From Myxococcota bacterium (lineage in GTDB: Bacteria > Myxococcota_A > UBA796 > CAJQPC01): a DNA stretch of 64,000 nucleotides. The DNA is taken from contig DASCPX010000112.1 in assembly GCA_036012755.1 (NCBI GenBank), forward strand, positions 1-64,000. The letters are read 5' to 3'. The notes beneath the pieces were generated by a model. That model was not told the origin of the DNA. It made no database searches and was given only the letters and a program-made list of their open reading frames with translations. The position numbers and the translations under genes were made by a program. Positions 1-64,000 of this stretch are shown in pieces. Each line of letters begins with the position of its first letter. Positions within the stretch are counted from its first letter, which is position 1.

Positions 1-296
1 GCAAGGGCGGCTCCGGCGGCGGCAGCAAGGGCAGCGGCGGCTCCGGCGGCGGCTCCAAGGGTGGCGGTGGCTCGAAGGGTCCGAAGGGCGGCGGCTCTGG
101 CGGCAGCAAGGGCACCGGCGGCTCCGGCGGCGGCTCGAACGGTCCGAAGGGCGGTGGCTCTGGCGGCGGCTCCAAGGGCGGCGGTTCTGGCGGGAGCAAG
201 GGCGGCAGCAAGGGCGGCGGCTCCGGCGGCGGCGGCAAGGGCGGCTCCGGCTCCGGTGGCAAGGCCAAGAAGGAAGGACGCGAGCCCGCCGACTGA
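1..296 (+). CDS. 3' end of a protein with a Gly/Ser/Lys low-complexity tail (partial at window edge)
   Basis: Frame 3 (not in the ORF track) reads KGGSGGGSKGSGGSGGGSKGGGGSKGPKGG...GGKAKKEGREPAD and stops at TGA 294-296. Confidence 0.75.
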   Translation, partial: KGGSGGGSKGSGGSGGGSKGGGGSKGPKGGGSGGSKGTGGSGGGSNGPKGGGSGGGSKGGGSGGSKGGSKGGGSGGGGKGGSGSGGKAKKEGREPAD

Positions 297-614
297 GGCT
301 CGGGTCAGACTGCGCAGCCCTCTCCACGTCGTGTCGCTGAGTCCGAGCACGGCGGAGCCGGGCGCACAACGACGTCCGGGGAAGGCGACGCTTGCGTCAC
401 CACTTCCGCCTCGCCAGGCAGGCCCCCGACCTCTTGCGAGCACCAGGGGCTGGTGACCCTCATGTGCGGCATCCAGGCCTGGTGCTCGCAGCGTGGTGTC
501 GTGGCTGCGTGCGCGGCACCCCTGCGGCGGGCGTGCAGTCTTTGCGACCCTGCGACGCAGCCTCGACCAAATGGCACGCGCGGCTGCGAATCGGAGCCGG
601 TCACTCCATGGGGT

Positions 615-1070
615 CTACCCGGCCAGCGCTGACTTCGAGGTCGCCAAAGCTGCTGCGGCTGAGCGCGCCCAGTCCTCGGACTCCATGAGGTGGAGCTCGA
701 TGCGGACCTTTGAGTTCCCGCCGGAGCGCATTCGCACCCCTTCGATCACCAGACGGCCGGGGCCGGTCGAGCGCACCGACCCGCCCTGGTCCTTCCGCAG
801 CTCGAGGATGCGTCCTTGGTGGGTCGCTACGACCAGTCGCTGGGCGGTGAGCACCAGGTCCGCGGCGGCCCGGTTGATCTTGCCGGCCGTGGGCCCGCCC
901 AGGATGTCGTGGTCCAGGAACACCCGCGCAGGCACAGCGCGCGCCTCCAGCAAGAGGGCTTCGTCGACGGTCGCCGCGTTCTCGCGAGCTCGCTTGCGGG
1001 AGAGCTTGAGGAGCCCGGCAAGTGTGGCAGCGACGGCGAATGCGAACAGGATGCTCAGCGCGTATGACAC
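615..1070 (-). CDS. Membrane-anchored hypothetical protein, possibly PH-like fold
   Basis: GTG start at 1070 after GAGAGG; N-terminal TM helix YALSILFAFAVAATLAGLL; beta-rich LVLTAQRLVV segment. Confidence 0.6.
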   Translation of the reverse strand: MSYALSILFAFAVAATLAGLLKLSRKRARENAATVDEALLLEARAVPARVFLDHDILGGPTAGKINRAAADLVLTAQRLVVATHQGRILELRKDQGGSVRSTGPGRLVIEGVRMRSGGNSKVRIELHLMESEDWARSAAAALATSKSALAG

Positions 1071-1158
1071 GGGGCGAACCTCTCGGGGACACGCTAACAG
1101 ACCGGCCGCGGCAGCCTCGGTTCCGCGGGGTTCGTACAATGGATGTCAAGGAGACATC

Positions 1159-1794
1159 GTGTCCCAGCGTCCGTCCGAGCCCATCCTGAATTGGCTCCGA
1201 GACACCCTCAAGAGCAAGAACCTGAACGTCGCGGCCCTCGCGGAGGCGTCCGGCGACAAGCGTGGCGAGGTGAAGAAGGTCCTCGCAGGTCGGCAGCCGC
1301 TCACGGTGGATCAGCTCATGCGCTGGACACAGGCGCTGGAGCTGAAGCTCGAAGAGCTGGTCGCCATGCCCACCGAGCTGCCCGAGCCCGCAGAGCCCAC
1401 AGTGGTCGATGACAGCCGCTACGTCGTCGACCCCTTCGGAATGGCCGGCGAGCAAGCCGTCCGGATGGGCTTCGCCATGGGCTGTGACTTCACCTTCCTC
1501 GCCCTCACTGAGCAGCTCGCCGACTCCGGCATTCCCGGGTCGGTCCTGTCCGATCCTCGCTTCGGGAGCCTCCTGCCCATCCGGCTCGAGGCCCCCTACC
1601 ACAAGCACAACGCGCCGGTCTACGACGCCCGCACGCTGGCGTTGACGCTCTCCTTCGACACGATCCGCACCTGCGTCTTTCCCTGGTCGGCCATCGTCGA
1701 GGTTCGCTACCACGTCGAACCACCAGACCCGAGCGACGCCCCCGGACCGGACGGCGACGATGACGACGGGAACGTGGTGCGCCTGTTCGGGTGA
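1159..1794 (+). CDS. Xre-type HTH domain fused to an SspB-like (ClpXP adaptor) domain
   Basis: AGGAG RBS and TACAAT upstream of GTG 1159; HTH LNVAALAEASG...VKKVLAG; SspB-like LTLSFD..CVFPWSAI; acidic linker and terminal GNVVRLFG. Confidence 0.65.
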   Translation: MSQRPSEPILNWLRDTLKSKNLNVAALAEASGDKRGEVKKVLAGRQPLTVDQLMRWTQALELKLEELVAMPTELPEPAEPTVVDDSRYVVDPFGMAGEQAVRMGFAMGCDFTFLALTEQLADSGIPGSVLSDPRFGSLLPIRLEAPYHKHNAPVYDARTLALTLSFDTIRTCVFPWSAIVEVRYHVEPPDPSDAPGPDGDDDDGNVVRLFG

Positions 1795-2996
1795 GGCTCG
1801 CCGGTCTAGGCGCCGCGGCCCTCGTGCTGTCCGCCGCCGCGTACTTCGCGCTCGGGGCTCGTGTGAGCGGTCCCGAGCTACCGGGCGAGCTGCGCGTCGT
1901 CGATGCCAGCGGCATGCTCGGCATCAACGAGGCGGTCGCCGTGCCGAGCCGACTCCTGGCGCAGGGGCTGTCTCCAGAGGTCGTGCAGCAGCTCCTCGCC
2001 GAGGACGCCCGAGCCACCCGCGAGCTCGGCGCCACCTGGGTTCGAGCGCACTCGGCGGTCTACCCGAACCTGAACTACCAGGCGGCCCAGAAGCGGCCCT
2101 GGCAAGCGGCCGCCGACCGCTGGGTTCGCGCGGTCCAGGCCGAGCGCCTCGACGCCGTCGTGATGATCAGCCCCTGGCCAGGCAACCAGACCGCCGCCCA
2201 CACGGACCGCTATGTGCTCGAGGACCCAGAGCCCTACGCGAGCTGGGTGGTCGAGGTCGTCGAGCGCTACGACGGCGACGGACTCGACGACATGCCCGGG
2301 CTCGCCCGGCCGATCGACCACTGGGAGGTCGACAACGAGCCCGACCTCAAGAACACGCTCCAGGCGCGCGGCTCCGAGGTCGACCCGAGCACCTTCTGCA
2401 CTCCAGAGCAGTACATGGCCGTGCTGCGGGTCACGGTCGAGGCCATCCGGGCCGCCGACGAGGACGCCACGATCCTCTCCGGCGGCATCTATCGACCCCA
2501 CGCGCACGCGGGCGCAACCTACCTCTACGAGCTGGTCGCGCTGGGCCTGCTCGACGAGGTCGACGTGCTGTCGCTGCACAGCTACTTCGACGGCCCGGGT
2601 ACGGAGACGCTGGAGAGCGCTCTCGAGAAGGCCCCGACAGGAGCACGGGTCTGGCTCACGGAGACCAGCGTCGCGTCCAGGGGGGACAAGCGCTGGATGA
2701 GCCAGGCCTGGCAGGCCGAGATGGTCCACCGCGTCCACGCGGCAGCGCTGGTCCACGGCGTCGAGAAGGTCTTCTGGCACAGCCTCGCGGACGCGCCGGT
2801 CCCCCCGAAGAGGGGCATCGCCCACCACAGCTTGCTCCAGGCCACCGCCGAGGGCTTCGAAGACAAGCCAGCTGCCGCGGCCTATCGAGAGCTCGCTCGC
2901 CACGTCGCGGAGCCGCTGTCGCTCTCTGAGGGGGGCATCACGACGCCGAGCGCGAAGCTGGTGCTGGAGAGTCCCGCCCACTGGGAAGCCCGCTGA
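1791..2996 (+). CDS. Exported clan GH-A glycoside hydrolase (GH5/GH39-like TIM barrel)
   Basis: Signal/TM; acid-base motif WEVDNEPD; SLHSY; nucleophile motif VWLTET; EKVFW. Confidence 0.75.
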   Translation: MRLAGLGAAALVLSAAAYFALGARVSGPELPGELRVVDASGMLGINEAVAVPSRLLAQGLSPEVVQQLLAEDARATRELGATWVRAHSAVYPNLNYQAAQKRPWQAAADRWVRAVQAERLDAVVMISPWPGNQTAAHTDRYVLEDPEPYASWVVEVVERYDGDGLDDMPGLARPIDHWEVDNEPDLKNTLQARGSEVDPSTFCTPEQYMAVLRVTVEAIRAADEDATILSGGIYRPHAHAGATYLYELVALGLLDEVDVLSLHSYFDGPGTETLESALEKAPTGARVWLTETSVASRGDKRWMSQAWQAEMVHRVHAAALVHGVEKVFWHSLADAPVPPKRGIAHHSLLQATAEGFEDKPAAAAYRELARHVAEPLSLSEGGITTPSAKLVLESPAHWEAR

Positions 2997-3586
2997 TGGG
3001 CGCCGAGATCGCGGCCCTGCCGCTCCCCTACGTCTACCTCCTGCTTGTGGTCACCGGTTGGCCGATCCCGATGCCCGAGGACGTCGTCGTCATGGCGGCT
3101 GGTTGGAAAGCCTCCCAGAGTGGGGAGCCCTTGCTCACGCTGCTCACCTGCTACGCCGGCGTGCTCACTCGGGACGCGAGCATCTTCCTCTGTGCGCGGC
3201 TCTTCGGGCGGAGGCTCCTGGACCTGCCCATCTTCGGACGCCTGTTGCGCGGGGAGCGTCGCGGGCGGCTCGAGGGATGGGTGGGCAAGGACGGACGGAG
3301 GACGGTCTTCCTCGCTCGCTTCATACCAGCGGTGCGCGTCCCCACCTTCTTCACCTGCGCCAGCATCGGCATCCCGGCAGCAGACTTCTTCCTGATCGAC
3401 GCTCTCGCTGCCTGCATCACCGTGCCCGTCGACTTCTGCCTCGGCTACTTCCTCGGCCCGCGCTTCATCGACCTCGTCCAGAACGAGCCCATCGCCAGGG
3501 GCGTGCTCATCGCGCTCGCTGTCGTCTTCGCCGTCGTCGTGATCCGAAGGGCGGTGCGGGCGGTTCAGAGTCCGCAGGCGATCTGA
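2996..3586 (+). CDS. DedA family membrane protein
   Basis: PIPMPEDVV and VFLARFIPAVR motifs; several TM helices. Confidence 0.85.
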   Translation: MGAEIAALPLPYVYLLLVVTGWPIPMPEDVVVMAAGWKASQSGEPLLTLLTCYAGVLTRDASIFLCARLFGRRLLDLPIFGRLLRGERRGRLEGWVGKDGRRTVFLARFIPAVRVPTFFTCASIGIPAADFFLIDALAACITVPVDFCLGYFLGPRFIDLVQNEPIARGVLIALAVVFAVVVIRRAVRAVQSPQAI

Positions 3587-4815
3587 AGCGTCTCCAGCCA
3601 GTACACGGCGTCCTCCTCGCGCTCGAACTCCTCGGCATAGAGCCGCAGGTAGTCCGCGAAGATGAGGTCCTTCTCCAGCCAGTGGACCATGTCCGGGTGG
3701 ACACCGACCTCGCGCAGGCCCTGGCCGGCGGTCCCCATGAGCGCCAGTGAGTGGCGCAGGTGGACCCAGCGGTCCCGGCCGCCTCGCAGCATGAACCGCC
3801 GGAAGTCGGGCCAGCGCTCGGAGACGATCACCCATGCCCACTGGGCCTCGCTGAGCTCGCGGTTCGAGCGCGTCCCGATGGCGAACTCGGCGAGCATGAC
3901 GATGCGGCCGGCGAGACGCTGGAGGAAGCGCGGGCGTCCAAGGGGTCGTGACGCGCACGCGGCAGCCAGGGCATCGAGCGCGTCGGGCCCGAAGGCGCGA
4001 CGGACGACCTCCTCGGCGGGGCCCAGCTCGGCTCGCAGGAGCTCGGAGATCTTGCGGACGTCCATGCCTGGCACCGTGATGTCCAGGTCCATGAGCTCGT
4101 CGAGGCAGTGGCTGGCCGCGTTGTCGCTCAGCGCCTTGCCTTCTCGCAGGCGGATGGCCTCGGTGGCCGACTGGCGCCCGATCGAGACTGCGAAGGTGAC
4201 GTCGTGTTCGTCGGTGGCCAGGAGCCGCAGCCCCTCCAGCAGCAGGAGGCGGGCGGAGGGGCCGAGCATGTCCATGTCTTCGACGAAGACGAGGACCCGC
4301 CCTGGGGCTGGCACCTTGAGCAGCTCGATGAGGTGCATGAAGCCCTGGCGCACGCGCAGGATCGGGTTGAGATCGCCCCTGTTGATGCCGGTTCCAGCGT
4401 GGTCCGGCATGTCGTCGCCGAAGTGCATGCGGTTGATGTGGCCGACGATGTCGCGGGCCCTGTCCATCACGGCCGGGTCGGGCGAAGCGTGCGCCATCGT
4501 CGCGACGAGCCCGCTGAGGATGTTGCCGTGTTTCTGGTAGAGCCAGGGGTTGTACCAGCACCACGCACCGGCGGCTGGTGCGATCGGGTCGAAGCCGACT
4601 GTGTGGCGCTCGGACTGCATGAGGTAGGCGCAGCGAAGGAGGAACTGGCTCTTTCCCGATCCGGGAGCGCCGTGGATCGCTACGCATGACCCAGGTCGCA
4701 GCCGCACGACGGTTCGGAGGAAGGCCCGAGCCATGCGGTCGTGGCCGTGGACGTCCTTCTCTGCGAGGCGCGTGAGCACGGGACGCGGGTCGACGTGACT
4801 GAGTGTGGGCACCAC
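3565..4815 (-). CDS. KAP-family P-loop NTPase
   Basis: Walker A VAIHGAPGSGKS; WYNPWLY; Walker B LVFVEDMD. Confidence 0.7.
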   Translation of the reverse strand: MVPTLSHVDPRPVLTRLAEKDVHGHDRMARAFLRTVVRLRPGSCVAIHGAPGSGKSQFLLRCAYLMQSERHTVGFDPIAPAAGAWCWYNPWLYQKHGNILSGLVATMAHASPDPAVMDRARDIVGHINRMHFGDDMPDHAGTGINRGDLNPILRVRQGFMHLIELLKVPAPGRVLVFVEDMDMLGPSARLLLLEGLRLLATDEHDVTFAVSIGRQSATEAIRLREGKALSDNAASHCLDELMDLDITVPGMDVRKISELLRAELGPAEEVVRRAFGPDALDALAAACASRPLGRPRFLQRLAGRIVMLAEFAIGTRSNRELSEAQWAWVIVSERWPDFRRFMLRGGRDRWVHLRHSLALMGTAGQGLREVGVHPDMVHWLEKDLIFADYLRLYAEEFEREEDAVYWLETLQIACGL

Positions 4816-4844
4816 CAGAGCCTACCCGAGACCCCTGGGCGGCC

Positions 4845-5678
4845 CTACCGCTCGATGCCGATCTCGGCGAGCTGATCGACCTGCAGCGGGACGACGCCGA
4901 AGGGCGTGTCGACGTCCATGTCCGCCTGGAAGTCCACCTCGAGCTTCTCTCCCTGGAGCACCGAGTAGAGCGCGACCCCCGCGTCGAGGAAGTCGATCTC
5001 GATGGGGATCGAGACGGTCTCGGTCGTGGCGCCGTCGACCGAACCGAGCTCGTCGATGAAGCCGCCGCCGATGTCCACACCGGCCAGCGCGATCTGGTAG
5101 TCGACGTTCTCGAAGAACAGGTTGCTGCCGTGTTCGTTGTCGACGTCGAGCTTCAGCGCCAGCTCGGCGCCGCTGATGTTCAGGTTCTTCAGCTTCAGCT
5201 TGTTCATCGTGAAGCCGGGACGGCGTGGGGCGGGGAAGCCGCCGTCTTCGTCGTATGGCACATCCAGCGGGCCCACCGGCGTGTCGAAGCCGAAGCTGCC
5301 GTCGAGCCCGAAGCCGATCTCGTCCTGGCCGCGTACCGCCTGCACCATGTCGAAGAGCGACTCGAACTCGATGCTCACCGGCAACGCCAGCTCGCTGGAG
5401 TCCTCTGCGCTCAGGACGAGACCGTCAGGGGAGTCGCCGCTGAGCCACTCGACCTGTTCGAAGGCCAGGGCGTAGTCGAAGCGAGCCATCGAGACGTCGA
5501 TCGGGTTGGGGTTGTCGACGTCGAAGAGGAAGTCGGCGTCGACCCCGTCCCAGTCGACGGCGAGCACGTCGATTCGCTGGAAGCTCACCTTCGGCAGGTA
5601 GGGGTCGAGCTCGAAGTCCTCCCAGCCCTCGCACGCGGTGAGCAGCGGGACGAGGACGAGGGGGAAGAGGCGCTTCAT
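4845..5678 (-). CDS. Lipoprotein with two LEA_2/WHy domains
   Basis: Lipobox LTAC; VDNPNPID motif and a second VDNEHG copy. Confidence 0.8.
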   Translation of the reverse strand: MKRLFPLVLVPLLTACEGWEDFELDPYLPKVSFQRIDVLAVDWDGVDADFLFDVDNPNPIDVSMARFDYALAFEQVEWLSGDSPDGLVLSAEDSSELALPVSIEFESLFDMVQAVRGQDEIGFGLDGSFGFDTPVGPLDVPYDEDGGFPAPRRPGFTMNKLKLKNLNISGAELALKLDVDNEHGSNLFFENVDYQIALAGVDIGGGFIDELGSVDGATTETVSIPIEIDFLDAGVALYSVLQGEKLEVDFQADMDVDTPFGVVPLQVDQLAEIGIER

Positions 5679-7165
5679 CGGAAGATTCCTTCGGCCTGCA
5701 CCACCGAGTACTCGGAGAGTCCCACGCTCATGGCGGCGACTTCCTCATCGATGTCTGCCTGCTCCGGATCGGGTGTCTGATCAGCGGAGTAGACGAGCGG
5801 CGTCGGGGAATCTTCGGTCAGGGCTGCGGCGAGGGCCTCGCCGTCGTTCGTCACGACGACGATTCGCAGGTCATCAGGCCGGATGTGGCGCTTCAGCGCG
5901 GCGTTGACACCTTCGAGGGTCACCTCGCCCAGGGCCGCAGGGAGCTCCTCCAGCATGTTCGGGAGGTCCAGGGCCTCTGCCTCGACGGCGTAGGCGAGGC
6001 GCGTGCCGGGATCCTGGGCCCAGATCTTCGCCCTCATCTGCAGGTAGGCACCGATCCGGTCGAACTCCTCCTGGGTGAGTCCCTCCTCGACGAGGTCCTC
6101 GGTCAGCTTGAGGGCCATCTTCAGTGCCCACGGGCCGTTGTCGACGGCGATGGGTCGCAGCCACACGGAGAACTGCGGTTGGCGCCGGACGGTTCCCTGC
6201 TCCTGGGCGCTGGTCCAGCCACGCTGCACGTAGTGCTCCACGTAGGCGTAGTCGCCATAGTTGAGGCCTCGGGCCGTCCGGATCTCCCCATACAGGCGGC
6301 CATGGGACTGGCGGTGTTCGCCGAAGGCGATCATCGCGAGGAAGAGCTCGGGGAAGTCCTCGTGGGCCCGATCCACGTCGAGGGGGTGGCCGAAGTGGAC
6401 ACCGAGTGAGGTCGTGGACTTCTCCACCGCGAGGAGGTGCCGGCCCTCGACATCGGGGCGTGGCTTGGGTGTGGCCTCGGGGCCTCGTTCCGGCGACAGG
6501 GTGGCGAAGGCGGCGGCGAAGGAGTCGGCGCCGGCTTGATCGACGGCGCCGGCGAGCCCGAGGGTCGTGGACGAGCGCACGTAGGTCGCGGCGTGGAAGG
6601 CCCGGAGGTCGTCCGCGTCGAGCAAGGGGAGCACCCCAGCGCGCCCTTCGACCGGGTGTCCGTAGGGGTGACCCTCGTTGATCCAGACATCGAAGACGTT
6701 GTCGCCGAGGCGCTCGTCGGACTCGAGCATCGACACCGTCAGGGCGTCTATGCCGGACTCGAGCAGGCGGGCGACGGCGTCGTCGTCGAAGGCGGGCCTG
6801 TTGACCATGTCCGTGAACAGGGGCACGAAGCGATCGGCGTCGCTCGCGAGGGCCTTGCCGCGGAAGGTGACGAGGTCCTTGTCGACGATGACCTCGATGT
6901 CGGCGGCGAGCTCGTAGAGCAGGGCGTCGACGGCCTCGGGGCCGAGTTCTCCGGAGCCGCCCTGACGCATGGCCTGCGCCGTCAGCCAGGCGATGCCCTC
7001 CTGGCCGACGGGATCGTAGGCGGAGCCTGCCTGTACGGTGGCCTGGAGGTAGATCAGCCGGCTGCCCTCTGTGGGCTGGAGCACGACCGCGTCAACCCGG
7101 GCGAGCTCCTCCACCGGGGTGAGGCCGCCGGGCGGGCCATGAATGCACGAGAGGAGCCAGAGCAT
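5675..7165 (-). CDS. M16 (pitrilysin-family) peptidase, non-catalytic subunit
   Basis: AGSAYDP..EGIAWLT without HxxEH; RLYGEIRTARGLNY; TGATG coupling to the upstream gene. Confidence 0.8.
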   Translation of the reverse strand: MLWLLSCIHGPPGGLTPVEELARVDAVVLQPTEGSRLIYLQATVQAGSAYDPVGQEGIAWLTAQAMRQGGSGELGPEAVDALLYELAADIEVIVDKDLVTFRGKALASDADRFVPLFTDMVNRPAFDDDAVARLLESGIDALTVSMLESDERLGDNVFDVWINEGHPYGHPVEGRAGVLPLLDADDLRAFHAATYVRSSTTLGLAGAVDQAGADSFAAAFATLSPERGPEATPKPRPDVEGRHLLAVEKSTTSLGVHFGHPLDVDRAHEDFPELFLAMIAFGEHRQSHGRLYGEIRTARGLNYGDYAYVEHYVQRGWTSAQEQGTVRRQPQFSVWLRPIAVDNGPWALKMALKLTEDLVEEGLTQEEFDRIGAYLQMRAKIWAQDPGTRLAYAVEAEALDLPNMLEELPAALGEVTLEGVNAALKRHIRPDDLRIVVVTNDGEALAAALTEDSPTPLVYSADQTPDPEQADIDEEVAAMSVGLSEYSVVQAEGIFR

Positions 7166-8484
7166 CAGCTGCCCTCCTCGGGGGGGACGAGCACCGCGAC
7201 GGTGCGGCCCTCTGGGACGAAGTAGGTCTCGACGACACGCTTGACGTCCTCTGGTCCCAGCGCTGCGTAGCCCTGGTACCACGCCTCGATGTCAGCGGGG
7301 TCCGCTCCACCCCTGGTGAAGTCCCCGATACGGTTGGCCACCGCCTTCGGGTCATCGAGCTCGATGGTGGTCCGCCGAAGGGCGTTGTTGCGAGCCGCGG
7401 CGACCGTGGCATCGTCGAGGACGAGGAGCGCGGCGAGCGCGGCTTCGATGTCCGCCTCCACCGCCGCGAGATCCTCTGGGTCCTTCACCACTGCGACGGT
7501 GACGAAGAGGTGTTCGTCCTCCATTCCCCAGTCCCCGCCGCTGACGGTGTAGACGCGGGCCTCGTCGACCACGAGCTTTCGATGGAGCGGTGCAACATCG
7601 CTGAAGAGCAGCTCACCGACCAGGTCCAGGGCCGCGGCGTCCGGCGAGGTCGGGGACCAGCCCGGGACCTTCCAGCCCATCATGAGGTGGGCGTTCACGG
7701 GACCCTGATCCCAGGCGACCTCCACCCGGCGGGCCGCCTCTTGGGGAGGCTCCTCGGGGATCTCCGGTGGCGCCTGGGTCGCGGGCTGCCAGCCGCCGTA
7801 GTGCCGCTCGATGGCGCCGAGGACCTCGCCCTTTTCGAAGTCCCCGGCCACGACGATGCGGGTGTTCTCCGGCCGATAGTGGATCGAGAAGAAGTCCTTC
7901 ACCAGCTCCACCTGGTTCGGCATCTCGAGGATGTCAGCCTCGTAGCCGATCGTGCTGTGGTGGTAGGTGTGGGTCGTGAAAGCGGTCTCGTAGAGCGCGT
8001 CGTAGATGCGGTCCCAGGGGTTCGTGAGCCCCTTTCTGTACTCGCCGTGGACAGCGCCGCTCTCCTTCGCCACCTGCTCCGGGGTGACATGGAGGTTCTG
8101 GAAGCGATCGGCCTCGATCGCGATCACCTCCAGGAGCGCGTCCGAGGCGACGACCTGGTGGTAGCAGGTGTCGTCGACCCACGTCCAGGCGTTCTCGTCG
8201 GCCCCGGTGAGCAGCATGCGCTCTTCCCGCTCCTCCCTGGGCAAGGCCTCGGAACCATAGAACATCAGGTGTTCGAAGAAGTGGGCGAAGCCGGTGGTTC
8301 CGGGTGCCACTTCGTCCTTCGAGCCTACCTCTACCCAGCTCTGGTACGAGACGACTCCGGGGGTGTCCATCGGGGCGAGGTAGATCGTCAAGCCATTGTC
8401 GAGGACGACACTGGCGACCGCTGTCGGCAGCGCCCCCGCAGAGGCAGTCCGGATGGGCATGATCAGCATGATTAGAGGGATCAT
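7165..8484 (-). CDS. M16 zinc peptidase, catalytic subunit
   Basis: VGSKDE..TGFAHFFEHLMF inverted zinc motif; NAWT. Confidence 0.9.
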   Translation of the reverse strand: MIPLIMLIMPIRTASAGALPTAVASVVLDNGLTIYLAPMDTPGVVSYQSWVEVGSKDEVAPGTTGFAHFFEHLMFYGSEALPREEREERMLLTGADENAWTWVDDTCYHQVVASDALLEVIAIEADRFQNLHVTPEQVAKESGAVHGEYRKGLTNPWDRIYDALYETAFTTHTYHHSTIGYEADILEMPNQVELVKDFFSIHYRPENTRIVVAGDFEKGEVLGAIERHYGGWQPATQAPPEIPEEPPQEAARRVEVAWDQGPVNAHLMMGWKVPGWSPTSPDAAALDLVGELLFSDVAPLHRKLVVDEARVYTVSGGDWGMEDEHLFVTVAVVKDPEDLAAVEADIEAALAALLVLDDATVAAARNNALRRTTIELDDPKAVANRIGDFTRGGADPADIEAWYQGYAALGPEDVKRVVETYFVPEGRTVAVLVPPEEGS

Positions 8485-8577
8485 TCAGAGCTCCACCAGC
8501 GAGCGATAACCGGACTCGTGTGAGCGGAAAACGTGACGCCCGTGGTAGACTACGCCCATGCCGATTCGGGAGGTCAA

Positions 8578-8991
8578 ATGACGGTGTTGACCGAACAGCA
8601 GGCGGATGTCCTGCGCGATCCAACCGGTACCAAGCGGGTGGCCGACTGCGAGGCCCTCGAGACCCGAGACCTCATCCGGCGAATCCGCCGGCCCGGCGAC
8701 ACCGGTGCCATGCCGGAGTCGCAGCTCTGGCGCGTCTATGTCGAGCTCTCCCGCCGGGGCGAGCCCGACGCCGCCTCGCTGTTTTTGCGCAGCCTGCGCA
8801 ACCTGCATCGCCGCCGCGCGATGGGCACGGGGCAGCTCTCCCACGTCGACCCGGACCCGTGGGAGCACCGAATGGCGGACGATCCCTACGTCGGGGAGCT
8901 CTGGAAGGCCTACAAGCGGTGCATCAGCCAGCAGCGGACCGGTCCCGCGAGCCAGCTCCTACGCGACCTGGAAGCGCAGCTGGTCTCCTGA
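8578..8991 (+). CDS. Hypothetical helical protein with an internal repeat
   Basis: GGAGGT RBS and TAGACT -10 upstream; strong GC3 codon bias. Confidence 0.65.
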   Translation: MTVLTEQQADVLRDPTGTKRVADCEALETRDLIRRIRRPGDTGAMPESQLWRVYVELSRRGEPDAASLFLRSLRNLHRRRAMGTGQLSHVDPDPWEHRMADDPYVGELWKAYKRCISQQRTGPASQLLRDLEAQLVS

Positions 8992-9018
8992 GGGGGGAAC
9001 CTCCGTAGGCTGCCGCCG

Positions 9019-9942
9019 TCACAGGAGGTGGCCTCGCCGCCGCCGGCGCAGTCGAACCTCGTCGCCCTCCTTCAGATCGTGGGTTGCGACCGCGCGGAGG
9101 GAGGCTCCGGCCACCTCGACGAGCGCGATGCGGACGCCTCCGGCGACCTCGATCGCCTTGACGATCCCTGGCAGATCACCCTCGGGGACGATCTCCAGGT
9201 CCTCTGGACAGAGCACCTCGAGGCCGCCATCGACCGGCAGCAGTCCGGCGGCGCCGACGAACTCGGCCACGAAGCGCTCGCTGGGTCGTCGCCGGAGCGC
9301 CTCGGGTGGACCGACCTGGACGATCCGGCCGGCTCGCATGAGCGCGATGTTGGAGCCAACGGCTGCGGCCTCGTCCTGGTCGTGGGTGACGAGCAGGACG
9401 GCGACCTCGGCAGCTCGCGCGATGCGGAAGACGTCTGTCCTGAGCTCCCCGCGAAGCGCTGGGTCGAGAGAGGCGAAGGGCTCGTCGAGCAGCAGCAGGT
9501 CGGGGCGCGGGGCCAGCGCGCGGCCCAGGGCGACCCGCTGCCGCTGGCCGCCGGAGAGCTCGTGGATCGGGCGCGAGGCCAGGCCGTCGAGGCGCAGGAG
9601 CGACAGGATCTCTCGCACTCGGTCGTCTGCGCCCTGCCGCTCGATGCCGAAGCGGACGTTCCCGGCGACGTCGAGGTGTGGGAACAGCGCCCCTTCCTGG
9701 AAGACGAGGCCGAGGCCGCGCGTGTGGGGCGGGTGGTCCGAGATGTCCCGATCGGCGAGGTGGATGCTGCCAGCGCTCAGCCTCTCCAGTCCGGCGATGG
9801 CCCGGAGCGTCGTGGTCTTGCCGCAGCCGCTGGGCCCCAGGAGCACGAGCACCTCTGAGGTGTCGAGATCCAGCGAGACGTCGTCCACGATGCGCACACC
9901 GCCGAGGTCGACGCACACTCCACGAAGGCTGAGGAGGCTCAT
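9019..9942 (-). CDS. Fe(III) ABC transporter ATP-binding protein (FbpC-like)
   Basis: GPSGCGKTT, LSGGQRQR, LLLDEP. Confidence 0.9.
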   Translation of the reverse strand: MSLLSLRGVCVDLGGVRIVDDVSLDLDTSEVLVLLGPSGCGKTTTLRAIAGLERLSAGSIHLADRDISDHPPHTRGLGLVFQEGALFPHLDVAGNVRFGIERQGADDRVREILSLLRLDGLASRPIHELSGGQRQRVALGRALAPRPDLLLLDEPFASLDPALRGELRTDVFRIARAAEVAVLLVTHDQDEAAAVGSNIALMRAGRIVQVGPPEALRRRPSERFVAEFVGAAGLLPVDGGLEVLCPEDLEIVPEGDLPGIVKAIEVAGGVRIALVEVAGASLRAVATHDLKEGDEVRLRRRRRGHLL

Positions 9943-11387
9943 GTGGTCTCCCGTCTCCAGAGGATCAGCGCCACGGCGGGCAGGGTGAAGGCGACCAGCA
10001 GCAGGGCCGAGGGTGCCATCTGCTCATAGTGGCTGTCCTTCGCGAAGCGCCAGATCTCAGAGGACAACGCTCGGGCGCCGAGGGGGCTCAACAGCAGCGT
10101 CGCCGGGAGCTCACGCAGCGCCGCGGTGAACACGAGGACCCAGCTGGCCAGCAGGGATCCCCGGAGCAGCGGCAAGGTCACGCGGAGCACGGCCCCGGGT
10201 GCGCTGGCGCCGAGCATGCGCGCGGCCTCTTCGAGGCGGCGAGGAGCCTGGGTGAGGCCCGCGCTCGTGGCCTGGAGCGCCTCTGGCAGGAAGCGCACCA
10301 GGTAGGCGAGCACGAGCACCACGACGGTGCCTTCGAGGCCGTGCCCGACCGCGCCGAGCCCGGCGAGCGCGATGAGCAGTCCCAGCGCGACGACCGGCCC
10401 CGGAAGGACGAAGCCGAGGGTCGCTCCCTGTCGCATCCAGGCGTGGAAGGGATCGCGCAGCCTCGAGGCACACCAGCCGAGGACCAGGGCCACCAAGACC
10501 GCCAGGGTGGCGGCGGAGGCCGCCCACAGCGCGGAGTTCGTCAGGGCCTCGAGGGCCTGGCCCCAGGCCCGGTGGTCCAGCGGGAGGTCCCGGGCGTGCC
10601 AGGCCGACCTGGCCACCACCAGGCCGGCGGTCGCTGAGAACACGGACAGCCCCAGGAACCAGGCCACCGCAGCCAGGGCCGGGGACCGGGCCGGCCGGCG
10701 GCGCGCGCCATCCTGCTCGTAGCGACCGGCCCCCCTCGCCTTGTGCTCGGCGAGGAAGACCGGAATCGCCAGCGCCAGCAGCACCATGGCCAACAGCGCG
10801 GCGCGGCTCCATGCCAGCGCCCGATCCTGACCCAGGTCGAGCTCGAAGTAGATGGCGCGGGTGAAGGTCCGGGCTCCCAGCGCCGAGACCGCGCCGAAGT
10901 CAGCGAAGGCGTAGAGCGCGACCAGGCAGAGGCCCGCGCCGATCGCCGGTCGCAGCGCCGGGATGACGACGCGGAGGGCCCGCCTGGCGGAGTCCAGGCC
11001 GAGGATCGCGGCGGCCTCCTCCATTCGCGGGTCGAGGCGCTCCATCGCCGGGCGTGTGACCAGGAGGACCAGCGGCGAGGTGCAGACGCCGAGCACGAGG
11101 CAGGCCACGGGGAGCTTGCCGTGCATCGGCGTGCCGACGAGGTCGAGCCAGGTCAGGGCGACGAGATAGGGCGGCACGGCCAGCGGCGAGGCGTACAGCG
11201 CCGTCAGGATCCATCGCCCGGGGGTCTGGACGCGAACCGAGAGCCAGGCACCAGCGAGCCCGAGCGCTCCAGCGACACAGGCGGAGCCCAGGGCCAACAG
11301 CAGGGTCGTGCCGACGAGATCCGCGATGCCCGTGGGCACCTCGCCGCCGGCGCCGAGCGCACGCACGACCACCGCCACGACCGGCAC
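9939..11387 (-). CDS. Fe(III) ABC transporter permease (FbpB-like); start uncertain
   Basis: Two EAA loops (MEEAAAILG, LEEAARMLG); RELPATLLL. Confidence 0.85.
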   Translation of the reverse strand: MPVVAVVVRALGAGGEVPTGIADLVGTTLLLALGSACVAGALGLAGAWLSVRVQTPGRWILTALYASPLAVPPYLVALTWLDLVGTPMHGKLPVACLVLGVCTSPLVLLVTRPAMERLDPRMEEAAAILGLDSARRALRVVIPALRPAIGAGLCLVALYAFADFGAVSALGARTFTRAIYFELDLGQDRALAWSRAALLAMVLLALAIPVFLAEHKARGAGRYEQDGARRRPARSPALAAVAWFLGLSVFSATAGLVVARSAWHARDLPLDHRAWGQALEALTNSALWAASAATLAVLVALVLGWCASRLRDPFHAWMRQGATLGFVLPGPVVALGLLIALAGLGAVGHGLEGTVVVLVLAYLVRFLPEALQATSAGLTQAPRRLEEAARMLGASAPGAVLRVTLPLLRGSLLASWVLVFTAALRELPATLLLSPLGARALSSEIWRFAKDSHYEQMAPSALLLVAFTLPAVALILWRRETT

Positions 11388-11436
11388 CGCGATCAGTGCC
11401 GTGACCGTGCCCGTGACGACGCGAGGGAGCCAGGGC

Positions 11437-12378
11437 CTACTCGAGACCGACCTCCTGGATGAGGCGCACCGCGGTCGGCTGGGCCTCTGACAGGGCAGTC
11501 AGGGAGGTGGTCGACCACGCGAAGTCGTCGGGTGGAGTGACCCCCGGTGGTGGTGGGGCGCCCTGGACCGCGGGGTACTCGTTGTTCGAGTGGGCATAGG
11601 CGGCCTGTCCTTGTTCGCTCAGCAGCACCTCGAGCACCTTTCGGGCGCCCTCCGGGTTCGGGGCCCCGGCCAGGACCGCGCCGCCGGTCACGTTCCACGC
11701 AACGGGTTCCGGGTAGACGATGCGCAGGTTCTCCGCGTCAGAGCGGTAGAAGTAGTAGTGGTTGACGAGGGCGACGTCGGCGGTGCCCGCCGCGACCGCT
11801 GCGACAGCGGGGGTGTGCTTGGGGTGCACGTTGTCCCGGCTGTTGTCCTCGAGGCCCTGGAGGAAGGCGCGGGTCTCGTCCTCGCCCTGCTCCGCCACCA
11901 GGGTCGCGACGCCGCCGACGAAGCTCTCGTTGGTCGCGACCGTTCGGGCGACGCGACCCTCGTACTTCGGATCCGCTAGATCCAGGACGGTGGTCGGGGC
12001 GTCGTCGACGCCCTCGCGCGTCACCAACACCCGGGCACGCACCGACAGCCCGACCCAGTCCTCCCCGCGGTAGCGCTCCGGGACGCGGCCGAGGAGCTCT
12101 TCGTCCATGGGTGCGGCGAGCCCCGCGGTCGAGAGGGACTCCATGGTGCCGCTGGACTTGCTCAAGAAGAGGTCTGCCTTCGGGTCGCCGCCCCAGGCGG
12201 TCACGCGGTCCAGGTAGTTGTTGTCCATGCCGAAGTCCGTGATGACCTCGAGATCCGGGTGGCGCTCGGCGACGAGGGCCAGGAGGGCCTCGGCGAACTG
12301 CTCGTCGCGGCCGCTGAGGATCGTGACTGGCGCACTCTCGGGACCAGGCGTCGAACATGCGAGTGAGAGCAGGAGCAT
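11437..12378 (-). CDS. Fe(III) ABC transporter substrate-binding lipoprotein (FbpA/FutA-like)
   Basis: WVGLSVRARV, ALVNHYY iron-binding tyrosines, NNEYP; lipobox LAC. Confidence 0.85.
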   Translation of the reverse strand: MLLLSLACSTPGPESAPVTILSGRDEQFAEALLALVAERHPDLEVITDFGMDNNYLDRVTAWGGDPKADLFLSKSSGTMESLSTAGLAAPMDEELLGRVPERYRGEDWVGLSVRARVLVTREGVDDAPTTVLDLADPKYEGRVARTVATNESFVGGVATLVAEQGEDETRAFLQGLEDNSRDNVHPKHTPAVAAVAAGTADVALVNHYYFYRSDAENLRIVYPEPVAWNVTGGAVLAGAPNPEGARKVLEVLLSEQGQAAYAHSNNEYPAVQGAPPPPGVTPPDDFAWSTTSLTALSEAQPTAVRLIQEVGLE

Positions 12379-12385
12379 CGGAACC

Positions 12386-13687
12386 TCAACCAGCCAGCAC
12401 GGGGAAGCCCTTGATCAGGGTCGTTGCACAGTCGACGTGTCCGGTCCGCTCCTGGTCCGAGGACAGCTCGACGACGCCGCTCAGGAACTCGCAGATGTTG
12501 CCGCGGAGGATGACCTCGGGCACGACACCCTTGGGCTTCCCGTGTTCGAGCAGAGTGGCCGGACCGTGCAGGTCGATGGCCCCTGTCGAGAGATCGATCT
12601 TTCCGTCGAGGTGGTCCAGGAAGACCGCGACCGGCACCTCTCCGAGCATCTGGGTGCGGCTCCGGTTGCCCTTGCGCACGACGAGGTTGGAAGGGACCAG
12701 CGTGTCCCCGACGACGTGCCCGGTCGGTCGGGCGTCGTGGCGCCGAGCGCTCTCAGGGTCGTGGTAGTAGCCCCCGAGCTTGCCCTCGCGAAGGATCGGC
12801 ACGGGCATCGGGGCGACGCCGCGGTCGTCGAATGCGCGGGTCCGAGGAGCGCCGTGGAGCGTGCCGTCGTCAGTGACGTGGACCCGGTGGCTGCCGATGG
12901 TCTGGACCTTGTCGACGAAGCTCTTGCCTGCCTCGACGAGGCGGATGCTGAAGGCCGGCGCCAGGGTGGACAGGACCCACGCCATCGCGCGAGGGGGGAG
13001 GATGGTCGCGACGTCGGCCCCCGGGAGCTGGACCTTCGGCGCGCGGAGCGCCGCGAGGCGCTTCTCCAGGTGGGTGCCGTAGGGGATGGTGCCCAGGTTG
13101 GCGAAGGCCCGACCGGTCTGCTGGCTCGTCAGGGTCGCCCCGTTCGGCCCGCGTACTGTCATGCTGAGGTCGTAGTTGGTCGAGCTGACGACAGCCATCG
13201 TGCCCCTGGTGCTGGCGAAGCCGCGCTCCATGCGCTGGTCCCGGTACCGGCACGCGGTCATCGTGCCCTCGGACAGCGTGTTGTCGTTGCTGTCCACGAC
13301 GAAGAAGCGGTCCTCGTCCGTGAGGTGGGGGTAGCGCGGATCGTCGAGACCGAGGCCGCGCAGGGTGATCGGGTAGTTGTCGGCGGGTCCGGCGAAGGGG
13401 GCCGACCTCGCCCTGTCTGCCCTGGCCGCTGCGCTTCGCAGGGCGCGGGCCAGCGCCTGGCCGGAGGAGACGGCGAAGGTGGCGCTTCCGCCGCCCTCGA
13501 CGAAGAGGCGGCCGCGGATGCTCAGGCTCTCGGTGCGCTCGACGCCGCCGCGGCGACCGCCGGAGTACTCGACGACGGCTTCGCTGACGCGCACATGAAG
13601 CACTTCGGCGGCGAGCGCGCCGGCAGACCGCGCCTCATCGAGGATGCGGGTGAGGAGTGGCCGGAGGGGGTCGCGGTTGTCGTCCAT
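12386..13687 (-). CDS. TldD/PmbA family protein (PmbA/TldE-like)
   Basis: TDDGTL..RAFDDRGV..ILREGKL; PTGH; PSNLVV; no HExxxH. Confidence 0.8.
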   Translation of the reverse strand: MDDNRDPLRPLLTRILDEARSAGALAAEVLHVRVSEAVVEYSGGRRGGVERTESLSIRGRLFVEGGGSATFAVSSGQALARALRSAAARADRARSAPFAGPADNYPITLRGLGLDDPRYPHLTDEDRFFVVDSNDNTLSEGTMTACRYRDQRMERGFASTRGTMAVVSSTNYDLSMTVRGPNGATLTSQQTGRAFANLGTIPYGTHLEKRLAALRAPKVQLPGADVATILPPRAMAWVLSTLAPAFSIRLVEAGKSFVDKVQTIGSHRVHVTDDGTLHGAPRTRAFDDRGVAPMPVPILREGKLGGYYHDPESARRHDARPTGHVVGDTLVPSNLVVRKGNRSRTQMLGEVPVAVFLDHLDGKIDLSTGAIDLHGPATLLEHGKPKGVVPEVILRGNICEFLSGVVELSSDQERTGHVDCATTLIKGFPVLAG

Positions 13688-13710
13688 CGGGTGCCTGCTA
13701 TGAAAGGTGC

Positions 13711-14553
13711 GTGCTGCTGCTCTTGATATCGCTGAGTGCCTGCGCGGGCGATGCCCCCGGTGCGAGCACCAGCGGCTCGGGGCGTTTGGTCGCCGTCGGT
13801 GATCTCCACGGCGATCTCGATGCTTCCCTGGCGGTCCTCCAACTCGCTGGCCTGGTCGATGAGTCTGGGGCCTGGAGCGGGGACAACGCCACCCTGGTCC
13901 AGACTGGCGACACGACCGACCGGGGCCCGGACAGCAAGGGCGTGTTGGAGCTCATGAAGCGCCTCCAGAAGGAGGCCCCAGGGGACGGAGGGCGCGTCGT
14001 GCCGCTGCTGGGAAACCACGAGGTCATGAACCTCACGGGCGACTGGCGCTACGTCAGCGAGGACGACCTGGCCGGTTTTGGTGGCGCCGAAGCGCGCAAG
14101 GCTGCCTTCGGCGCTGACGCGGAGCTCGGCGGTTGGATGCGAGGCCTCGACATCGTCGCCGTGGTGGAGCGCGTCGCTTTCGCTCACGGTGGCGTCACGC
14201 CCGAGTACGCCAAGCTGGGAGTCGACGCGATCAATGGGCTCTTGGCGACCCCCGAAGTCCTTGGGAACAGCTCGCCGATCTGGTTCCGCGGCTACCTCCA
14301 GGGCCCGGAGCCGACGGCCTGCAAGACGCTGGAGCTGGCCCTGGTCGAGCTCGCCGCCGAGCGCATGGTCGTCGGCCACACCACGCAGGACTCCGGGGAG
14401 ATCGCCAGCCGCTGCAACGGAAAGCTCCTTGGCATCGACACCGGGATCTCGGCTCACTACGGGCGCAATCTGGCGGCCGTGGAGATCGTCGAGGGCGACG
14501 CAAAGGCCCTCTACCCATCGGGGACGGTCGATTTGCCGGACCCACGGCGTTAG
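13711..14553 (+). CDS. Calcineurin-like metallophosphoesterase lipoprotein (Shewanella-like phosphatase type)
   Basis: GDLHG, GDTTDRG, GNHE, HGG, VGHT and IDTG motifs. Confidence 0.9.
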   Translation: MLLLLISLSACAGDAPGASTSGSGRLVAVGDLHGDLDASLAVLQLAGLVDESGAWSGDNATLVQTGDTTDRGPDSKGVLELMKRLQKEAPGDGGRVVPLLGNHEVMNLTGDWRYVSEDDLAGFGGAEARKAAFGADAELGGWMRGLDIVAVVERVAFAHGGVTPEYAKLGVDAINGLLATPEVLGNSSPIWFRGYLQGPEPTACKTLELALVELAAERMVVGHTTQDSGEIASRCNGKLLGIDTGISAHYGRNLAAVEIVEGDAKALYPSGTVDLPDPRR

Positions 14554-14576
14554 GCTCCAGGCCCCGCGAGGGCTCC

Positions 14577-17500
14577 ATGAATCGCCAGCCAGAAGACGTC
14601 TCTTCCCGCGTCTCGAAGGTGATGCGCGCCGCCAAGGACGCGGCCCTGACCCTTCCTGAGGCACAACGCTCGCACTTCCGTCGCTTCTGCCGCGCCGTCG
14701 CACGGCAGCTGCGGTCGCCCTACGTCGCGCGCCACGGGGTGAAGAACATCCCGCGTGAGCTGTTGGCGCTCTTCGCGACGTTTCAGGCCTGCCCCGAGGG
14801 GATGATCCAGGTGACGCTCGAGGCGGGAGACGACGGCATCACGCTGCTGCGCTCCAACATGCGCGATCAGTCCTTCATCGTGGACACGGTCCGGCTCCTG
14901 CTGGACCAGGTCGGTGCCTCCCTCCTCGGCGGCTTCAACGCGGTCGTCCTGGTCCAGCGGGACGCCGAGGGGTCGGTGCTCTCCTTGGACGGGGACGAGG
15001 GTCACCGCGAGTCGGTCGTCCAGTTCGAGATCGGCAACCTCCCCCCCGACACGCACGAGGACTTCGCTCGCCGCCTCGACGACAACCTGCGGTTGGCCCA
15101 CGCGATGGTCGCGGACTTCGGCCGGATGACGGGTTCGGTGGACGGCATCGCGGCTCTGTTCGGACGGACCGCGACCCGAGACATGGCCCGGGGAGAGGCC
15201 TACCGCGAGGGGGCCGAGTTCCTTCGCTGGTTGCTCGCGGACAACTTCGTCTTCATGGGCATGGTCGACGGTGACATTCGCCTCGGCATCGAGCGCGATG
15301 GCCTGGACGCCTGGACGCCCGTCGAGCGCCAGAGGCGCGTCGACTTCAACGGGGTCCCCGTCAACGTCCGCAAGGGCGCGGCCGAGTCCACGGTCCACCG
15401 GGCGGGGAGGGTCGACGAGATCCGCATCGAGGTGCCCGACGAAGCGGGCAGGCCCGATCGGATCGTGCTCCTGCTGGGCATGTTCACCTTCCGCGCCGTG
15501 ACCCAGGACAGCCGGAGCGTTCCGATCCTCCGCGGCGTCCTCGCCAGGATCCTGCGCGAGGACAACAGCCTGCCGGGTTCCTGGCGCTACAAGGGCGTCG
15601 CCAACGTCTTCGACAGCCTGCCGACCGAGTACCTCTTCACGGCTGACCACGACGAGACCCGCCTGATGATCGACCGCGTCCTCGACGCGGAGGCCGAGCG
15701 CGACGTGCGGGTCCTGCTCGTGCAGAAGTCGGACACCAACGTGACCTTCGTGCTCGGCGCCATGCCACGCGCGCAGTACGACGACGGCCTCCGCCGGCGG
15801 ATGGAGGGCCTGCTGATCTCCTCGACCGGGGCGACCTACCTCGACCACGGGGTGCTCGTCGGCCGCTTCGAGACGGTGCTGGTCCACTTCTACCTGACCG
15901 GCGCGCGCGAGCTCGCGCTAGAGGAACAGGACAACATCCGCGAGCGTCTCCGTGACATGGCGACGCCCTGGGACCAGCGTGTCTTCGACGCCCTGATCGC
16001 CACCCACGGCGAGGAGGAGGGCGACCGGCTCTTTGCCAGCTACGGCGGGGCCTTCGAGGATCGCTACGTTCGCCACGCGACCGCGCTGCGTGTGGTCAGG
16101 GACGTGGAGCACCTGGAGCTGCTCGAAGACGTGCGCCCGGTCGCCGCGACGCTCTTCGAGGACCGCAAGGGGCGCCTGTCCCTCAGGCTGTACCAGCGCA
16201 CCGACATCATCCTGAGCAAGTCACTTCCGGTCCTGACCAACTTCGGGCTGGTCGTGAGCGACCAGTACGCCGACACCGCCCACCCGCTGGGCGCCGGCGA
16301 GGTCGTGATGGACACCTTCCGGCTGAAGGGTGCATGGGGCCTGCTGCCCGCGGACATCATCGAGCGCGGCGGGCTGCTCACAGAGGCCGTCGAGGCCATC
16401 TTCACCGGCTCCGCAGAGGACGACGAGCTCAACCGTCTCGTGCTTCGAGCTGCGCTGCCCTGGCGGGACGTCGATCTGCTCCGCGCCTATCGCGGCCACC
16501 TCTTCCAGCTCGGCTTGTCACGCGCCCGGGTCACGGCGGTCTTCAGTCGGCACCCGGCCATCTGCGCCGCGCTGGTGCGCTACTTCCGCGCTCGCTTCGA
16601 TCCGAACCTCTCTGATGCCGCTCGCAAGAAGGCCGTCTCCAAGGCCGTCAACGCTGTCGACGATGGGCTCCGCAAGGTCTACGACGGCGCCCACGACTAC
16701 GTGCTGCGGTGTACCTACGACCTGATGCGCGGCACCGTTCGCACCAACTTCTTCCGGCCCGATCGCAAGCGTTGGTACATCAGCTTCAAGGTCGATCACG
16801 AGCTCGTCGACTTCATGCCCGAGGTGGGCCTGAAGTACGAGATCTACGTCCATCACCCGGAGATGGAGGGCATCCACTTCCGCGGCGGCAAGGTCGCCCG
16901 CGGTGGGCTGAGGTGGTCGGACCGCATCGACTATCGCACCGAGATCCTCGGGCTCGTCACGACCCAGATGGTCAAGAACGTGCTCATCGTCCCAGAGGGC
17001 GCCAAGGGCGGCTTCCGCCTCAAGGAGATCATCGAGGACCGCGGTCTTCGCCGCCGCCGCGCCGACGATCTCTACAAGTGGTTCATCCGGGCCCTGCTGG
17101 ACCTGACCGACAACCTCGTCGCCGGCGAGGTCGTCAACCCGCCTGGCGTGGTCATGTACGACGGCGCCGACGATCCCTACCTCGTCGTAGCCGCCGACAA
17201 GGGCACGGCGCACTTGAGCGACACCGCCAACGGCGTGGCTGTCGATGAGTACGGCCACTGGCTCGGCGACGCCTTCGCGAGCGGTGGCAGCCACGGCTAC
17301 GACCACAAGAAGGTGGGCATCACGGCGCGGGGTGCTTGGGAGTGCGTGAAGCGCCACTTCGCCGAGCTCGGGCTCGACCCCTCGACGGACGAGTTCACGG
17401 CCATCGGCATCGGCGACACCGGCGGCGATGTCTTCGGCAACGGGGTCGTCGAGTTCCCGAAGATGCGCCTGGTCGCGGCCTTCAACCACCTCCACGTCTT

Positions 17501-19256
17501 CCTAGATCCGGAGCCGGACACCGAGACCGCGTTCAGGGAGCGGCGGCGGCTCTTCCGAGCGGCGCGGGGTTGGGGCGACTACGACCAGACGAAGCTCGGC
17601 CCGGGCGGAGGCATCTTCGGCCGTCGCGCCAAGAGCATCCTGCTGTCTCCGCAGGCCAAGCAGATGCTCGGCGCGCTCAAGGACGAGCTCTCGCCGGACG
17701 CGGTCATCCGCCTGATCCTGCGCATGAACGTCGACCTGTTGTGGTCTGGCGGCATCGGCACCTACGTGAAGGCATCGGCCGAGACCCACCAGGACGCTGG
17801 CGACCCCGCGAACGACAGCGTGCGTGTCAACGCCGACGAGCTGCGCTGCCGGGTGGTGGGGGAGGGGGCGAACCTGTCCTTCACGGCCAGGGCGCGCTTC
17901 GAGTTCGACCTCGCTGGCGGGCGGCTCAACACCGACTTCGTCGACAACTCCGGCGGCGTCGACATGAGCGATCACGAGGTCAACCTCAAGATCCTGCTGG
18001 GCAGCCCTCTCGCGGCCGGGGACATCGACGAGGGTGAGCGCAACCGCCTCATCGCAGAGCTCACCAAGAGCGTCGCGAAGGACGTGCTCGCCAACAACGA
18101 CACCCAGGCGCGGCAGCTGTCGATCGATGCGATCCGCAGCCACCGGGACCCCTTCCGCTTTGCTCGCGCGATTCGCTGGATCGAGGAGATGGGCAGCCCC
18201 GACGCCGACGACCTCTCGCTCCCGGACAACACCGAGCTGCGTCGCCGGCAGACCCAGCGGCGGGGGCTCACAAGGCCCGACCTCGCGGTCCTGTCCTCTC
18301 ACGTGAAGATGCACGTCTACAGGCAGCTCAAGGTCGCTGACCCCGCGGCGATCGTGTGCTTCGACCGGCTGCTGTCGGGCTACTTCCCCAAGCGCATCAG
18401 GGAGATGTACCCAGAGGCCATCCGCTCCCACATGCTGGCCCGCGAGATCGGCATGACGGTGGCGCTCACCCAGGCTGTGGCGGACTGCGGCGCGACCTTC
18501 TTCCCCGTGCTGCTGGACCTCACCGGCCGCCACCCGGTAGAGATCCTCGGAGCCTACTTCCAGGTGCGCGAGAGCTTCAACATCGACCAGCTGCGCCGGC
18601 AGATCAACGCCGCAGGCAGCGACCTCGGCGGCCGCTATCGCGCATGGATCCGTGTCAGCGGCGGCATCCTCGGCCTCTGCGCGACCTGGCTCGCGCCGGG
18701 CCGTGGCATCCCTGACGCCGACGGCATCGATCGCATCCGGGCCATCCTCGCTCGCCTCCCCCGCCTCCGTGGCCGCGACGAGCAGGCCCGGGTGGGAGGG
18801 CTGGCGAAGGTCCTCGTCCAGCGGGGGCTGCCCAAGGCTGTCGCGGAGCGCTGCGTGAACGCGACGGACCTCACGCTCGCGTCCGAGATCGCGGCCATGC
18901 AGGTGGAGACCGGGGACTCCGAGCGCGATGCGATCGTGCGCTACCAGGCCATCGGCCAGGCCAGTGGACTCCTGTCCGCGATCCGAGCGATCGAGGACCG
19001 CTCTGCGTCCGGGCGCTGGGACTCGGTCGCGATCGGCATCCTCCGCACGCGCTACCTCGCGCTGTTGACCGATCTCGTGCGCAAGACCGAGCTCGGGAAC
19101 GAGCTGCGGCTGTCCAGCGACCGGCTGAGCCACAAGCTCAGCTGGGGTCCGCTCCAGGAGGTCTCCGGCGTGATGAGCAGCATCCTCAAGGACGAGCCTG
19201 ACGTCGGCGCCTACCTCGTCGCCGAGGAGCGCCTGCGAGGCCTGCTCACGACGTGA
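14577..19256 (+). CDS. gdhB: Large NAD-specific glutamate dehydrogenase
   Basis: ARGGLRWSDR, QMVKN..IVPEGAKGGF, DPYLVVAADKGTA, GYDHKKVGITARGAWE, GEGANL, DNSGGVD; about 1560 aa. Confidence 0.95.
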   Translation: MNRQPEDVSSRVSKVMRAAKDAALTLPEAQRSHFRRFCRAVARQLRSPYVARHGVKNIPRELLALFATFQACPEGMIQVTLEAGDDGITLLRSNMRDQSFIVDTVRLLLDQVGASLLGGFNAVVLVQRDAEGSVLSLDGDEGHRESVVQFEIGNLPPDTHEDFARRLDDNLRLAHAMVADFGRMTGSVDGIAALFGRTATRDMARGEAYREGAEFLRWLLADNFVFMGMVDGDIRLGIERDGLDAWTPVERQRRVDFNGVPVNVRKGAAESTVHRAGRVDEIRIEVPDEAGRPDRIVLLLGMFTFRAVTQDSRSVPILRGVLARILREDNSLPGSWRYKGVANVFDSLPTEYLFTADHDETRLMIDRVLDAEAERDVRVLLVQKSDTNVTFVLGAMPRAQYDDGLRRRMEGLLISSTGATYLDHGVLVGRFETVLVHFYLTGARELALEEQDNIRERLRDMATPWDQRVFDALIATHGEEEGDRLFASYGGAFEDRYVRHATALRVVRDVEHLELLEDVRPVAATLFEDRKGRLSLRLYQRTDIILSKSLPVLTNFGLVVSDQYADTAHPLGAGEVVMDTFRLKGAWGLLPADIIERGGLLTEAVEAIFTGSAEDDELNRLVLRAALPWRDVDLLRAYRGHLFQLGLSRARVTAVFSRHPAICAALVRYFRARFDPNLSDAARKKAVSKAVNAVDDGLRKVYDGAHDYVLRCTYDLMRGTVRTNFFRPDRKRWYISFKVDHELVDFMPEVGLKYEIYVHHPEMEGIHFRGGKVARGGLRWSDRIDYRTEILGLVTTQMVKNVLIVPEGAKGGFRLKEIIEDRGLRRRRADDLYKWFIRALLDLTDNLVAGEVVNPPGVVMYDGADDPYLVVAADKGTAHLSDTANGVAVDEYGHWLGDAFASGGSHGYDHKKVGITARGAWECVKRHFAELGLDPSTDEFTAIGIGDTGGDVFGNGVVEFPKMRLVAAFNHLHVFLDPEPDTETAFRERRRLFRAARGWGDYDQTKLGPGGGIFGRRAKSILLSPQAKQMLGALKDELSPDAVIRLILRMNVDLLWSGGIGTYVKASAETHQDAGDPANDSVRVNADELRCRVVGEGANLSFTARARFEFDLAGGRLNTDFVDNSGGVDMSDHEVNLKILLGSPLAAGDIDEGERNRLIAELTKSVAKDVLANNDTQARQLSIDAIRSHRDPFRFARAIRWIEEMGSPDADDLSLPDNTELRRRQTQRRGLTRPDLAVLSSHVKMHVYRQLKVADPAAIVCFDRLLSGYFPKRIREMYPEAIRSHMLAREIGMTVALTQAVADCGATFFPVLLDLTGRHPVEILGAYFQVRESFNIDQLRRQINAAGSDLGGRYRAWIRVSGGILGLCATWLAPGRGIPDADGIDRIRAILARLPRLRGRDEQARVGGLAKVLVQRGLPKAVAERCVNATDLTLASEIAAMQVETGDSERDAIVRYQAIGQASGLLSAIRAIEDRSASGRWDSVAIGILRTRYLALLTDLVRKTELGNELRLSSDRLSHKLSWGPLQEVSGVMSSILKDEPDVGAYLVAEERLRGLLTT

Positions 19257-19807
19257 GCCGCTGGGTCTTCGTTCGCCACGGCCAGTCGGTGGCCAACTCC
19301 GAAGGCTGGCTCTCGGGCCATGTCGACACGCCGCTGACCGAGAGGGGCTGGGACCAGGCGCGAGCCCTCGGAGAGCAGCTCGCTGGCGAGGACTTCGCCC
19401 GTGGCTACTGCAGCGACCTGGTACGGGCACGGCAGACTGCGGAGGGGATCGGCGTCCCGGTCGAGCACACCCCGAAGCTGCGGGAGCGGTTCCTCGGTGC
19501 GTGGTCGAGGCGTGACAGGGCCACCCTGCGGGCCTCTGGGGAGATGAGGCAGCTGTTGAGCTGGGATGGACGCCCCGGTGGCGGCGAGTCCCTCTCGGAC
19601 CTTGCGGCCCGGGCGATGCCCTGGCTTGCCTCCCTGGAGCCCGTCGGCGGCGCCACCCTAATCGTCAGCCACGGGGGGCTGATTCGCGTCGTGCTCGGGC
19701 TGCTCGACGGGTTGCCTCGCGAGCAGATCGGTCGCGGCCGGATCCACAACTGCGTCCCGCAGGTCCGCGAGGTGGTACAGGCCCATTTCCAGGAGCTCTG
19801 CCCATGA
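19253..19807 (+). CDS. Histidine phosphatase (phosphoglycerate mutase family)
   Basis: RHGQS, SDLVRARQTA, SHGG. Confidence 0.9.
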   Translation: MSRWVFVRHGQSVANSEGWLSGHVDTPLTERGWDQARALGEQLAGEDFARGYCSDLVRARQTAEGIGVPVEHTPKLRERFLGAWSRRDRATLRASGEMRQLLSWDGRPGGGESLSDLAARAMPWLASLEPVGGATLIVSHGGLIRVVLGLLDGLPREQIGRGRIHNCVPQVREVVQAHFQELCP

Positions 19808-20262
19808 CCCCAGCGGACACCGCGTGCACGATGACCCAGATCGTGCTGCCGACCCACACCAACAACCACGGCACGGCCTTCGGCGGCCAGCTCGCGGCCT
19901 GGATCGATATCTGTGGCGGCGTCAGCGCCCAGCGCTGCGCGCGAACGCCCTGTGTGACCGCCTCCTTCGACCAGCTCCACTTCGTCGCCCCCGTCCGGCG
20001 TGGAATGGTCGTCGTGCTCAACAGCCAGGTCAATCGCACCTGGAGGACATCCATGGAGATCGGGGTGCGGGTGGAGGCAGAGGACCCCGAGACGGGCCAG
20101 CGCAGCCACTGCTGCACGGCGTACCTGACGTTCGTGTCCATCGACGCCGACGGCGACCCCAGGCCCGTGCCCAAGCTGGATCTGCGCGATCCAGAGGACG
20201 CCAGGCGTGCCGATGACGCCGAGGCGAGGCGTTCGGTCCGACTCCGGCAGCGGAAGGGCTGA
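19804..20262 (+). CDS. Hotdog-fold acyl-CoA thioesterase
   Basis: NNHGTAFGG..WID; TSMEIGV; AYLTFV. Confidence 0.9.
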   Translation: MTPADTACTMTQIVLPTHTNNHGTAFGGQLAAWIDICGGVSAQRCARTPCVTASFDQLHFVAPVRRGMVVVLNSQVNRTWRTSMEIGVRVEAEDPETGQRSHCCTAYLTFVSIDADGDPRPVPKLDLRDPEDARRADDAEARRSVRLRQRKG

Positions 20263-20828
20263 TGGTCATCGTCCTCGCGAGCGGGTCGCCGCGGCGACGC
20301 GTGCTGCTGCAACAGCTCGGCTACCGGCTCGAGGTGCTCCCGAGCGCCATCGACGAGACACCGGCAGGGGACGAGGACCCGGTGGATTACGCGCGTCGGA
20401 TGGCGGAGGAGAAAGGCGCCGCCTGCCCGATCGAGGACCGCGTCGTCGTCGCTGCCGACACCGTGGTGCACCAGGACGGCCGCATCTTCGGCAAGCCCGC
20501 CGACGCGGAGGAGGCCATCGAGATGCTGCTGTCGCTGGGTCAGCACACGGTGACCACGGGGACCTGCGTCCGCCTCGGGGAACAGCGGCGGATTCGAACC
20601 ACGTCGACCCGCGTGCGCTTCCGGGAGCTCACCCGGGACGAGGTCCGCGGCTACGTCGCCACCGGCGAGCCGATGGACAAGGCGGGCGGATACGGCATTC
20701 AGGGCGTCGGCGGCTTCCTCGTCCGCTCGATAGAGGGTTCCCACTCCAACGTCATCGGGCTCCCGCTGGCAGAGGTCCTGCAGGATCTCGTCCACTTCGG
20801 AGCCCCCGCACCCTTTGGACAGAGATGA
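20262..20828 (+). CDS. maf: Maf family nucleoside triphosphate pyrophosphatase
   Basis: LASGSPRR, AADTVV, DKAGGYGIQG, NVIGLP. Confidence 0.93.
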   Translation: MVIVLASGSPRRRVLLQQLGYRLEVLPSAIDETPAGDEDPVDYARRMAEEKGAACPIEDRVVVAADTVVHQDGRIFGKPADAEEAIEMLLSLGQHTVTTGTCVRLGEQRRIRTTSTRVRFRELTRDEVRGYVATGEPMDKAGGYGIQGVGGFLVRSIEGSHSNVIGLPLAEVLQDLVHFGAPAPFGQR

Positions 20829-21511
20829 TCGCAGAGCGCCTCCAGACCATTCGCTCCCGCATCGACGCCGCTGCTCTCGAGGCCGGCCGTCAGCCCTCGG
20901 ACGTGCGCCTCGTCGCCGTCAGCAAGACCAAGCCCATCGAGGACATACGGATGGCCTACGCTGCCGGTCAGCGGGACTTCGGCGAGAACTACGCCCAGGA
21001 GCTTCGCGACAAGGCCGCCGCGCTGGCCGATCTGCCAGGGATCCGCTGGCACTTCATCGGCCACCTCCAGCGCAACAAGGTCAAGTACGTCGTCAAGGCC
21101 TTCGCGACGATCCACGCGGTCGACTCGGTGAAGCTGGCCAGGGAGATCGCCAAGCGCGGCCCGGGGTGTGGTGTGCTCGTCGAGGTCAACGTCGGCGACG
21201 AGGGGAGCAAGTCCGGCGTCCCGGTGCGTGACGCCCTGGAGCTGGCTCGTGAGCTCCACGCGCTCGAGCACGTCGAGCTCGGCGGCCTGATGTGCATCCC
21301 GCCCCCGGGCGACACCCGCGCCTTCTCGACGATGGCGGAGCTGGCTCGAGAAGGCCGCGCCGAGGGACTCCCCCTGTCCGAGCTCAGCATGGGCATGAGC
21401 GAGGACTTCGAGGCTGCCATCGCCCACGGCGCCACCCTGATCCGCGTAGGCACCGCCATCTTCGGCTCGCGCAGCCCGGTGAAGTCGGTGATCGGGGCCC
21501 TCAGGGGCTAG
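20825..21511 (+). CDS. yggS: PLP homeostasis protein YggS
   Basis: VAVSKT, FGENYAQE, WHFIGHLQRNK, LSMGMS, RVGTAIFG. Confidence 0.95.
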   Translation: MIAERLQTIRSRIDAAALEAGRQPSDVRLVAVSKTKPIEDIRMAYAAGQRDFGENYAQELRDKAAALADLPGIRWHFIGHLQRNKVKYVVKAFATIHAVDSVKLAREIAKRGPGCGVLVEVNVGDEGSKSGVPVRDALELARELHALEHVELGGLMCIPPPGDTRAFSTMAELAREGRAEGLPLSELSMGMSEDFEAAIAHGATLIRVGTAIFGSRSPVKSVIGALRG

Positions 21512-23034
21512 AACGCGAAGGGGACCACGTGGGCGCCGCCCGGGTCGACGCGGACCTGCGAGTACTTCGGCGCCCGACCTGGCACCACCGCCTTGACGAG
21601 GTGGTTGCCCGGCGCGAGGTGGAGACCGTCGATGGGGGTGTATCCACGCCGGCGGCCGTCGATGTAGATGAGGGCGCGTGGCTCGCTGTGTACGACCAAC
21701 AAGCCGGTCTCGTAGATCGCCTGGCGTGCCGCTTCCTCGCTCTCGGCCGTCGCGGCGATGCTGGGTGCTTCTGGCTCGGCCACCACGGCCTCCGGGGCCG
21801 GAGGTTCCACGGCGGGCACCGGGGGTTCCACATCGACGACGGCGGGCGCCTCGGGCTCGGCGGCGTCGACCGTGGGCTCGGCGGCGTCGATGGTCGCCAG
21901 CTCGGTGGTCTCGGTGACCTCGACCGTGGGTGTGGTCTTCGGGGCCTCTCCGCCGAACCTGGAGAAGGCCAGCGCGCCGATGGCGATGAAGATGACCAGC
22001 GCCGCGACGACCCTCAGGAACGTGGTGCGCCGGGCCGCGCGCTCCTTTTCGTCTCGGGTTGCACCGCGGAAGTCCGGAGCGCTCTCCGGAGTCTCCCAGG
22101 TGGCCTTCTTCTCCGGCAGGGGCGACTGGGCCGGACCCGTCTCCCACCACGCTCGGGGGCTCGAGCCGCGACGAGAAGGCAGCGCGCGCTCCGGGTCATC
22201 CCGCCAGACCTCGGCGTCCCCTTCGTCCCGGGGACCATCCTCGTTCGAGAAGCGTTCGAGGACCATGTCTTCACGCACGACGACGCCACGGCCACGCGGG
22301 AGTGGGCCGAACTCGATGACGTCGCTGGGCGGGTCGGCGAAGTCTTCGTCGTTGCGACCGGCCACCAGGTTGAACAGGCTGTCGTCGCTGTGCTCTTCGA
22401 AGACGCTGACGTTGTCCTCGCTGCCCTCTCGACTCTCCCAGCCGTCCTGGTCGTAGTTGGTGCCCAGCCCCTCCGCGCGGCGCTCTGGGGCAGGCATGCG
22501 GATCTGGAGCTTCGGCCCGGTGTTGTCGACGCGCCGTCCGGGCTCTGGCACGAAGTCCGCGCTCGAGCCCTCGGTCGCCTCTTCCTGGATCTCCTCCTCG
22601 CCGTCGTCGACGAAGCCGTAGACCTCGTCTGCGGGCACCGCCATCTCCGTGTCCATCTCCGGGTCGGGCCGGTCGACCGGCCCGCCGGCTGGCAGCGTGT
22701 CGAACTCCTCCTCGAAGAGCCCGTACGCCGGCTCGGTGAAGCCTGAGTGACCCTCGGGCGGCACGGTCACGGGGATGAACCCCGGCGGGATGGCGCTGTT
22801 GACCTCGAGGACCTCGCCGGTTGGCTCGGCGACGGCGTCCACGCTGTCCTCGAGGCCCGGGAGCGGACCGGTCAACTCGGGGTTCGGGAGCTGAGGGACG
22901 CTGGGCGGCCCTCGGCGCTTCTTCTTGCGCTGCGGCATCGGCGTCAGTCCCTGCATCAGGGCGTCGTCGGGACCTCCAAAGAGGCCTCGCCGTCTCCTGC
23001 TCAGTGACTTGTCGCTCTTGTCGCGGTCGGACAT
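21508..23034 (-). CDS. Membrane protein with long acidic disordered N-region and C-terminal PEGA domain
   Basis: Single TM; VHSEPRALIYIDG..GYTP..LAPGNHLV. Confidence 0.75.
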   Translation of the reverse strand: MSDRDKSDKSLSRRRRGLFGGPDDALMQGLTPMPQRKKKRRGPPSVPQLPNPELTGPLPGLEDSVDAVAEPTGEVLEVNSAIPPGFIPVTVPPEGHSGFTEPAYGLFEEEFDTLPAGGPVDRPDPEMDTEMAVPADEVYGFVDDGEEEIQEEATEGSSADFVPEPGRRVDNTGPKLQIRMPAPERRAEGLGTNYDQDGWESREGSEDNVSVFEEHSDDSLFNLVAGRNDEDFADPPSDVIEFGPLPRGRGVVVREDMVLERFSNEDGPRDEGDAEVWRDDPERALPSRRGSSPRAWWETGPAQSPLPEKKATWETPESAPDFRGATRDEKERAARRTTFLRVVAALVIFIAIGALAFSRFGGEAPKTTPTVEVTETTELATIDAAEPTVDAAEPEAPAVVDVEPPVPAVEPPAPEAVVAEPEAPSIAATAESEEAARQAIYETGLLVVHSEPRALIYIDGRRRGYTPIDGLHLAPGNHLVKAVVPGRAPKYSQVRVDPGGAHVVPFAF

Positions 23035-23113
23035 CCGCGGTCTCGATACCTCCGGGCCCCGCCAGCAGGCGCCCTCACCATCTTACCCGCCAGTTGCGGG
23101 ACTGTTGCGGCCG

Positions 23114-23605
23114 TCAGGCCCAGATTTCGGCGAGTTCCGTTGGCACGTCGCCTCCCTCGGCGAGGTCGGCGACCGCATATTCCCGCCCTTCGACCACCGA
23201 GACGTGGAGTCCACGTGGCGTGTGGCGGCTCTTCAATTGACCCATGCTCACCATCTGCTGGACGAGCGCTCGGACGACGAGCTGCTCCCCCGTCTCCAGG
23301 CCACGGAGCACGTTGTCGAGGCGGGTGCTGTTGAGCCCGACGATGCCGCGCTCGACGAGCTGAGCGCTGAGGTCGCGCAGGAGCCCTCGCTCGGCGACGT
23401 CGTCTTCGCACCGGGCCGTCTCTTCGGTCCACCAGGTCTCGATGCTGCCGATGCGGCGGATCGTCTCCACGTCCCCCGGTTCGAAGCGCAGCGTCTCGGG
23501 CAAGCGCTTCTCAGCGACCAGGATCCGGATGAGATCGAAGGGGTGGATGGCCAACTCGCGGGCGACGGCGGTCAGGCTGAGACGAGAGAGCTTGTCCAGT
23601 CCCAT
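23114..23605 (-). CDS. Hypothetical protein with a probable HTH
   Basis: SLTAVARELAIHPFDLIRIL; TGATG coupling at 23605. Confidence 0.6.
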   Translation of the reverse strand: MGLDKLSRLSLTAVARELAIHPFDLIRILVAEKRLPETLRFEPGDVETIRRIGSIETWWTEETARCEDDVAERGLLRDLSAQLVERGIVGLNSTRLDNVLRGLETGEQLVVRALVQQMVSMGQLKSRHTPRGLHVSVVEGREYAVADLAEGGDVPTELAEIWA

Positions 23606-24645
23606 CAGGGCTTCTCCGGCGCGGCGGACTCTCCGAAGAGGTCCTCTTCGAAGGTGTCGGGATCCGAGGTTCCCTCTGAATCGGGTCGAGCTTCTTCCCC
23701 CGCCTCGTCGCTCTTGTCGATCGTGTCCTCCGGTGGGTTGAGCACCTCTGGAGGCAACCACAGGGTGTACAGCTCGAGCATCGCCACGCCGAGCTCGCTG
23801 GCGTCGAAGCGCACCTGGTCGAGGATCTCTGCGGCGAGCTCCTTGACGTCTCCGGTGACCTTCTCCGAGCCGAACCAGACCTGGACGGTGAGCTTGCCCT
23901 CGAAGGAGCGGTAGCTGATGGGCGCGGCGGGCACTCCCGCGCGGGTCGCCAACTCGGCGGCTGCAGCGACCATGCGGAAGGCGAGCAGCGCGCTGAGGTC
24001 CTCTCCGCCGTCCTCCCAGTGGTTGTAGATGTCGGCGTCGACCGGAAGGACCAGGACCAGGGACTCGGGGTTGTCCTCGACGAGGTCCACGCTGGCGATG
24101 ATCGCGATGCCGCGGGTGTCCGCGTCGACCGGGTCCGCCGGCCCGTTGATGAGCTTGAGGACGGGCGCGAGGCGCCGCTTGACCTGCTGGTGATGGTCGA
24201 GGATGGCCCTGCGGTAGCTGCTCGGGAGCGAGCCGAGGCCGGCTTCCATCTCGCGGAACCGCTCGAACTCGTCGATCGATCGCGCGAGCTCCGCATCCTG
24301 GAGCAGCGTCTCGGCCTTGTTCCGGTCCTCTTCGATCCGCTGAGCGACGATCCGGCCACGCTCAGCGGTCAGGTCGCGGTCCTCCTGCAGTGCCTGGACG
24401 ACAGCCCCGTAGCTGCGGGCGATCTCCTCGCCGTCGAGCTTGCCGTTGCGCTCCCTGATCTGGGTCCGAAGGACCTCCAAGGCCTCTATCTGGCGCTCGA
24501 GGGCCTTGATGCCTTCGCTCAGGCGGGCCTCCTCGGCGTTGACCTCCGTGAGCTGAGTCGATGCCTCCTCTTCGGCGGACTCGCGCCATCGGGTGATGGC
24601 CTCCAACGCCGCTATCAGACGCGGGGCGGCAGAATCGGACGTCAT
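23605..24645 (-). CDS. Hypothetical coiled-coil protein
   Basis: Heptad-rich N-terminal half, alpha/beta C-domain, acidic tail; start uncertain. Confidence 0.65.
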   Translation of the reverse strand: MTSDSAAPRLIAALEAITRWRESAEEEASTQLTEVNAEEARLSEGIKALERQIEALEVLRTQIRERNGKLDGEEIARSYGAVVQALQEDRDLTAERGRIVAQRIEEDRNKAETLLQDAELARSIDEFERFREMEAGLGSLPSSYRRAILDHHQQVKRRLAPVLKLINGPADPVDADTRGIAIIASVDLVEDNPESLVLVLPVDADIYNHWEDGGEDLSALLAFRMVAAAAELATRAGVPAAPISYRSFEGKLTVQVWFGSEKVTGDVKELAAEILDQVRFDASELGVAMLELYTLWLPPEVLNPPEDTIDKSDEAGEEARPDSEGTSDPDTFEEDLFGESAAPEKP

Positions 24646-24761
24646 GGGGCAGTCACTCCAGTTGGCCTCGCTCGAAGGCTCCGTGGAGACCGACACCGTC
24701 TTCCCTGGCGTCGGCCTCTGACGGAGCGCCACACACTACCATCGCGGTAGACTCGACCACC

Positions 24762-26222
24762 ATGGCGGCTCCAGACGACGTGCGCGACGACCACGAGAGC
24801 CCCGGGCAATCCCTGGAGCCGGCGCCGACGGACTGGGTGATCCAGGCACGCTCGGTCAGCAAGCGCTTCGACATCTACCTCAACGACCGCTCGCGCTTCG
24901 TCGAGTTCTTCGGGAGGCGCAAGCACCACCAGGAGCACTGGGCCCTCCGGAACCTCGACTTCGAGGTGCGTCGGGGGCGCAGCTTTGGCGTGATCGGGGC
25001 CAACGGGGCTGGCAAGTCGACGCTCCTGAAGCTCATCGCGGGCATCTCGGAGCCGACTCGGGGACGCCTGGACGTCCGCGCCCCCATCTCGACCCTTTTG
25101 GACCTGGGACTGGGCTTCCACCAGAACTTCACTGGGCGAGAGAACATCCACCTGAACTGCTCGCTCCTGGGCATGAAGCGCGAGATCGCGGAGGAGCGGC
25201 TGCCGCTGATGATCGAGTTCGCCGAGCTCGGCGAGTTCATCGACTACCCGGTCCGCACCTACAGCTCGGGCATGGCGCTGCGCCTGGGCTTCGCGATCGC
25301 CGCCCACATGGACAGCGACATCTTCCTGGTGGACGAGGTCCTCGCCGTCGGAGACCAGTACTTCCAGCGCAAGTGCGTGCGGAAGATCGAGGAGTTCCTC
25401 GAGCGGGGTCGCACCATCGTCCTCGTCAGCCATGACCTCCACGCCATCCGCAGCCTCTGTGACGACGCCATGTGGCTCGACCGCGGCGAGATCCGCGCGC
25501 TCGGCCCCGCCCGCGAGGTCGTCGGGCGCTACCTCGACCTCGACCGGGAGCTTGCCGGGGCCCAACGCCGTCCGTCCAAGCCCACGCTCGTCCACGAGAC
25601 GGCGGCCCCTCCCACCCAGGAGCCGCGCTACCACGCCACCGTCGACGACCCGGAGCTGCGGCGGGTGGTCGGCGAGGCCTGCGAGCTTCCAGACGCCGCG
25701 ACGCTCTGGGCCGAGCAGGTCGAGACGAAGCCCTTCGAGAACTACGACGGCGACAACGCCGTGCTCATCGGCTCGGGAGAGATCCGCATCCTGAACGTGC
25801 AGATACTCGATGGGCGAGGGCAGCCCCGCGAGCGCTTCCGCTCGGGCGAGGACCTCCTCATCGCGGTCAGCTTCCGCACGACGGAGCCCGTCGAGCGGCC
25901 CATCCTCGGGGTCGCCATCCACCGAAACGACGGGACCTACGTCTACGGCCCGAACACTCGCTTCGACGAGGTCCTCGACGGGACCTTCCACGGCATCTAC
26001 ACGTTCTTCATTCGCTACCCCAGGCTGCCGCTGTTGTCCGGCCGCTACCGGGTCAGCATCGCCGTCTTCGACAAGAACCACCTGAAGCCACACGTGTGGC
26101 ACAACCAGCTCTACGACTTCGAGGTCGCGCAGGATGTCGAGGACCACGGCATGGTGTCGATGGACCACGCCTGGGGCCTCATTACGCACATCGAGGGAGA
26201 CGGGGCCGACCTCGACGAATAG
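24762..26222 (+). CDS. wzt: Polysaccharide ABC exporter ATPase with Wzt_C domain
   Basis: GANGAGKSTLLK, YSSGMALRLGF, DEVLAVGD; C-terminal GSGEIRI...LLSGRY. Confidence 0.88.
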   Translation: MAAPDDVRDDHESPGQSLEPAPTDWVIQARSVSKRFDIYLNDRSRFVEFFGRRKHHQEHWALRNLDFEVRRGRSFGVIGANGAGKSTLLKLIAGISEPTRGRLDVRAPISTLLDLGLGFHQNFTGRENIHLNCSLLGMKREIAEERLPLMIEFAELGEFIDYPVRTYSSGMALRLGFAIAAHMDSDIFLVDEVLAVGDQYFQRKCVRKIEEFLERGRTIVLVSHDLHAIRSLCDDAMWLDRGEIRALGPAREVVGRYLDLDRELAGAQRRPSKPTLVHETAAPPTQEPRYHATVDDPELRRVVGEACELPDAATLWAEQVETKPFENYDGDNAVLIGSGEIRILNVQILDGRGQPRERFRSGEDLLIAVSFRTTEPVERPILGVAIHRNDGTYVYGPNTRFDEVLDGTFHGIYTFFIRYPRLPLLSGRYRVSIAVFDKNHLKPHVWHNQLYDFEVAQDVEDHGMVSMDHAWGLITHIEGDGADLDE

Positions 26223-26233
26223 TCTTGGAGGAG

Positions 26234-27580
26234 ATGGCACGCGTCTTCCTCGTGGGCTCCGGTCCGCTGCCACGCGACAACCCGGATCGTCTTGGCTTCC
26301 CCCAGCTGCGGGTGAGCTGGTTCCTCGACGCGATCGTCGGGGCGAATCACGACGTGCGGCTCGTCCTGCTCGGCGAGGAGGACAAGCCCCTGGCCAGGCA
26401 GACCTGGCTCGGGCGCGACATCCAGGTCGTCCACGTACCCAACGACTCCGCCGACCGGATCAGCCACGTGCGGGCTCTCCGGGCGGAGTTCCGTCCGGAT
26501 CGTGTCGTGTCGGCGGGACCCTACGAGCCGGCTCGGGTGGCGGCGCTGAGTGTCGGCGACGAGCCCCTGTTCGTGGACGTCCCGGGTGACCCCTTCGCAG
26601 AGGCCCAGGCGAAGTCGGCCCACGCGGGCGAGGGCGACCACACCGGCGCGATGCGTGAAGCCTGGCTCCCGGCGCTGTGCCGTGCGGACGCTTTCGCCAC
26701 CATCAGCCGCAGCCAGCGGGCGGCGCTGCTCGGACAGCTGGGCCTGTTGGGGCGCCTGGGCGTCGAGCCGGCGGACCACCGCTGGGTGGAGGTGGTCCCG
26801 GCCATCTACGACTTCGGCGGGCTCTCCGGCGGCCAGCCGCGGTCCTGGAAGGAGAAGGGGGAGCTCGTGGTCGCCATCTGCGGCGGCTACAACACCTGGC
26901 TCGACACGGACACCTTGCTCGACGGGCTGCTCCTGGCGATGGAGGAGGTCCCGGCGCTCCGCGTCATCTCGACCGGGGGCGGCATCGCGGGCCACCACAC
27001 CAGCTCCTACGATGCCTTCCGAGACCGGGCCCTGGCATCACCCCACGGCCGGCGGTTCACCTTCCATGGCTGGGTCCCGCACCAGGTCCTGCCCGGGCTC
27101 CTCAGCGCCGCGCACATCGGCGTGACCCTGGACCGCCCTGGCGCGGAGGCGGAGCTCGGGACCCGCACGCGGGTGTTGTTCTACGGACACCGGGGGCTCG
27201 GCGTGTTCGCCACGCCTCGGAGCGACCTGACGCGGGAGCTGGCGGGGATCCGTATGATCCAGGCCATCGCCCCAGGAGACCCGGAGCACCTCGCCAGGAT
27301 GCTGGGGCGAGCTTGGGAGGAAGGCAGCGACGGCACACGCCAGGCCAGGCTCCAGGGCTACCTCACGAGCCGTTACAGCGCCGAAGTCGTACTGCGGGGA
27401 CTGCTCCAGTGGATCGAAGAGGCCCAGCGGACCACCCCGGCAGAGGACATGGGCGCCGCCCTCGTCCGCCAGGTCACGGCCCTGCGGGCAGAGCTCGCCG
27501 CGGTGCACCAGAGCCCCACGTGGAGGGCGTCTTCGCAGGCCCGACGGATGCTGGGTCGGCTCTTCGGTGACGAGACGTAA
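26234..27580 (+). CDS. GT-B glycosyltransferase (family 4-like)
   Basis: FHGWVPH..L..AHIG; C-terminal SPTWR coiled tail; follows wzt. Confidence 0.7.
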   Translation: MARVFLVGSGPLPRDNPDRLGFPQLRVSWFLDAIVGANHDVRLVLLGEEDKPLARQTWLGRDIQVVHVPNDSADRISHVRALRAEFRPDRVVSAGPYEPARVAALSVGDEPLFVDVPGDPFAEAQAKSAHAGEGDHTGAMREAWLPALCRADAFATISRSQRAALLGQLGLLGRLGVEPADHRWVEVVPAIYDFGGLSGGQPRSWKEKGELVVAICGGYNTWLDTDTLLDGLLLAMEEVPALRVISTGGGIAGHHTSSYDAFRDRALASPHGRRFTFHGWVPHQVLPGLLSAAHIGVTLDRPGAEAELGTRTRVLFYGHRGLGVFATPRSDLTRELAGIRMIQAIAPGDPEHLARMLGRAWEEGSDGTRQARLQGYLTSRYSAEVVLRGLLQWIEEAQRTTPAEDMGAALVRQVTALRAELAAVHQSPTWRASSQARRMLGRLFGDET

Positions 27581-27592
27581 GCCAACTGTCAC

Positions 27593-27626
27593 TTGTTATC
27601 TATGCAGGCAGGTGCATAGTCATGCA
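27593..27626 (+). promoter_or_regulatory. Tandem ARG boxes (ArgR operator)
   Basis: TTGTTATCTATGCA (27593-27606) and TGCATAGTCATGCA (27613-27626), 20-bp period, in an AT-rich patch directly upstream of the ArgA-like gene. Confidence 0.75.
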
Positions 27627-27643
27627 GCCGCATCGAGGTCCGC

Positions 27644-28087
27644 GTGCTGGAGCTTCGCAAACCCAAGGTCACCGACGTCGCCGCGATGCAGGCCTTGATG
27701 GCGCCTCACGTCCTCGCCGAGTCCCTGCTCCCACGCACGCGGCTGAGCATCGTGAAGGGGCTCCGCGACTACACCCTGGCCGAGGACGGGGGCGACCTGG
27801 TCGGGCTCGCCAGCGTGAGCCTGGTCGATGTCCACCTCGCCGAGATCGGGGCGGTCGTGTGCGAGAACCCCGAGCTGTTGGAAGAGCTCCTCGGCGCCGT
27901 CCTCGACGAGGCCCGGGCCATGGGCGTCGAGCGGGTGTTCATCCTCGCGAGGGATCCAGCTCCATACGAGGCGGTGGGCTTCGCACGGACGGACATCGAG
28001 ACGCTCCCCGAGAAGCGCGACCGCCAGTGTCTGCGCTGTCTGCGCCAGCCGCGGTGTCGGCAGGTGGCGCTGCTCAGGCAGGTCTAG
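27644..28087 (+). CDS. argA: Short GNAT N-acetylglutamate synthase
   Basis: LLPRT, LAEIGAV, LPEK..QCLRC...C pattern of single-domain ArgA; ARG boxes upstream. Confidence 0.7.
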   Translation: MLELRKPKVTDVAAMQALMAPHVLAESLLPRTRLSIVKGLRDYTLAEDGGDLVGLASVSLVDVHLAEIGAVVCENPELLEELLGAVLDEARAMGVERVFILARDPAPYEAVGFARTDIETLPEKRDRQCLRCLRQPRCRQVALLRQV

Positions 28088-29565
28088 AACAGCGGCTCAC
28101 CAGGCTCTCTGGGGTCCTTGTGGGCCCCCCGGACCTCCAGTTCCTCGACCTGTGCCCTTGGAGGAGGCGGCCCGGCCGGCGCTCCGCGCTCGGCGACGTA
28201 GTAGCGGCTCGCGAAGTAGCGGACCGTGTCGTCATCCCCGGGCACGAGGCGGACGTAGTTCCAGCCGTTCTGGAGGAAGAAGAACTCGTCCCGACCATCC
28301 TGGTACATGCGGTACCAGGTGTCGGTTCCGTCCACGAAGCGGACGTAGAGGTACGGGTCAGTGGCCCCGAGGCTGAGCTCCACGGTGCCGACACCGTCGC
28401 TGTCTTCGTAGGTGCCCTCGTACTTCGTCCAGCCGTCGGGGTCGGTGCGCACCTCCTCCGGATCGGGCTCGTCGAGCTCCCCGAGGAAGAGCTCGATCGC
28501 GCTGTGGGCGAGTCCGTATGGGTTCCACGTGCCGGAGTTGGCGACGACCACGACGCCGAAGTCCTCTTCGGGGACCATGAGCACGTAGCTGCGGTGGCCG
28601 CCGCCGGAGCCACCGTGGCCGACCAGCTGCACGTCGCCCTCTGACCACGCGAAGTAGCCGTAGCCAGCCGAGCTCAGCGACGCGGTGTAGGTGGGGTGCT
28701 GGGCGTGCATGCCCACCCAGACGCCGGCGTCGACGAGGTCCCCGGCGAGCTGGGCCTCGACGCTGTGGGCGAGGTCCTCGACGCTTCCGTGGAGCCAGCC
28801 CGCGGGCCGCAGCCAGGGGCAGTCGTTGAGGTCGGGGGTGTAGTAGGCGCCGTTGCTGTAGCCGATGCTGTAGGGGTGTTGCGTGACCTCGGCGACGTCG
28901 AAGGTCGCGGTCTCCATGCCCGCGGGGTCGATGACCCAGGCACGCATGAGCTCGGTGAACTCGGTGCCGCTGGCGGACTCCAGCACCGCGCCTGCCAGTG
29001 ACCACCCGACGTTGGAGTAGTTGTAGAGCGTGCCAGGCTCGGCGTGCAGGGCCTCTGCGGAGTCGGTCCAGTGTTCTGAGAGGCTGGGGCTGCAGCTGGT
29101 GTCCCACCAGTCGGGCAGCGCCGTGGTGTGGGTCATCGCCTGGTGCAGGGTCAGGTCGTCGGGCGACCAGTCCCCGTCGATGGATGCCTCTGGAAGGTAG
29201 GTGCTGACCGGCTCCTCGAGGTCCACGATCCCCTCCTTGGCGAGCTGCATGGCCGCCAGGGCGACGTGCATCTTGGACACCGAGTTCCAGCGCATGACCG
29301 TGTCGGTCGTCAGCGGGATGTCCGAGCCGTAGGTCGCGTCGCCGAGCGCCGCGGCGTAGGCGAGCCTGCCATCGAGCACGACGGCAAAGGCCACCCCCGG
29401 GGGCCCGTCGTGGGTGTAGCGGTCGACGGCCTCGTCGAGCAGCGCCTCCCAGGCGATCTCGTCCTCGTCCACCCCGGTGTCGTGGACGTGATCCGGCTCG
29501 TGCTCGTGGACGAGTTGATCCGAGATGTCGTGCTCGTGGGAACAGGCAAGCGAAAGGGCGATCAT
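28084..29565 (-). CDS. Beta-lactamase-family serine hydrolase lipoprotein
   Basis: SVSK (SxxK), YSN, HGG motifs. Confidence 0.88.
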   Translation of the reverse strand: MIALSLACSHEHDISDQLVHEHEPDHVHDTGVDEDEIAWEALLDEAVDRYTHDGPPGVAFAVVLDGRLAYAAALGDATYGSDIPLTTDTVMRWNSVSKMHVALAAMQLAKEGIVDLEEPVSTYLPEASIDGDWSPDDLTLHQAMTHTTALPDWWDTSCSPSLSEHWTDSAEALHAEPGTLYNYSNVGWSLAGAVLESASGTEFTELMRAWVIDPAGMETATFDVAEVTQHPYSIGYSNGAYYTPDLNDCPWLRPAGWLHGSVEDLAHSVEAQLAGDLVDAGVWVGMHAQHPTYTASLSSAGYGYFAWSEGDVQLVGHGGSGGGHRSYVLMVPEEDFGVVVVANSGTWNPYGLAHSAIELFLGELDEPDPEEVRTDPDGWTKYEGTYEDSDGVGTVELSLGATDPYLYVRFVDGTDTWYRMYQDGRDEFFFLQNGWNYVRLVPGDDDTVRYFASRYYVAERGAPAGPPPPRAQVEELEVRGAHKDPREPGEPLF

Positions 29566-29587
29566 GAAGCACTCTCCGGGCGGGAGC

Positions 29588-30658
29588 TTATCCGCGTTGG
29601 CGGCGCTTCTTGTAGACCACCGCCAGGACCTTGGCGACCGGGGCGAAGAGCTCCTCCGGGATCATCTCGCCGACCTTGCCCGCGGCGTACAGTGCTCGCG
29701 CCAGGGGGCGGTTCTCGATGCGGATGATGTCGTTCTGTCGGGCCTCACGGCGGATCCTCAGCGCCATGTGGTCCACACCCATGGCCAGGATGATCGGTGC
29801 CGGAGCTTCGCCCTTGCGGTAGCGCAGGGCGACGGCGTAGTGGGTGGGGTTCGTGACGACGAGGTCGGCCTCCCTCACCCGGGCCAGCCCCATCCCCATG
29901 GCGACGAGGCGCTGGCGGCTCCGGCGAGCGGCCTTCATCAGCGGGTCGCCTTCCTGCTGCTTGCGCTCCTCCTTCAGCTCGTGGTCGGTCATCATGAGGT
30001 CGTCGTTGAGCTTCCAGTGGTTGTAGGCGTAGTCCGCCACCGCGATGACGAGCATCAGCGGTACGCTGTAGAGCACCAGGTCGAAGCCCAGGTCCACCAG
30101 CGTGCTGATCTGCTGGTCCGCCGGAAGCACCGCCATCGCCGGCAGCTCGAGGATGCGGTCTCGCATCCCGAAGGCCACGACCCCCGCCAGCGCGGCCAGC
30201 TTGGAGACCCCCTTGGCGAGCTCCATCAACGGAGTCCAGGAGAAGAACTTCTGCTTGGCGCCTGCGATGGGGTCCAGTCGCTCGGGCTTTGGCTCCAGGG
30301 CCTTTGGCGCCAGCCGGAAGCGTGTCTGGGCGAGGCCGACCGCGAGCACGCCCACGCAGATCGAGCCCAGCGGGACCGCCACGGCGATCGCGGCGGCCTT
30401 GACGCTTCGGTCCAACAGCAGCGTCGCGAGGCCGAGGTCCATGCTCTGGGGCCCGCCGAAGCTCCAGCACCACTGCATGAGCTCGCTCAGGGCCTCGGCA
30501 GCCGGGCCGAAGCCGTAGGCCAGGGCCACGGCCCCGCAGATCAGCACCGTCGCGGAGGACAGCTCCTGCGAGCGGACGATCTGCCCCTTCTCCGAGGCAT
30601 CCTCGAGGCGTTTTTCGGTGGGTTGGTGTTTCTTTTCCTGGCCGGAGTCATCCGCCAT
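29588..30658 (-). CDS. flhB: Flagellar export protein FlhB
   Basis: PTEKRL..G; TNPTHYAVAL autocleavage motif; LARALY. Confidence 0.95.
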   Translation of the reverse strand: MADDSGQEKKHQPTEKRLEDASEKGQIVRSQELSSATVLICGAVALAYGFGPAAEALSELMQWCWSFGGPQSMDLGLATLLLDRSVKAAAIAVAVPLGSICVGVLAVGLAQTRFRLAPKALEPKPERLDPIAGAKQKFFSWTPLMELAKGVSKLAALAGVVAFGMRDRILELPAMAVLPADQQISTLVDLGFDLVLYSVPLMLVIAVADYAYNHWKLNDDLMMTDHELKEERKQQEGDPLMKAARRSRQRLVAMGMGLARVREADLVVTNPTHYAVALRYRKGEAPAPIILAMGVDHMALRIRREARQNDIIRIENRPLARALYAAGKVGEMIPEELFAPVAKVLAVVYKKRRQRG

Positions 30659-31409
30659 TGACGGCCTCCAGCACGCGGAGCATCCACGCCAGCCCTGTCT
30701 CGAGCAGGGTGAGATGCCCGGTGAGCATCCAGGGCAGCGCCGCTGCGTACAGCCCCAGGCCGGCCGCGGCCGTGAGCACGGTGCCGACCGAGAAGTAGAC
30801 GTTCATGCGCGGAGCCAGCCGTGTGAGCACGGCGATGAAGACGTTGACCAGCCAGACCAGGGCGAGCACCGGCCCGGCGAGCGAGACGCCGGTCGCGATG
30901 GCCAGGCCCACGACCTCGACCACCACGGGCCCTGCCAACGCCAGCTCGACGGCGCCGCCCGGGGGTACCAGGGCGAAGCTCCCGCCAAGGATCTCGAGGC
31001 AGTGGAGGTGGAGGCCCGTGCCCAGGAAGACCAGGCCGGCCAGCCAGGACGCCAGCGTCCCCAGGGCGCCGCTGGAGATCTTCAGGAAGGGGTTGAAGAG
31101 CGCCGCCATGCCGAAGCCGATCTGGATGCCCATCAGCTCGCAGCCGAGGGCGATGGAGCCAAACAGCGCCGAGACGACGCTCCCCATCAACAGCCCGAGG
31201 ACGAGCTCTGTGGCCACGCCGACCATCAAGACGCCGACGCTCGGGGGGATCTCCGCGTAGGGCAGGGCCGGCGCCAGCACCATCGTCAGCGCTCCGGCCC
31301 CGAGGACCGCGATGTAGCGAGGCACACCCTGGGCCGAGACGACCGGCAGGCTCAGGAAGAGCCCACCGAGGCGAGCGAAGACGAGCATCCCTGAGAGCCA
31401 GAGGCCCAC
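30648..31409 (-). CDS. fliR: Flagellar export protein FliR
   Basis: Hydrophobic; QIGFGMA; RLAPRMNVY; gene order. Confidence 0.9.
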   Translation of the reverse strand: MGLWLSGMLVFARLGGLFLSLPVVSAQGVPRYIAVLGAGALTMVLAPALPYAEIPPSVGVLMVGVATELVLGLLMGSVVSALFGSIALGCELMGIQIGFGMAALFNPFLKISSGALGTLASWLAGLVFLGTGLHLHCLEILGGSFALVPPGGAVELALAGPVVVEVVGLAIATGVSLAGPVLALVWLVNVFIAVLTRLAPRMNVYFSVGTVLTAAAGLGLYAAALPWMLTGHLTLLETGLAWMLRVLEAVNGG

Positions 31410-31417
31410 GACGGATC

Positions 31418-31684
31418 CTACTGGGCCGCTGCGATCGACTCGAACATCTCAGTTCCGAATCCAACCGCGATCTGGAGCATCCAGGCCCCGACCAGGAAGA
31501 GGACGACGAAGACTCCGACCATCTTCGGCACGAAGACCAGCGTGATCTCCTGGATCTGTGTCACCGACTGGATGACGGACACCATCGTCCCGATGACCAG
31601 GGCCGTCAGCAAGAGCGGGCCCCCGAGTCGGAGCACGGTCCAGATGGCGTTCTGCCCGTAGAAGACGACCTCGTCGAAGCTCAT
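31418..31684 (-). CDS. fliQ: Flagellar export protein FliQ
   Basis: QSVTQIQEITLVFVPK. Confidence 0.95.
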   Translation of the reverse strand: MSFDEVVFYGQNAIWTVLRLGGPLLLTALVIGTMVSVIQSVTQIQEITLVFVPKMVGVFVVLFLVGAWMLQIAVGFGTEMFESIAAAQ

Positions 31685-32457
31685 TGGAAACTCAGGACCA
31701 TGTTTGTGACCAACAGACCCCAGCCGTCCATCAGCACGAAGACGAGGAGCTTGAAGGGCAGCGAGATGACCACCGGGGGCAGGACCATCATGCCCATGCC
31801 GAGCAAGACGCTCGCGACGACCAGGTCGATGACCAGGAAGGGGATGTAGACCTTGACCGCGATGATGAAGGCGGTCTCGAGCTCGGAGAGGATGTAGGCG
31901 CTGACGACCACCGGCGAGGGGATGTCGTCGAGGGACTCCGGACGGTCGATCCGCGCGATGTTCAGCACGGTCACCATCTCTTCCGTCTGCGTGTTCGCCA
32001 GCATGAATTCGCGCATGGGCTTCATCGCCGTGTCGATGGCGTCGCCGGTCTCCATCTGCCCCGCCATGTAGGGGTCGACCGCCGTCTCGTTGATCTCCTT
32101 GACCTGCGGCGCCATCACCAGGAGCGACAGGAACAGGGCGAGCCCGACGAGCACCTGGTTCGGCGGGGTCTGCTGGAGACCGAGGGCCTGGCGCAGCAGC
32201 GAGAAGACGATGATGAAGCGGGTGAAGGGTGTCATCACCAAGATGACCGCCGGCAGGAAGGACAGGGCCGTGAGCAGGACGATGATGCGCACCGCCTGGG
32301 AGGTGTCCTGACCACCGCTGAGCAGGCCGCTGGCCATCTCGACCGACTCCACGACCGCGGCGTCGGGAGCAGCGAGATCCTGGGCGAAGACGATCCCCGG
32401 GAACATCATCAGCAGGAGGATGCCGAGGAGCGCGGTCGCGGCGATGAGGTGCCTCAT
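31681..32457 (-). CDS. fliP: Flagellar export protein FliP
   Basis: LRQALGLQQTPPNQVL; MGMMVLPP; SLPFKLL. Confidence 0.95.
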   Translation of the reverse strand: MRHLIAATALLGILLLMMFPGIVFAQDLAAPDAAVVESVEMASGLLSGGQDTSQAVRIIVLLTALSFLPAVILVMTPFTRFIIVFSLLRQALGLQQTPPNQVLVGLALFLSLLVMAPQVKEINETAVDPYMAGQMETGDAIDTAMKPMREFMLANTQTEEMVTVLNIARIDRPESLDDIPSPVVVSAYILSELETAFIIAVKVYIPFLVIDLVVASVLLGMGMMVLPPVVISLPFKLLVFVLMDGWGLLVTNMVLSFQ

Positions 32458-33176
32458 CCGGCCTTGGCCTCCCAGACCTGGCGGCCGCAGAGGACCTCGT
32501 CGACGAGGCTCAGGTGGTCCTGCAAGGCGTTGCGCGGAGCTGGTGTCTTCTCCCAGCGCGAGAACCCGGGCAGCGGGCTCGCGTCGATCGGCGCCAGGTC
32601 CGCGTCCGTGAAGCGGCCCACGAGCGCCCGCTTGGGAGCGCTCGGCACCTCTGGGAGTGTCTCGACCACTGGAGGCAGGACTGCCTCCTGCTCGAGGCAG
32701 GTCTCGGTGACCTCTGTGATCTCGGCGAAGCCCGGGATGTCACCGCCGAGGTCGGCCACCAGCGTCGGTGAGCCCTGCGCGGAGACGCCGACGAGCAAGC
32801 GGCGTGAGCCACCATCGCCGGTCTGGCACTCCAGGAGCACGAGCCCGGCCTGGTGGCCGACGCCGTGACGGGCGATGACCTCCAGCTGCGCGCCCTCCTT
32901 GGCCTTCTTCGTCAGCTTGGCGGTGAGCTTCTTCCGCGCCGCGAAGGCGACGCCGAGGAGCAGGAATCCGCCGACCCAGGCCCAACTGGTGTCGATGCCG
33001 GAGGCGGAGGAGGTCGCGCTGGGGGTCTCATCGAGGAACGAGTCCAACAGAGCCTGCTCCGCGGCCGCGTCCTCGGCCACGAGCGCCGGGTTGATGACGA
33101 CGGGCTCCTCGACGACGGACTCGCCGTAGGGCTCCGGGTCCTGGGCGAGCGCCAGGGTGGTGAGCAGGGTCAGCAT
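32454..33176 (-). CDS. fliO: FliO-like flagellar protein
   Basis: Signal, TM, then LEVIARHGVG...RLLVGVS; lies between fliN and fliP. Confidence 0.7.
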   Translation of the reverse strand: MLTLLTTLALAQDPEPYGESVVEEPVVINPALVAEDAAAEQALLDSFLDETPSATSSASGIDTSWAWVGGFLLLGVAFAARKKLTAKLTKKAKEGAQLEVIARHGVGHQAGLVLLECQTGDGGSRRLLVGVSAQGSPTLVADLGGDIPGFAEITEVTETCLEQEAVLPPVVETLPEVPSAPKRALVGRFTDADLAPIDASPLPGFSRWEKTPAPRNALQDHLSLVDEVLCGRQVWEAKAG

Positions 33177-33475
33177 CAGCCGGTCTCCGCGAGCACCGGG
33201 CCCGCCGTCTCGGACTCGCGGCTCTGGCCGACGAGCTCGGTGATGCGCAAGGCCAGCCGGTCACCGACCATGACGACCTCGCCACGGGCGTAGACGCGAT
33301 CCCCGACCACGATGTCCAGCGGATGATCCGCCGGACGCTCGAGCTCCAGGACCTCGTCGGTGCCGAGCTCGGCGAGCTCGCGAACGGTCAAGCGTGCCCT
33401 ACCCAGCTCGACGACCACCTCGACGGGGATATCGTGGAGGAATGCGATGTCCTCCGGGAACCTGCGCTGCGACAT
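33176..33475 (-). CDS. fliN: Flagellar motor switch protein FliN
   Basis: DIPVEVVVELGR; ARGEVV; LRITE (SpoA domain). Confidence 0.9.
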   Translation of the reverse strand: MSQRRFPEDIAFLHDIPVEVVVELGRARLTVRELAELGTDEVLELERPADHPLDIVVGDRVYARGEVVMVGDRLALRITELVGQSRESETAGPVLAETG

Positions 33476-33496
33476 GAGGTCTCTCCTGTGGACCTC

Positions 33497-33523
33497 GCAT
33501 CGGACAGCGGTGGCTAAGTTTGA
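33497..33523 (-). promoter_or_regulatory. Sigma28-like promoter upstream of fliN
   Basis: Minus strand TCAA-N15-TCCGATGC. Confidence 0.5.
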
Positions 33524-34404
33524 GTCGAATTCACCTGGCCGATCCTCCGGACGATCCGCACGGAGTGACTCCCGGCCCGCTTTCCAGGCTCACCGACGAA
33601 AAGGTCCTTTCCGTTGACGTGCACCTTGACGCTCTGGCGGCTGCCGAGGTCGATGGTGGAGCCGACTTCGAGGCCCCGGAGATCCGCCAGCGTCAGGCGC
33701 GTCCGGGCCAGCTCTGCGACCGCTTCGAGCTCGACCGGCATCAGCCGTCCGGCGTCGTAGCGGCGCTTGCGGGTCTCTTCGTTGATCGCCTGGATCCGGG
33801 GCACACGAAGGTCACGGGCCGCTTCGGCCGGGATGGCGACGATCATCAGCCCATAGGGCGCGTCGGGCGCGCCGAAGTCCAGGGATGCCGCCACGACCGA
33901 TGTCGTCTGCGACAGGCCTCGCGCCAGGCGCGGGTTCGGCCCCAGGGACTCGATGTCGAGCTGGGGCCGGGGGCTCTTGGGCCACGCTCCGGCCAGGCTG
34001 GCGAGCACGTCCTCGCAGACGCGCTGGCAGAACCGACTCTCGACCGAGGTCACGGGGCGCACCCGGTAGGGAGGGGGCTCGAGCTCCGGATCCTCTCCGA
34101 GCAGGACGCCAACGAGGCGCGCGAGCAGCCGACCCTGAACGACCAGCAGGCCAGGTAGCCCGAGGGGGTTGAAGCGGAAGAGGCCGAAGACGCCCCCGTC
34201 GCGGGCGTCGGTGTCCTGCACGATCCGCCCGACGGTGGTCACCTGGGCGACGCCAAGGCGAACCGGGATGTCTGCCCCGGCGCGGTTCACCAGCCGAGTG
34301 CGCACGTCGCGTGCTGCTGCGCGGAACAGATCCTCCAGCGCCGGGAGTGTGCTCGAGGCTTCCCGGTCCGGGTGGACCAGCGGGTTCTGGGTTGCAGGAT
34401 CCAT
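33514..34404 (-). CDS. fliM: Flagellar motor switch protein FliM
   Basis: LLGE...RPVTSVE middle domain plus C-terminal SpoA domain; lies between fliL and fliN. Confidence 0.8.
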   Translation of the reverse strand: MDPATQNPLVHPDREASSTLPALEDLFRAAARDVRTRLVNRAGADIPVRLGVAQVTTVGRIVQDTDARDGGVFGLFRFNPLGLPGLLVVQGRLLARLVGVLLGEDPELEPPPYRVRPVTSVESRFCQRVCEDVLASLAGAWPKSPRPQLDIESLGPNPRLARGLSQTTSVVAASLDFGAPDAPYGLMIVAIPAEAARDLRVPRIQAINEETRKRRYDAGRLMPVELEAVAELARTRLTLADLRGLEVGSTIDLGSRQSVKVHVNGKDLFVGEPGKRAGSHSVRIVRRIGQVNSTQT

Positions 34405-34926
34405 CTACTGGACGACGAACTCGGTGAAGTAGACCCGCTCGATGCGGCCCTCCGCCGGGAGCAGGGTGTTGACGCGGCCGAGCAGCTCGTCGCGCAGGCG
34501 TGTCTTGCCGTCGAGGCCCTCTACGTCCGCGTAGCTGTAGTCGCTCGCCAGGGTGATCACGGCGTCGCGCAGCTGGGCGGTGTTCTCCTCGACCGTGGGC
34601 AGCGCCGTGTCATCGGTCTCGACCTGGACCTCCATGCGCAGGACGCGCCCACCCCCGCTCCCGCGGAGGTTGACGGTGAAGTTGCCCAGGCTGTGGACCA
34701 CGCGGGTGGACTCCGGCTCCTCGGCCTCGCCCTCTGCGGGGACACAGTCCTCGTCGCCCTCCTCGCACTCGATCTCGGCGGCTCCAGCGTCCTCGGATGC
34801 CAGGACCATGCTGGCGCCGAAGCCGGCACCTCCGCCTAGGATGAAGGCCGCTGCACCTGCGAGGATGAGCGGGAGTTTGGACTTCCTGGGGGCGTCCTCG
34901 ACTTCCTCGATCTCTTCTGCGGACAT
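34405..34926 (-). CDS. fliL: Flagellar protein FliL
   Basis: TM; FTVNL; LRDAVI; VYFTEFVVQ. Confidence 0.92.
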   Translation of the reverse strand: MSAEEIEEVEDAPRKSKLPLILAGAAAFILGGGAGFGASMVLASEDAGAAEIECEEGDEDCVPAEGEAEEPESTRVVHSLGNFTVNLRGSGGGRVLRMEVQVETDDTALPTVEENTAQLRDAVITLASDYSYADVEGLDGKTRLRDELLGRVNTLLPAEGRIERVYFTEFVVQ

Positions 34927-35660
34927 CAGGGGTCTCCGTGGTGGAGTGTCTCGATGGCACCAACGGTCGCGCTGTCCTCTGACTTGAGGACGAGTTCGAC
35001 GCGGCGATTCCAGCGCGCGTCTTCGCCGAAGGTGGATGCGGGGCGGAACTCGCCGTAGGCGTCGGCCTCGAGCCGGTCGCCGGGCACGGGGCCTCGCTCG
35101 CGCATGGCGGTCACGACCGCCAGGGCGCGCTCGGAGCTCACACGCCAGTTCTCCAGCTCGGATCCGCTGGAGTCCGTGTGACCCTCGACCCGGACCTCGA
35201 CCTCGTGCTCGGCGGCGATGGTGGCGACATCGCTGATGAGGGCGTACGCGGCGGGGTGGAGGTCGGTGGAGCCCGGCTCGAAGAGCACGCGATCGTCGAG
35301 GCGAACCCTGATCTCCTGCTCGTTGCTCACCATGCGGATGAGGTCGTCGGAGATGTGCTTCTCGAAGGCCTGGCGGAGGCGGGCCTCTGTGGGGCTGACC
35401 GTCTCCTGTCGCCGCGCAGGCGCGGTCGTGTAGAGCTCCTCGATGTGGGTCGCGAGGAGCTCGCTGTCGAAGCCGTTGACGCCGAGGGCGGACCTGATGG
35501 AGGTCAGCACTGCCTCGACCTTCGTCGGGTCGTCGAAGTTGGCCATGGACAGAAGCAGCACGAAGAAGGTCAGCAGCAGCGTGACCATGTCCGAGAAGGT
35601 GGCCATCCAGAGGGGAAGCCCGCCTCCTCCCTCCTCGGCCTTTTTCCTCTTGCGGGCCAT
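34926..35660 (-). CDS. motB: Flagellar stator B subunit (MotB/PomB)
   Basis: WMATFSDMVTLLLTFFVLL; OmpA-like VEGHTD, NW..S..RA, NRRVE; ATG 35660 coupled to the motA stop. Confidence 0.92.
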   Translation of the reverse strand: MARKRKKAEEGGGGLPLWMATFSDMVTLLLTFFVLLLSMANFDDPTKVEAVLTSIRSALGVNGFDSELLATHIEELYTTAPARRQETVSPTEARLRQAFEKHISDDLIRMVSNEQEIRVRLDDRVLFEPGSTDLHPAAYALISDVATIAAEHEVEVRVEGHTDSSGSELENWRVSSERALAVVTAMRERGPVPGDRLEADAYGEFRPASTFGEDARWNRRVELVLKSEDSATVGAIETLHHGDP

Positions 35661-36439
35661 CAGGCGGCCTCGTCGACCACGCGCGCGGTCGGTGCGAGCG
35701 ATGCGTTGAGCCGGTCGACCATGAAGCGCGGGTTCTCGCCGTTGAGGGTGCTCAACAGGCCCTGGGCGACGATCGTCTTCGCCGCGATCTCCTCGGCGCT
35801 GCGGACCTTGAGCTTGTTCGCGATGGGGATGCCGAGGAGGTTCGCGAGCAGCGAGCCGTAGAAGGTCGTGAGCAGCGCGACGGCCATCGCGGGACCGATG
35901 GCGTTGGGGTCGCTGAGGTTCTGGAGCATCTGGACCAGGCCGACCAGGGTTCCGATCATGCCCATCGCAGGTCCGTAGGCGCCGATGCTGTCCCAGACGG
36001 CGGCGGCGCCCTTGTGGCGCGCCTCGATCTTGTCGAGCTCGTCGAAGAGCACCTCTTCGATCGCCGCGGCCTCGTGGCCGTCGACGACCATCAACAGCCC
36101 GCGCTTCATGAAGTCGTCGCTGGTCTCCTGGGCGGCGCTCTCGAGGGACAAGAGGCCCTCGCGGCGGGCGCGGTTGGAGAGCTCGGAGAGGAGCTTGATG
36201 ACGTCCGTGATGGCGATGGGCTTGGAGAAGACCGCGGCCTTGCCCGCTTTGAGCGCGCCCATGACCTGTCCCCCGGGGAAGCCGACGAAGATGACACCGA
36301 TGGTGCCGCCGATGACGATCGCCATGGAAGGGACGTCGACGAAGATGCCCAGGGAGCTCCCCATCAAGATGGCGGCCACGATCAGGGCCACGGTGACGAA
36401 CAGTCCGCCGATGGTCGCGAGATCCAAGTGGTCCTCCAA
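35660..36439 (-). CDS. motA: Flagellar stator A subunit (MotA/PomA)
   Basis: ARREGLLSLE; PAMGMIGTLVGL; GPAMAVALLTTFYG. Confidence 0.95.
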   Translation of the reverse strand: MEDHLDLATIGGLFVTVALIVAAILMGSSLGIFVDVPSMAIVIGGTIGVIFVGFPGGQVMGALKAGKAAVFSKPIAITDVIKLLSELSNRARREGLLSLESAAQETSDDFMKRGLLMVVDGHEAAAIEEVLFDELDKIEARHKGAAAVWDSIGAYGPAMGMIGTLVGLVQMLQNLSDPNAIGPAMAVALLTTFYGSLLANLLGIPIANKLKVRSAEEIAAKTIVAQGLLSTLNGENPRFMVDRLNASLAPTARVVDEAA

Positions 36440-36466
36440 GGAGAGACAGAATCGGGTTCAAGGAAC

Positions 36467-36493
36467 TCATCGGCCCCCAGGGGCCTGGATTTA
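36467..36493 (-). promoter_or_regulatory. Sigma28 (FliA/SigD) promoter upstream of motA
   Basis: Minus strand TAAA-N15-GCCGATGA, near consensus. Confidence 0.8.
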
Positions 36494-36535
36494 GGCTTCC
36501 TGGGGACCGATTGTGGCGAGAGTGTCTGAGGGGAA

Positions 36536-37861
36536 TCAGACGAGGTTGACGAGTTCCTGCAGCGTGTCGTTCGCGGTGGACACGACCCTGGCGTTTGCCT
36601 GGTAGCTGCGCTGGCTCTGGATCATGGCCACGAACTGGTCCTCGAGTTCGACGTTCGAGCCCTCCAGTGCGTAGCCGTTGACCGAGCCACGACCGCCGAC
36701 GCCGGCGGCGCCGAGCACGCCTTCTCCGGAGTCCGGGGTGGCCCGGAAGAGGTTGCCGCCGGCGCGGGACAGGAAGGAATCGGCCGCGAAGGTCGCCAGG
36801 GCGATCTGGCCGAGGATCTCGTCCTTGCCGTTGGAGTAGCTGGCGATGATCTGGCCGTCGTCGTCGATCTGGACGGAGCTGACCTCGCCGGAGGCGTAGC
36901 CGTCCTGGCTGATGTTGTAGGCAGCGAAGGACTCGCCGCTCATCGAGATCGAGCCGTCGTCGTCGTCGCCGGAGCTGTCGACGCCGAACTCGACCTCGAA
37001 GTCCATCGTCGAGCCGGTGGCCCAGGGGTCGGTAGAGGTCATCGTCTGCTCGATGGACTCCAGGTCCGTGCCGTCGAAGGTCAGGGTGCCGTCCATGAGC
37101 TCGGTGACGTAGCCCTCGCCGTCTGGGTCGGCGGTGGGGTCGAGTTCCGTGGCGGCGGTGACCACCTTGTAGTCCCAGCTGTCGGCGCCGGTCTGCTCGA
37201 AGTAGATGACCACGTCGTGGGCGACGCCGTAGTCGTCGTAGATCGTGGTGGACGTGCTGTGCACGAAGTCACCCTCGAGGTCGTCCCAGGTCTCGCTGGC
37301 GCCGTCGAGGGTCGCGCTCGACAGCGTGCTCCCGTAGTTCCCGTCCTCGTCCGCGTCATGGATCGGGAGGTTCAGGTCGAGGGTGATGTTCTCCGTGGCC
37401 TCCGGATCGGTCGGCGCGGTGTCGATGCGGAGGTCGGAGATGCGCGAGGTCAGGTCGCCGTCGTAGGCGTTGTAGCCCTGCAGGCGCAGCCCCGATGAGG
37501 TCGTCAGGAAGCCGTCGGCATCCATGTAGAAGGCGCCGTCGCGGGTGTAGTAGGAGTTGTCGCCGTCGTTGACCTGGAAGAAGCCCTTCCCGGAGATGGC
37601 CATGTCCAGCGCCGAGTCGGAGCTGGACACGCTGCCCTGTCCGAAGAGCGTCATGGTGCTGGCGAGTCCGGCGCCGCCGCCGAGCTGGTTCTGACCGTTG
37701 AGCCCGCCGATGCCGTTGGGGATGAGGTCCGCGAAGCTGGCGCGGGTGCCCTTGAAGCCGGTCGTGTTGATGTTGGCGATGTTGTCGCCGATCACCGACA
37801 TGGACGTCGAGCTCACGCCGAGGCCAGAGGCCCCCGTGTTCAGGGTTCCGAAGAGGGACAT
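36536..37861 (-). CDS. flgE: Flagellar hook protein FlgE
   Basis: SGL...DNIANINTTGFK; YTRDGAF; LEGSNVEL; QRSYQANARV. Confidence 0.93.
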   Translation of the reverse strand: MSLFGTLNTGASGLGVSSTSMSVIGDNIANINTTGFKGTRASFADLIPNGIGGLNGQNQLGGGAGLASTMTLFGQGSVSSSDSALDMAISGKGFFQVNDGDNSYYTRDGAFYMDADGFLTTSSGLRLQGYNAYDGDLTSRISDLRIDTAPTDPEATENITLDLNLPIHDADEDGNYGSTLSSATLDGASETWDDLEGDFVHSTSTTIYDDYGVAHDVVIYFEQTGADSWDYKVVTAATELDPTADPDGEGYVTELMDGTLTFDGTDLESIEQTMTSTDPWATGSTMDFEVEFGVDSSGDDDDGSISMSGESFAAYNISQDGYASGEVSSVQIDDDGQIIASYSNGKDEILGQIALATFAADSFLSRAGGNLFRATPDSGEGVLGAAGVGGRGSVNGYALEGSNVELEDQFVAMIQSQRSYQANARVVSTANDTLQELVNLV

Positions 37862-37960
37862 GAGAAGGCTCCTGTGGAAGTGGATCGCATCAATCGGTCA
37901 GCGATCCCCAGGCCTCCTCGGTGTCACCTTGGTCCGGCCTGGTGGGTTTGGTCACAGAAC

Positions 37961-37988
37961 CCTTCGGCACAACGGTGACAGGCGTTTA
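37961..37988 (-). promoter_or_regulatory. Sigma28-like promoter upstream of flgE
   Basis: Minus strand TAAA-N16-GCCGAAGG. Confidence 0.6.
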
Positions 37989-37996
37989 GGACCGAT

Positions 37997-38737
37997 TCAC
38001 TTCACGAGGGTCTTCACCAGCTCGTTGGCGGCCTTGTAGTCGTAGACGTAGATCGAAAGGTCGTTGTCGTCGCCCTGGTAGACGCTGGCGTAGCCACCGT
38101 CCAGCTCACGGTCTTCGTCTGCCGTGCTGCTGCCGGGGACGTACTCCCAGTCGATGGACACATAGGACCTGGCCGCCTTCTCACCTTCGACGTTGTTGTA
38201 GGTGTAGCCGTCGCTGGTCGACATCGACTTCTCGATGATGCTGTAGCCGCCCTTCTCGAGGTGACCGACGACCGTGTCGGCCTTTACCTCTGTGATCTTG
38301 GCGCCCTTGGGCAGGACAGCGCCCAGGATCTTCTCGGCCTCGTCGCCGTTGTAGACGGTGACGTCGAGGACCGACTTCCCGTCGATGGCGACGCCCTGGG
38401 CGTCCTCGGCCATCCACAGGGCGTCCTTTCTGGTGTCGTAGCGGTCGATGTCGATCTCCGCCCACTGGTTGCCCTTCTTGGCGCTGCACTCGTCGTCGCG
38501 AATGCCCTCGTCGGTGTAGCTGTAGCACTCGGTCACGGTCCAGCCGTTGGCCACCAGCGCCCCTTGCAGCTCGGAGGTACTCCAGTCGCCGAAGGAGCCG
38601 CCCGGGGCCGCAGGGGCGGTCGCCGTCGAGGGGGTGGCCCTTGGTGCGGTGTTGTCTGCTGGGGTCGTCCCGCCGCCGCAGGCCAGCGCCAATGCGGCCA
38701 GGCTGGCGATCGTGATCGCGCGTGTGGTCCTGCTCAT
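37997..38737 (-). CDS. Lipoprotein with two tandem homologous domains of unknown function
   Basis: GGAG RBS; lipobox LALAC; Pro/Thr/Ala linker. Confidence 0.75.
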   Translation of the reverse strand: MSRTTRAITIASLAALALACGGGTTPADNTAPRATPSTATAPAAPGGSFGDWSTSELQGALVANGWTVTECYSYTDEGIRDDECSAKKGNQWAEIDIDRYDTRKDALWMAEDAQGVAIDGKSVLDVTVYNGDEAEKILGAVLPKGAKITEVKADTVVGHLEKGGYSIIEKSMSTSDGYTYNNVEGEKAARSYVSIDWEYVPGSSTADEDRELDGGYASVYQGDDNDLSIYVYDYKAANELVKTLVK

Positions 38738-38789
38738 CTCCGTACTCCGGTCCGGGGTGGGAGTGGTATCGTGCGAGGGTTCGAGTTGC

Positions 38790-40163
38790 TTACAGGCCGA
38801 GGTGGCGCCGGCATGCACCGACCAGGCTGGAGATCTCGTCCTGCTCCTCGGAGAGCCAGGTCTCGGAGGTCACCCACTCGCAGACGGCGCGCTTCTCCTC
38901 TGGGTCTGGCTCGTCCTCCATCAGGTTGGCGAGCTCCCCAGGATCATCGCCGAGGTCGAAGAGGCCTTCGCTGGGCCCAGGCCAGTATGTGCCCGGCACG
39001 TCCTGGAAGGGCTTGCACTCCGTGTACTGTCGCTCGGGGAAGAGGAAGTACTTGCGGTCGCCCCGAACGACGCCGGCGGTCTCCGGTCCGCGCTCGAAGA
39101 AGACATCGACGGCGTCTGTGCCCTCGCCGCTCATCAAGGGGATCAGGCTGCGCCCATCGATGCGGTTGGGCCACTCCATGTCGAGCAGCTCCAGCATCGT
39201 CGGCAGGATGTCGATCGAGCTGACGTGGGTGTCGACCAGCGAAGGCTCGAAGCCGGGGGCGCGGATCGAGAAGGTCGTGTTCAGCACGGCGTCGTAGGTG
39301 CTGCAGCCGTGGAGGTAGTAGTCGTGGTGCTCGCCGAGCTCCTCGCCGTGGTCCGTGCCGGTGACCACGATGTCCCAGCGGTCCTGGTCCTCGAGCAGAG
39401 TTCGGATCTGGGCGAAGAGCTCGTCGTCGGAGCGGACCTGGCTTGCGTAGACCGCCTCGAACCACTCCTGGAAGCCCTCCGGGATCGGCTCGCCGAGGGT
39501 GTGGGCGGAGACGTCCTCTGAGTTGATGGTGCTCCGCGGCTCCCAGTCGCCGTCGTAGAAGTCGTCGATCCAGGGGTCGCGCGGGCTGTAGGCGGCGTGG
39601 GGGTCCCGGAAGTGGATCCAGAAGAAGGCGTCGCGCTCTGGCGCCAGGCGCTCGAGGTCCTCTGCGAAGGCGTCCACCAGGGTGGAGTCCCGGAAGTCGT
39701 CCGAGCCTGCCTCGGCCCACTCGTCGGGGTCCGTGCAGACCGTCTCGGTCCAGTCGTCGTCGAGGAGGTGACACTTGTTCGCGCTGTAGCCGAAGGTGGC
39801 CCAGCCCTCTGCCTTCAGCAGCTGGTGGATCATCGGCGGCATGTCGGCTGGGATGTCGTGGCTCTGGACGCTGTGGGTGCGAGGGTAGGTCCCGGTCGCC
39901 AGCGACGGCAGGCTGACCACAGTCACGCCGCGGGGCACCACCGTGTTCTCGAAGACAACCGCCTCGCTGAAGAGCTGATCGTGGGCCGGGGAGGAGTCGA
40001 AGGCGCCGCCGCCCCCGATGTAGTCCTCGTTCAGCGTGTCCATCGTGAACCAGAGGATGGTGCGCCCGGGGCCGGCGGGCAGCTCCAGCTCCGGGACGCG
40101 CAGATTGGCTTCTGCGGGTTGGCCGGTGTCGTCTCCCGCTGTGCAGGCCAACAGGAGGATCAT
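38790..40163 (-). CDS. Sulfatase-like (alkaline phosphatase superfamily) lipoprotein, paralog 4
   Basis: MDTLN, GVTVVSLPSLATG, HFRDPH, GTDHGE; ATGA overlap at 40160-40163. Confidence 0.85.
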   Translation of the reverse strand: MILLLACTAGDDTGQPAEANLRVPELELPAGPGRTILWFTMDTLNEDYIGGGGAFDSSPAHDQLFSEAVVFENTVVPRGVTVVSLPSLATGTYPRTHSVQSHDIPADMPPMIHQLLKAEGWATFGYSANKCHLLDDDWTETVCTDPDEWAEAGSDDFRDSTLVDAFAEDLERLAPERDAFFWIHFRDPHAAYSPRDPWIDDFYDGDWEPRSTINSEDVSAHTLGEPIPEGFQEWFEAVYASQVRSDDELFAQIRTLLEDQDRWDIVVTGTDHGEELGEHHDYYLHGCSTYDAVLNTTFSIRAPGFEPSLVDTHVSSIDILPTMLELLDMEWPNRIDGRSLIPLMSGEGTDAVDVFFERGPETAGVVRGDRKYFLFPERQYTECKPFQDVPGTYWPGPSEGLFDLGDDPGELANLMEDEPDPEEKRAVCEWVTSETWLSEEQDEISSLVGACRRHLGL

Positions 40164-41530
40164 TCGTCGAGGTGGTCCGTGCAGGCCTGGATGAGCGCCA
40201 GCGCCTTGCTGTATTCCTTGCCCCAGGCGTAGTCGACCACCCACTGGCAGAGGATGGTCTTCTCGGCGGAGTGCGGCTCGACCTTGTTGAGGTTGTCGTT
40301 CTCGTCCGGGTCGGCGTCCAGATCGTAGAGGCCCTCGGTCGGCCCGGGCCAGGGGTGGTCGTCGTCGAAGGGGCTGCAGCGGGGCAGATCGTCGCCGGCG
40401 TGGAGGAAGTACTTGCGGCCATCGACGACCGTTCCGGCGGTGTTCGTTCCGCGCTGGAAGAAGACCGGCACCGACTCCGTGCGCTGGCCCACCGCGACCG
40501 GCACCAGGCTGCGTCCTTCGATCTCCTCTGGGATCCGTATCTCCAGCAGGTCGAGCAAGGTGGGGAGCATGTCGGTCGTGCTGACCCTCTGGTCCACGAC
40601 CGTGGGCTCGAGGCCGGGCGCCTGGAAGCTCCAGGTCGTGTTGAGCACGGGCTCGTAGGTGGAACAGCCGTGCTGGTAGTAGTCGTGGTGTGCGCCGAGC
40701 TCCTCTCCGTGGTCCGTGCCGGTGAACACGATGTCCCACCGTCCGGCTTCCTCGAGGGCTTCGCGCACCTGGCCGAGCATCTCGTCGCCCGAGGCCACCT
40801 GGCTCGCATAGACGGCCTCGAGCCAGTTCTCGAAGTCGTCGCCCGGCTCGAGCTCGCCGAGCGTGATGGCTCGGAGCTCCTCGCCCTCGATCGGGGAGCG
40901 GTCCTCGCGCGGGCCGTCGTAGAACTCGTCGATCCAGGGAACGCGCGCGCTGTAGTCGACGTGGGGGTCCCGGAGGTGCAGCCAGAAGAAGGCGTCGCGA
41001 TCTGGCGGGAGGTGGTCGAGATCGTCGACGAAGGCGTCGACCACGACCTGGTCCCGCTCCCGGTCGGTGAGGCCCTCTGCGACCGGAGTCCCGTCCACAC
41101 AGACGGCCTTGTTCCAGCCGCGGTTCTGCATCACGCAGATGTTCGAGGAGTAGCCGAAGGTGGACCACCCTTCGTCCTTCAGCAGCTCCTGCACCATCGG
41201 CGGCATGTCGTCCGGAGCGGGGATGTCCTTGTCGTACACGCCGTGGGTGCGCGGGTAGGTCCCGGTCGCGATCGAGGGCAGGCTGATCACCGTGACGCCG
41301 CGGGTGACCAGGGTGTTCTGCAGGAGCACGCCCTCTTCGAAGAACTCGTTGTGGTTTGGGCTCGAGGGGTGGATCGAGTCTGGGCCGAGGTGATCCTGGT
41401 TGAGCGTGTCGATGGTGAACCACACCACCGTCCTCCCGGGAGGGGCAGGGGCGTCCAGGACCGGGATGTGCAGTCGGGCGGGCCCGCCGGTGTCCGCGCC
41501 CGTGTTGCATGCGATCAAGAGGAGGGTCAT
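40160..41530 (-). CDS. Sulfatase-like lipoprotein, paralog 3
   Basis: IDTLN, GVTVISLPSIATG, HLRDPH, GTDHGE; ATGA overlap. Confidence 0.85.
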   Translation of the reverse strand: MTLLLIACNTGADTGGPARLHIPVLDAPAPPGRTVVWFTIDTLNQDHLGPDSIHPSSPNHNEFFEEGVLLQNTLVTRGVTVISLPSIATGTYPRTHGVYDKDIPAPDDMPPMVQELLKDEGWSTFGYSSNICVMQNRGWNKAVCVDGTPVAEGLTDRERDQVVVDAFVDDLDHLPPDRDAFFWLHLRDPHVDYSARVPWIDEFYDGPREDRSPIEGEELRAITLGELEPGDDFENWLEAVYASQVASGDEMLGQVREALEEAGRWDIVFTGTDHGEELGAHHDYYQHGCSTYEPVLNTTWSFQAPGLEPTVVDQRVSTTDMLPTLLDLLEIRIPEEIEGRSLVPVAVGQRTESVPVFFQRGTNTAGTVVDGRKYFLHAGDDLPRCSPFDDDHPWPGPTEGLYDLDADPDENDNLNKVEPHSAEKTILCQWVVDYAWGKEYSKALALIQACTDHLDE

Positions 41531-42885
41531 TCGGCCAGGTGCTCCGTGCAAGCGTCGATGAGCTCCTGAGCCTGAGCGACGTCGTCGCCCCAATCGTAAT
41601 CCACGACCCACCCGCAGAGGGTCGTCTTCTCGATGGGGTTGGGTTCTGTCTCGGCGAGGTTGTCGGCTTCGTCGGGATCCTGGACCAGGTCGAAGAGGCC
41701 TTCTGTGGGCCCAGGCCACACCTCGTCGCCGCCGAATGGGCGACAGAAGGGCTGCTCTCCCTTGGACAGGAAGTACTTGCGGTCCCCTTCGACGACACCG
41801 GCGGTACCGGAGCCCTTCTGGAAGAAGACCGGCACGATGGAGTCGTCTTCGCCACCCGCGGCCGCGACCAGGCTGCGACCCTCGACGCTCTCTGGGATCG
41901 GGATGTCCAGGATCTCCAGCAGGCTCGGCAACATGTCGGTCGTGCTCACGCTGTCCTCTATGCGGCTGGGCTCGAGCTCCGGCGCGCGCATGCTCCAGGT
42001 CGTGTTGATCACGGGCTCGTAGGTCGAGCAGCCATGGAGGAAGTAGTCGTGATGGGCTCCGAGCTCCTCGCCGTGATCCGTGCCCGTGAAGATGACATCG
42101 AGCCGGTCGGCTCCTTCCAGGGCATCGCGTACCTGGCCGAGCATCGCGTCGCTGGAGGCCACCTGGCTTGCGTAGACCGCGCTCAACCAGTCCTCGAAGC
42201 CGTCAGGAGGCTCCGTCTCTCCGAGCGTGATGCCGTCGAGGTCGTCCATGATGATGGTCGTGCGGCCGTCCCGCGGGGCGTCGTAGAAGTCGCTGATCCA
42301 GGGTTCGCGCGGGCTGTAGGGAGCGTGCGGATCTCGCAGGTGGATCCAGAAGAACGCGTCCTGGTGGGCGGGCAGTCTCGCCAGATCCCGCAGGAAGGCA
42401 TCGACCATCAGCTGGTCGCGCGCCTGGTCGGTGGAGGCTGTCGCGCTGTCCGCGGAGCAGTGCGACTCGGTCCAGCCGCGGCTGTGCATGACGCAGATGT
42501 TGGCGGAGTAGACGTAGGTCTCGAAGCCCTCGTCCTGGAGCAGCTCCTGCACCATCGCAGGCATCGCGCCAGGCGGGGGGATCTGCTTCTCCGTCACGCC
42601 GTGGGTGCGGGGGTAGGTGCCCGTGGCGATCGACGGCAAGCTGATCACCGTCACACCGCGGGTGACGACGGTGTGGGGCATCACCACCCCCTGCTCGAAC
42701 AGCGCCTCGTGGTGCGGGCTCGAGGGGTGGACGGAGTCCGGACCGAGGTGGTCCTGGTTGAGCGTGTCGATGGTGAACCAGACGACCGTCCTCGGGCCAC
42801 TGGTCCTGGCCTCCTGCACGGGTATGCGCAGCGCTGGAGCCGAGGGGTCCTCGGGACCGGCGGCGCAGGCGAGGAGCCAGATCAT
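41527..42885 (-). CDS. Sulfatase-like lipoprotein, paralog 2
   Basis: IDTLN, GVTVISLPSIATG, HLRDPH, GTDHGE; ATGA overlap. Confidence 0.85.
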   Translation of the reverse strand: MIWLLACAAGPEDPSAPALRIPVQEARTSGPRTVVWFTIDTLNQDHLGPDSVHPSSPHHEALFEQGVVMPHTVVTRGVTVISLPSIATGTYPRTHGVTEKQIPPPGAMPAMVQELLQDEGFETYVYSANICVMHSRGWTESHCSADSATASTDQARDQLMVDAFLRDLARLPAHQDAFFWIHLRDPHAPYSPREPWISDFYDAPRDGRTTIIMDDLDGITLGETEPPDGFEDWLSAVYASQVASSDAMLGQVRDALEGADRLDVIFTGTDHGEELGAHHDYFLHGCSTYEPVINTTWSMRAPELEPSRIEDSVSTTDMLPSLLEILDIPIPESVEGRSLVAAAGGEDDSIVPVFFQKGSGTAGVVEGDRKYFLSKGEQPFCRPFGGDEVWPGPTEGLFDLVQDPDEADNLAETEPNPIEKTTLCGWVVDYDWGDDVAQAQELIDACTEHLAE

Positions 42886-44213
42886 TCCAGGTACCCCAGG
42901 GCCCGGAGTCCCTCCAGGGTGGCCTCGTCGACTTCGATCTCGGTCTCGGCAGGGCTACGGAGGACCACGGTGGCCCGGTAGTCGTCCAGCGCCTCGCGGA
43001 GTGTCTGCAGCGGGGTGCCGTCTTCTTCGACGAGACTGGTCTGCTCGTCGTCGCCCCGGTAGAGCGCCTCGCCGCCTCGCCACTGCATGAGCTTCCAGTC
43101 GTCCTGGACCACCATCCACGTGCCGGTCTCGATGGTCTTCAGCCCTCCGCGGTAGCCGATGACGGCGCGCTCCGGCAGCGGCTCGGTCAGATCGAGGCCG
43201 TCGACGGCCTGGGGCAGCTTTCGAACGCCGGCGAGGCTGGCGAGGGTCGGTGCGAGGTCCACCTGGCTCACGTTGTCACGAACGACGCGGCCCTGCGGAA
43301 CTCCCGGGCCGGCGACGAGGAAGACGACGTCGTTGACCTCCTGCCAGGTGCGCGTGTTCAGCCCGTGTCCCCACTTTTCGTGCTCGCCGAAGGCGTCGCC
43401 GTGGTCGGAGATGACGACGATGATGGCGTCCTCCATCTCGAGGTCGGCGACGATGCGCTCTACCCAGTGGTCCATCCAGGCGATCTCGGAGGCGTAGGCG
43501 CTCTTCATCTCGTCGACGGGGTCGGCCTCGTCGACGAAGCCCGGCGCCCGGCGGTGGTAGGGCTGGTGCGCGTCCATGAGGTGGACCCAGACGAAGTCGG
43601 GGCGGGGGTCCGTCTCCAGCGCGTCGGAGAACTCCAGGAGCTTGGCGTGGACCTTCTCCGCGTCGGCGGGGGCTTGTCCTCGGGCCTCGAGGCACCACTC
43701 CTGGGGAGCGTCGGGGTTCGCCGTCTTGGGTCCGGGGTGGACCTCCATGTCGTCGACCCCGAGCTTGTCGTAGAGCTCGAAGCCGCGGGCGTAGCCCTGG
43801 CGACTCAGCATCAGGTGGTTCGTCGTGACCCCGGCGGTCTGGTAGCCGTTGCGGCGGAAGTGCTGCGCGAGGGTGAGGGTGGACTTGTCGAGGACGGGGA
43901 GGGGGAGGAGCTCTCGCCCGGACTCCGCGGACTCGGCGCGCTTGGGGATGGGGCCCTCCAGCACGCCGTGGCGGTCGGCATACTGGCCGGTCATCAGGCT
44001 CATGATGCTCGGCGGCGTCCAGGAGCTGACGGAGTGCGCGTTTTCGTAGACGACGCCTCGCTCCGCGAGGGCTCGCATCGTGGGGGTCCCGTCACCGGAG
44101 AGATCGAGGTGGTCGGCACGCATCGTGTCCAGCACGAAGACGATCACGTCCGGGTGGTTGTCCTGCGCGGTCGCAGGAGCGCATGCGCCGAGACACTGGA
44201 GCAGCAGGAACAT
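42882..44213 (-). CDS. Sulfatase-like protein, divergent member 1
   Basis: LDTMRADHL, WTPPSIMSLMTG, SDHGD, C-terminal LRALGY. Confidence 0.85.
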   Translation of the reverse strand: MFLLLQCLGACAPATAQDNHPDVIVFVLDTMRADHLDLSGDGTPTMRALAERGVVYENAHSVSSWTPPSIMSLMTGQYADRHGVLEGPIPKRAESAESGRELLPLPVLDKSTLTLAQHFRRNGYQTAGVTTNHLMLSRQGYARGFELYDKLGVDDMEVHPGPKTANPDAPQEWCLEARGQAPADAEKVHAKLLEFSDALETDPRPDFVWVHLMDAHQPYHRRAPGFVDEADPVDEMKSAYASEIAWMDHWVERIVADLEMEDAIIVVISDHGDAFGEHEKWGHGLNTRTWQEVNDVVFLVAGPGVPQGRVVRDNVSQVDLAPTLASLAGVRKLPQAVDGLDLTEPLPERAVIGYRGGLKTIETGTWMVVQDDWKLMQWRGGEALYRGDDEQTSLVEEDGTPLQTLREALDDYRATVVLRSPAETEIEVDEATLEGLRALGYLE

Positions 44214-44247
44214 CAACGACGTCTAACCAGTGTGGGACGATGGCCGC

Positions 44248-45003
44248 GTGCTGCTTCTGCTGCTGGCTTGTGTGACGAACCTGCCCGACACCGGGACGGC
44301 CCCGGACTCGGAGGCCGAGGCTGATGCGGACGCGGACGCCGACAGCGACACCGACGCAGACGCAGACGGTGACACCGACGCGGACTCCGACGCTGACGGC
44401 GACGCCGACACCGACGCTGACGGGGACGCGGACAACTGCGTGATGCTCGCCGAGGATCTGCCTGGGAACAACGATGTCGTCGAGCGGGACCTGGGGTCGG
44501 TGGTCAGCGCCGGCGGGGCTCAGCTGTGGCTGAAGAACTTCGACCCCCCGAACCAGTCGAGTTCGGACAAGCACCACGTCTTCGCCGGTCGGACCGTAGA
44601 GGACGCCGGAGACGGTGGCGGGCCGGGTCAGACCGACTTCTGGCGCTTCCGGACCGGCCAGAACTACGGCGGCGGCGGTGACGGCACGATGAAGATCCTG
44701 ACCTCGAAGGAGCCCAACGGGCAGGAAGAGGATCGCCTGCTCGACGACTACGCCTGGGACACCTCCGCGACCTACACCCTGCGCGCGGAGTGGGGCGCCG
44801 ATGGCAACACCCGCTACGCGCTGGATGGCTCCGAGATCTGGTCCTTCGCCTGGGACGTGCCTCTGGACATCCGGTACATCTACGTCGGCAACGACGGCTA
44901 CCACGGCTACGCGACGACCCCCGACGCCCAGTACGTGCGGCTGGTGGCATGGCGCGGAGACAAGCCCGAGCACCTGGACTCTGCGGTCGCGGACTGCCCC
45001 TAA
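44248..45003 (+). CDS. Lipoprotein with (DA/DT)n acidic linker and beta-sandwich domain
   Basis: VLLLLLAC; DADADADSDTDADAD tract. Confidence 0.75.
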   Translation: MLLLLLACVTNLPDTGTAPDSEAEADADADADSDTDADADGDTDADSDADGDADTDADGDADNCVMLAEDLPGNNDVVERDLGSVVSAGGAQLWLKNFDPPNQSSSDKHHVFAGRTVEDAGDGGGPGQTDFWRFRTGQNYGGGGDGTMKILTSKEPNGQEEDRLLDDYAWDTSATYTLRAEWGADGNTRYALDGSEIWSFAWDVPLDIRYIYVGNDGYHGYATTPDAQYVRLVAWRGDKPEHLDSAVADCP

Positions 45004-45013
45004 GAGGACGAGA

Positions 45014-45436
45014 ATGCTCAGCGTCATGGTTCTGGCGGTGGCTTGTACGAAGTCGGTGGACACTCCTACGGACTCTGCAGCCGTCGGCGACTCTGGCGAT
45101 CGTTCAGACAGCGGGCCCAACACCGACAGTGGCGAAGAGCCGGCGAGGGTGTCGGTGACCGTGTCGCTGGATGTCGATGTCGGTTGGGTCATCGTCGTAG
45201 GGGAAGACGAGGAGTGGGACGACATCACCCCGAGCGAGTTTCCTGCGGGCACTGTGCTTGTCGATGAGGTGGACCCGGGTACGTGGTACCTGCTCGCCGC
45301 ATCCCCAGAGCGGGACCGCTGTGAGTCCACGGCTCCGATGACGTTCGCTGCAGGCGATCGTTGGCTTTGGACCGTTTCGGAGTTCTCGAGCGACTACGAC
45401 TACGAAGCGGACTTCTTCGCGTGCGGAGCGCGCTGA
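45014..45436 (+). CDS. Small hypothetical lipoprotein
   Basis: GAGG RBS; MLSVMVLAVAC lipobox; weaker GC3 bias than neighbours. Confidence 0.65.
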   Translation: MLSVMVLAVACTKSVDTPTDSAAVGDSGDRSDSGPNTDSGEEPARVSVTVSLDVDVGWVIVVGEDEEWDDITPSEFPAGTVLVDEVDPGTWYLLAASPERDRCESTAPMTFAAGDRWLWTVSEFSSDYDYEADFFACGAR

Positions 45437-45551
45437 CGCATAGTCCAGCTTGGACCTGATCTCAGGTCCGGCTTCGCCTGGTTCTCACGCGTCGCCAAGC
45501 GACTAGCCCGCATCGTTCATGAGACGCCGTGAGTCGGCTCTTGGGAGCGGA

Positions 45552-45581
45552 ATCGAGATCGAGATCGAGATCGAGATCGAG
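45552..45581. repeat. (ATCGAG)5 intergenic microsatellite
   Basis: Five exact copies followed by degenerate CTCG-containing units, between convergent genes. Confidence 0.9.
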
Positions 45582-45638
45582 AGTCGATGCTCGTGCTCGG
45601 TCCTCGATGGCTCGACGGCTCGACGGAGGTACCAGCTA

Positions 45639-46661
45639 CTAGTACCGGGCCTTCTCGCCGTTCCAGGTCCGCACCAGCCGCCCGTCGGGCACCCCGATGA
45701 CCAACTCGCGCACCCTCCCGCGGTCGTAGGGGAGCGGCAGGTACAGCGCATCGGAGCGCCAGCCGCCGTGGGAACGGCCCCACACCAGGCCGTGCCCGTA
45801 GCCCGCGCCTGTGGACTTGAAGAAGACCTCGGTTTCTCCCTCTGGGGAGATCCTGTAGAGCGAGCTGGTGTCGTAGTCCGCCGCCCAGAGGTAGCCGCAG
45901 GCGTCCATGCGAAGGCCGTCCTTCCACTGGCCTGGGGTCCTGGCGAAGCGCTCGAGTTCCCCGGTCGGGGCCAGGTTCTCGTCCAGCGGTGCCCGGTAGA
46001 TGTTCCCGTCGCCGACCCCCCCGACGTACAGCATGGTCGAGTCGAGGTTCAGCGTGAGCGAGTGGGCCATCCAGCTGTCGTTGGGGCCCTTCTCGAACAG
46101 CACCTCGAGCTCTCCGGACTCGGGGTCCAGCCGGAGCACGTTGCCGTCGGCGATCAGCAGGCTTCCGTCTGGAGCGAGCTCGAGGCCATAGCCCCAATAC
46201 AGGCCGCCCACGACGATCTCCGTGCCCCCCTCGGGCCACAGGCGGTAGACGGCGCCTTCCTCGAGCATCACCATGTAGACGGTGCCGTCGGGGTGGCGCT
46301 GCATCTGCTCGACCCCTCGGATGCCTGGCACGAAGGTCTCGTAGCCGTCGTCGTAGGCGGTCTTGGTCAGCGCGTTTCGACCGTCCCAGCCGACCAGCAT
46401 CCCGTCGTCGTCGAAGGCCATCCCGTGGTACGCGCGGGCACCGTCGAAGATCTTGTCGCCGACGGGCTCCGATGGCAGATCGTCGCAGTCGTACTCGAAG
46501 TCCGGGTAGGGCAGGGGGTCGCCGGGCTGGTAGCTGTCGCCCGTGTCCTCGGAGTCCACGGGTTGGGAGTCGTCCGGCGGCGTGGAGTCCACCGTCGAGT
46601 CGTCCGTTTGCGTGATCGGACCGACGCTGGGGGGCGAGCAGCACAAGAGAGCGATGAGCAT
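45639..46661 (-). CDS. SMP-30/gluconolactonase-like beta-propeller lipoprotein
   Basis: HGMAFDDDG; DGLRMDACGYLW; LYRISPEG. Confidence 0.8.
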   Translation of the reverse strand: MLIALLCCSPPSVGPITQTDDSTVDSTPPDDSQPVDSEDTGDSYQPGDPLPYPDFEYDCDDLPSEPVGDKIFDGARAYHGMAFDDDGMLVGWDGRNALTKTAYDDGYETFVPGIRGVEQMQRHPDGTVYMVMLEEGAVYRLWPEGGTEIVVGGLYWGYGLELAPDGSLLIADGNVLRLDPESGELEVLFEKGPNDSWMAHSLTLNLDSTMLYVGGVGDGNIYRAPLDENLAPTGELERFARTPGQWKDGLRMDACGYLWAADYDTSSLYRISPEGETEVFFKSTGAGYGHGLVWGRSHGGWRSDALYLPLPYDRGRVRELVIGVPDGRLVRTWNGEKARY

Positions 46662-46755
46662 GGACCCAGTGTGCCCGACGCCGGGTGGGGAACGGCGCCT
46701 GGCTCCCGCAAGGTTCCTGTCATGCCGCTGGTCCGGGGCTGCCCCGAGGATCCGG

Positions 46756-47154
46756 TCAGATCACGACGGTGCTGTCTATGCCCGTGAAGATGTTGCCCAT
46801 CGCCTCGCTGCGGCTCATCGCCGTGATGACCGTGCGCTTGGGCACGCCGACGATGAAGGCGTTGTCGTCCATGAGCACCAGCGACTCCTTGGCGCCCTTG
46901 TCGGCGAGGCGGTCGATGGCACCGCTGAGCATGGCGGTGTCGTCGTCGTCGAGCTCGATGCCTCGGGACTCCAAGCGCGCCTTCGCGTGCCTGGAGAAGC
47001 GCAGCTCCGGAGCCTCTCTCGGGCGCTCCAGATCCGCCGCGTGGTCCCTCAGCAGCTGGTCGAAGGCCGTGTCGAAGTCGGCGCTCTTTCCCGGTCGCGA
47101 GCCCGTGCTCGGGGTCGTCGCGATGCCCGGGAGGATGGCGTCGAGGGATCTCAT
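46756..47154 (-). CDS. Flagellar operon protein (TIGR02530 family)
   Basis: LRFSRHAKARLESRGI; KGAKESLV; RTVITAM; FTGIDS. Confidence 0.88.
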   Translation of the reverse strand: MRSLDAILPGIATTPSTGSRPGKSADFDTAFDQLLRDHAADLERPREAPELRFSRHAKARLESRGIELDDDDTAMLSGAIDRLADKGAKESLVLMDDNAFIVGVPKRTVITAMSRSEAMGNIFTGIDSTVVI

Positions 47155-47912
47155 GTCTCGGTCTTCTTGTCCGCGTCGGTGTCCACGCTGGTGGTCTCGC
47201 TGTCGTCGACGTCGTCCTGGTCCGCCTCGGACTCGGAGCCGGTCGTGAGGCGGATGAGCGCCGAGATGTCGACGGTCACGCCGTCGATGCTCGGGCGTGG
47301 GCTGCCGCTGGAGTAGTCCATCTCGTCGACGGTGCCGTGGATGAGCTCTGTCACCTCGACCGAGTTGCCCTGGTCGTCCGCTGCGGTCACCTCGAAGGTG
47401 TACTCGCCCTCTTCGGCCTGGGCACCGCTGGTGGTGGTGCCGTCCCAGGTCCAGGTGCCTTCGCCCTCTTCGAGACCCGAGAGATCCTCGCTGTAGACCA
47501 CGCTGCCGTTGTCGTCGTAGACGGTCACGGTCGCGGAGGTGGCAGAGGACTCGGCGTCGTACATGAGCTCGACCTCGCCCTCGCCGGAGTAGCGGAACTC
47601 GTTGCCCTCTGCGACGACGTCCATGCCGACGAGGTCGGCCATCGCGGCGTTGTTGAGGCTGGAGATGCCCAGCGTGATGGCCTGGGCGATGCCGTTGAGG
47701 GTCATCAGCTGCTCGAGGCTGGAGAAGGTCGCGAGCTGGGCGATGAACTCCTCGTTCGCCATCGGGTCGAGGGGGTCCTGGTTCTGCATCTGCGTGGTCA
47801 GCAGGTTCATGAAGGCGGCCTGGTCGAGGTCCTGGCCTCCGAAGGTCGCGCTGTTGGCGCTGGTGAGTGCCGTCTCGTCCGACAGTCCCGTGATTCCTTC
47901 GATGCTCGACAT
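47151..47912 (-). CDS. flgD: Flagellar hook cap protein FlgD
   Basis: FMNLLTTQMQNQDPLDPM..EFIAQLATFSSLEQ; WDG Ig domain. Confidence 0.95.
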   Translation of the reverse strand: MSSIEGITGLSDETALTSANSATFGGQDLDQAAFMNLLTTQMQNQDPLDPMANEEFIAQLATFSSLEQLMTLNGIAQAITLGISSLNNAAMADLVGMDVVAEGNEFRYSGEGEVELMYDAESSATSATVTVYDDNGSVVYSEDLSGLEEGEGTWTWDGTTTSGAQAEEGEYTFEVTAADDQGNSVEVTELIHGTVDEMDYSSGSPRPSIDGVTVDISALIRLTTGSESEADQDDVDDSETTSVDTDADKKTET

Positions 47913-47919
47913 GGTCCTC

Positions 47920-47946
47920 TCCTCGGATCGACGCCGGTTCGCTTCA
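47920..47946 (-). promoter_or_regulatory. Sigma28-like promoter upstream of flgD
   Basis: Minus strand TGAA-N15-TCCGAGGA; very close to the RBS. Confidence 0.35.
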
Positions 47947-49179
47947 AGCGATGACGTCGAGAAGGGTCCCGCGGATCACCCGCGGCTCTGGTGTTGCCTC
48001 GTCCGTGTCCCCGGCGTCCTCGACGGGCGCGTCGGGACCGTCGAGGGTCTGGCGATTGCGGGTGTCTCGCTCCCTCGCGCTGAACTCGGCGAGGTTGAAG
48101 CCAGCCCGTGTCAGCTCCTCTTGGAGCTCCGGACCGATCTCGCGCAGGGGCTCGACGGCCTCTGCTGCGCCCTCGAGCACCACGCCGATGCCCTCGCCGT
48201 CAGCGGTGATGGCGACCTCGAGATCCTCGTCGATCCGCACTGTCACGGTCTTCGGCATTGGGGCCGCCAGCTCCGGGATCTCCATCTCGAGCGTGCTGAT
48301 GAGCTCGATCGGATCGACGGTGACGGGCTCCGCCTGGGCCTCGATGATGGGCTCGTTGGTTCCGGCGACAGCCATCTCCGGCGTGTTCGTCGTCGATGCC
48401 TGTGGTGTCTTCGGGCGTCGCTGCGGGGCGGCACGCACGGCCACGACCTCGACGCCCTCTGGCAGCGCGGGCTGCTCGGAGGGAGCCTCCTCGCCTGGCA
48501 TCGCGAGGGGGGCCTCTTCGGGTGATCCGAGCGCCTGGGGCCTGGCGGCAAGCGGCGTGGGCTGCGCGAGCTGGAGTCGCGGGAGGACCTGCTCGAGTCG
48601 CGGAAGGACCTGCTCCAGCGGGGGCTCCGTAGTCAGGGCCTGGGGTGTCACCGGCTCAGCGTGCTCGACCGGCGGGAGGTGGCCCTCCAACTTGGAGAGG
48701 ACCGAAGAGGCGGTGTGTTGCGTCGAGACCTCGGCCCGGGGGACCGCCCTGGGCTCGACGCTGTCACCCACGGCCAGAGCGGCCAGGGGCGCGTCGTCCA
48801 GCGGTGCGTCGTCCACGGCCAGCGGTGCATCGGCCAGCGGTGCCTCGCCGAGATGAAGCGGCACCTCGCCCTCGGGCAGCGGCGTGTCGGTCAGGTGATG
48901 GGGCGCGTCGCGCGGGCCCGCGATCCGGGTCATCGGTCGCAGGTCCAGGCCGTGCTCGGCAAGGAGGGGATCGGGGACCTCGGTGTGCCGGTCCAAGAGA
49001 GGCGTCGCCGGATCGGTGTCGGAGGCGAGGCCTTGCTCGATGGGCGCCGAGAATCCGATCTCCGGGGCCTGGGTGTTGGCGGCTTCTGCGAGGAAGCGCT
49101 CGAAGGAGGCCGCCGGTGCCTCTGGACCAGAGGGCCCCAGCATCAGCATCAACAGCGGATCGACCGGCAACAGCTGCAC
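47944..49179 (-). CDS. fliK: Flagellar hook-length control protein FliK
   Basis: Pro/Ala/Glu-rich disordered region plus C-terminal ELQEELTRAGFNL domain; directly upstream of flgD. Confidence 0.7.
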   Translation of the reverse strand: MQLLPVDPLLMLMLGPSGPEAPAASFERFLAEAANTQAPEIGFSAPIEQGLASDTDPATPLLDRHTEVPDPLLAEHGLDLRPMTRIAGPRDAPHHLTDTPLPEGEVPLHLGEAPLADAPLAVDDAPLDDAPLAALAVGDSVEPRAVPRAEVSTQHTASSVLSKLEGHLPPVEHAEPVTPQALTTEPPLEQVLPRLEQVLPRLQLAQPTPLAARPQALGSPEEAPLAMPGEEAPSEQPALPEGVEVVAVRAAPQRRPKTPQASTTNTPEMAVAGTNEPIIEAQAEPVTVDPIELISTLEMEIPELAAPMPKTVTVRIDEDLEVAITADGEGIGVVLEGAAEAVEPLREIGPELQEELTRAGFNLAEFSARERDTRNRQTLDGPDAPVEDAGDTDEATPEPRVIRGTLLDVIA

Positions 49180-49182
49180 GAT

Positions 49183-49680
49183 CTACCTCTGGAGCGTCGG
49201 GAGGGTGAGGCGCTCCGCCAGCGATGCCGCCTTGTCCGGCTCCATGCTGGCCAGCACCTTGCCTGCCTTCGAGGTGTTCATGCCGTCGAGCACCTCTACG
49301 GCGAGGTCCTCTTCCAGCTCCGCGACGAAGGTGCCCGCGTCGCTGGCGCGCATGGACTCCACCATCTTGATCAGCGCGCGGACGCGAGCCTTGCGGACCT
49401 CGTCACCGTCGTCGAGCAGGGTCTCGATCTCCGAGCGGAGAGTCTCGAGCTCGACCAGGCGCTCCTCGATGCGGGTCTCGACCTCGCGCAGCTCGGCCTC
49501 GCGGGCCTCTGCGCTGGCCTCGCGTCGGTCAAGGGCACGCTCGCGAGTCTCCAGCCGGTCGACGAGCTCCTGCATGCCGCGGGTGTCCCCCTCGGGCCAG
49601 GAGGCAGCCTCGGCGAGCGGGACCCCCTCGTCCTGGCCGATCGCGGAGCCGCAGCCGCACAAGAGGGCCAAGAGCAGCAT
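49183..49680 (-). CDS. MotE/FlbB-like flagellar protein
   Basis: Coiled coil then LIKMVESM..AG..L..M..KAGKVLASMEP; lies between fliJ and fliK. Confidence 0.8.
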   Translation of the reverse strand: MLLLALLCGCGSAIGQDEGVPLAEAASWPEGDTRGMQELVDRLETRERALDRREASAEAREAELREVETRIEERLVELETLRSEIETLLDDGDEVRKARVRALIKMVESMRASDAGTFVAELEEDLAVEVLDGMNTSKAGKVLASMEPDKAASLAERLTLPTLQR

Positions 49681-50096
49681 CACGCCACCTTCCGGAGCCA
49701 TGCGCTCAGGGCGAGCTGGTCGAGGACCTTCTCTTCATCCCGGCGCTCTTGCAGGGCGGCTTCTTCTTCACGGGCTTCGATGACCAGCGCCACGACCTCG
49801 GCCTCTCGAACGGCGGTGGCGACCTCGCCTCGACGCTCGTTCACCACCCGGCCGGTCTCGTCGAGGAAGGACCGCTCGCGGCGGCCCAGCAGCTCCATCT
49901 GGACACGGAACTGGTGGTAGATGGCCAGCGACGCCGCGTCCTCGGTGGTCTCCGCGCGGGCCTCGACGACGCGCTGGTTGACGCGCTCGACGCGGTCCAG
50001 CTGTTGGTCGTGCCGTTTCTCGGCTCGGACGAGCTCCAGGCGTGCCCGGCGCTTGTCGTGGTCTCGCAGTCGCTTGAGAACGTCCAGCGTCTTCAT
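49680..50096 (-). CDS. fliJ: Flagellar export chaperone FliJ
   Basis: 138-aa coiled coil; LDVLKRLR start; EEKVLDQ end; position. Confidence 0.75.
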   Translation of the reverse strand: MKTLDVLKRLRDHDKRRARLELVRAEKRHDQQLDRVERVNQRVVEARAETTEDAASLAIYHQFRVQMELLGRRERSFLDETGRVVNERRGEVATAVREAEVVALVIEAREEEAALQERRDEEKVLDQLALSAWLRKVA

Positions 50097-50103
50097 GCGT
50101 CTC

Positions 50104-50130
50104 GCAACGGATCGCTGGGCGGCCGCTTGA
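50104..50130 (-). promoter_or_regulatory. Sigma28-like promoter upstream of fliJ
   Basis: Minus strand TCAA-N15-TCCGTTGC, same pattern as the fliN site. Confidence 0.45.
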
Positions 50131-50191
50131 GGTGAAGTGGCCGAGGCAGCCTGGACCGTGTAGGTTGCTGCCCCCCCGAGGAAACGCTGGA

Positions 50192-51196
50192 ATGGGTCTC
50201 GACTACCGCGTTCGCTGCTGTCCCGATGGCCTCGTCACGGATCGACGTCGCCGCATCAAGGTGCTGGACTGCACGATTCGGGACGGCGGCATCTGCAACC
50301 GCTGGCGGTTCGGCGACGACCTCGTTCAGCGCACCTTCCAGGCGCTCACTCGCTCCGGTGTCGACTACATGGAGGTCGGCTACCGCACCTCTGACGGCGT
50401 CTACAGCCGCGACGACGTCGGCCCCTGGCGTTTCTGCGACGAGCGCGATCTACAGCGCGTCGTCACCCCTGGCCGAATGAAGCTCACGACGATGATCGAC
50501 ATCGGTCGCGTCGAGGTCGCGGACATCCCGAAGAAGTCCGACAGCGTCATCGACGTCATCCGCATCGCAGCCTACGCCCACCAGATGGACGAGGCCCTTC
50601 GCCTGGCCGACCACGCCAAGGAGCAGGGCTACGAGACCTTCATGAACGTGATGGCCGTCTCGGTGCTGGAGCCCGAAGATGTCGACACCTTCCTCAACCG
50701 CCTGGCCGTCAGCGGCATCGACAACGTGGCGATCGTCGACTCCTTCGGCGCTCTCTACCCCCACCACGTCCGCTACCTCGTCCGCAAGTACATGAACTAC
50801 CTGGGCAGGGACATCAAGGTCGGCGTGCACTTCCACAACAACCAGCAGCAGGCCTTCGCCAACTCGGTGGCCGCCATCGACGAGGGCGTCGACTTCGTGG
50901 ACGCGACCGTGCACGGCATGGGTCGCGGCGCCGGCAACTGTCCTTTGGAGCTCTTGCTCTTCTACCTCGACAACCCGCGCTACGACGTGCGCCCGGTGCT
51001 CGAGCTCGTCGACGACTTCGCCAACATGCGCGACAGCCTGCGCTGGGGCTACCACCTGCCCTACGCCATCACGGGCTTCTTCAACGTCCACCCCCGAAGC
51101 GGCATCGAGCGCATGTCGCGGCCGGACCGCTACGAGTGCCGGGAGATGTACGAGAAGCTCTCCCCGCGCCTGGACGCTGCCTCGAAGGCTGGCTGA
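50192..51196 (+). CDS. DRE-TIM metallolyase (4-hydroxy-2-oxovalerate aldolase-like); start uncertain
   Basis: LDCTIRDGG, VDSFG, HFHNN, GMGRGAGN. Confidence 0.85.
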   Translation: MGLDYRVRCCPDGLVTDRRRRIKVLDCTIRDGGICNRWRFGDDLVQRTFQALTRSGVDYMEVGYRTSDGVYSRDDVGPWRFCDERDLQRVVTPGRMKLTTMIDIGRVEVADIPKKSDSVIDVIRIAAYAHQMDEALRLADHAKEQGYETFMNVMAVSVLEPEDVDTFLNRLAVSGIDNVAIVDSFGALYPHHVRYLVRKYMNYLGRDIKVGVHFHNNQQQAFANSVAAIDEGVDFVDATVHGMGRGAGNCPLELLLFYLDNPRYDVRPVLELVDDFANMRDSLRWGYHLPYAITGFFNVHPRSGIERMSRPDRYECREMYEKLSPRLDAASKAG

Positions 51197-51203
51197 GCCG
51201 GGC

Positions 51204-52538
51204 TCAGTCCCGGAAGGGATCCCACTGAAAGCGGTCATCGTACCGGGGCTCTTTTTCATCGTCGAGGAAGTCCGTGTCGAAGCCTCTTCCGGTGATGAGG
51301 AGGTCCATCTCGAAGTGCACGCCGTACCGCAGGGCCGGGGACAGCTTCGGGAACGGGGGCTGGCTGGAGACGTGATCGACCAGCTCGATGGGCCGCACGC
51401 GCCTGATCTTGGTCCCGCGGTAGGAGGCCTGGACGATGCCGTCGACCGAGAGGTGCTTCCTGGTGGGGTCCCACCTGCCGTGGAGCCGTGCAGTTGGTGA
51501 GAACACCCGCTTCCAGGTCAGGGTGGGGAGCGTCCGGGCGGCCCGGTTGAGGCGCTTCTCGAGGCGCTTCTTCGAGGGAGCCTGAGAAGCCTGCCGCAGC
51601 ATCTTGATGCGGCGCGGACGAATCGGGGAGCCCGGTCGTGGCGTCGGGGTCGGCCAGACATGCTCGACCAGGTCGAGCTTCTCGCTCTTCGGGACCTCGT
51701 CCCAGAGGCGATCCTCCCAGCGGAGGATGGCCGCCGGTTCGCCGACCAGGTCCCGGCGAAGCAGGCAGCGGGAGGAGCCACCAGGCATGCCGACATCCAG
51801 CGTCGGGCTGAAGAGCATCTTCGGGATCCCCAGCACCTCGCGCCCGATCGCCAGGGCGGTCAGATCGTCGAGGTAAACGGCGTCCACGTAGGCCTTGGGA
51901 GCGCCGAACCGGTCCTTGTGGGTGGGCACGATCACGGCGACCTCGGTGTAGCGAACGGTCTCCGGACGCCCCTCGAAGCCGATCCCGCCGGCGTAGTCGA
52001 TGACCGCGACGACGAAGTACGGGGGGTAGCCGATCGGGTCGAGCCAGGTGTACCCGGGCGGGAGCATCCGGCGCCAGAGGTCCGGGCGCTCGAAGTGGAA
52101 GAGGAACACCTGGGCGCCCCTCGCCACGTAGGGACCGGGCAAGGTCCAGGGCTGCGGGTTCCTGGCCTCGTACCACTCCTGGCGACTGAGGCGGTCGATC
52201 CCGGAAGTCGCCTGGGCGCTGCGCGTCTTGGCCTCCTTGAAGCAGGCGGCGCGCAGATCCTCGTCCTCGGCTACGAGCTGGCGCAGGTCGGACTCGGGAA
52301 GGACCGTCACCGTGGCGGCCTCGCGGCATCGGATCTCGCCTGTGTGCTCGCCTCCGGGTCCGAGCACGTCGAGCGCTCCGACCACGTCCCCGGCTTCCGC
52401 CACGTAGACACGACGCTGTCCGGCGTAGACCTCGAGCGAGCCGCTCTGGACCCGCCAGGCCTCGGTCGCCGGGTCTCCGGGGCTCGCGAGCACGAACTCG
52501 TCCGTCAGGGACTTCGAGGTTGTGGCCAAGCCTGACAC
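51204..52538 (-). CDS. cNMP-binding domain fused to acetoacetate-decarboxylase-like domain
   Basis: VQSGSLEVY..AGDVVG (cNMP); YTEV..YLDD..GREVLGIPK (ADC). Confidence 0.65.
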   Translation of the reverse strand: MSGLATTSKSLTDEFVLASPGDPATEAWRVQSGSLEVYAGQRRVYVAEAGDVVGALDVLGPGGEHTGEIRCREAATVTVLPESDLRQLVAEDEDLRAACFKEAKTRSAQATSGIDRLSRQEWYEARNPQPWTLPGPYVARGAQVFLFHFERPDLWRRMLPPGYTWLDPIGYPPYFVVAVIDYAGGIGFEGRPETVRYTEVAVIVPTHKDRFGAPKAYVDAVYLDDLTALAIGREVLGIPKMLFSPTLDVGMPGGSSRCLLRRDLVGEPAAILRWEDRLWDEVPKSEKLDLVEHVWPTPTPRPGSPIRPRRIKMLRQASQAPSKKRLEKRLNRAARTLPTLTWKRVFSPTARLHGRWDPTRKHLSVDGIVQASYRGTKIRRVRPIELVDHVSSQPPFPKLSPALRYGVHFEMDLLITGRGFDTDFLDDEKEPRYDDRFQWDPFRD

Positions 52539-52559
52539 AATGGCAGCTTCGGAGGCCCC

Positions 52560-54455
52560 ATGCTGCTCGTCATCCTGTCCCTCGGCTGCCGCAACAAGGA
52601 CTACACGGCCGACAGCGCCGGCATCTCAGAGGACACCGCGCCGGTCTACGAGGACCTCGACGGCGACGGGGTGACAGGGGAGACCGACTGCGACGACGGG
52701 GACCCCGCGCGCTTCCCCGGCAACACCGAGACGCCCTACAACGGCGTCGACGACGACTGCGACGAGTCCACCCTCGACGACGATCTGGACGGGGACGGCT
52801 ACCTCGGCGCGGACGACTGCAACGACCTCGACGGCGACGTGCACCCCGACGCGGTGGAGTTCTGCAACGGCGTCGACGACGACTGCGACGGCGAGATCGA
52901 CGACGCGGTCGGCGGCACCTGGTACGCGGACGACGACGGTGACGGCTTCGGTGACCCCGACGCCAGCTCCCAGTCCTGCGAGGCGGGGGACGGGCAGGTG
53001 GCGGACGCCACGGACTGTGACGACTCGGATGCCGACGTGAACCTGGCGGCGGACGAGGTCTGCAACGGTGTCGACGACGACTGTGACGGAGAGGTGGACG
53101 CCGACGCGCTGGACATGACTACCTGGCTCATCGACACGGACGGAGACGGCTTCGGTGACGACGACGACACGGTGGAGTCCTGCGACAGCTGCAGCGCATG
53201 CGTGACCGAGGGCGGGGACTGCGACGACGACGACGGCGACGTGCACCCCGACGCGGACGAGGTCTGCAACGGCGTCGACGACGACTGCGACGGTGACGTC
53301 GACCCGGACGACTCCCTCGACGTGGAGACCTGGTACGCGGACGCGGACTCTGACGGCTTCGGCGCCGCCGACTACCCCACAGAGGCATGCGACCAGCCCA
53401 CGGGCCACGTCGCCGACGACACCGACTGCGACGACTCCGACTCCGACATCTGGCCAGGCGCGACGGAGGTCTGCAACGACGTGGACGACGACTGCGACGG
53501 CGACGTCGACGAGGGGGTGCTGTCGTCCTGGTTCCTCGACGCCGACGGTGACGGCTATGGCGACGGGGCCGCGGTGGAGGGCTGCGACGCCCCGACCAGC
53601 GCCTATGTCGCTGTCGACGGGGACTGCGACGACACGGACACGGCCTACAGCCCGGGCGCCACCGCCGGCTGCGACGGAGAGGACTACGACTGCGACGGCA
53701 GCGTCGACAACGACGCCGACGGCGATGGCTACGCGGACTCGGCTTGCGGTGGGGACGACTGCGACGACTCAGACGCCAGCATCAAGCCCGAGCGCACCGG
53801 CGACTGCGCGCTGGGCACCAGCTGCGATGACATCCTGGGGGCCGGGTACTCCAGCGGCGACGGCAACTACACCATCGACGTCGACGGCTACAGCACCGGA
53901 GAGGACCCCGAAGAGGTCTACTGCGACATGAACACCGCCAGCGGCGGCTGGACGCTCATCGCCACCAACGCCAGCGGTGGCTACTGGAGCAGCACGACCG
54001 TGGTCGGCGACACTGCCAGCGGCAGCGTCTCCACGAGCACCGACTACAAGGCCGAGGCCTGGTCGACCCTGGCGTTCACCGACCTGATGTTCGACGACGG
54101 CACCGACTACGCCGTCTACCTGGCCGTCGACTCGGGCTCGAACACCTACTACGACTTCCAGGCCGCCATCCCGGTCCACAACTGCGGGGACTCCGACGGC
54201 TACTCCTACTCGCTCTCGAGCGGGAGCTTCGCGGGCGACTGCAACACGAACCTCTACTTCCACGCCATCGACGTCGACGGCGGCTACAACTCGACCTGCA
54301 GCGAGACCTACACCTACACGAACAACGCCTACGGCCCCAACTGGAGCGCCGGCAACAACGACGGCTGCCCGATGGACGACCCCTACTACTCGAGCTTCAT
54401 GTACGACTCGCTCGGCGTCTGGAGTGGCGACCCGCTGTTGATGTTCGTGCGCTGA
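52560..54455 (+). CDS. Lipoprotein with Cys/Asp putative metal-binding (MopE-related) repeats and C-terminal fibrinogen-like domain
   Basis: Repeated DCDD...E.CNGVDDDCDG and WY.D.DGDGFG units; SC..I...G.Y.ID...VYCDM...GGWTLI. Confidence 0.85.
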   Translation: MLLVILSLGCRNKDYTADSAGISEDTAPVYEDLDGDGVTGETDCDDGDPARFPGNTETPYNGVDDDCDESTLDDDLDGDGYLGADDCNDLDGDVHPDAVEFCNGVDDDCDGEIDDAVGGTWYADDDGDGFGDPDASSQSCEAGDGQVADATDCDDSDADVNLAADEVCNGVDDDCDGEVDADALDMTTWLIDTDGDGFGDDDDTVESCDSCSACVTEGGDCDDDDGDVHPDADEVCNGVDDDCDGDVDPDDSLDVETWYADADSDGFGAADYPTEACDQPTGHVADDTDCDDSDSDIWPGATEVCNDVDDDCDGDVDEGVLSSWFLDADGDGYGDGAAVEGCDAPTSAYVAVDGDCDDTDTAYSPGATAGCDGEDYDCDGSVDNDADGDGYADSACGGDDCDDSDASIKPERTGDCALGTSCDDILGAGYSSGDGNYTIDVDGYSTGEDPEEVYCDMNTASGGWTLIATNASGGYWSSTTVVGDTASGSVSTSTDYKAEAWSTLAFTDLMFDDGTDYAVYLAVDSGSNTYYDFQAAIPVHNCGDSDGYSYSLSSGSFAGDCNTNLYFHAIDVDGGYNSTCSETYTYTNNAYGPNWSAGNNDGCPMDDPYYSSFMYDSLGVWSGDPLLMFVR

Positions 54456-54464
54456 GCCTAGACC

Positions 54465-55278
54465 CTAGCTGATCATCCCTCCGCGCGGGTGGCGGCCGGG
54501 AGGCCCGGTGGAGCCGGGGGGGATGATGATGATCGGCATGCTGTTGAGCGCGCCCTCGGCTGCCGAGCCGATGAAGCCGCCGAGGGTCTGGACGGCGCTC
54601 CAGGCGGCCGCTGCGGCGCCGGCGGTGATCGCGGCTGCGGCGAGGGCGGCCCGCATGCCCATGAGCGTCGAGGGGTCCCCCTTGATGTTCACCTTCACCC
54701 CGGGCTGGAGCTTGAAGGTGTAGTAGCCCCACTGCAGATCGACGGACTTCGGCTCACTCTCGAACTCCACCTCCATCGGGCTCTTGACCGTCATCTTCAG
54801 GGGCAGGGTCATGCTCTTGGAGGCCACGCTCAGGCCGTCGCCGTCCACCATGAGCTCGGTCTTGGAGAACTCTCCGGCGACCGCGGCGAAGAGCGCACCC
54901 TTGCAGCCCCCGTCCTTCGTGCAGGAGACGTCGATGCCGCCTGGTGCCTGGGACTCGGCCTCGCCCTTGAGCTCGAACTCCAGGGTGGCCATGATCCCCA
55001 TCGAGATGATGGGTCCGACGGTGTGTGAGGCCAGCGGGATCTCGGCCTTTCGGATGACCGGCCCCTTCTTCTCCTCTTTGTCGCCTTCGGCAGCCTTGCC
55101 CCCTCCTGGGGCCTTGCACTGGGGCTGGGCTTTCCAGGGGGGCACGCCGTCGCGCATGGCGTCTTGTGCCGCGGCGTTGCCACGGGGCTGGTCGACCATC
55201 CGGCTCTGGGGGTTCCTGCATCGGGAACGTGTCGGGCGCGCACTGCTGAGGAGTCTGCTTTTTGCTCTTTCCGCTCAT
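54465..55278 (-). CDS. Hypothetical protein, apparently frameshifted near the 5' end
   Basis: Main ORF 54465-55199; removing one base from the G5 run at 55208-55212 joins an upstream MSGKSKKQ... start in frame. Confidence 0.55.
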
Positions 55279-55379
55279 GGAGACTCTGTCGGGCAGTACC
55301 AACGTACCAGCCCAAACAGGGCGTCGGAGGGCAGATCCCGCATTCCAGATCCGGCCCCGGCGAGCGCTACGATGGGCAG

Positions 55380-57020
55380 GTGACGTTGTTGCTCGCCGCC
55401 TGCGCAGGGTCGGGTCAGCTCGGGCTCGCCGAGCCGGCGGACAGCGCCGTGGAGAGCGTCCCCGGGATTCACCCAGACGGCGACCCCACCGATGTGGTCT
55501 TCGACACCGAGCGCATCTCCTCCATCGAGCTCGACATGGCTCCGGAGGACTGGCTGAGCGTACGGGACGACCCCTGGTCCAAGGCATGGGTCCCGGCCGT
55601 GTTCAGGTGGAACGGCGAGGAGGTCGCCGACGTCGCGGTCCGGGCCTTCGGCTACGGCAGCATCAGGGTGGGCAAGCCCTCGCTGAAGGTGAGCTTCGAT
55701 CGCATCGTCGAGAGGCAGCTCTGGCGGGAGCTCGACGAGCTCAAGCTGGACAACTCCTCACAGGACCCCGGCTACCTCAACGAGTGCATCGCCACGGCGA
55801 TAGTCCGCCGCGCGGGCCTCCCCGCTGCCCGCACCGGCTGGGCCGAGGTCAGCGTCAACGGCGACGCCGCCGGCTTCTTCGTGGTGCTGGAGTCCATCGA
55901 CGACCGCTTCGTCGAGCGCTGGTTCGGCCACGACGATGGCGCCCTGTACGGCACTCGCGACCACCAGTACGGTCACGGCCTGAACCCCACGGACGACCCC
56001 CTCGTCTACTACGAAGCCCAGACCAGCAAGGGGGGAGACGGCACGGATCTGGCCCACTTCATCGAGCTCGTCTCCGAGGGCAGCGACGACGACCTGGCAG
56101 CAGCCGTGGACCTCGAGGGCTTCTTCGGGGTGAGCGTCGCCCGGTCGATGATGGGCTCGATGGACGCCTTTTCGGCCGACGGAAACAACTTCTACCTCTA
56201 CAACGACCACGACCGATTGCGGCTGGTGCCCTGGGACTTCGACGTCGATCTCGGCGGCTACTACCTCTCGACCGCGCTCACCGTGGATCCGCGGGCCCCC
56301 TGGGCCACCTCGCCCTGGTCTGCGGACTCGGTGACCGGCGCTCCCTACATGGACCCGGTGCTCCTGCGGAGCCTGGCCATGGGCTACGACCCGGACCCGC
56401 TCGTCGAGGAGCTGCTGGCGGGGCCCTTCGACTGGGCCTCCGTCGACGCCGAGGCCGCCGCCGCAGCGGTCCTGATCCGCGACGCCGTCGGACGCGACGT
56501 GCTCGGGGATCTCTCTACCTTCGACCAGCGCGCGGCTGACCTGCGTCTGTTCGTCCACAGTCGCCTGGCCGGACTGGCCGGTGGCGAGGTGGCCGACTGT
56601 CCGGAGACCGACCTGCTGCAGGCGGCCGACCTCGTGGACTCGGGCACGGTGGGGTGGGGGAGTCTCCTGGTGGACAGCACCAACTGGGGCCCGGGCTTCA
56701 ACGTGAACGGGGTGCACACCTGCACCGGCGTGTTCGCCCACGCGCCGAGCACCGTGTCGCTGACCATTCCCGAGAGCGGCCAGATCAGCGGAGCCGTGGG
56801 CTTGCAGGACTGGAACCAGCGCTGCGGGGACGGCGCCACCTTCTCCATCGTCCAGGCCGACGAGGTCCTGTGGCAGAGCTCCACGCTCCAGACCTACGAC
56901 CCCTCAGAGGCCTTCGACGTCGAGGTCAGCGCGGGGTCCCTGACGCTGCAGGCCGGTGCAGGCGGCGACTACTCCTGCGACACCACGGTCTGGTTGGATC
57001 TGGCCCTTCAGCCGGGGTAG
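55380..57020 (+). CDS. CotH kinase-family lipoprotein with C-terminal NPCBM domain
   Basis: KPSLKVSFD, LKLDN..QDP, NNFYLY, PWDFD; GVFAHAPS..GAVG..TFSI. Confidence 0.85.
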   Translation: MTLLLAACAGSGQLGLAEPADSAVESVPGIHPDGDPTDVVFDTERISSIELDMAPEDWLSVRDDPWSKAWVPAVFRWNGEEVADVAVRAFGYGSIRVGKPSLKVSFDRIVERQLWRELDELKLDNSSQDPGYLNECIATAIVRRAGLPAARTGWAEVSVNGDAAGFFVVLESIDDRFVERWFGHDDGALYGTRDHQYGHGLNPTDDPLVYYEAQTSKGGDGTDLAHFIELVSEGSDDDLAAAVDLEGFFGVSVARSMMGSMDAFSADGNNFYLYNDHDRLRLVPWDFDVDLGGYYLSTALTVDPRAPWATSPWSADSVTGAPYMDPVLLRSLAMGYDPDPLVEELLAGPFDWASVDAEAAAAAVLIRDAVGRDVLGDLSTFDQRAADLRLFVHSRLAGLAGGEVADCPETDLLQAADLVDSGTVGWGSLLVDSTNWGPGFNVNGVHTCTGVFAHAPSTVSLTIPESGQISGAVGLQDWNQRCGDGATFSIVQADEVLWQSSTLQTYDPSEAFDVEVSAGSLTLQAGAGGDYSCDTTVWLDLALQPG

Positions 57021-57065
57021 CGCCGGGTCACGAGCGGGCCCACCGGCTGGCCCTTTACTCGTCTC

Positions 57066-57428
57066 ATGACCACCTCGAACCTGCGTTCCTTGTCGCTGCT
57101 CCTTCTGGTGGGCCTGTCGTTGTCCTGTGGCGACAAGGATGATCCGGGCGACTCCTCGGCCGAAGCAGACGCCGACACCGACTCGGACACCGACTCCGAC
57201 TCGGACACCGACACGGATCCGAGCAACTGTGGGGATGGGGTCGACAACGACGGCGATGGCTGGATCGATGAACACTACCCGGACTGCGCGAGCTCGTCAC
57301 ATGAGACGGGCTACGGCTCCACCGAGTGCAATGACGGTGCCGACAACGATGCGGACGGCTACGTCGACGCCGCCGACGCAGGCTGCGAGTCCGCAGACGA
57401 TGACGACGAGGCCGAGTCGCGCGAGTGA
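57066..57428 (+). CDS. Small acidic lipoprotein with DxDxD tract and two C.DG.DND.DG..D repeats
   Basis: LSLSC lipobox; NCGDGVDNDGDGWID; ECNDGADNDADGYVD. Confidence 0.8.
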   Translation: MTTSNLRSLSLLLLVGLSLSCGDKDDPGDSSAEADADTDSDTDSDSDTDTDPSNCGDGVDNDGDGWIDEHYPDCASSSHETGYGSTECNDGADNDADGYVDAADAGCESADDDDEAESRE

Positions 57429-57652
57429 GCCTCCTGTTTCCCCTGGCCGGGCGACACATGTTGATCGAAGTGCCCGCCGAGCGGCTGGTCGAGGGGCTCC
57501 ATGCGGGCTTCGAGACCACCGCGACGCTCACGGACTGCGCCGGTGCCCCGGACGAGGCGTTCTGGTCCGAGGAGCCCTGTCCCTAGCGAAAGGCGAGCCA
57601 CCCGCTCCACCGCGGAGACACCTTCGTCTGTCGGGGGCTGTCTGCCTGGCGC

Positions 57653-58138
57653 TCAGTCCAGCTCGGCTTCGATCGTGCCGACGAAGGTCGAGGTGCCGTA
57701 GTTGCCCCAGTCCATCTCGGTCTCCCACGCCGCCTCGAAGTCGCCGTCGTCGGCCTCTCCCTCCAGGCTGCTTTCGTAGGGCTCGTCGCTGCCCCAGCTC
57801 ATCTCGAAGACCACCTCCCCGCTGATGGTGCCGTCCTCGTCCACCTGGCCAACGACGTCGACCGGGATCTCCGATCCGCCCCACTCGCTCGAGCAGAGCA
57901 TGCTGGCTTCGAAGGAGCCCTCGTCCTCGTCGACCGTGAAGGTGGCCTCGCCGGTGCAGTAGTCGTATTCGTAGTCCTCGCTCTCGATGATGACCGTGCC
58001 CTCGTAGTCACCGCTGAAGGGGTGGACGGTCTCCTCCTCCTCGCCCGAGTCGTCGTTCGATGGGCCCGTGCCGTCGCCTTGCTCGTCGAGCGTGACGGAT
58101 CCGAAGCTGCAGGCCAAAAGGGACAGCATTGCGATCAT
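57653..58138 (-). CDS. Acidic beta-rich lipoprotein
   Basis: AGGAGG RBS; LLAC lipobox. Confidence 0.75.
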   Translation of the reverse strand: MIAMLSLLACSFGSVTLDEQGDGTGPSNDDSGEEEETVHPFSGDYEGTVIIESEDYEYDYCTGEATFTVDEDEGSFEASMLCSSEWGGSEIPVDVVGQVDEDGTISGEVVFEMSWGSDEPYESSLEGEADDGDFEAAWETEMDWGNYGTSTFVGTIEAELD

Positions 58139-58368
58139 CTCGATCCTCCTGGGCAGACTGTAGCCGACCTGGTGAGGCGGCACGTGCCCGATCCACGAGC
58201 ACGCGCGATCTGAGACAATCGCTACGACGCAAAACCGGCGATGACTGGTCGGCGGATCGCTTCAATAACATGACCCGCACGGCGGCCTGGAGGAGGGTGT
58301 TCGAGGTCGTCCCAGGCCGGAAGCGTGGCCTCTGGCGGCTCAAGACCGTCAGCCCCGGGCTGGACCCG

Positions 58369-58692
58369 TCAGTCTGAGTCCGGGAACGGTCCGCAGGAGT
58401 CGTTCACGCACATCAGCCATTCGGTCTGATTCAGCTCACCAGCATCGCGCAGAGGGGTTCCCTGGCAGTGGTAGAGAAGCACCGACCCAGGGGCCGGACG
58501 ACAGCGCACTTGAAGCCCAGTGAGTTCCGGGTGCACTTCGGATAGGAAGCGCTGCGCGGCGGCGATTGCTTCGGCCTCAGCATTCCCTGATTGACCTGCG
58601 ATCGAGAGAACAACCACGAGAACCAATACGACAACGGGCATGAGCACGACCAGGCAGCCGGCAACGATCGATCGATCCGATCCGGTCGGCAC
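58369..58692 (-). CDS. Small membrane-anchored hypothetical protein with atypical codon usage
   Basis: One TM helix and four further Cys; visibly lower GC. Confidence 0.45.
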   Translation of the reverse strand: MPTGSDRSIVAGCLVVLMPVVVLVLVVVLSIAGQSGNAEAEAIAAAQRFLSEVHPELTGLQVRCRPAPGSVLLYHCQGTPLRDAGELNQTEWLMCVNDSCGPFPDSD

Positions 58693-59134
58693 GGGAACGA
58701 GTGGAGGGGGGCCGGGTGCTGAGGATCACTCAGCAGTACGCTCCATCGGCAGCCTCTCGGGCGGTCGGGGCCGCAGTGGGCAGGTTGGTGGACAAGATCG
58801 GGTCCTCCGGGGAAGGGGGTGGGACATCTCCAGCCGTGCCAGGCTGCGAAGGGCTCGAACGCTGTCTCGGTGGCCAATCCGCCAAGCGCCGCCCAGGTCA
58901 GGAGGCCGGCTGGCATCCCCTTGTACGGTTGCGGCGATCGGGGCGCTCACGGACTCTTGAAATGGCCGTGGACTGGCCCCGGGGGCGGCTTCGAAGCACC
59001 TTTGCGGTCGAGTTGGTACATCCGCCTGTACTCGCCGGTCCGCACCCGGCCTGGGGGCGCTTGAAGAAGTGTCACTCCTCCGGGAACAAAGCCCTTGGCG
59101 CTGAGCGATCCCCTTGCTACGGTCTGAACAGACG

Positions 59135-59180
59135 GAACCCGAGTCAGCCGCTGCCTGCGTTGCTGAGCTCGGGTTCTTTC
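59135..59180. terminator. Hairpin, probable intrinsic terminator
   Basis: GAACCCGAG-TCAGC...GCTGA-G-CTCGGGTTC, just downstream of the 59205 gene. Confidence 0.55.
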
Positions 59181-59204
59181 GTTCCTTGGGGTCGGGATTG
59201 GACG

Positions 59205-59414
59205 CTACTTGTCGTCCGGCAGGGCACCCTTCGCGGCCTTCTTCGCGTCGCGAATCGTGGGCTGCATGCCGCGGTCCCCGTCCTTCGTCTCCCAGGTGTA
59301 GACGGTCTTGCCGCCGCTCTCGTCTTCGCGGACGCTGTAGTTCTTCTTGTTGACGACGACGTCGCCCGGGTCGGCCCCTGCGGTGGTCGTGAGGGCGAGC
59401 AGGATGGCGAACAT
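59205..59414 (-). CDS. Small secreted Lys-rich protein
   Basis: Signal peptide MFAILLALTTTAGA; GC3-biased codons; TAGCTT and AAGGGG upstream. Confidence 0.65.
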   Translation of the reverse strand: MFAILLALTTTAGADPGDVVVNKKNYSVREDESGGKTVYTWETKDGDRGMQPTIRDAKKAAKGALPDDK

Positions 59415-59519
59415 GGACACCCCTTGGTTGTCCTCAAGCTATGCGCCAGGGAGCCCGGGAATGTCTCGGACGGGTCTCAGAGACGCTATTCTGTGCGCGC
59501 AGGGTGCGTGAGGAAGCCG

Positions 59520-59993
59520 ATGACCCTCCTCTTGATCGCCTGTGGGGATCCCTCCACCGGGGATCCCTCCACCGGGGATCCCTCCACCGACGACTCCGCC
59601 AACAGCACCGTCTGTCCGCTGCCCGAAGGGGCCGTGGAGCTGGAGTGGGCCGAGTTCGATTCCCCCTGCGGGGGCTCTACCGATGTCGGCACGCTCAGCT
59701 CCGAAGAGGAGTTCGTCGGGGCCTACGGCTGCGCATCGGACATCGACTGGGAGACCTGGCGGCTCGTGGGCTTCGCAGAGGTCATCGACATCCCGAACGC
59801 CCGGGTCACCAGCGTCTACTCCAGCGAGGGCGCGACCACGGTGATGACCGAGGTCCACACCTGGTGCGGGGGCTACGACCCGGAGGGTGCGATGCTCGAG
59901 CAGACAGTGCTCGTCCCGGTCTCCGAGGAGCCCGTGGCGCTTCGTGTGTGCGAGTACGGCGGCTGCGACTGGGACAGCCAGCCGCCGCCCTGA
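59520..59993 (+). CDS. Cys-containing hypothetical lipoprotein
   Basis: MTLLLIAC; (GDPST)3 linker. Confidence 0.7.
   Translation: MTLLLIACGDPSTGDPSTGDPSTDDSANSTVCPLPEGAVELEWAEFDSPCGGSTDVGTLSSEEEFVGAYGCASDIDWETWRLVGFAEVIDIPNARVTSVYSSEGATTVMTEVHTWCGGYDPEGAMLEQTVLVPVSEEPVALRVCEYGGCDWDSQPPP
59544..59588 (+). repeat. 15-bp tandem repeat GGGGATCCCTCCACC x3
   Basis: Three exact in-frame copies. Confidence 0.95.
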
Positions 59994-61886
59994 TCAACGC
60001 CCGGCGACCGGCCCGGTCTCGCCGGAGAGTGCTCCAGCGGTCTCGATGAGTCCGAGGAGCTCTGTGTCCTCGTCCCGGCCGCGGTCAGCGCTCTTGGCCA
60101 GTGCCCAGACGTCGCTGTAGGAGACCTCTGCGAGGTAGGGGCTGCCCCGGAGGAGCTCGGCGAAGCTGGCGGTGGCCAGGGCGAGGCGGAAGTCGTCCGA
60201 GGTGTCGTTGATGTCAGCGCGCAAGAGCTCGCCGTCCATGAGCGTGGCCCACTCGCTGGCGGCGGAGTCGGGTCCCGGCTTCTTGGCGCGGATGCGCACG
60301 GTGGCCAGCTCCTGGCTCATGGCGTCGTCCTTGAGCACGACGTCGTAGAGCGCGGTGACGGCGTGTCCGCTGCCGATCTCGCCAGCGTCGACGCGGTCGT
60401 TGCGGAAGTCGACGTCCGCGATGTCGCGGTTTTCGTAGCCGATGAGCCTGTAGGCGGTGACGGCGTCCGGGTTGAACTCGACCTGGATCTTCACGTCCTT
60501 GGCGATGGTCTGGATCGTCCCTGCGAGGTCCTTGCCGAAGACCTCGTGGGCCTCGTCGAGGGAGTCGATGTAGAAGTAGTTGCCGTCGCCGTTGTTCGAC
60601 AGCTGCTCCATCATCGTGTCCTTGTAGTTGCCCATGCCGAAGCCGATGGTGGAGAGCGTGATGCCCTCTTCGGCGTGGTTCTGGATGGTGGCGAGGATCT
60701 CGTCGTGGGTGGTCCGCCCGATGTTGGCGTCGCCGTCGGAGAGCACGATGACGCGGTTCTCTGCGCCGTGGAGGTATGACTGGCTCGCCATCTGGTAGGC
60801 GAGGTTCATGCCCGAGTCCATGTGGGTGCCGCCGCCCGAGGACAGCGAGTCGATCGCTGCATGGATGGTGGCCTTGCGTGTGCAGGAGGTGGGCTCGAGG
60901 ATGACCTGTGAGGATCCGGCGTAGGTGACGAGAGAGACGGTGTCCTCTTCGCCGAGGTTGTTCACCAGGACCTTCAGGGACTCTTTCGCGTAGCCGAGCT
61001 TGTCGGTGCGGTTCATGGAGCCCGAGGTGTCGACGAGGAAGGTGAGGTGCATGGGGGCTCTGGAGTCCTGGTCGATCTCCGCACCCTGGACGCCGACACG
61101 CAGGACGTGGTGGTTGTCCTGCCAGGGGCTGGGGGCGGCCTCCATGTGAACGGCGAAGGGAGCGCCGTCGTTGGTGCCCGCGCGCGGCGCGTCGTAGTCG
61201 TAGTCCATCGCGTTGACGAACTCCTCGACGCGGACGCTTGCTGTAGGCGGCATCCAGCCCTCTGTGAGCTTGCGACGGGAGATGGCGAAGCTGGCCGTGT
61301 CCACGTCGATGCTGAAGGTCGAGAAGCGGTCCTTGTCCGACAGCGTCATGTCGTTGACGCCGTAGTGGACGTAGTCCTCTGTGTTGTCTTCCTGCCGGCG
61401 GTAGCCGTCCCAGCCGAGGGTGTCGTCAGAGGCGTCTGCGATCTCCTTCGGGGGTGCCGGAGGGGGGCCGGCCGTCGTCGTGGACGGTCTCGACGCGGGC
61501 TCGCTCTTCTTTCGGCCGGCCTTCGTCGCGCCACCGATGGGCATGGCGACGCTGTCCGGCTCGGGGTCCATGGCGACGCCGCCGCTCTCTTCGCCCGCGG
61601 TGCGGCGATCGTGGAGGGCCACGCCTTCGGGCTGGACCAGCTCGGCGCCGACCTCGAAGCTCTCGAAGTCGATCGTCTTGCGCTCGCTGTACTTGATGGC
61701 GCGGCTCTCGTCCTTGCCGGTGGAAGGCAGGTCCTCTGCGATCGGCTCGGCGTTGTCGGGTTCTTCGAGGGTCTCTTCGACTGCGTCGGTGAGGTCCTCG
61801 CCCTCCATGGACATCTGCTTTCCGCCGGTGCACGCGGCGAGGGCGGTCAGGGTGAGGACGCTGGAGAGGAGGAGAGCGCGGTTCAT
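59994..61886 (-). CDS. YfbK-like vWA lipoprotein (vWF_A + vWA + DUF3520)
   Basis: STFSIDVDTAS, VRVEEFVN, DTSGSM MIDAS, SDGDANIG, YRLIGYENR. Confidence 0.92.
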   Translation of the reverse strand: MNRALLLSSVLTLTALAACTGGKQMSMEGEDLTDAVEETLEEPDNAEPIAEDLPSTGKDESRAIKYSERKTIDFESFEVGAELVQPEGVALHDRRTAGEESGGVAMDPEPDSVAMPIGGATKAGRKKSEPASRPSTTTAGPPPAPPKEIADASDDTLGWDGYRRQEDNTEDYVHYGVNDMTLSDKDRFSTFSIDVDTASFAISRRKLTEGWMPPTASVRVEEFVNAMDYDYDAPRAGTNDGAPFAVHMEAAPSPWQDNHHVLRVGVQGAEIDQDSRAPMHLTFLVDTSGSMNRTDKLGYAKESLKVLVNNLGEEDTVSLVTYAGSSQVILEPTSCTRKATIHAAIDSLSSGGGTHMDSGMNLAYQMASQSYLHGAENRVIVLSDGDANIGRTTHDEILATIQNHAEEGITLSTIGFGMGNYKDTMMEQLSNNGDGNYFYIDSLDEAHEVFGKDLAGTIQTIAKDVKIQVEFNPDAVTAYRLIGYENRDIADVDFRNDRVDAGEIGSGHAVTALYDVVLKDDAMSQELATVRIRAKKPGPDSAASEWATLMDGELLRADINDTSDDFRLALATASFAELLRGSPYLAEVSYSDVWALAKSADRGRDEDTELLGLIETAGALSGETGPVAGR

Positions 61887-61971
61887 CTTGAGCTCCGGAG
61901 GCGGGTTCGGGACCTCAACGATTGCCAGGATCCCGGGCTTACACTCCCGATCGAATTTTCTCGGGTCCCTT

Positions 61972-62923
61972 GTGTTCCTTCTTCTTTCCCTCGCCGTCGC
62001 CGAGCCCTTCACGGAGCTCGTGCCAGCCGAGGACGGGACGGCCCTGGCGACCGACGTCTACCTCCCCCGAAGGCGAGGGGCCCTGGCCCACCGTGCTGGT
62101 GCGTACGCCCTACGGAAAAGGGGGACTGGGGGATCTCGGCGACGTCTTCAACACCTACGGCGCCGTCTTGGTGACCCAGGATGTGCGCGGTCGCTTCGAG
62201 AGCGACGGCATCGACACCGTCTTCCAGGACGCCGGGCGAGACGGCGTCGCCACGATCGACTGGATCACCGAGCAGGACTGGTCCGACGGCGAGGTCGGCA
62301 TGTACGGGGGTTCGGCGCTCGCGATCACCCAGTACCTGGTCGCGCCAGAAGCCCCGGAGGGCCTGCGGGTCATCCTCGCGATGGCTGGCACCGGCGATCT
62401 CTACGAAGACGTCTACTTCCCGCAGGGCACCTTTCGCGAGGCCATGGCCACGGGCTGGCTCACCCAGCAGGGCTCGATCGGCTGGCTCGACGAGATCTTC
62501 GAGCACCCCTACCGCGACACCTGGTGGGAGCCGCTGGAGGCGGACCACTCCGCCGTGGTCGCCGACGGTGTGCACATCGGCGGCTGGTACGACATCTTCC
62601 GTGACGGCACGATCGAGGCCTGGCAGGAGCAGTCGCTGGGCCCAGGCGAACACTGGCTGATCGTGGGCCCGTGGACCCACGGTGGCTTCGGGTCCCAGCA
62701 GCAGGGGGAGCTCACCTACCCCGCCGACGCCGTCGACTCGCCCACACCGATGACCCACGTGATGTTGCGGGCGCTCTTCGACGCGCTGGGGCTCGAGGGG
62801 CTCGACTCGCCGGATGCGATCCCGCGGGTCCAGTACTTCGTCATGGGAGACCCAGAGGCCGAGACCGGCAACTTCTGGCGCGAGGCCGACAGCTGGCCGC
62901 CAGAGGCGACCGAGTCGTGCTGA
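61972..62923 (+). pseudogene. CocE/NonD family hydrolase, frameshifted and C-terminally truncated
   Basis: DGTALATDVYLP is in a different frame from RTPYGK, QDVRGRFESDG, GGSA, GGWYD, GPWTH; shift at C5 run 62064-62068; C-terminal domain missing. Confidence 0.75.
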
Positions 62924-63056
62924 GCCTGGAGCGCGCGCTCAACCCTGGGGTGATCGAGGCCCACGCCGACGACGAGGGCTACGCCTACATCGGCCCGGAA
63001 GACCTCATGGCGGACGTGCTCGCCGAGCTGATCCGCGAGGACGTCCAGCTCGAGAT

Positions 63057-64000
63057 TCAGTAGCGCTCCTTCATCTCGTCGACCTCGCGGCGGAGCCCTT
63101 CGAGGTCGTCTTCGAGCTTCTCCAGCCGGCGGCCGACCTCGGCATCGGTCTCCTTCGCGGGGTCCTTGCGATCCCGGATGGCGTCGATGGCGCGGGTCGC
63201 GGAGTCCTTCTGCTCCTGGAGCCGCGTGAGCTTGCGATAGGCCTTCAGGACCGACGTGCTCTCGCTGTCGCCGACCTTGCCGAGGGCCGACACCGCGGTC
63301 TGGCGCGTGCGCAGGTCCGTCGACGCGACGAGGGGCTCGAGCTCGCGGGCGAGGTCTTCTCGCGCGCGGTCCCTGGTCTTGCCGTCCTGCCGCTCGGCGA
63401 TCCCCACCGCCGTCCAGATCCCGGTGTGGAGCACCTCCCGGTGGGTCTCCTCCCGGATCAGTCGGAGCACGGCGGCCAGGTCGTTGCTCTCTCCGGCCTT
63501 CTTGAGGACGTTGAGCGCGGCGTTGTGGACGGGGTTGTGCGTCGAGGTGGGTCTCTTGATCTCGGCCAGCGCCACGCGCCTGGCGAAGCTCTCGTCGTGG
63601 GGTCGCAGGGACCGGAGGATGCTGGCGCGCACGTCCGGCTGGCGCTCGCTCCGCCACGCCGCTCGCAGCTCGGCTCCGACCTCTGCGGTGCTGCCATAGA
63701 GGGCCTCTGCGGCCTTCTTCCGGACCCGCTCGTCCTCGTCGTCGAGCAGCTCGGCGAGCTCCGCTCCGGAGCCCCCGCCGACCAGGGCGTCGATGGCCTC
63801 GAGGCGGTAGGCGGTGGCGGCGGCCACGTTGGCCGCGATGCCGACCAGGAAGTCCTCGTTGTCGCCGTCTTTGGAGAGGGCCTCGATGGCGCGTACGCGG
63901 GCATAGGGTGTGGAGCGGGTGGCCTGGGCCTGCCACATCTCGTTGGACTGGTCGACCTCGACATGGGCGAGCAGGCCGGCGTCCGGATCGATGGCGACGT
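63057..64000 (-). CDS. HEAT-repeat C-terminus, probably of an M1 aminopeptidase (partial)
   Basis: Frame open to the window edge: VAIDPDAGLLAHVEVDQSNEMWQ, HEAT repeats, terminal coiled coil. Confidence 0.65.
   Translation of the reverse strand, partial: VAIDPDAGLLAHVEVDQSNEMWQAQATRSTPYARVRAIEALSKDGDNEDFLVGIAANVAAATAYRLEAIDALVGGGSGAELAELLDDEDERVRKKAAEALYGSTAEVGAELRAAWRSERQPDVRASILRSLRPHDESFARRVALAEIKRPTSTHNPVHNAALNVLKKAGESNDLAAVLRLIREETHREVLHTGIWTAVGIAERQDGKTRDRAREDLARELEPLVASTDLRTRQTAVSALGKVGDSESTSVLKAYRKLTRLQEQKDSATRAIDAIRDRKDPAKETDAEVGRRLEKLEDDLEGLRREVDEMKERY

Follow-up and report, generated by a model that had tools for sequence, protein, structure and literature searches.

The window, a stretch of 64,000 nucleotides, carries ten genes that the first-pass annotation had singled out by their N-terminal motifs, and all ten motifs were found at the positions given. 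Around these lie a sulfatase-family gene absent from the original list, at least four further short lipobox starts (13711, 49680, 52560 and 58138), a short Cys-less start, and two canonical lipoprotein signals that serve as internal controls. In the following, a forced start is one with no in-frame start upstream.

4845..5678, minus strand: LEA_2 protein, internal control; canonical lipoprotein signal MKRLFPLVLVPLLTA-C (Cys16)
5675..7165, minus strand: M16 peptidase-family protein, MLWLLS-C (7145-7165), Cys7; GAGG SD
11437..12378, minus strand: ABC solute-binding protein (Pfam SBP_bac), MLLLSLA-C (12355-12378); forced start
13711..14553, plus strand: metallophosphoesterase, extra member; short signal, Cys11
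28084..29565, minus strand: beta-lactamase-family (PF00144) protein, MIALSLA-C (29542-29565); forced start, GGAG SD
32454..33176, minus strand: Cys-less short SPase I-type start in the flagellar cluster, MLTLLTTLALA-QDP
38790..40163, minus strand: sulfatase-family paralogue, MILLLA-C (40143-40163)
40160..41530, minus strand: sulfatase-family paralogue, MTLLLIA-C (41507-41530); GGAG SD
41527..42885, minus strand: sulfatase-family paralogue, MIWLLA-C (42865-42885); forced start
42882..44213, minus strand: sulfatase-family protein absent from the original list; short uncharged MFLLLQCLGA-C
44248..45003, plus strand: protein without Pfam family, (V)LLLLLA-C, then an acidic AD repeat; ambiguous start, with GTG 44230 and GTG 44248 as candidates
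45639..46661, minus strand: SMP-30/gluconolactonase-like protein, MLIALL-C-C (46638-46661); forced start
49183..49680, minus strand: MgtE_N-domain protein of the flagellar cluster, extra member; MLLLALLCG-C
52560..54455, plus strand: MopE-repeat protein, extra member; MLLVILSLG-C, Cys10
55380..57020, plus strand: CotH/NPCBM protein, (V)TLLLAA-C (55380-55403); sole alternative start a TTG 72 codons upstream
57653..58138, minus strand: protein without Pfam family, extra member; MIAMLSLLA-C, Cys10
59520..59993, plus strand: protein without Pfam family, MTLLLIA-C (59520-59543); start ambiguous
59994..61886, minus strand: YfbK/vWA protein, internal control; canonical lipoprotein signal, Cys19, Arg3

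Eight of the ten listed starts are firm and two (44248 and 59520) are ambiguous. The gene caller, a codon model blind to signal peptides, picked the listed start at nine of the ten sites, the exception being 44248, where the GTG 6 codons upstream (44230) would yield MWDDGRVLLLLLAC. At 59520, initiation at the GTG 4 codons upstream would lengthen the signal to a basic one of 12 residues, MRKPMTLLLIAC (Cys12), although SD spacing favours the ATG. No in-frame ATG, GTG or TTG lies upstream of 12378, 29565, 42885 or 46661, and at 7165, 40163 (nearest upstream) and 55380 the alternative starts score far below zero for coding (-29.8, -14.5 and -20.1, respectively). Several starts had been described as pinned by translational coupling, and this was confirmed: 7165 is coupled to the upstream stop by a TGATG overlap, and 40163, 41530 and 42885 by ATGA overlaps. 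Homologues of the M16 peptidase-family protein in relatives begin with Cys at 7-13. The gene for the solute-binding protein lies upstream of those for a permease (9939-11387; BPD_transp_1) and an ATPase (9019-9942; ABC_tran); its seven closest homologues have Cys7-8 and the most distant ones are canonical. Among homologues, the Cys stays while the signal shrinks.

A genome-wide count of first-Cys positions bore out the claim that such signals are pervasive. In 709 of 5,472 called genes (~1 in 8) the N-terminus consists of Met, uncharged hydrophobic residues and [A/G/S]C with Cys at 6-11, where ~7 would be expected by chance. Lipobox Cys at positions 7, 8 and 9 occurs in 127, 254 and 168 of the 5,472 genes, against 0.9, 1.9 and 0.9 expected from 23,635 internal Met controls; the short lipobox starts are therefore not chance. 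Six to seven residues had been given as the length before the Cys, which is correct as the mode (7 genome-wide) and too narrow as a range, since the genome spans 5-10 and the forced-start set Cys6-11. The floor is sharp at Cys7, with 20 genes at Cys6 and 124 at Cys7. The reported lack of a basic n-region was likewise upheld, K/R preceding the Cys in 0/127 (Cys7), 0/254 (Cys8) and 2/168 (Cys9) signals; K/R at position 3 in 0/709 is a product of the selection filter and carries no evidential value.

When hydrophobic starts were taken without filtering, the -1 residue was A/G/S in 691 of 744 (93%). The -2 residue is Leu in 441/709 short signals, so that the h-region is merged with the lipobox, and the strict lipobox [LV][ASTVI][GAS]C is found in 138/709 short signals compared with 46/103 canonical signals of the same genome. 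The hydrophobic core has a mean KD of 2.69 in short and 2.33 in canonical signals, with a mean of 4.5 and 7.7 strongly hydrophobic residues per signal, respectively; 4.5 may be too few for SRP. The proteins fall into 511 families, 433 of them singletons. Short signals were found on 62/62 contigs of at least 30 kb, which rules out contamination or a single genomic island. Export by Tat was also rejected: there is no Arg in the short signals, and the ~10 Tat-like motifs sit on other genes.

It had been named as a refutation that the true starts lie upstream and give canonical signals. An in-frame upstream start does exist in 340/709 genes, and the gene caller can clip canonical signals at internal GTG/TTG codons, which Cys3-5 cases resemble, so 709 is an upper figure. 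Against this, starts are forced in the remaining 369 (248 of them both ATG and forced), and in 208 under all table-11 start codons; in 157 an upstream canonical signal is physically impossible because, whichever codon initiates, the in-frame stop allows for fewer than 15 residues ahead of the Cys. GC3, codon score and shifted-frame controls all mark the DNA upstream as non-coding. In a sample of 350/709 genes, GC3 is 0.49-0.65 over upstream codons -8 to -2 and reaches 0.81-0.91 beginning with codon 2. Hydrophobic or basic residues are no commoner upstream than in shifted frames, and a canonical-looking upstream start was found for 77/709 in the true frame, fewer than the 101 and 103 that the shifted frames gave. 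SD sequences are present at 43% of short-signal starts compared with 14% at internal ATG, and mRNA structure is minimal at the start codon (sample of 350/709). The same caller yields canonical signals in genomes G067, G026 and G007, and database gene calls agree on the starts of the seven closest homologues of the 12378 solute-binding protein. Mis-called starts are already refuted for the forced set and, even with the two ambiguous starts in the window, highly improbable as a general explanation; the short-signal starts were shown to lie where the stubs begin.

Shortening is not specific to lipoproteins, as SPase I-type signals are shortened too. Uncharged SPase I-type signals of 8-14 residues were found on ~255 Cys-less proteins, against 18 expected, and among 404 Cys-less starts Ala peaks at 0.25-0.36 at positions 8-11; these signals, borne by exported-type proteins, run from a hydrophobic core into small residues at -3 and -1. 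A BamA-like protein, LolA and TonB receptors are among the ~255. Short signals occur on Omp85 matches (6/6, a BamA-like protein and five others), LolA (2/2), mapped TonB-receptor matches (3/6) and SBP_bac_5 (3/6). An even Cys count was seen in 317/455 short-signal proteins (70%), 44/63 canonical lipoproteins and 672/1,411 cytoplasmic-like proteins (48%), with no such excess in the SPase I-type set (78/151). The acidic Pro/Ser/Thr/Gly linker after the Cys scores 0.57 in short-signal and 0.54 in canonical lipoproteins, and 0.38 in others, and TM-like segments occur in only 5/709 short-signal proteins. Judged from the solute-binding proteins and the even-Cys excess, the cargo looks exported.

The trait is limited to one order, in which 14 of 59 genomes are high, with 0/341 outside, and is graded and patchy within that order. 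A single origin was rejected: high-trait genomes fall in separate branches of the SecY tree (34 rows, backbone not resolved). The assembly contains no SSU rRNA.

The genome encodes five Lgt, two LspA, Lnt, SecA, SecY, Ffh, FtsY, YidC, Fmt and two deformylases, as well as LolA. Inspection of Lgt and LspA paralogues, proposed earlier, gave nothing that tracks the trait: Lgt copies number 3-7 in each of the 30 genomes compared, some of them low-trait or from other orders, and LspA and SPase I copies 1-3 and 1-6 in 30 genomes each. Expansion of these enzymes as the cause was dismissed, copy numbers overlapping among high, low and outgroup genomes. SecA of this genome, judged by eye, shows a normal alignment to the E. 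coli protein and to other SecA of solved structure, which led us to reject an altered SecA, and a motif match to a second SecA on C227 is an IS66 transposase. No column of SecY or LspA (one LspA copy per genome) separates the 10-11 high from the 8 low genomes. One K/R column of Ffh does (K270R); as a single conservative column it was treated as chance. Short uncharged signals are real, lineage-wide and on exported-type proteins, and therefore the core of the first-pass inference holds; the special export or lipidation machinery that it suggested is unsupported in sequence.

SecY of the order does differ from that of other lineages in TM5. Across 28 sequences (27 genomes including G000, plus L025), the position of E. 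coli I187, which we take to be one of six pore-ring Ile, is A/S in 28/28 and that of F192 is T in 26/28. The 77 outgroup sequences mostly have I (53) or T (19) at position 187, with V in 2 and A/S in 3, and none has T at 192; the two class outgroups carry I187 and F192. prl-type alleles carry a polar substitution, such as I408N or one at F67, in the plug or the core pore ring. The stubs might work only through a relaxed order-wide translocon, with I187A/S and F192T acting as a natural prl-like allele that lineages exploited to different degrees. The small-residue pattern is matched in 57/59 order genomes, the trait is restricted to the same order, and prlA4 restores export of defective signals (PMC11470409). 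Yet the change is equally present in the canonical-signal genomes G067 and G112, position 187 also varies outside the order, and the pattern also matches 74/341 outside genomes (many of the matches not SecY). F67, I82, I86, I191, I278 and I408, numbered by counting from the alignment, are intact. Coincidence with the trait is easy because the order sits on a long stem branch with 13 further order-specific SecY columns. We regard a strict dependence on this allele as unlikely, and the TM5 change as a weak lead towards a possible contributor.

The stubs are probably compacted Sec signals, for whose export and lipidation ordinary SecYEG and the Lgt, LspA and Lnt enzymes would be enough. High hydrophobicity of the core (mean KD 2.7) would suffice for targeting; the Cys would reach the outer leaflet and be diacylglycerylated, with cleavage at the small -1 residue; and the shortening would have arisen gene by gene, to differing degrees, in several branches of one order. 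E. coli signal peptides have a median of 22 and a minimum of 15-16 residues (PMC5963308). The 6-8 residues of the stubs are far below that minimum and too short for a membrane-spanning helix, which counts against a compacted signal, as do the low frequency of the strict lipobox and the even-Cys result for the SPase I-type set. The strict-lipobox count would also fit export followed by non-standard processing, in which the stub is retained as a hydrophobic anchor, with or without a Cys lipid, or is handled by a specialised Lgt or LspA paralogue; the genome's several paralogues, three Lgt among them without the H/Y-G-G motif under the search pattern used, point the same way. The small -1 residue is, however, what LspA cleavage requires, a parallel SPase I class has its Ala at 8-11, and neither paralogue counts nor any LspA column follow the trait; this alternative is improbable.

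A more tentative proposal concerns targeting. SRP binding prevents deformylation, and the deformylase favours substrates with K/R at position 3 (PMC5454389). SRP may bind the stub co-translationally with N-formyl-Met kept; a 6-8-residue peptide would therefore carry zero charge and need not span the bilayer. Somewhat more doubtful still is the wider reading that the order runs most of its secretome on 6-11-residue signals lacking an n-region, roughly half as long as the accepted minimum, as neutral, formylated, non-spanning stubs aided by loosening of SecY TM5. If true, Sec targeting and lipoprotein maturation would here follow a minimal mode of their own.

The stubs share with canonical Sec/SPase II signals (E. 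coli Lpp type; PMC8048626) an N-terminal hydrophobic stretch, Leu at -3, a small -1 residue, an invariant Cys, a disordered acidic linker and encoded Lgt, LspA, Lnt and LolA, but have no basic n-region, 5-10 rather than at least 15 residues before the Cys, and a -2 residue that is mostly Leu, outside the standard [ASTVI]. The Cys-less signals resemble E. coli Sec/SPase I signals (PMC5963308) in their hydrophobic core, Ala-X-Ala-type site and outer-membrane or periplasmic proteins, but are uncharged and only ~9-13 residues long. As in prlA4 SecY suppression (PMC11470409 and PMC8612361), signals without normal features are predicted to be exported by SecYEG; here, unlike in prlA4, this would be the native state for most of the secretome, with the I408 site and core pore ring wild type. 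A hydrophobic N-terminus without K/R3, a predicted poor deformylase substrate, is also found in SRP-protected N-formylated signals, although those described in PMC5454389 (LepB, DsbA and TolB) are of normal length.

A literature search confined to main texts, few of them from subscription journals, turned up no account of the trait. The minimal requirements of a signal peptide are an old question, and the answers come mostly from mutating individual E. coli proteins. This lineage offers several hundred independent natural minimal signals, along with sister genomes that have or lack the trait and series of homologues whose signals range from canonical down to 7 residues; all of these could be expressed in E. 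coli. If the stubs run on standard machinery, a basic n-region and a membrane-spanning helix would be dispensable for export and lipidation; if standard machinery is insufficient, complementation could be used to clone the missing factor. In both cases, up to ~1/6 of the proteins of these genomes would be mis-annotated by length-and-charge rules.

All ten short lipoprotein motifs listed for the window in the first-pass annotation were found at their positions in the assembly (6.73 Mb, GC 68%, completeness 95.95%; window, contig C112:1-64000). Start codons were assigned with our own dicodon gene caller, which is blind to signal peptides and called 5,901 genes in the genome; the same start was picked for 9 of the 10. 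Several starts had been noted earlier as fixed by coupling to an upstream stop: four overlap such a stop. Four are forced, having no upstream in-frame ATG, GTG, or TTG (42885 belongs to both groups), and 44248 and 59520 are ambiguous, each with a GTG only a few codons farther up as a plausible alternative start. For 55380 the sole upstream alternative is a distant TTG. Short-signal proteins of the window include an ABC solute-binding protein that adjoins its permease and ATPase, sulfatases, a PF00144 hydrolase, an M16 peptidase, a CotH protein, and a MopE-repeat protein. Features of the window and of one further contig are as follows.

Window 14622-19256, + strand: gene of 1,544 codons with a very high coding score
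Window 38790-44213, - strand: four tandem sulfatase-family genes (family membership only) with ATGA overlaps, within a flagellar gene cluster (~29.6-50 kb)
Window 44248-45003 and 57108-57428, + strand: long acidic Ala-Asp/Ser-Asp/Thr-Asp repeats after the Cys, in proteins outside any Pfam family; the genome has similar repeats at other places
C227:1115-2698 (L009): IS66 transposase on a 2.9-kb contig

That such signals are pervasive held across the genome. For counting, 5,472 genes were retained (≥80 aa and score ≥10; 429 left out), among which a lipobox-like Cys peaked at positions 7, 8, 9, and 10 (127, 254, 168, and 108 genes, respectively), against a chance level of 1-2 per position from internal Met controls. 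Uncharged signals with Cys at 6-11 numbered 709, versus ~103 canonical basic signals; 709 is an upper figure because the caller may place a start within a longer signal, and 369 of these are forced and 248 both ATG-initiated and forced. When all forced lipobox matches were taken (n = 473), Cys lay at or before 11 in 376 and at or beyond 14 in 72. Short signals were present on 62/62 contigs of at least 30 kb, and the 709 proteins make up 511 sequence families; the trait is therefore not one expanded family.

The short-signal starts are real. An in-frame stop caps the pre-Cys length at <15 residues, whatever the start codon, in 157 of the 709, and 208 remain forced even under all table-11 start codons. 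Upstream dicodon scores were alike in short-signal genes (-0.45) and other genes (-0.39), this being the quantity that the caller optimizes; the following measures, which are not directly optimized, agree. Shine-Dalgarno motifs preceded 43% of short-signal starts versus 14% of internal ATGs, mRNA folding was weakest at the start codon (350 short-signal genes sampled), and GC3 stepped from ~0.6 upstream to ~0.87 downstream. Against true starts lying upstream with canonical signals, canonical-looking starts occurred there in frame in 77 cases versus 101 and 103 in the shifted frames. In database gene calls for the window binding protein, the 7 closest of 56 homologues start uncharged with Cys7-8; at 48-56% identity most have a basic signal that places the lipobox Cys at 16-23, Cys9 being seen in three.

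Judged from sequence, the cargo looks to be of exported type. A TM-like segment was found in only 5/709, and the post-Cys linker is acidic and Pro/Ser/Thr/Gly-rich, as in canonical lipoproteins. The mature part had an even number of Cys in 317/455 short-signal proteins (149/224 in the forced set) and in 44/63 canonical lipoproteins, compared with 672/1,411 cytoplasmic-like proteins, a pattern that points to disulfides.

Similarly shortened signals were found on 255 Cys-less proteins versus 18 expected, with an Ala peak at positions 8-11 when no cleavage filter was applied. Carriers of this SPase I-type class include a BamA-like protein (forced start), five more Omp85 matches, both LolA proteins, and three of six mapped TonB-receptor matches; no even-Cys excess was seen in the class (78/151). 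Canonical signals are retained alongside, as on a Pal-like OmpA protein. BamD is normally a lipoprotein. The BamD/YfiO-like protein here (C149:39842-40588, - strand) has an SPase I-type signal without a lipobox Cys, likewise in most of the taxonomic class, and among its 29 homologues (L248-L276) only three, from G217, G162, and G347, have a lipobox-like Cys. Its signal is uncharged in the genome under study and in G202 and basic in most of the 29, including genomes rich in short signals; single genes thus shorten independently.

A DNA pattern scan (Met-hydrophobic-x-x-hydrophobic-hydrophobic-Ala-Cys) gave 98 matches in this genome, 96 in one close relative, and at least 30 in 14 of the 59 genomes that represent the order. 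Elsewhere in the class, 18 genomes from other orders gave ≤10; a further 323 genomes from the phylum gave ≤17, and 29 unrelated genomes gave 0-8. Gene calling on 14 relatives (40-200 kb each; small samples, kin not independent) revealed a graded distribution, and the genomes rich in short signals are spread over several branches of a SecY tree.

Lipoprotein signals in sampled genomes (short/intermediate/long)
G202 10/2/1; G014 9/1/3; G282 7/0/3; G387 5/2/4
G217 6/5/3; G177 4/0/2; G050 5/2/11; G020 3/7/9
G327 1/1/2; G092 2/0/1; G112 0/1/2; G067 0/0/8
Both class outgroups 0/0/2; genome under study (G000), as a check, 21/1/4

The genome encodes five Lgt, two LspA, Lnt, three SPase I, SecA, SecY, Ffh, FtsY, YidC, Map, Fmt, and two deformylases. 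The unusual export or lipidation machinery proposed earlier was not borne out: Lgt, LspA, and SPase I copy numbers do not track the trait (Lgt, 3-7 across the class), SecA is ordinary in look, and no SecY or LspA column, and a single K/R column in Ffh, splits high from low genomes. A tandem lspA-lspA-lgt-lgt operon lies at C59:99967-103069; three of the five Lgt paralogues (L004, L006, L007) lack the H/Y-G-G motif under the pattern used, and in two R-L-G-C-F-x-x-H-D-H-P-G replaces a Cys-rich motif. The only lead found spans the whole order: SecY TM5 carries G-N-G-[A/S]-S-L-I-I-T in place of G-N-G-I-S-x-I-I-F (secY, L010:880-2229; L110-L137), with Ala/Ser at Escherichia coli I187 in 28/28 versus 3/77 outgroup sequences (79 loci, two without a match) and Thr at F192 in 26/28 versus 0/77. 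This change, which would be at most permissive for short signals, is also found in canonical-signal members of the order; the Ile residues of the core ring are unaltered, and private SecY changes are numerous in the order.

Literature searches yielded no description of a short uncharged signal trait, and a word search turned up no SecY or deformylase mechanism. E. coli signal peptides have a median length of 22 residues and are no shorter than 15-16 (PMC5963308, in part). The stubs resembled SPase II and SPase I signals in all available sequence tests, but depart from them in length, charge, and the strict lipobox; they are therefore set apart from canonical signal peptides rather than filed with them. 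The analysis shows where the stubs start and what they are composed of, that they obey the -1 rule with a length floor at Cys7, and that their cargo is of exported type. By analogy with established pathways (PMC8048626, in part), a stub would be exported by Sec, modified by Lgt at the outer leaflet, cleaved by LspA, and acylated by Lnt. Lgt and LspA work close to the periplasmic face, so even a short stub could be enough, provided that it does not have to extend to the cytoplasm. Deformylase is reported to favor K/R at position 3, and SRP binding to block deformylation (PMC5454389, in part); speculatively, not reaching the cytoplasm would be easiest for a stub that kept the formyl group on its N terminus.
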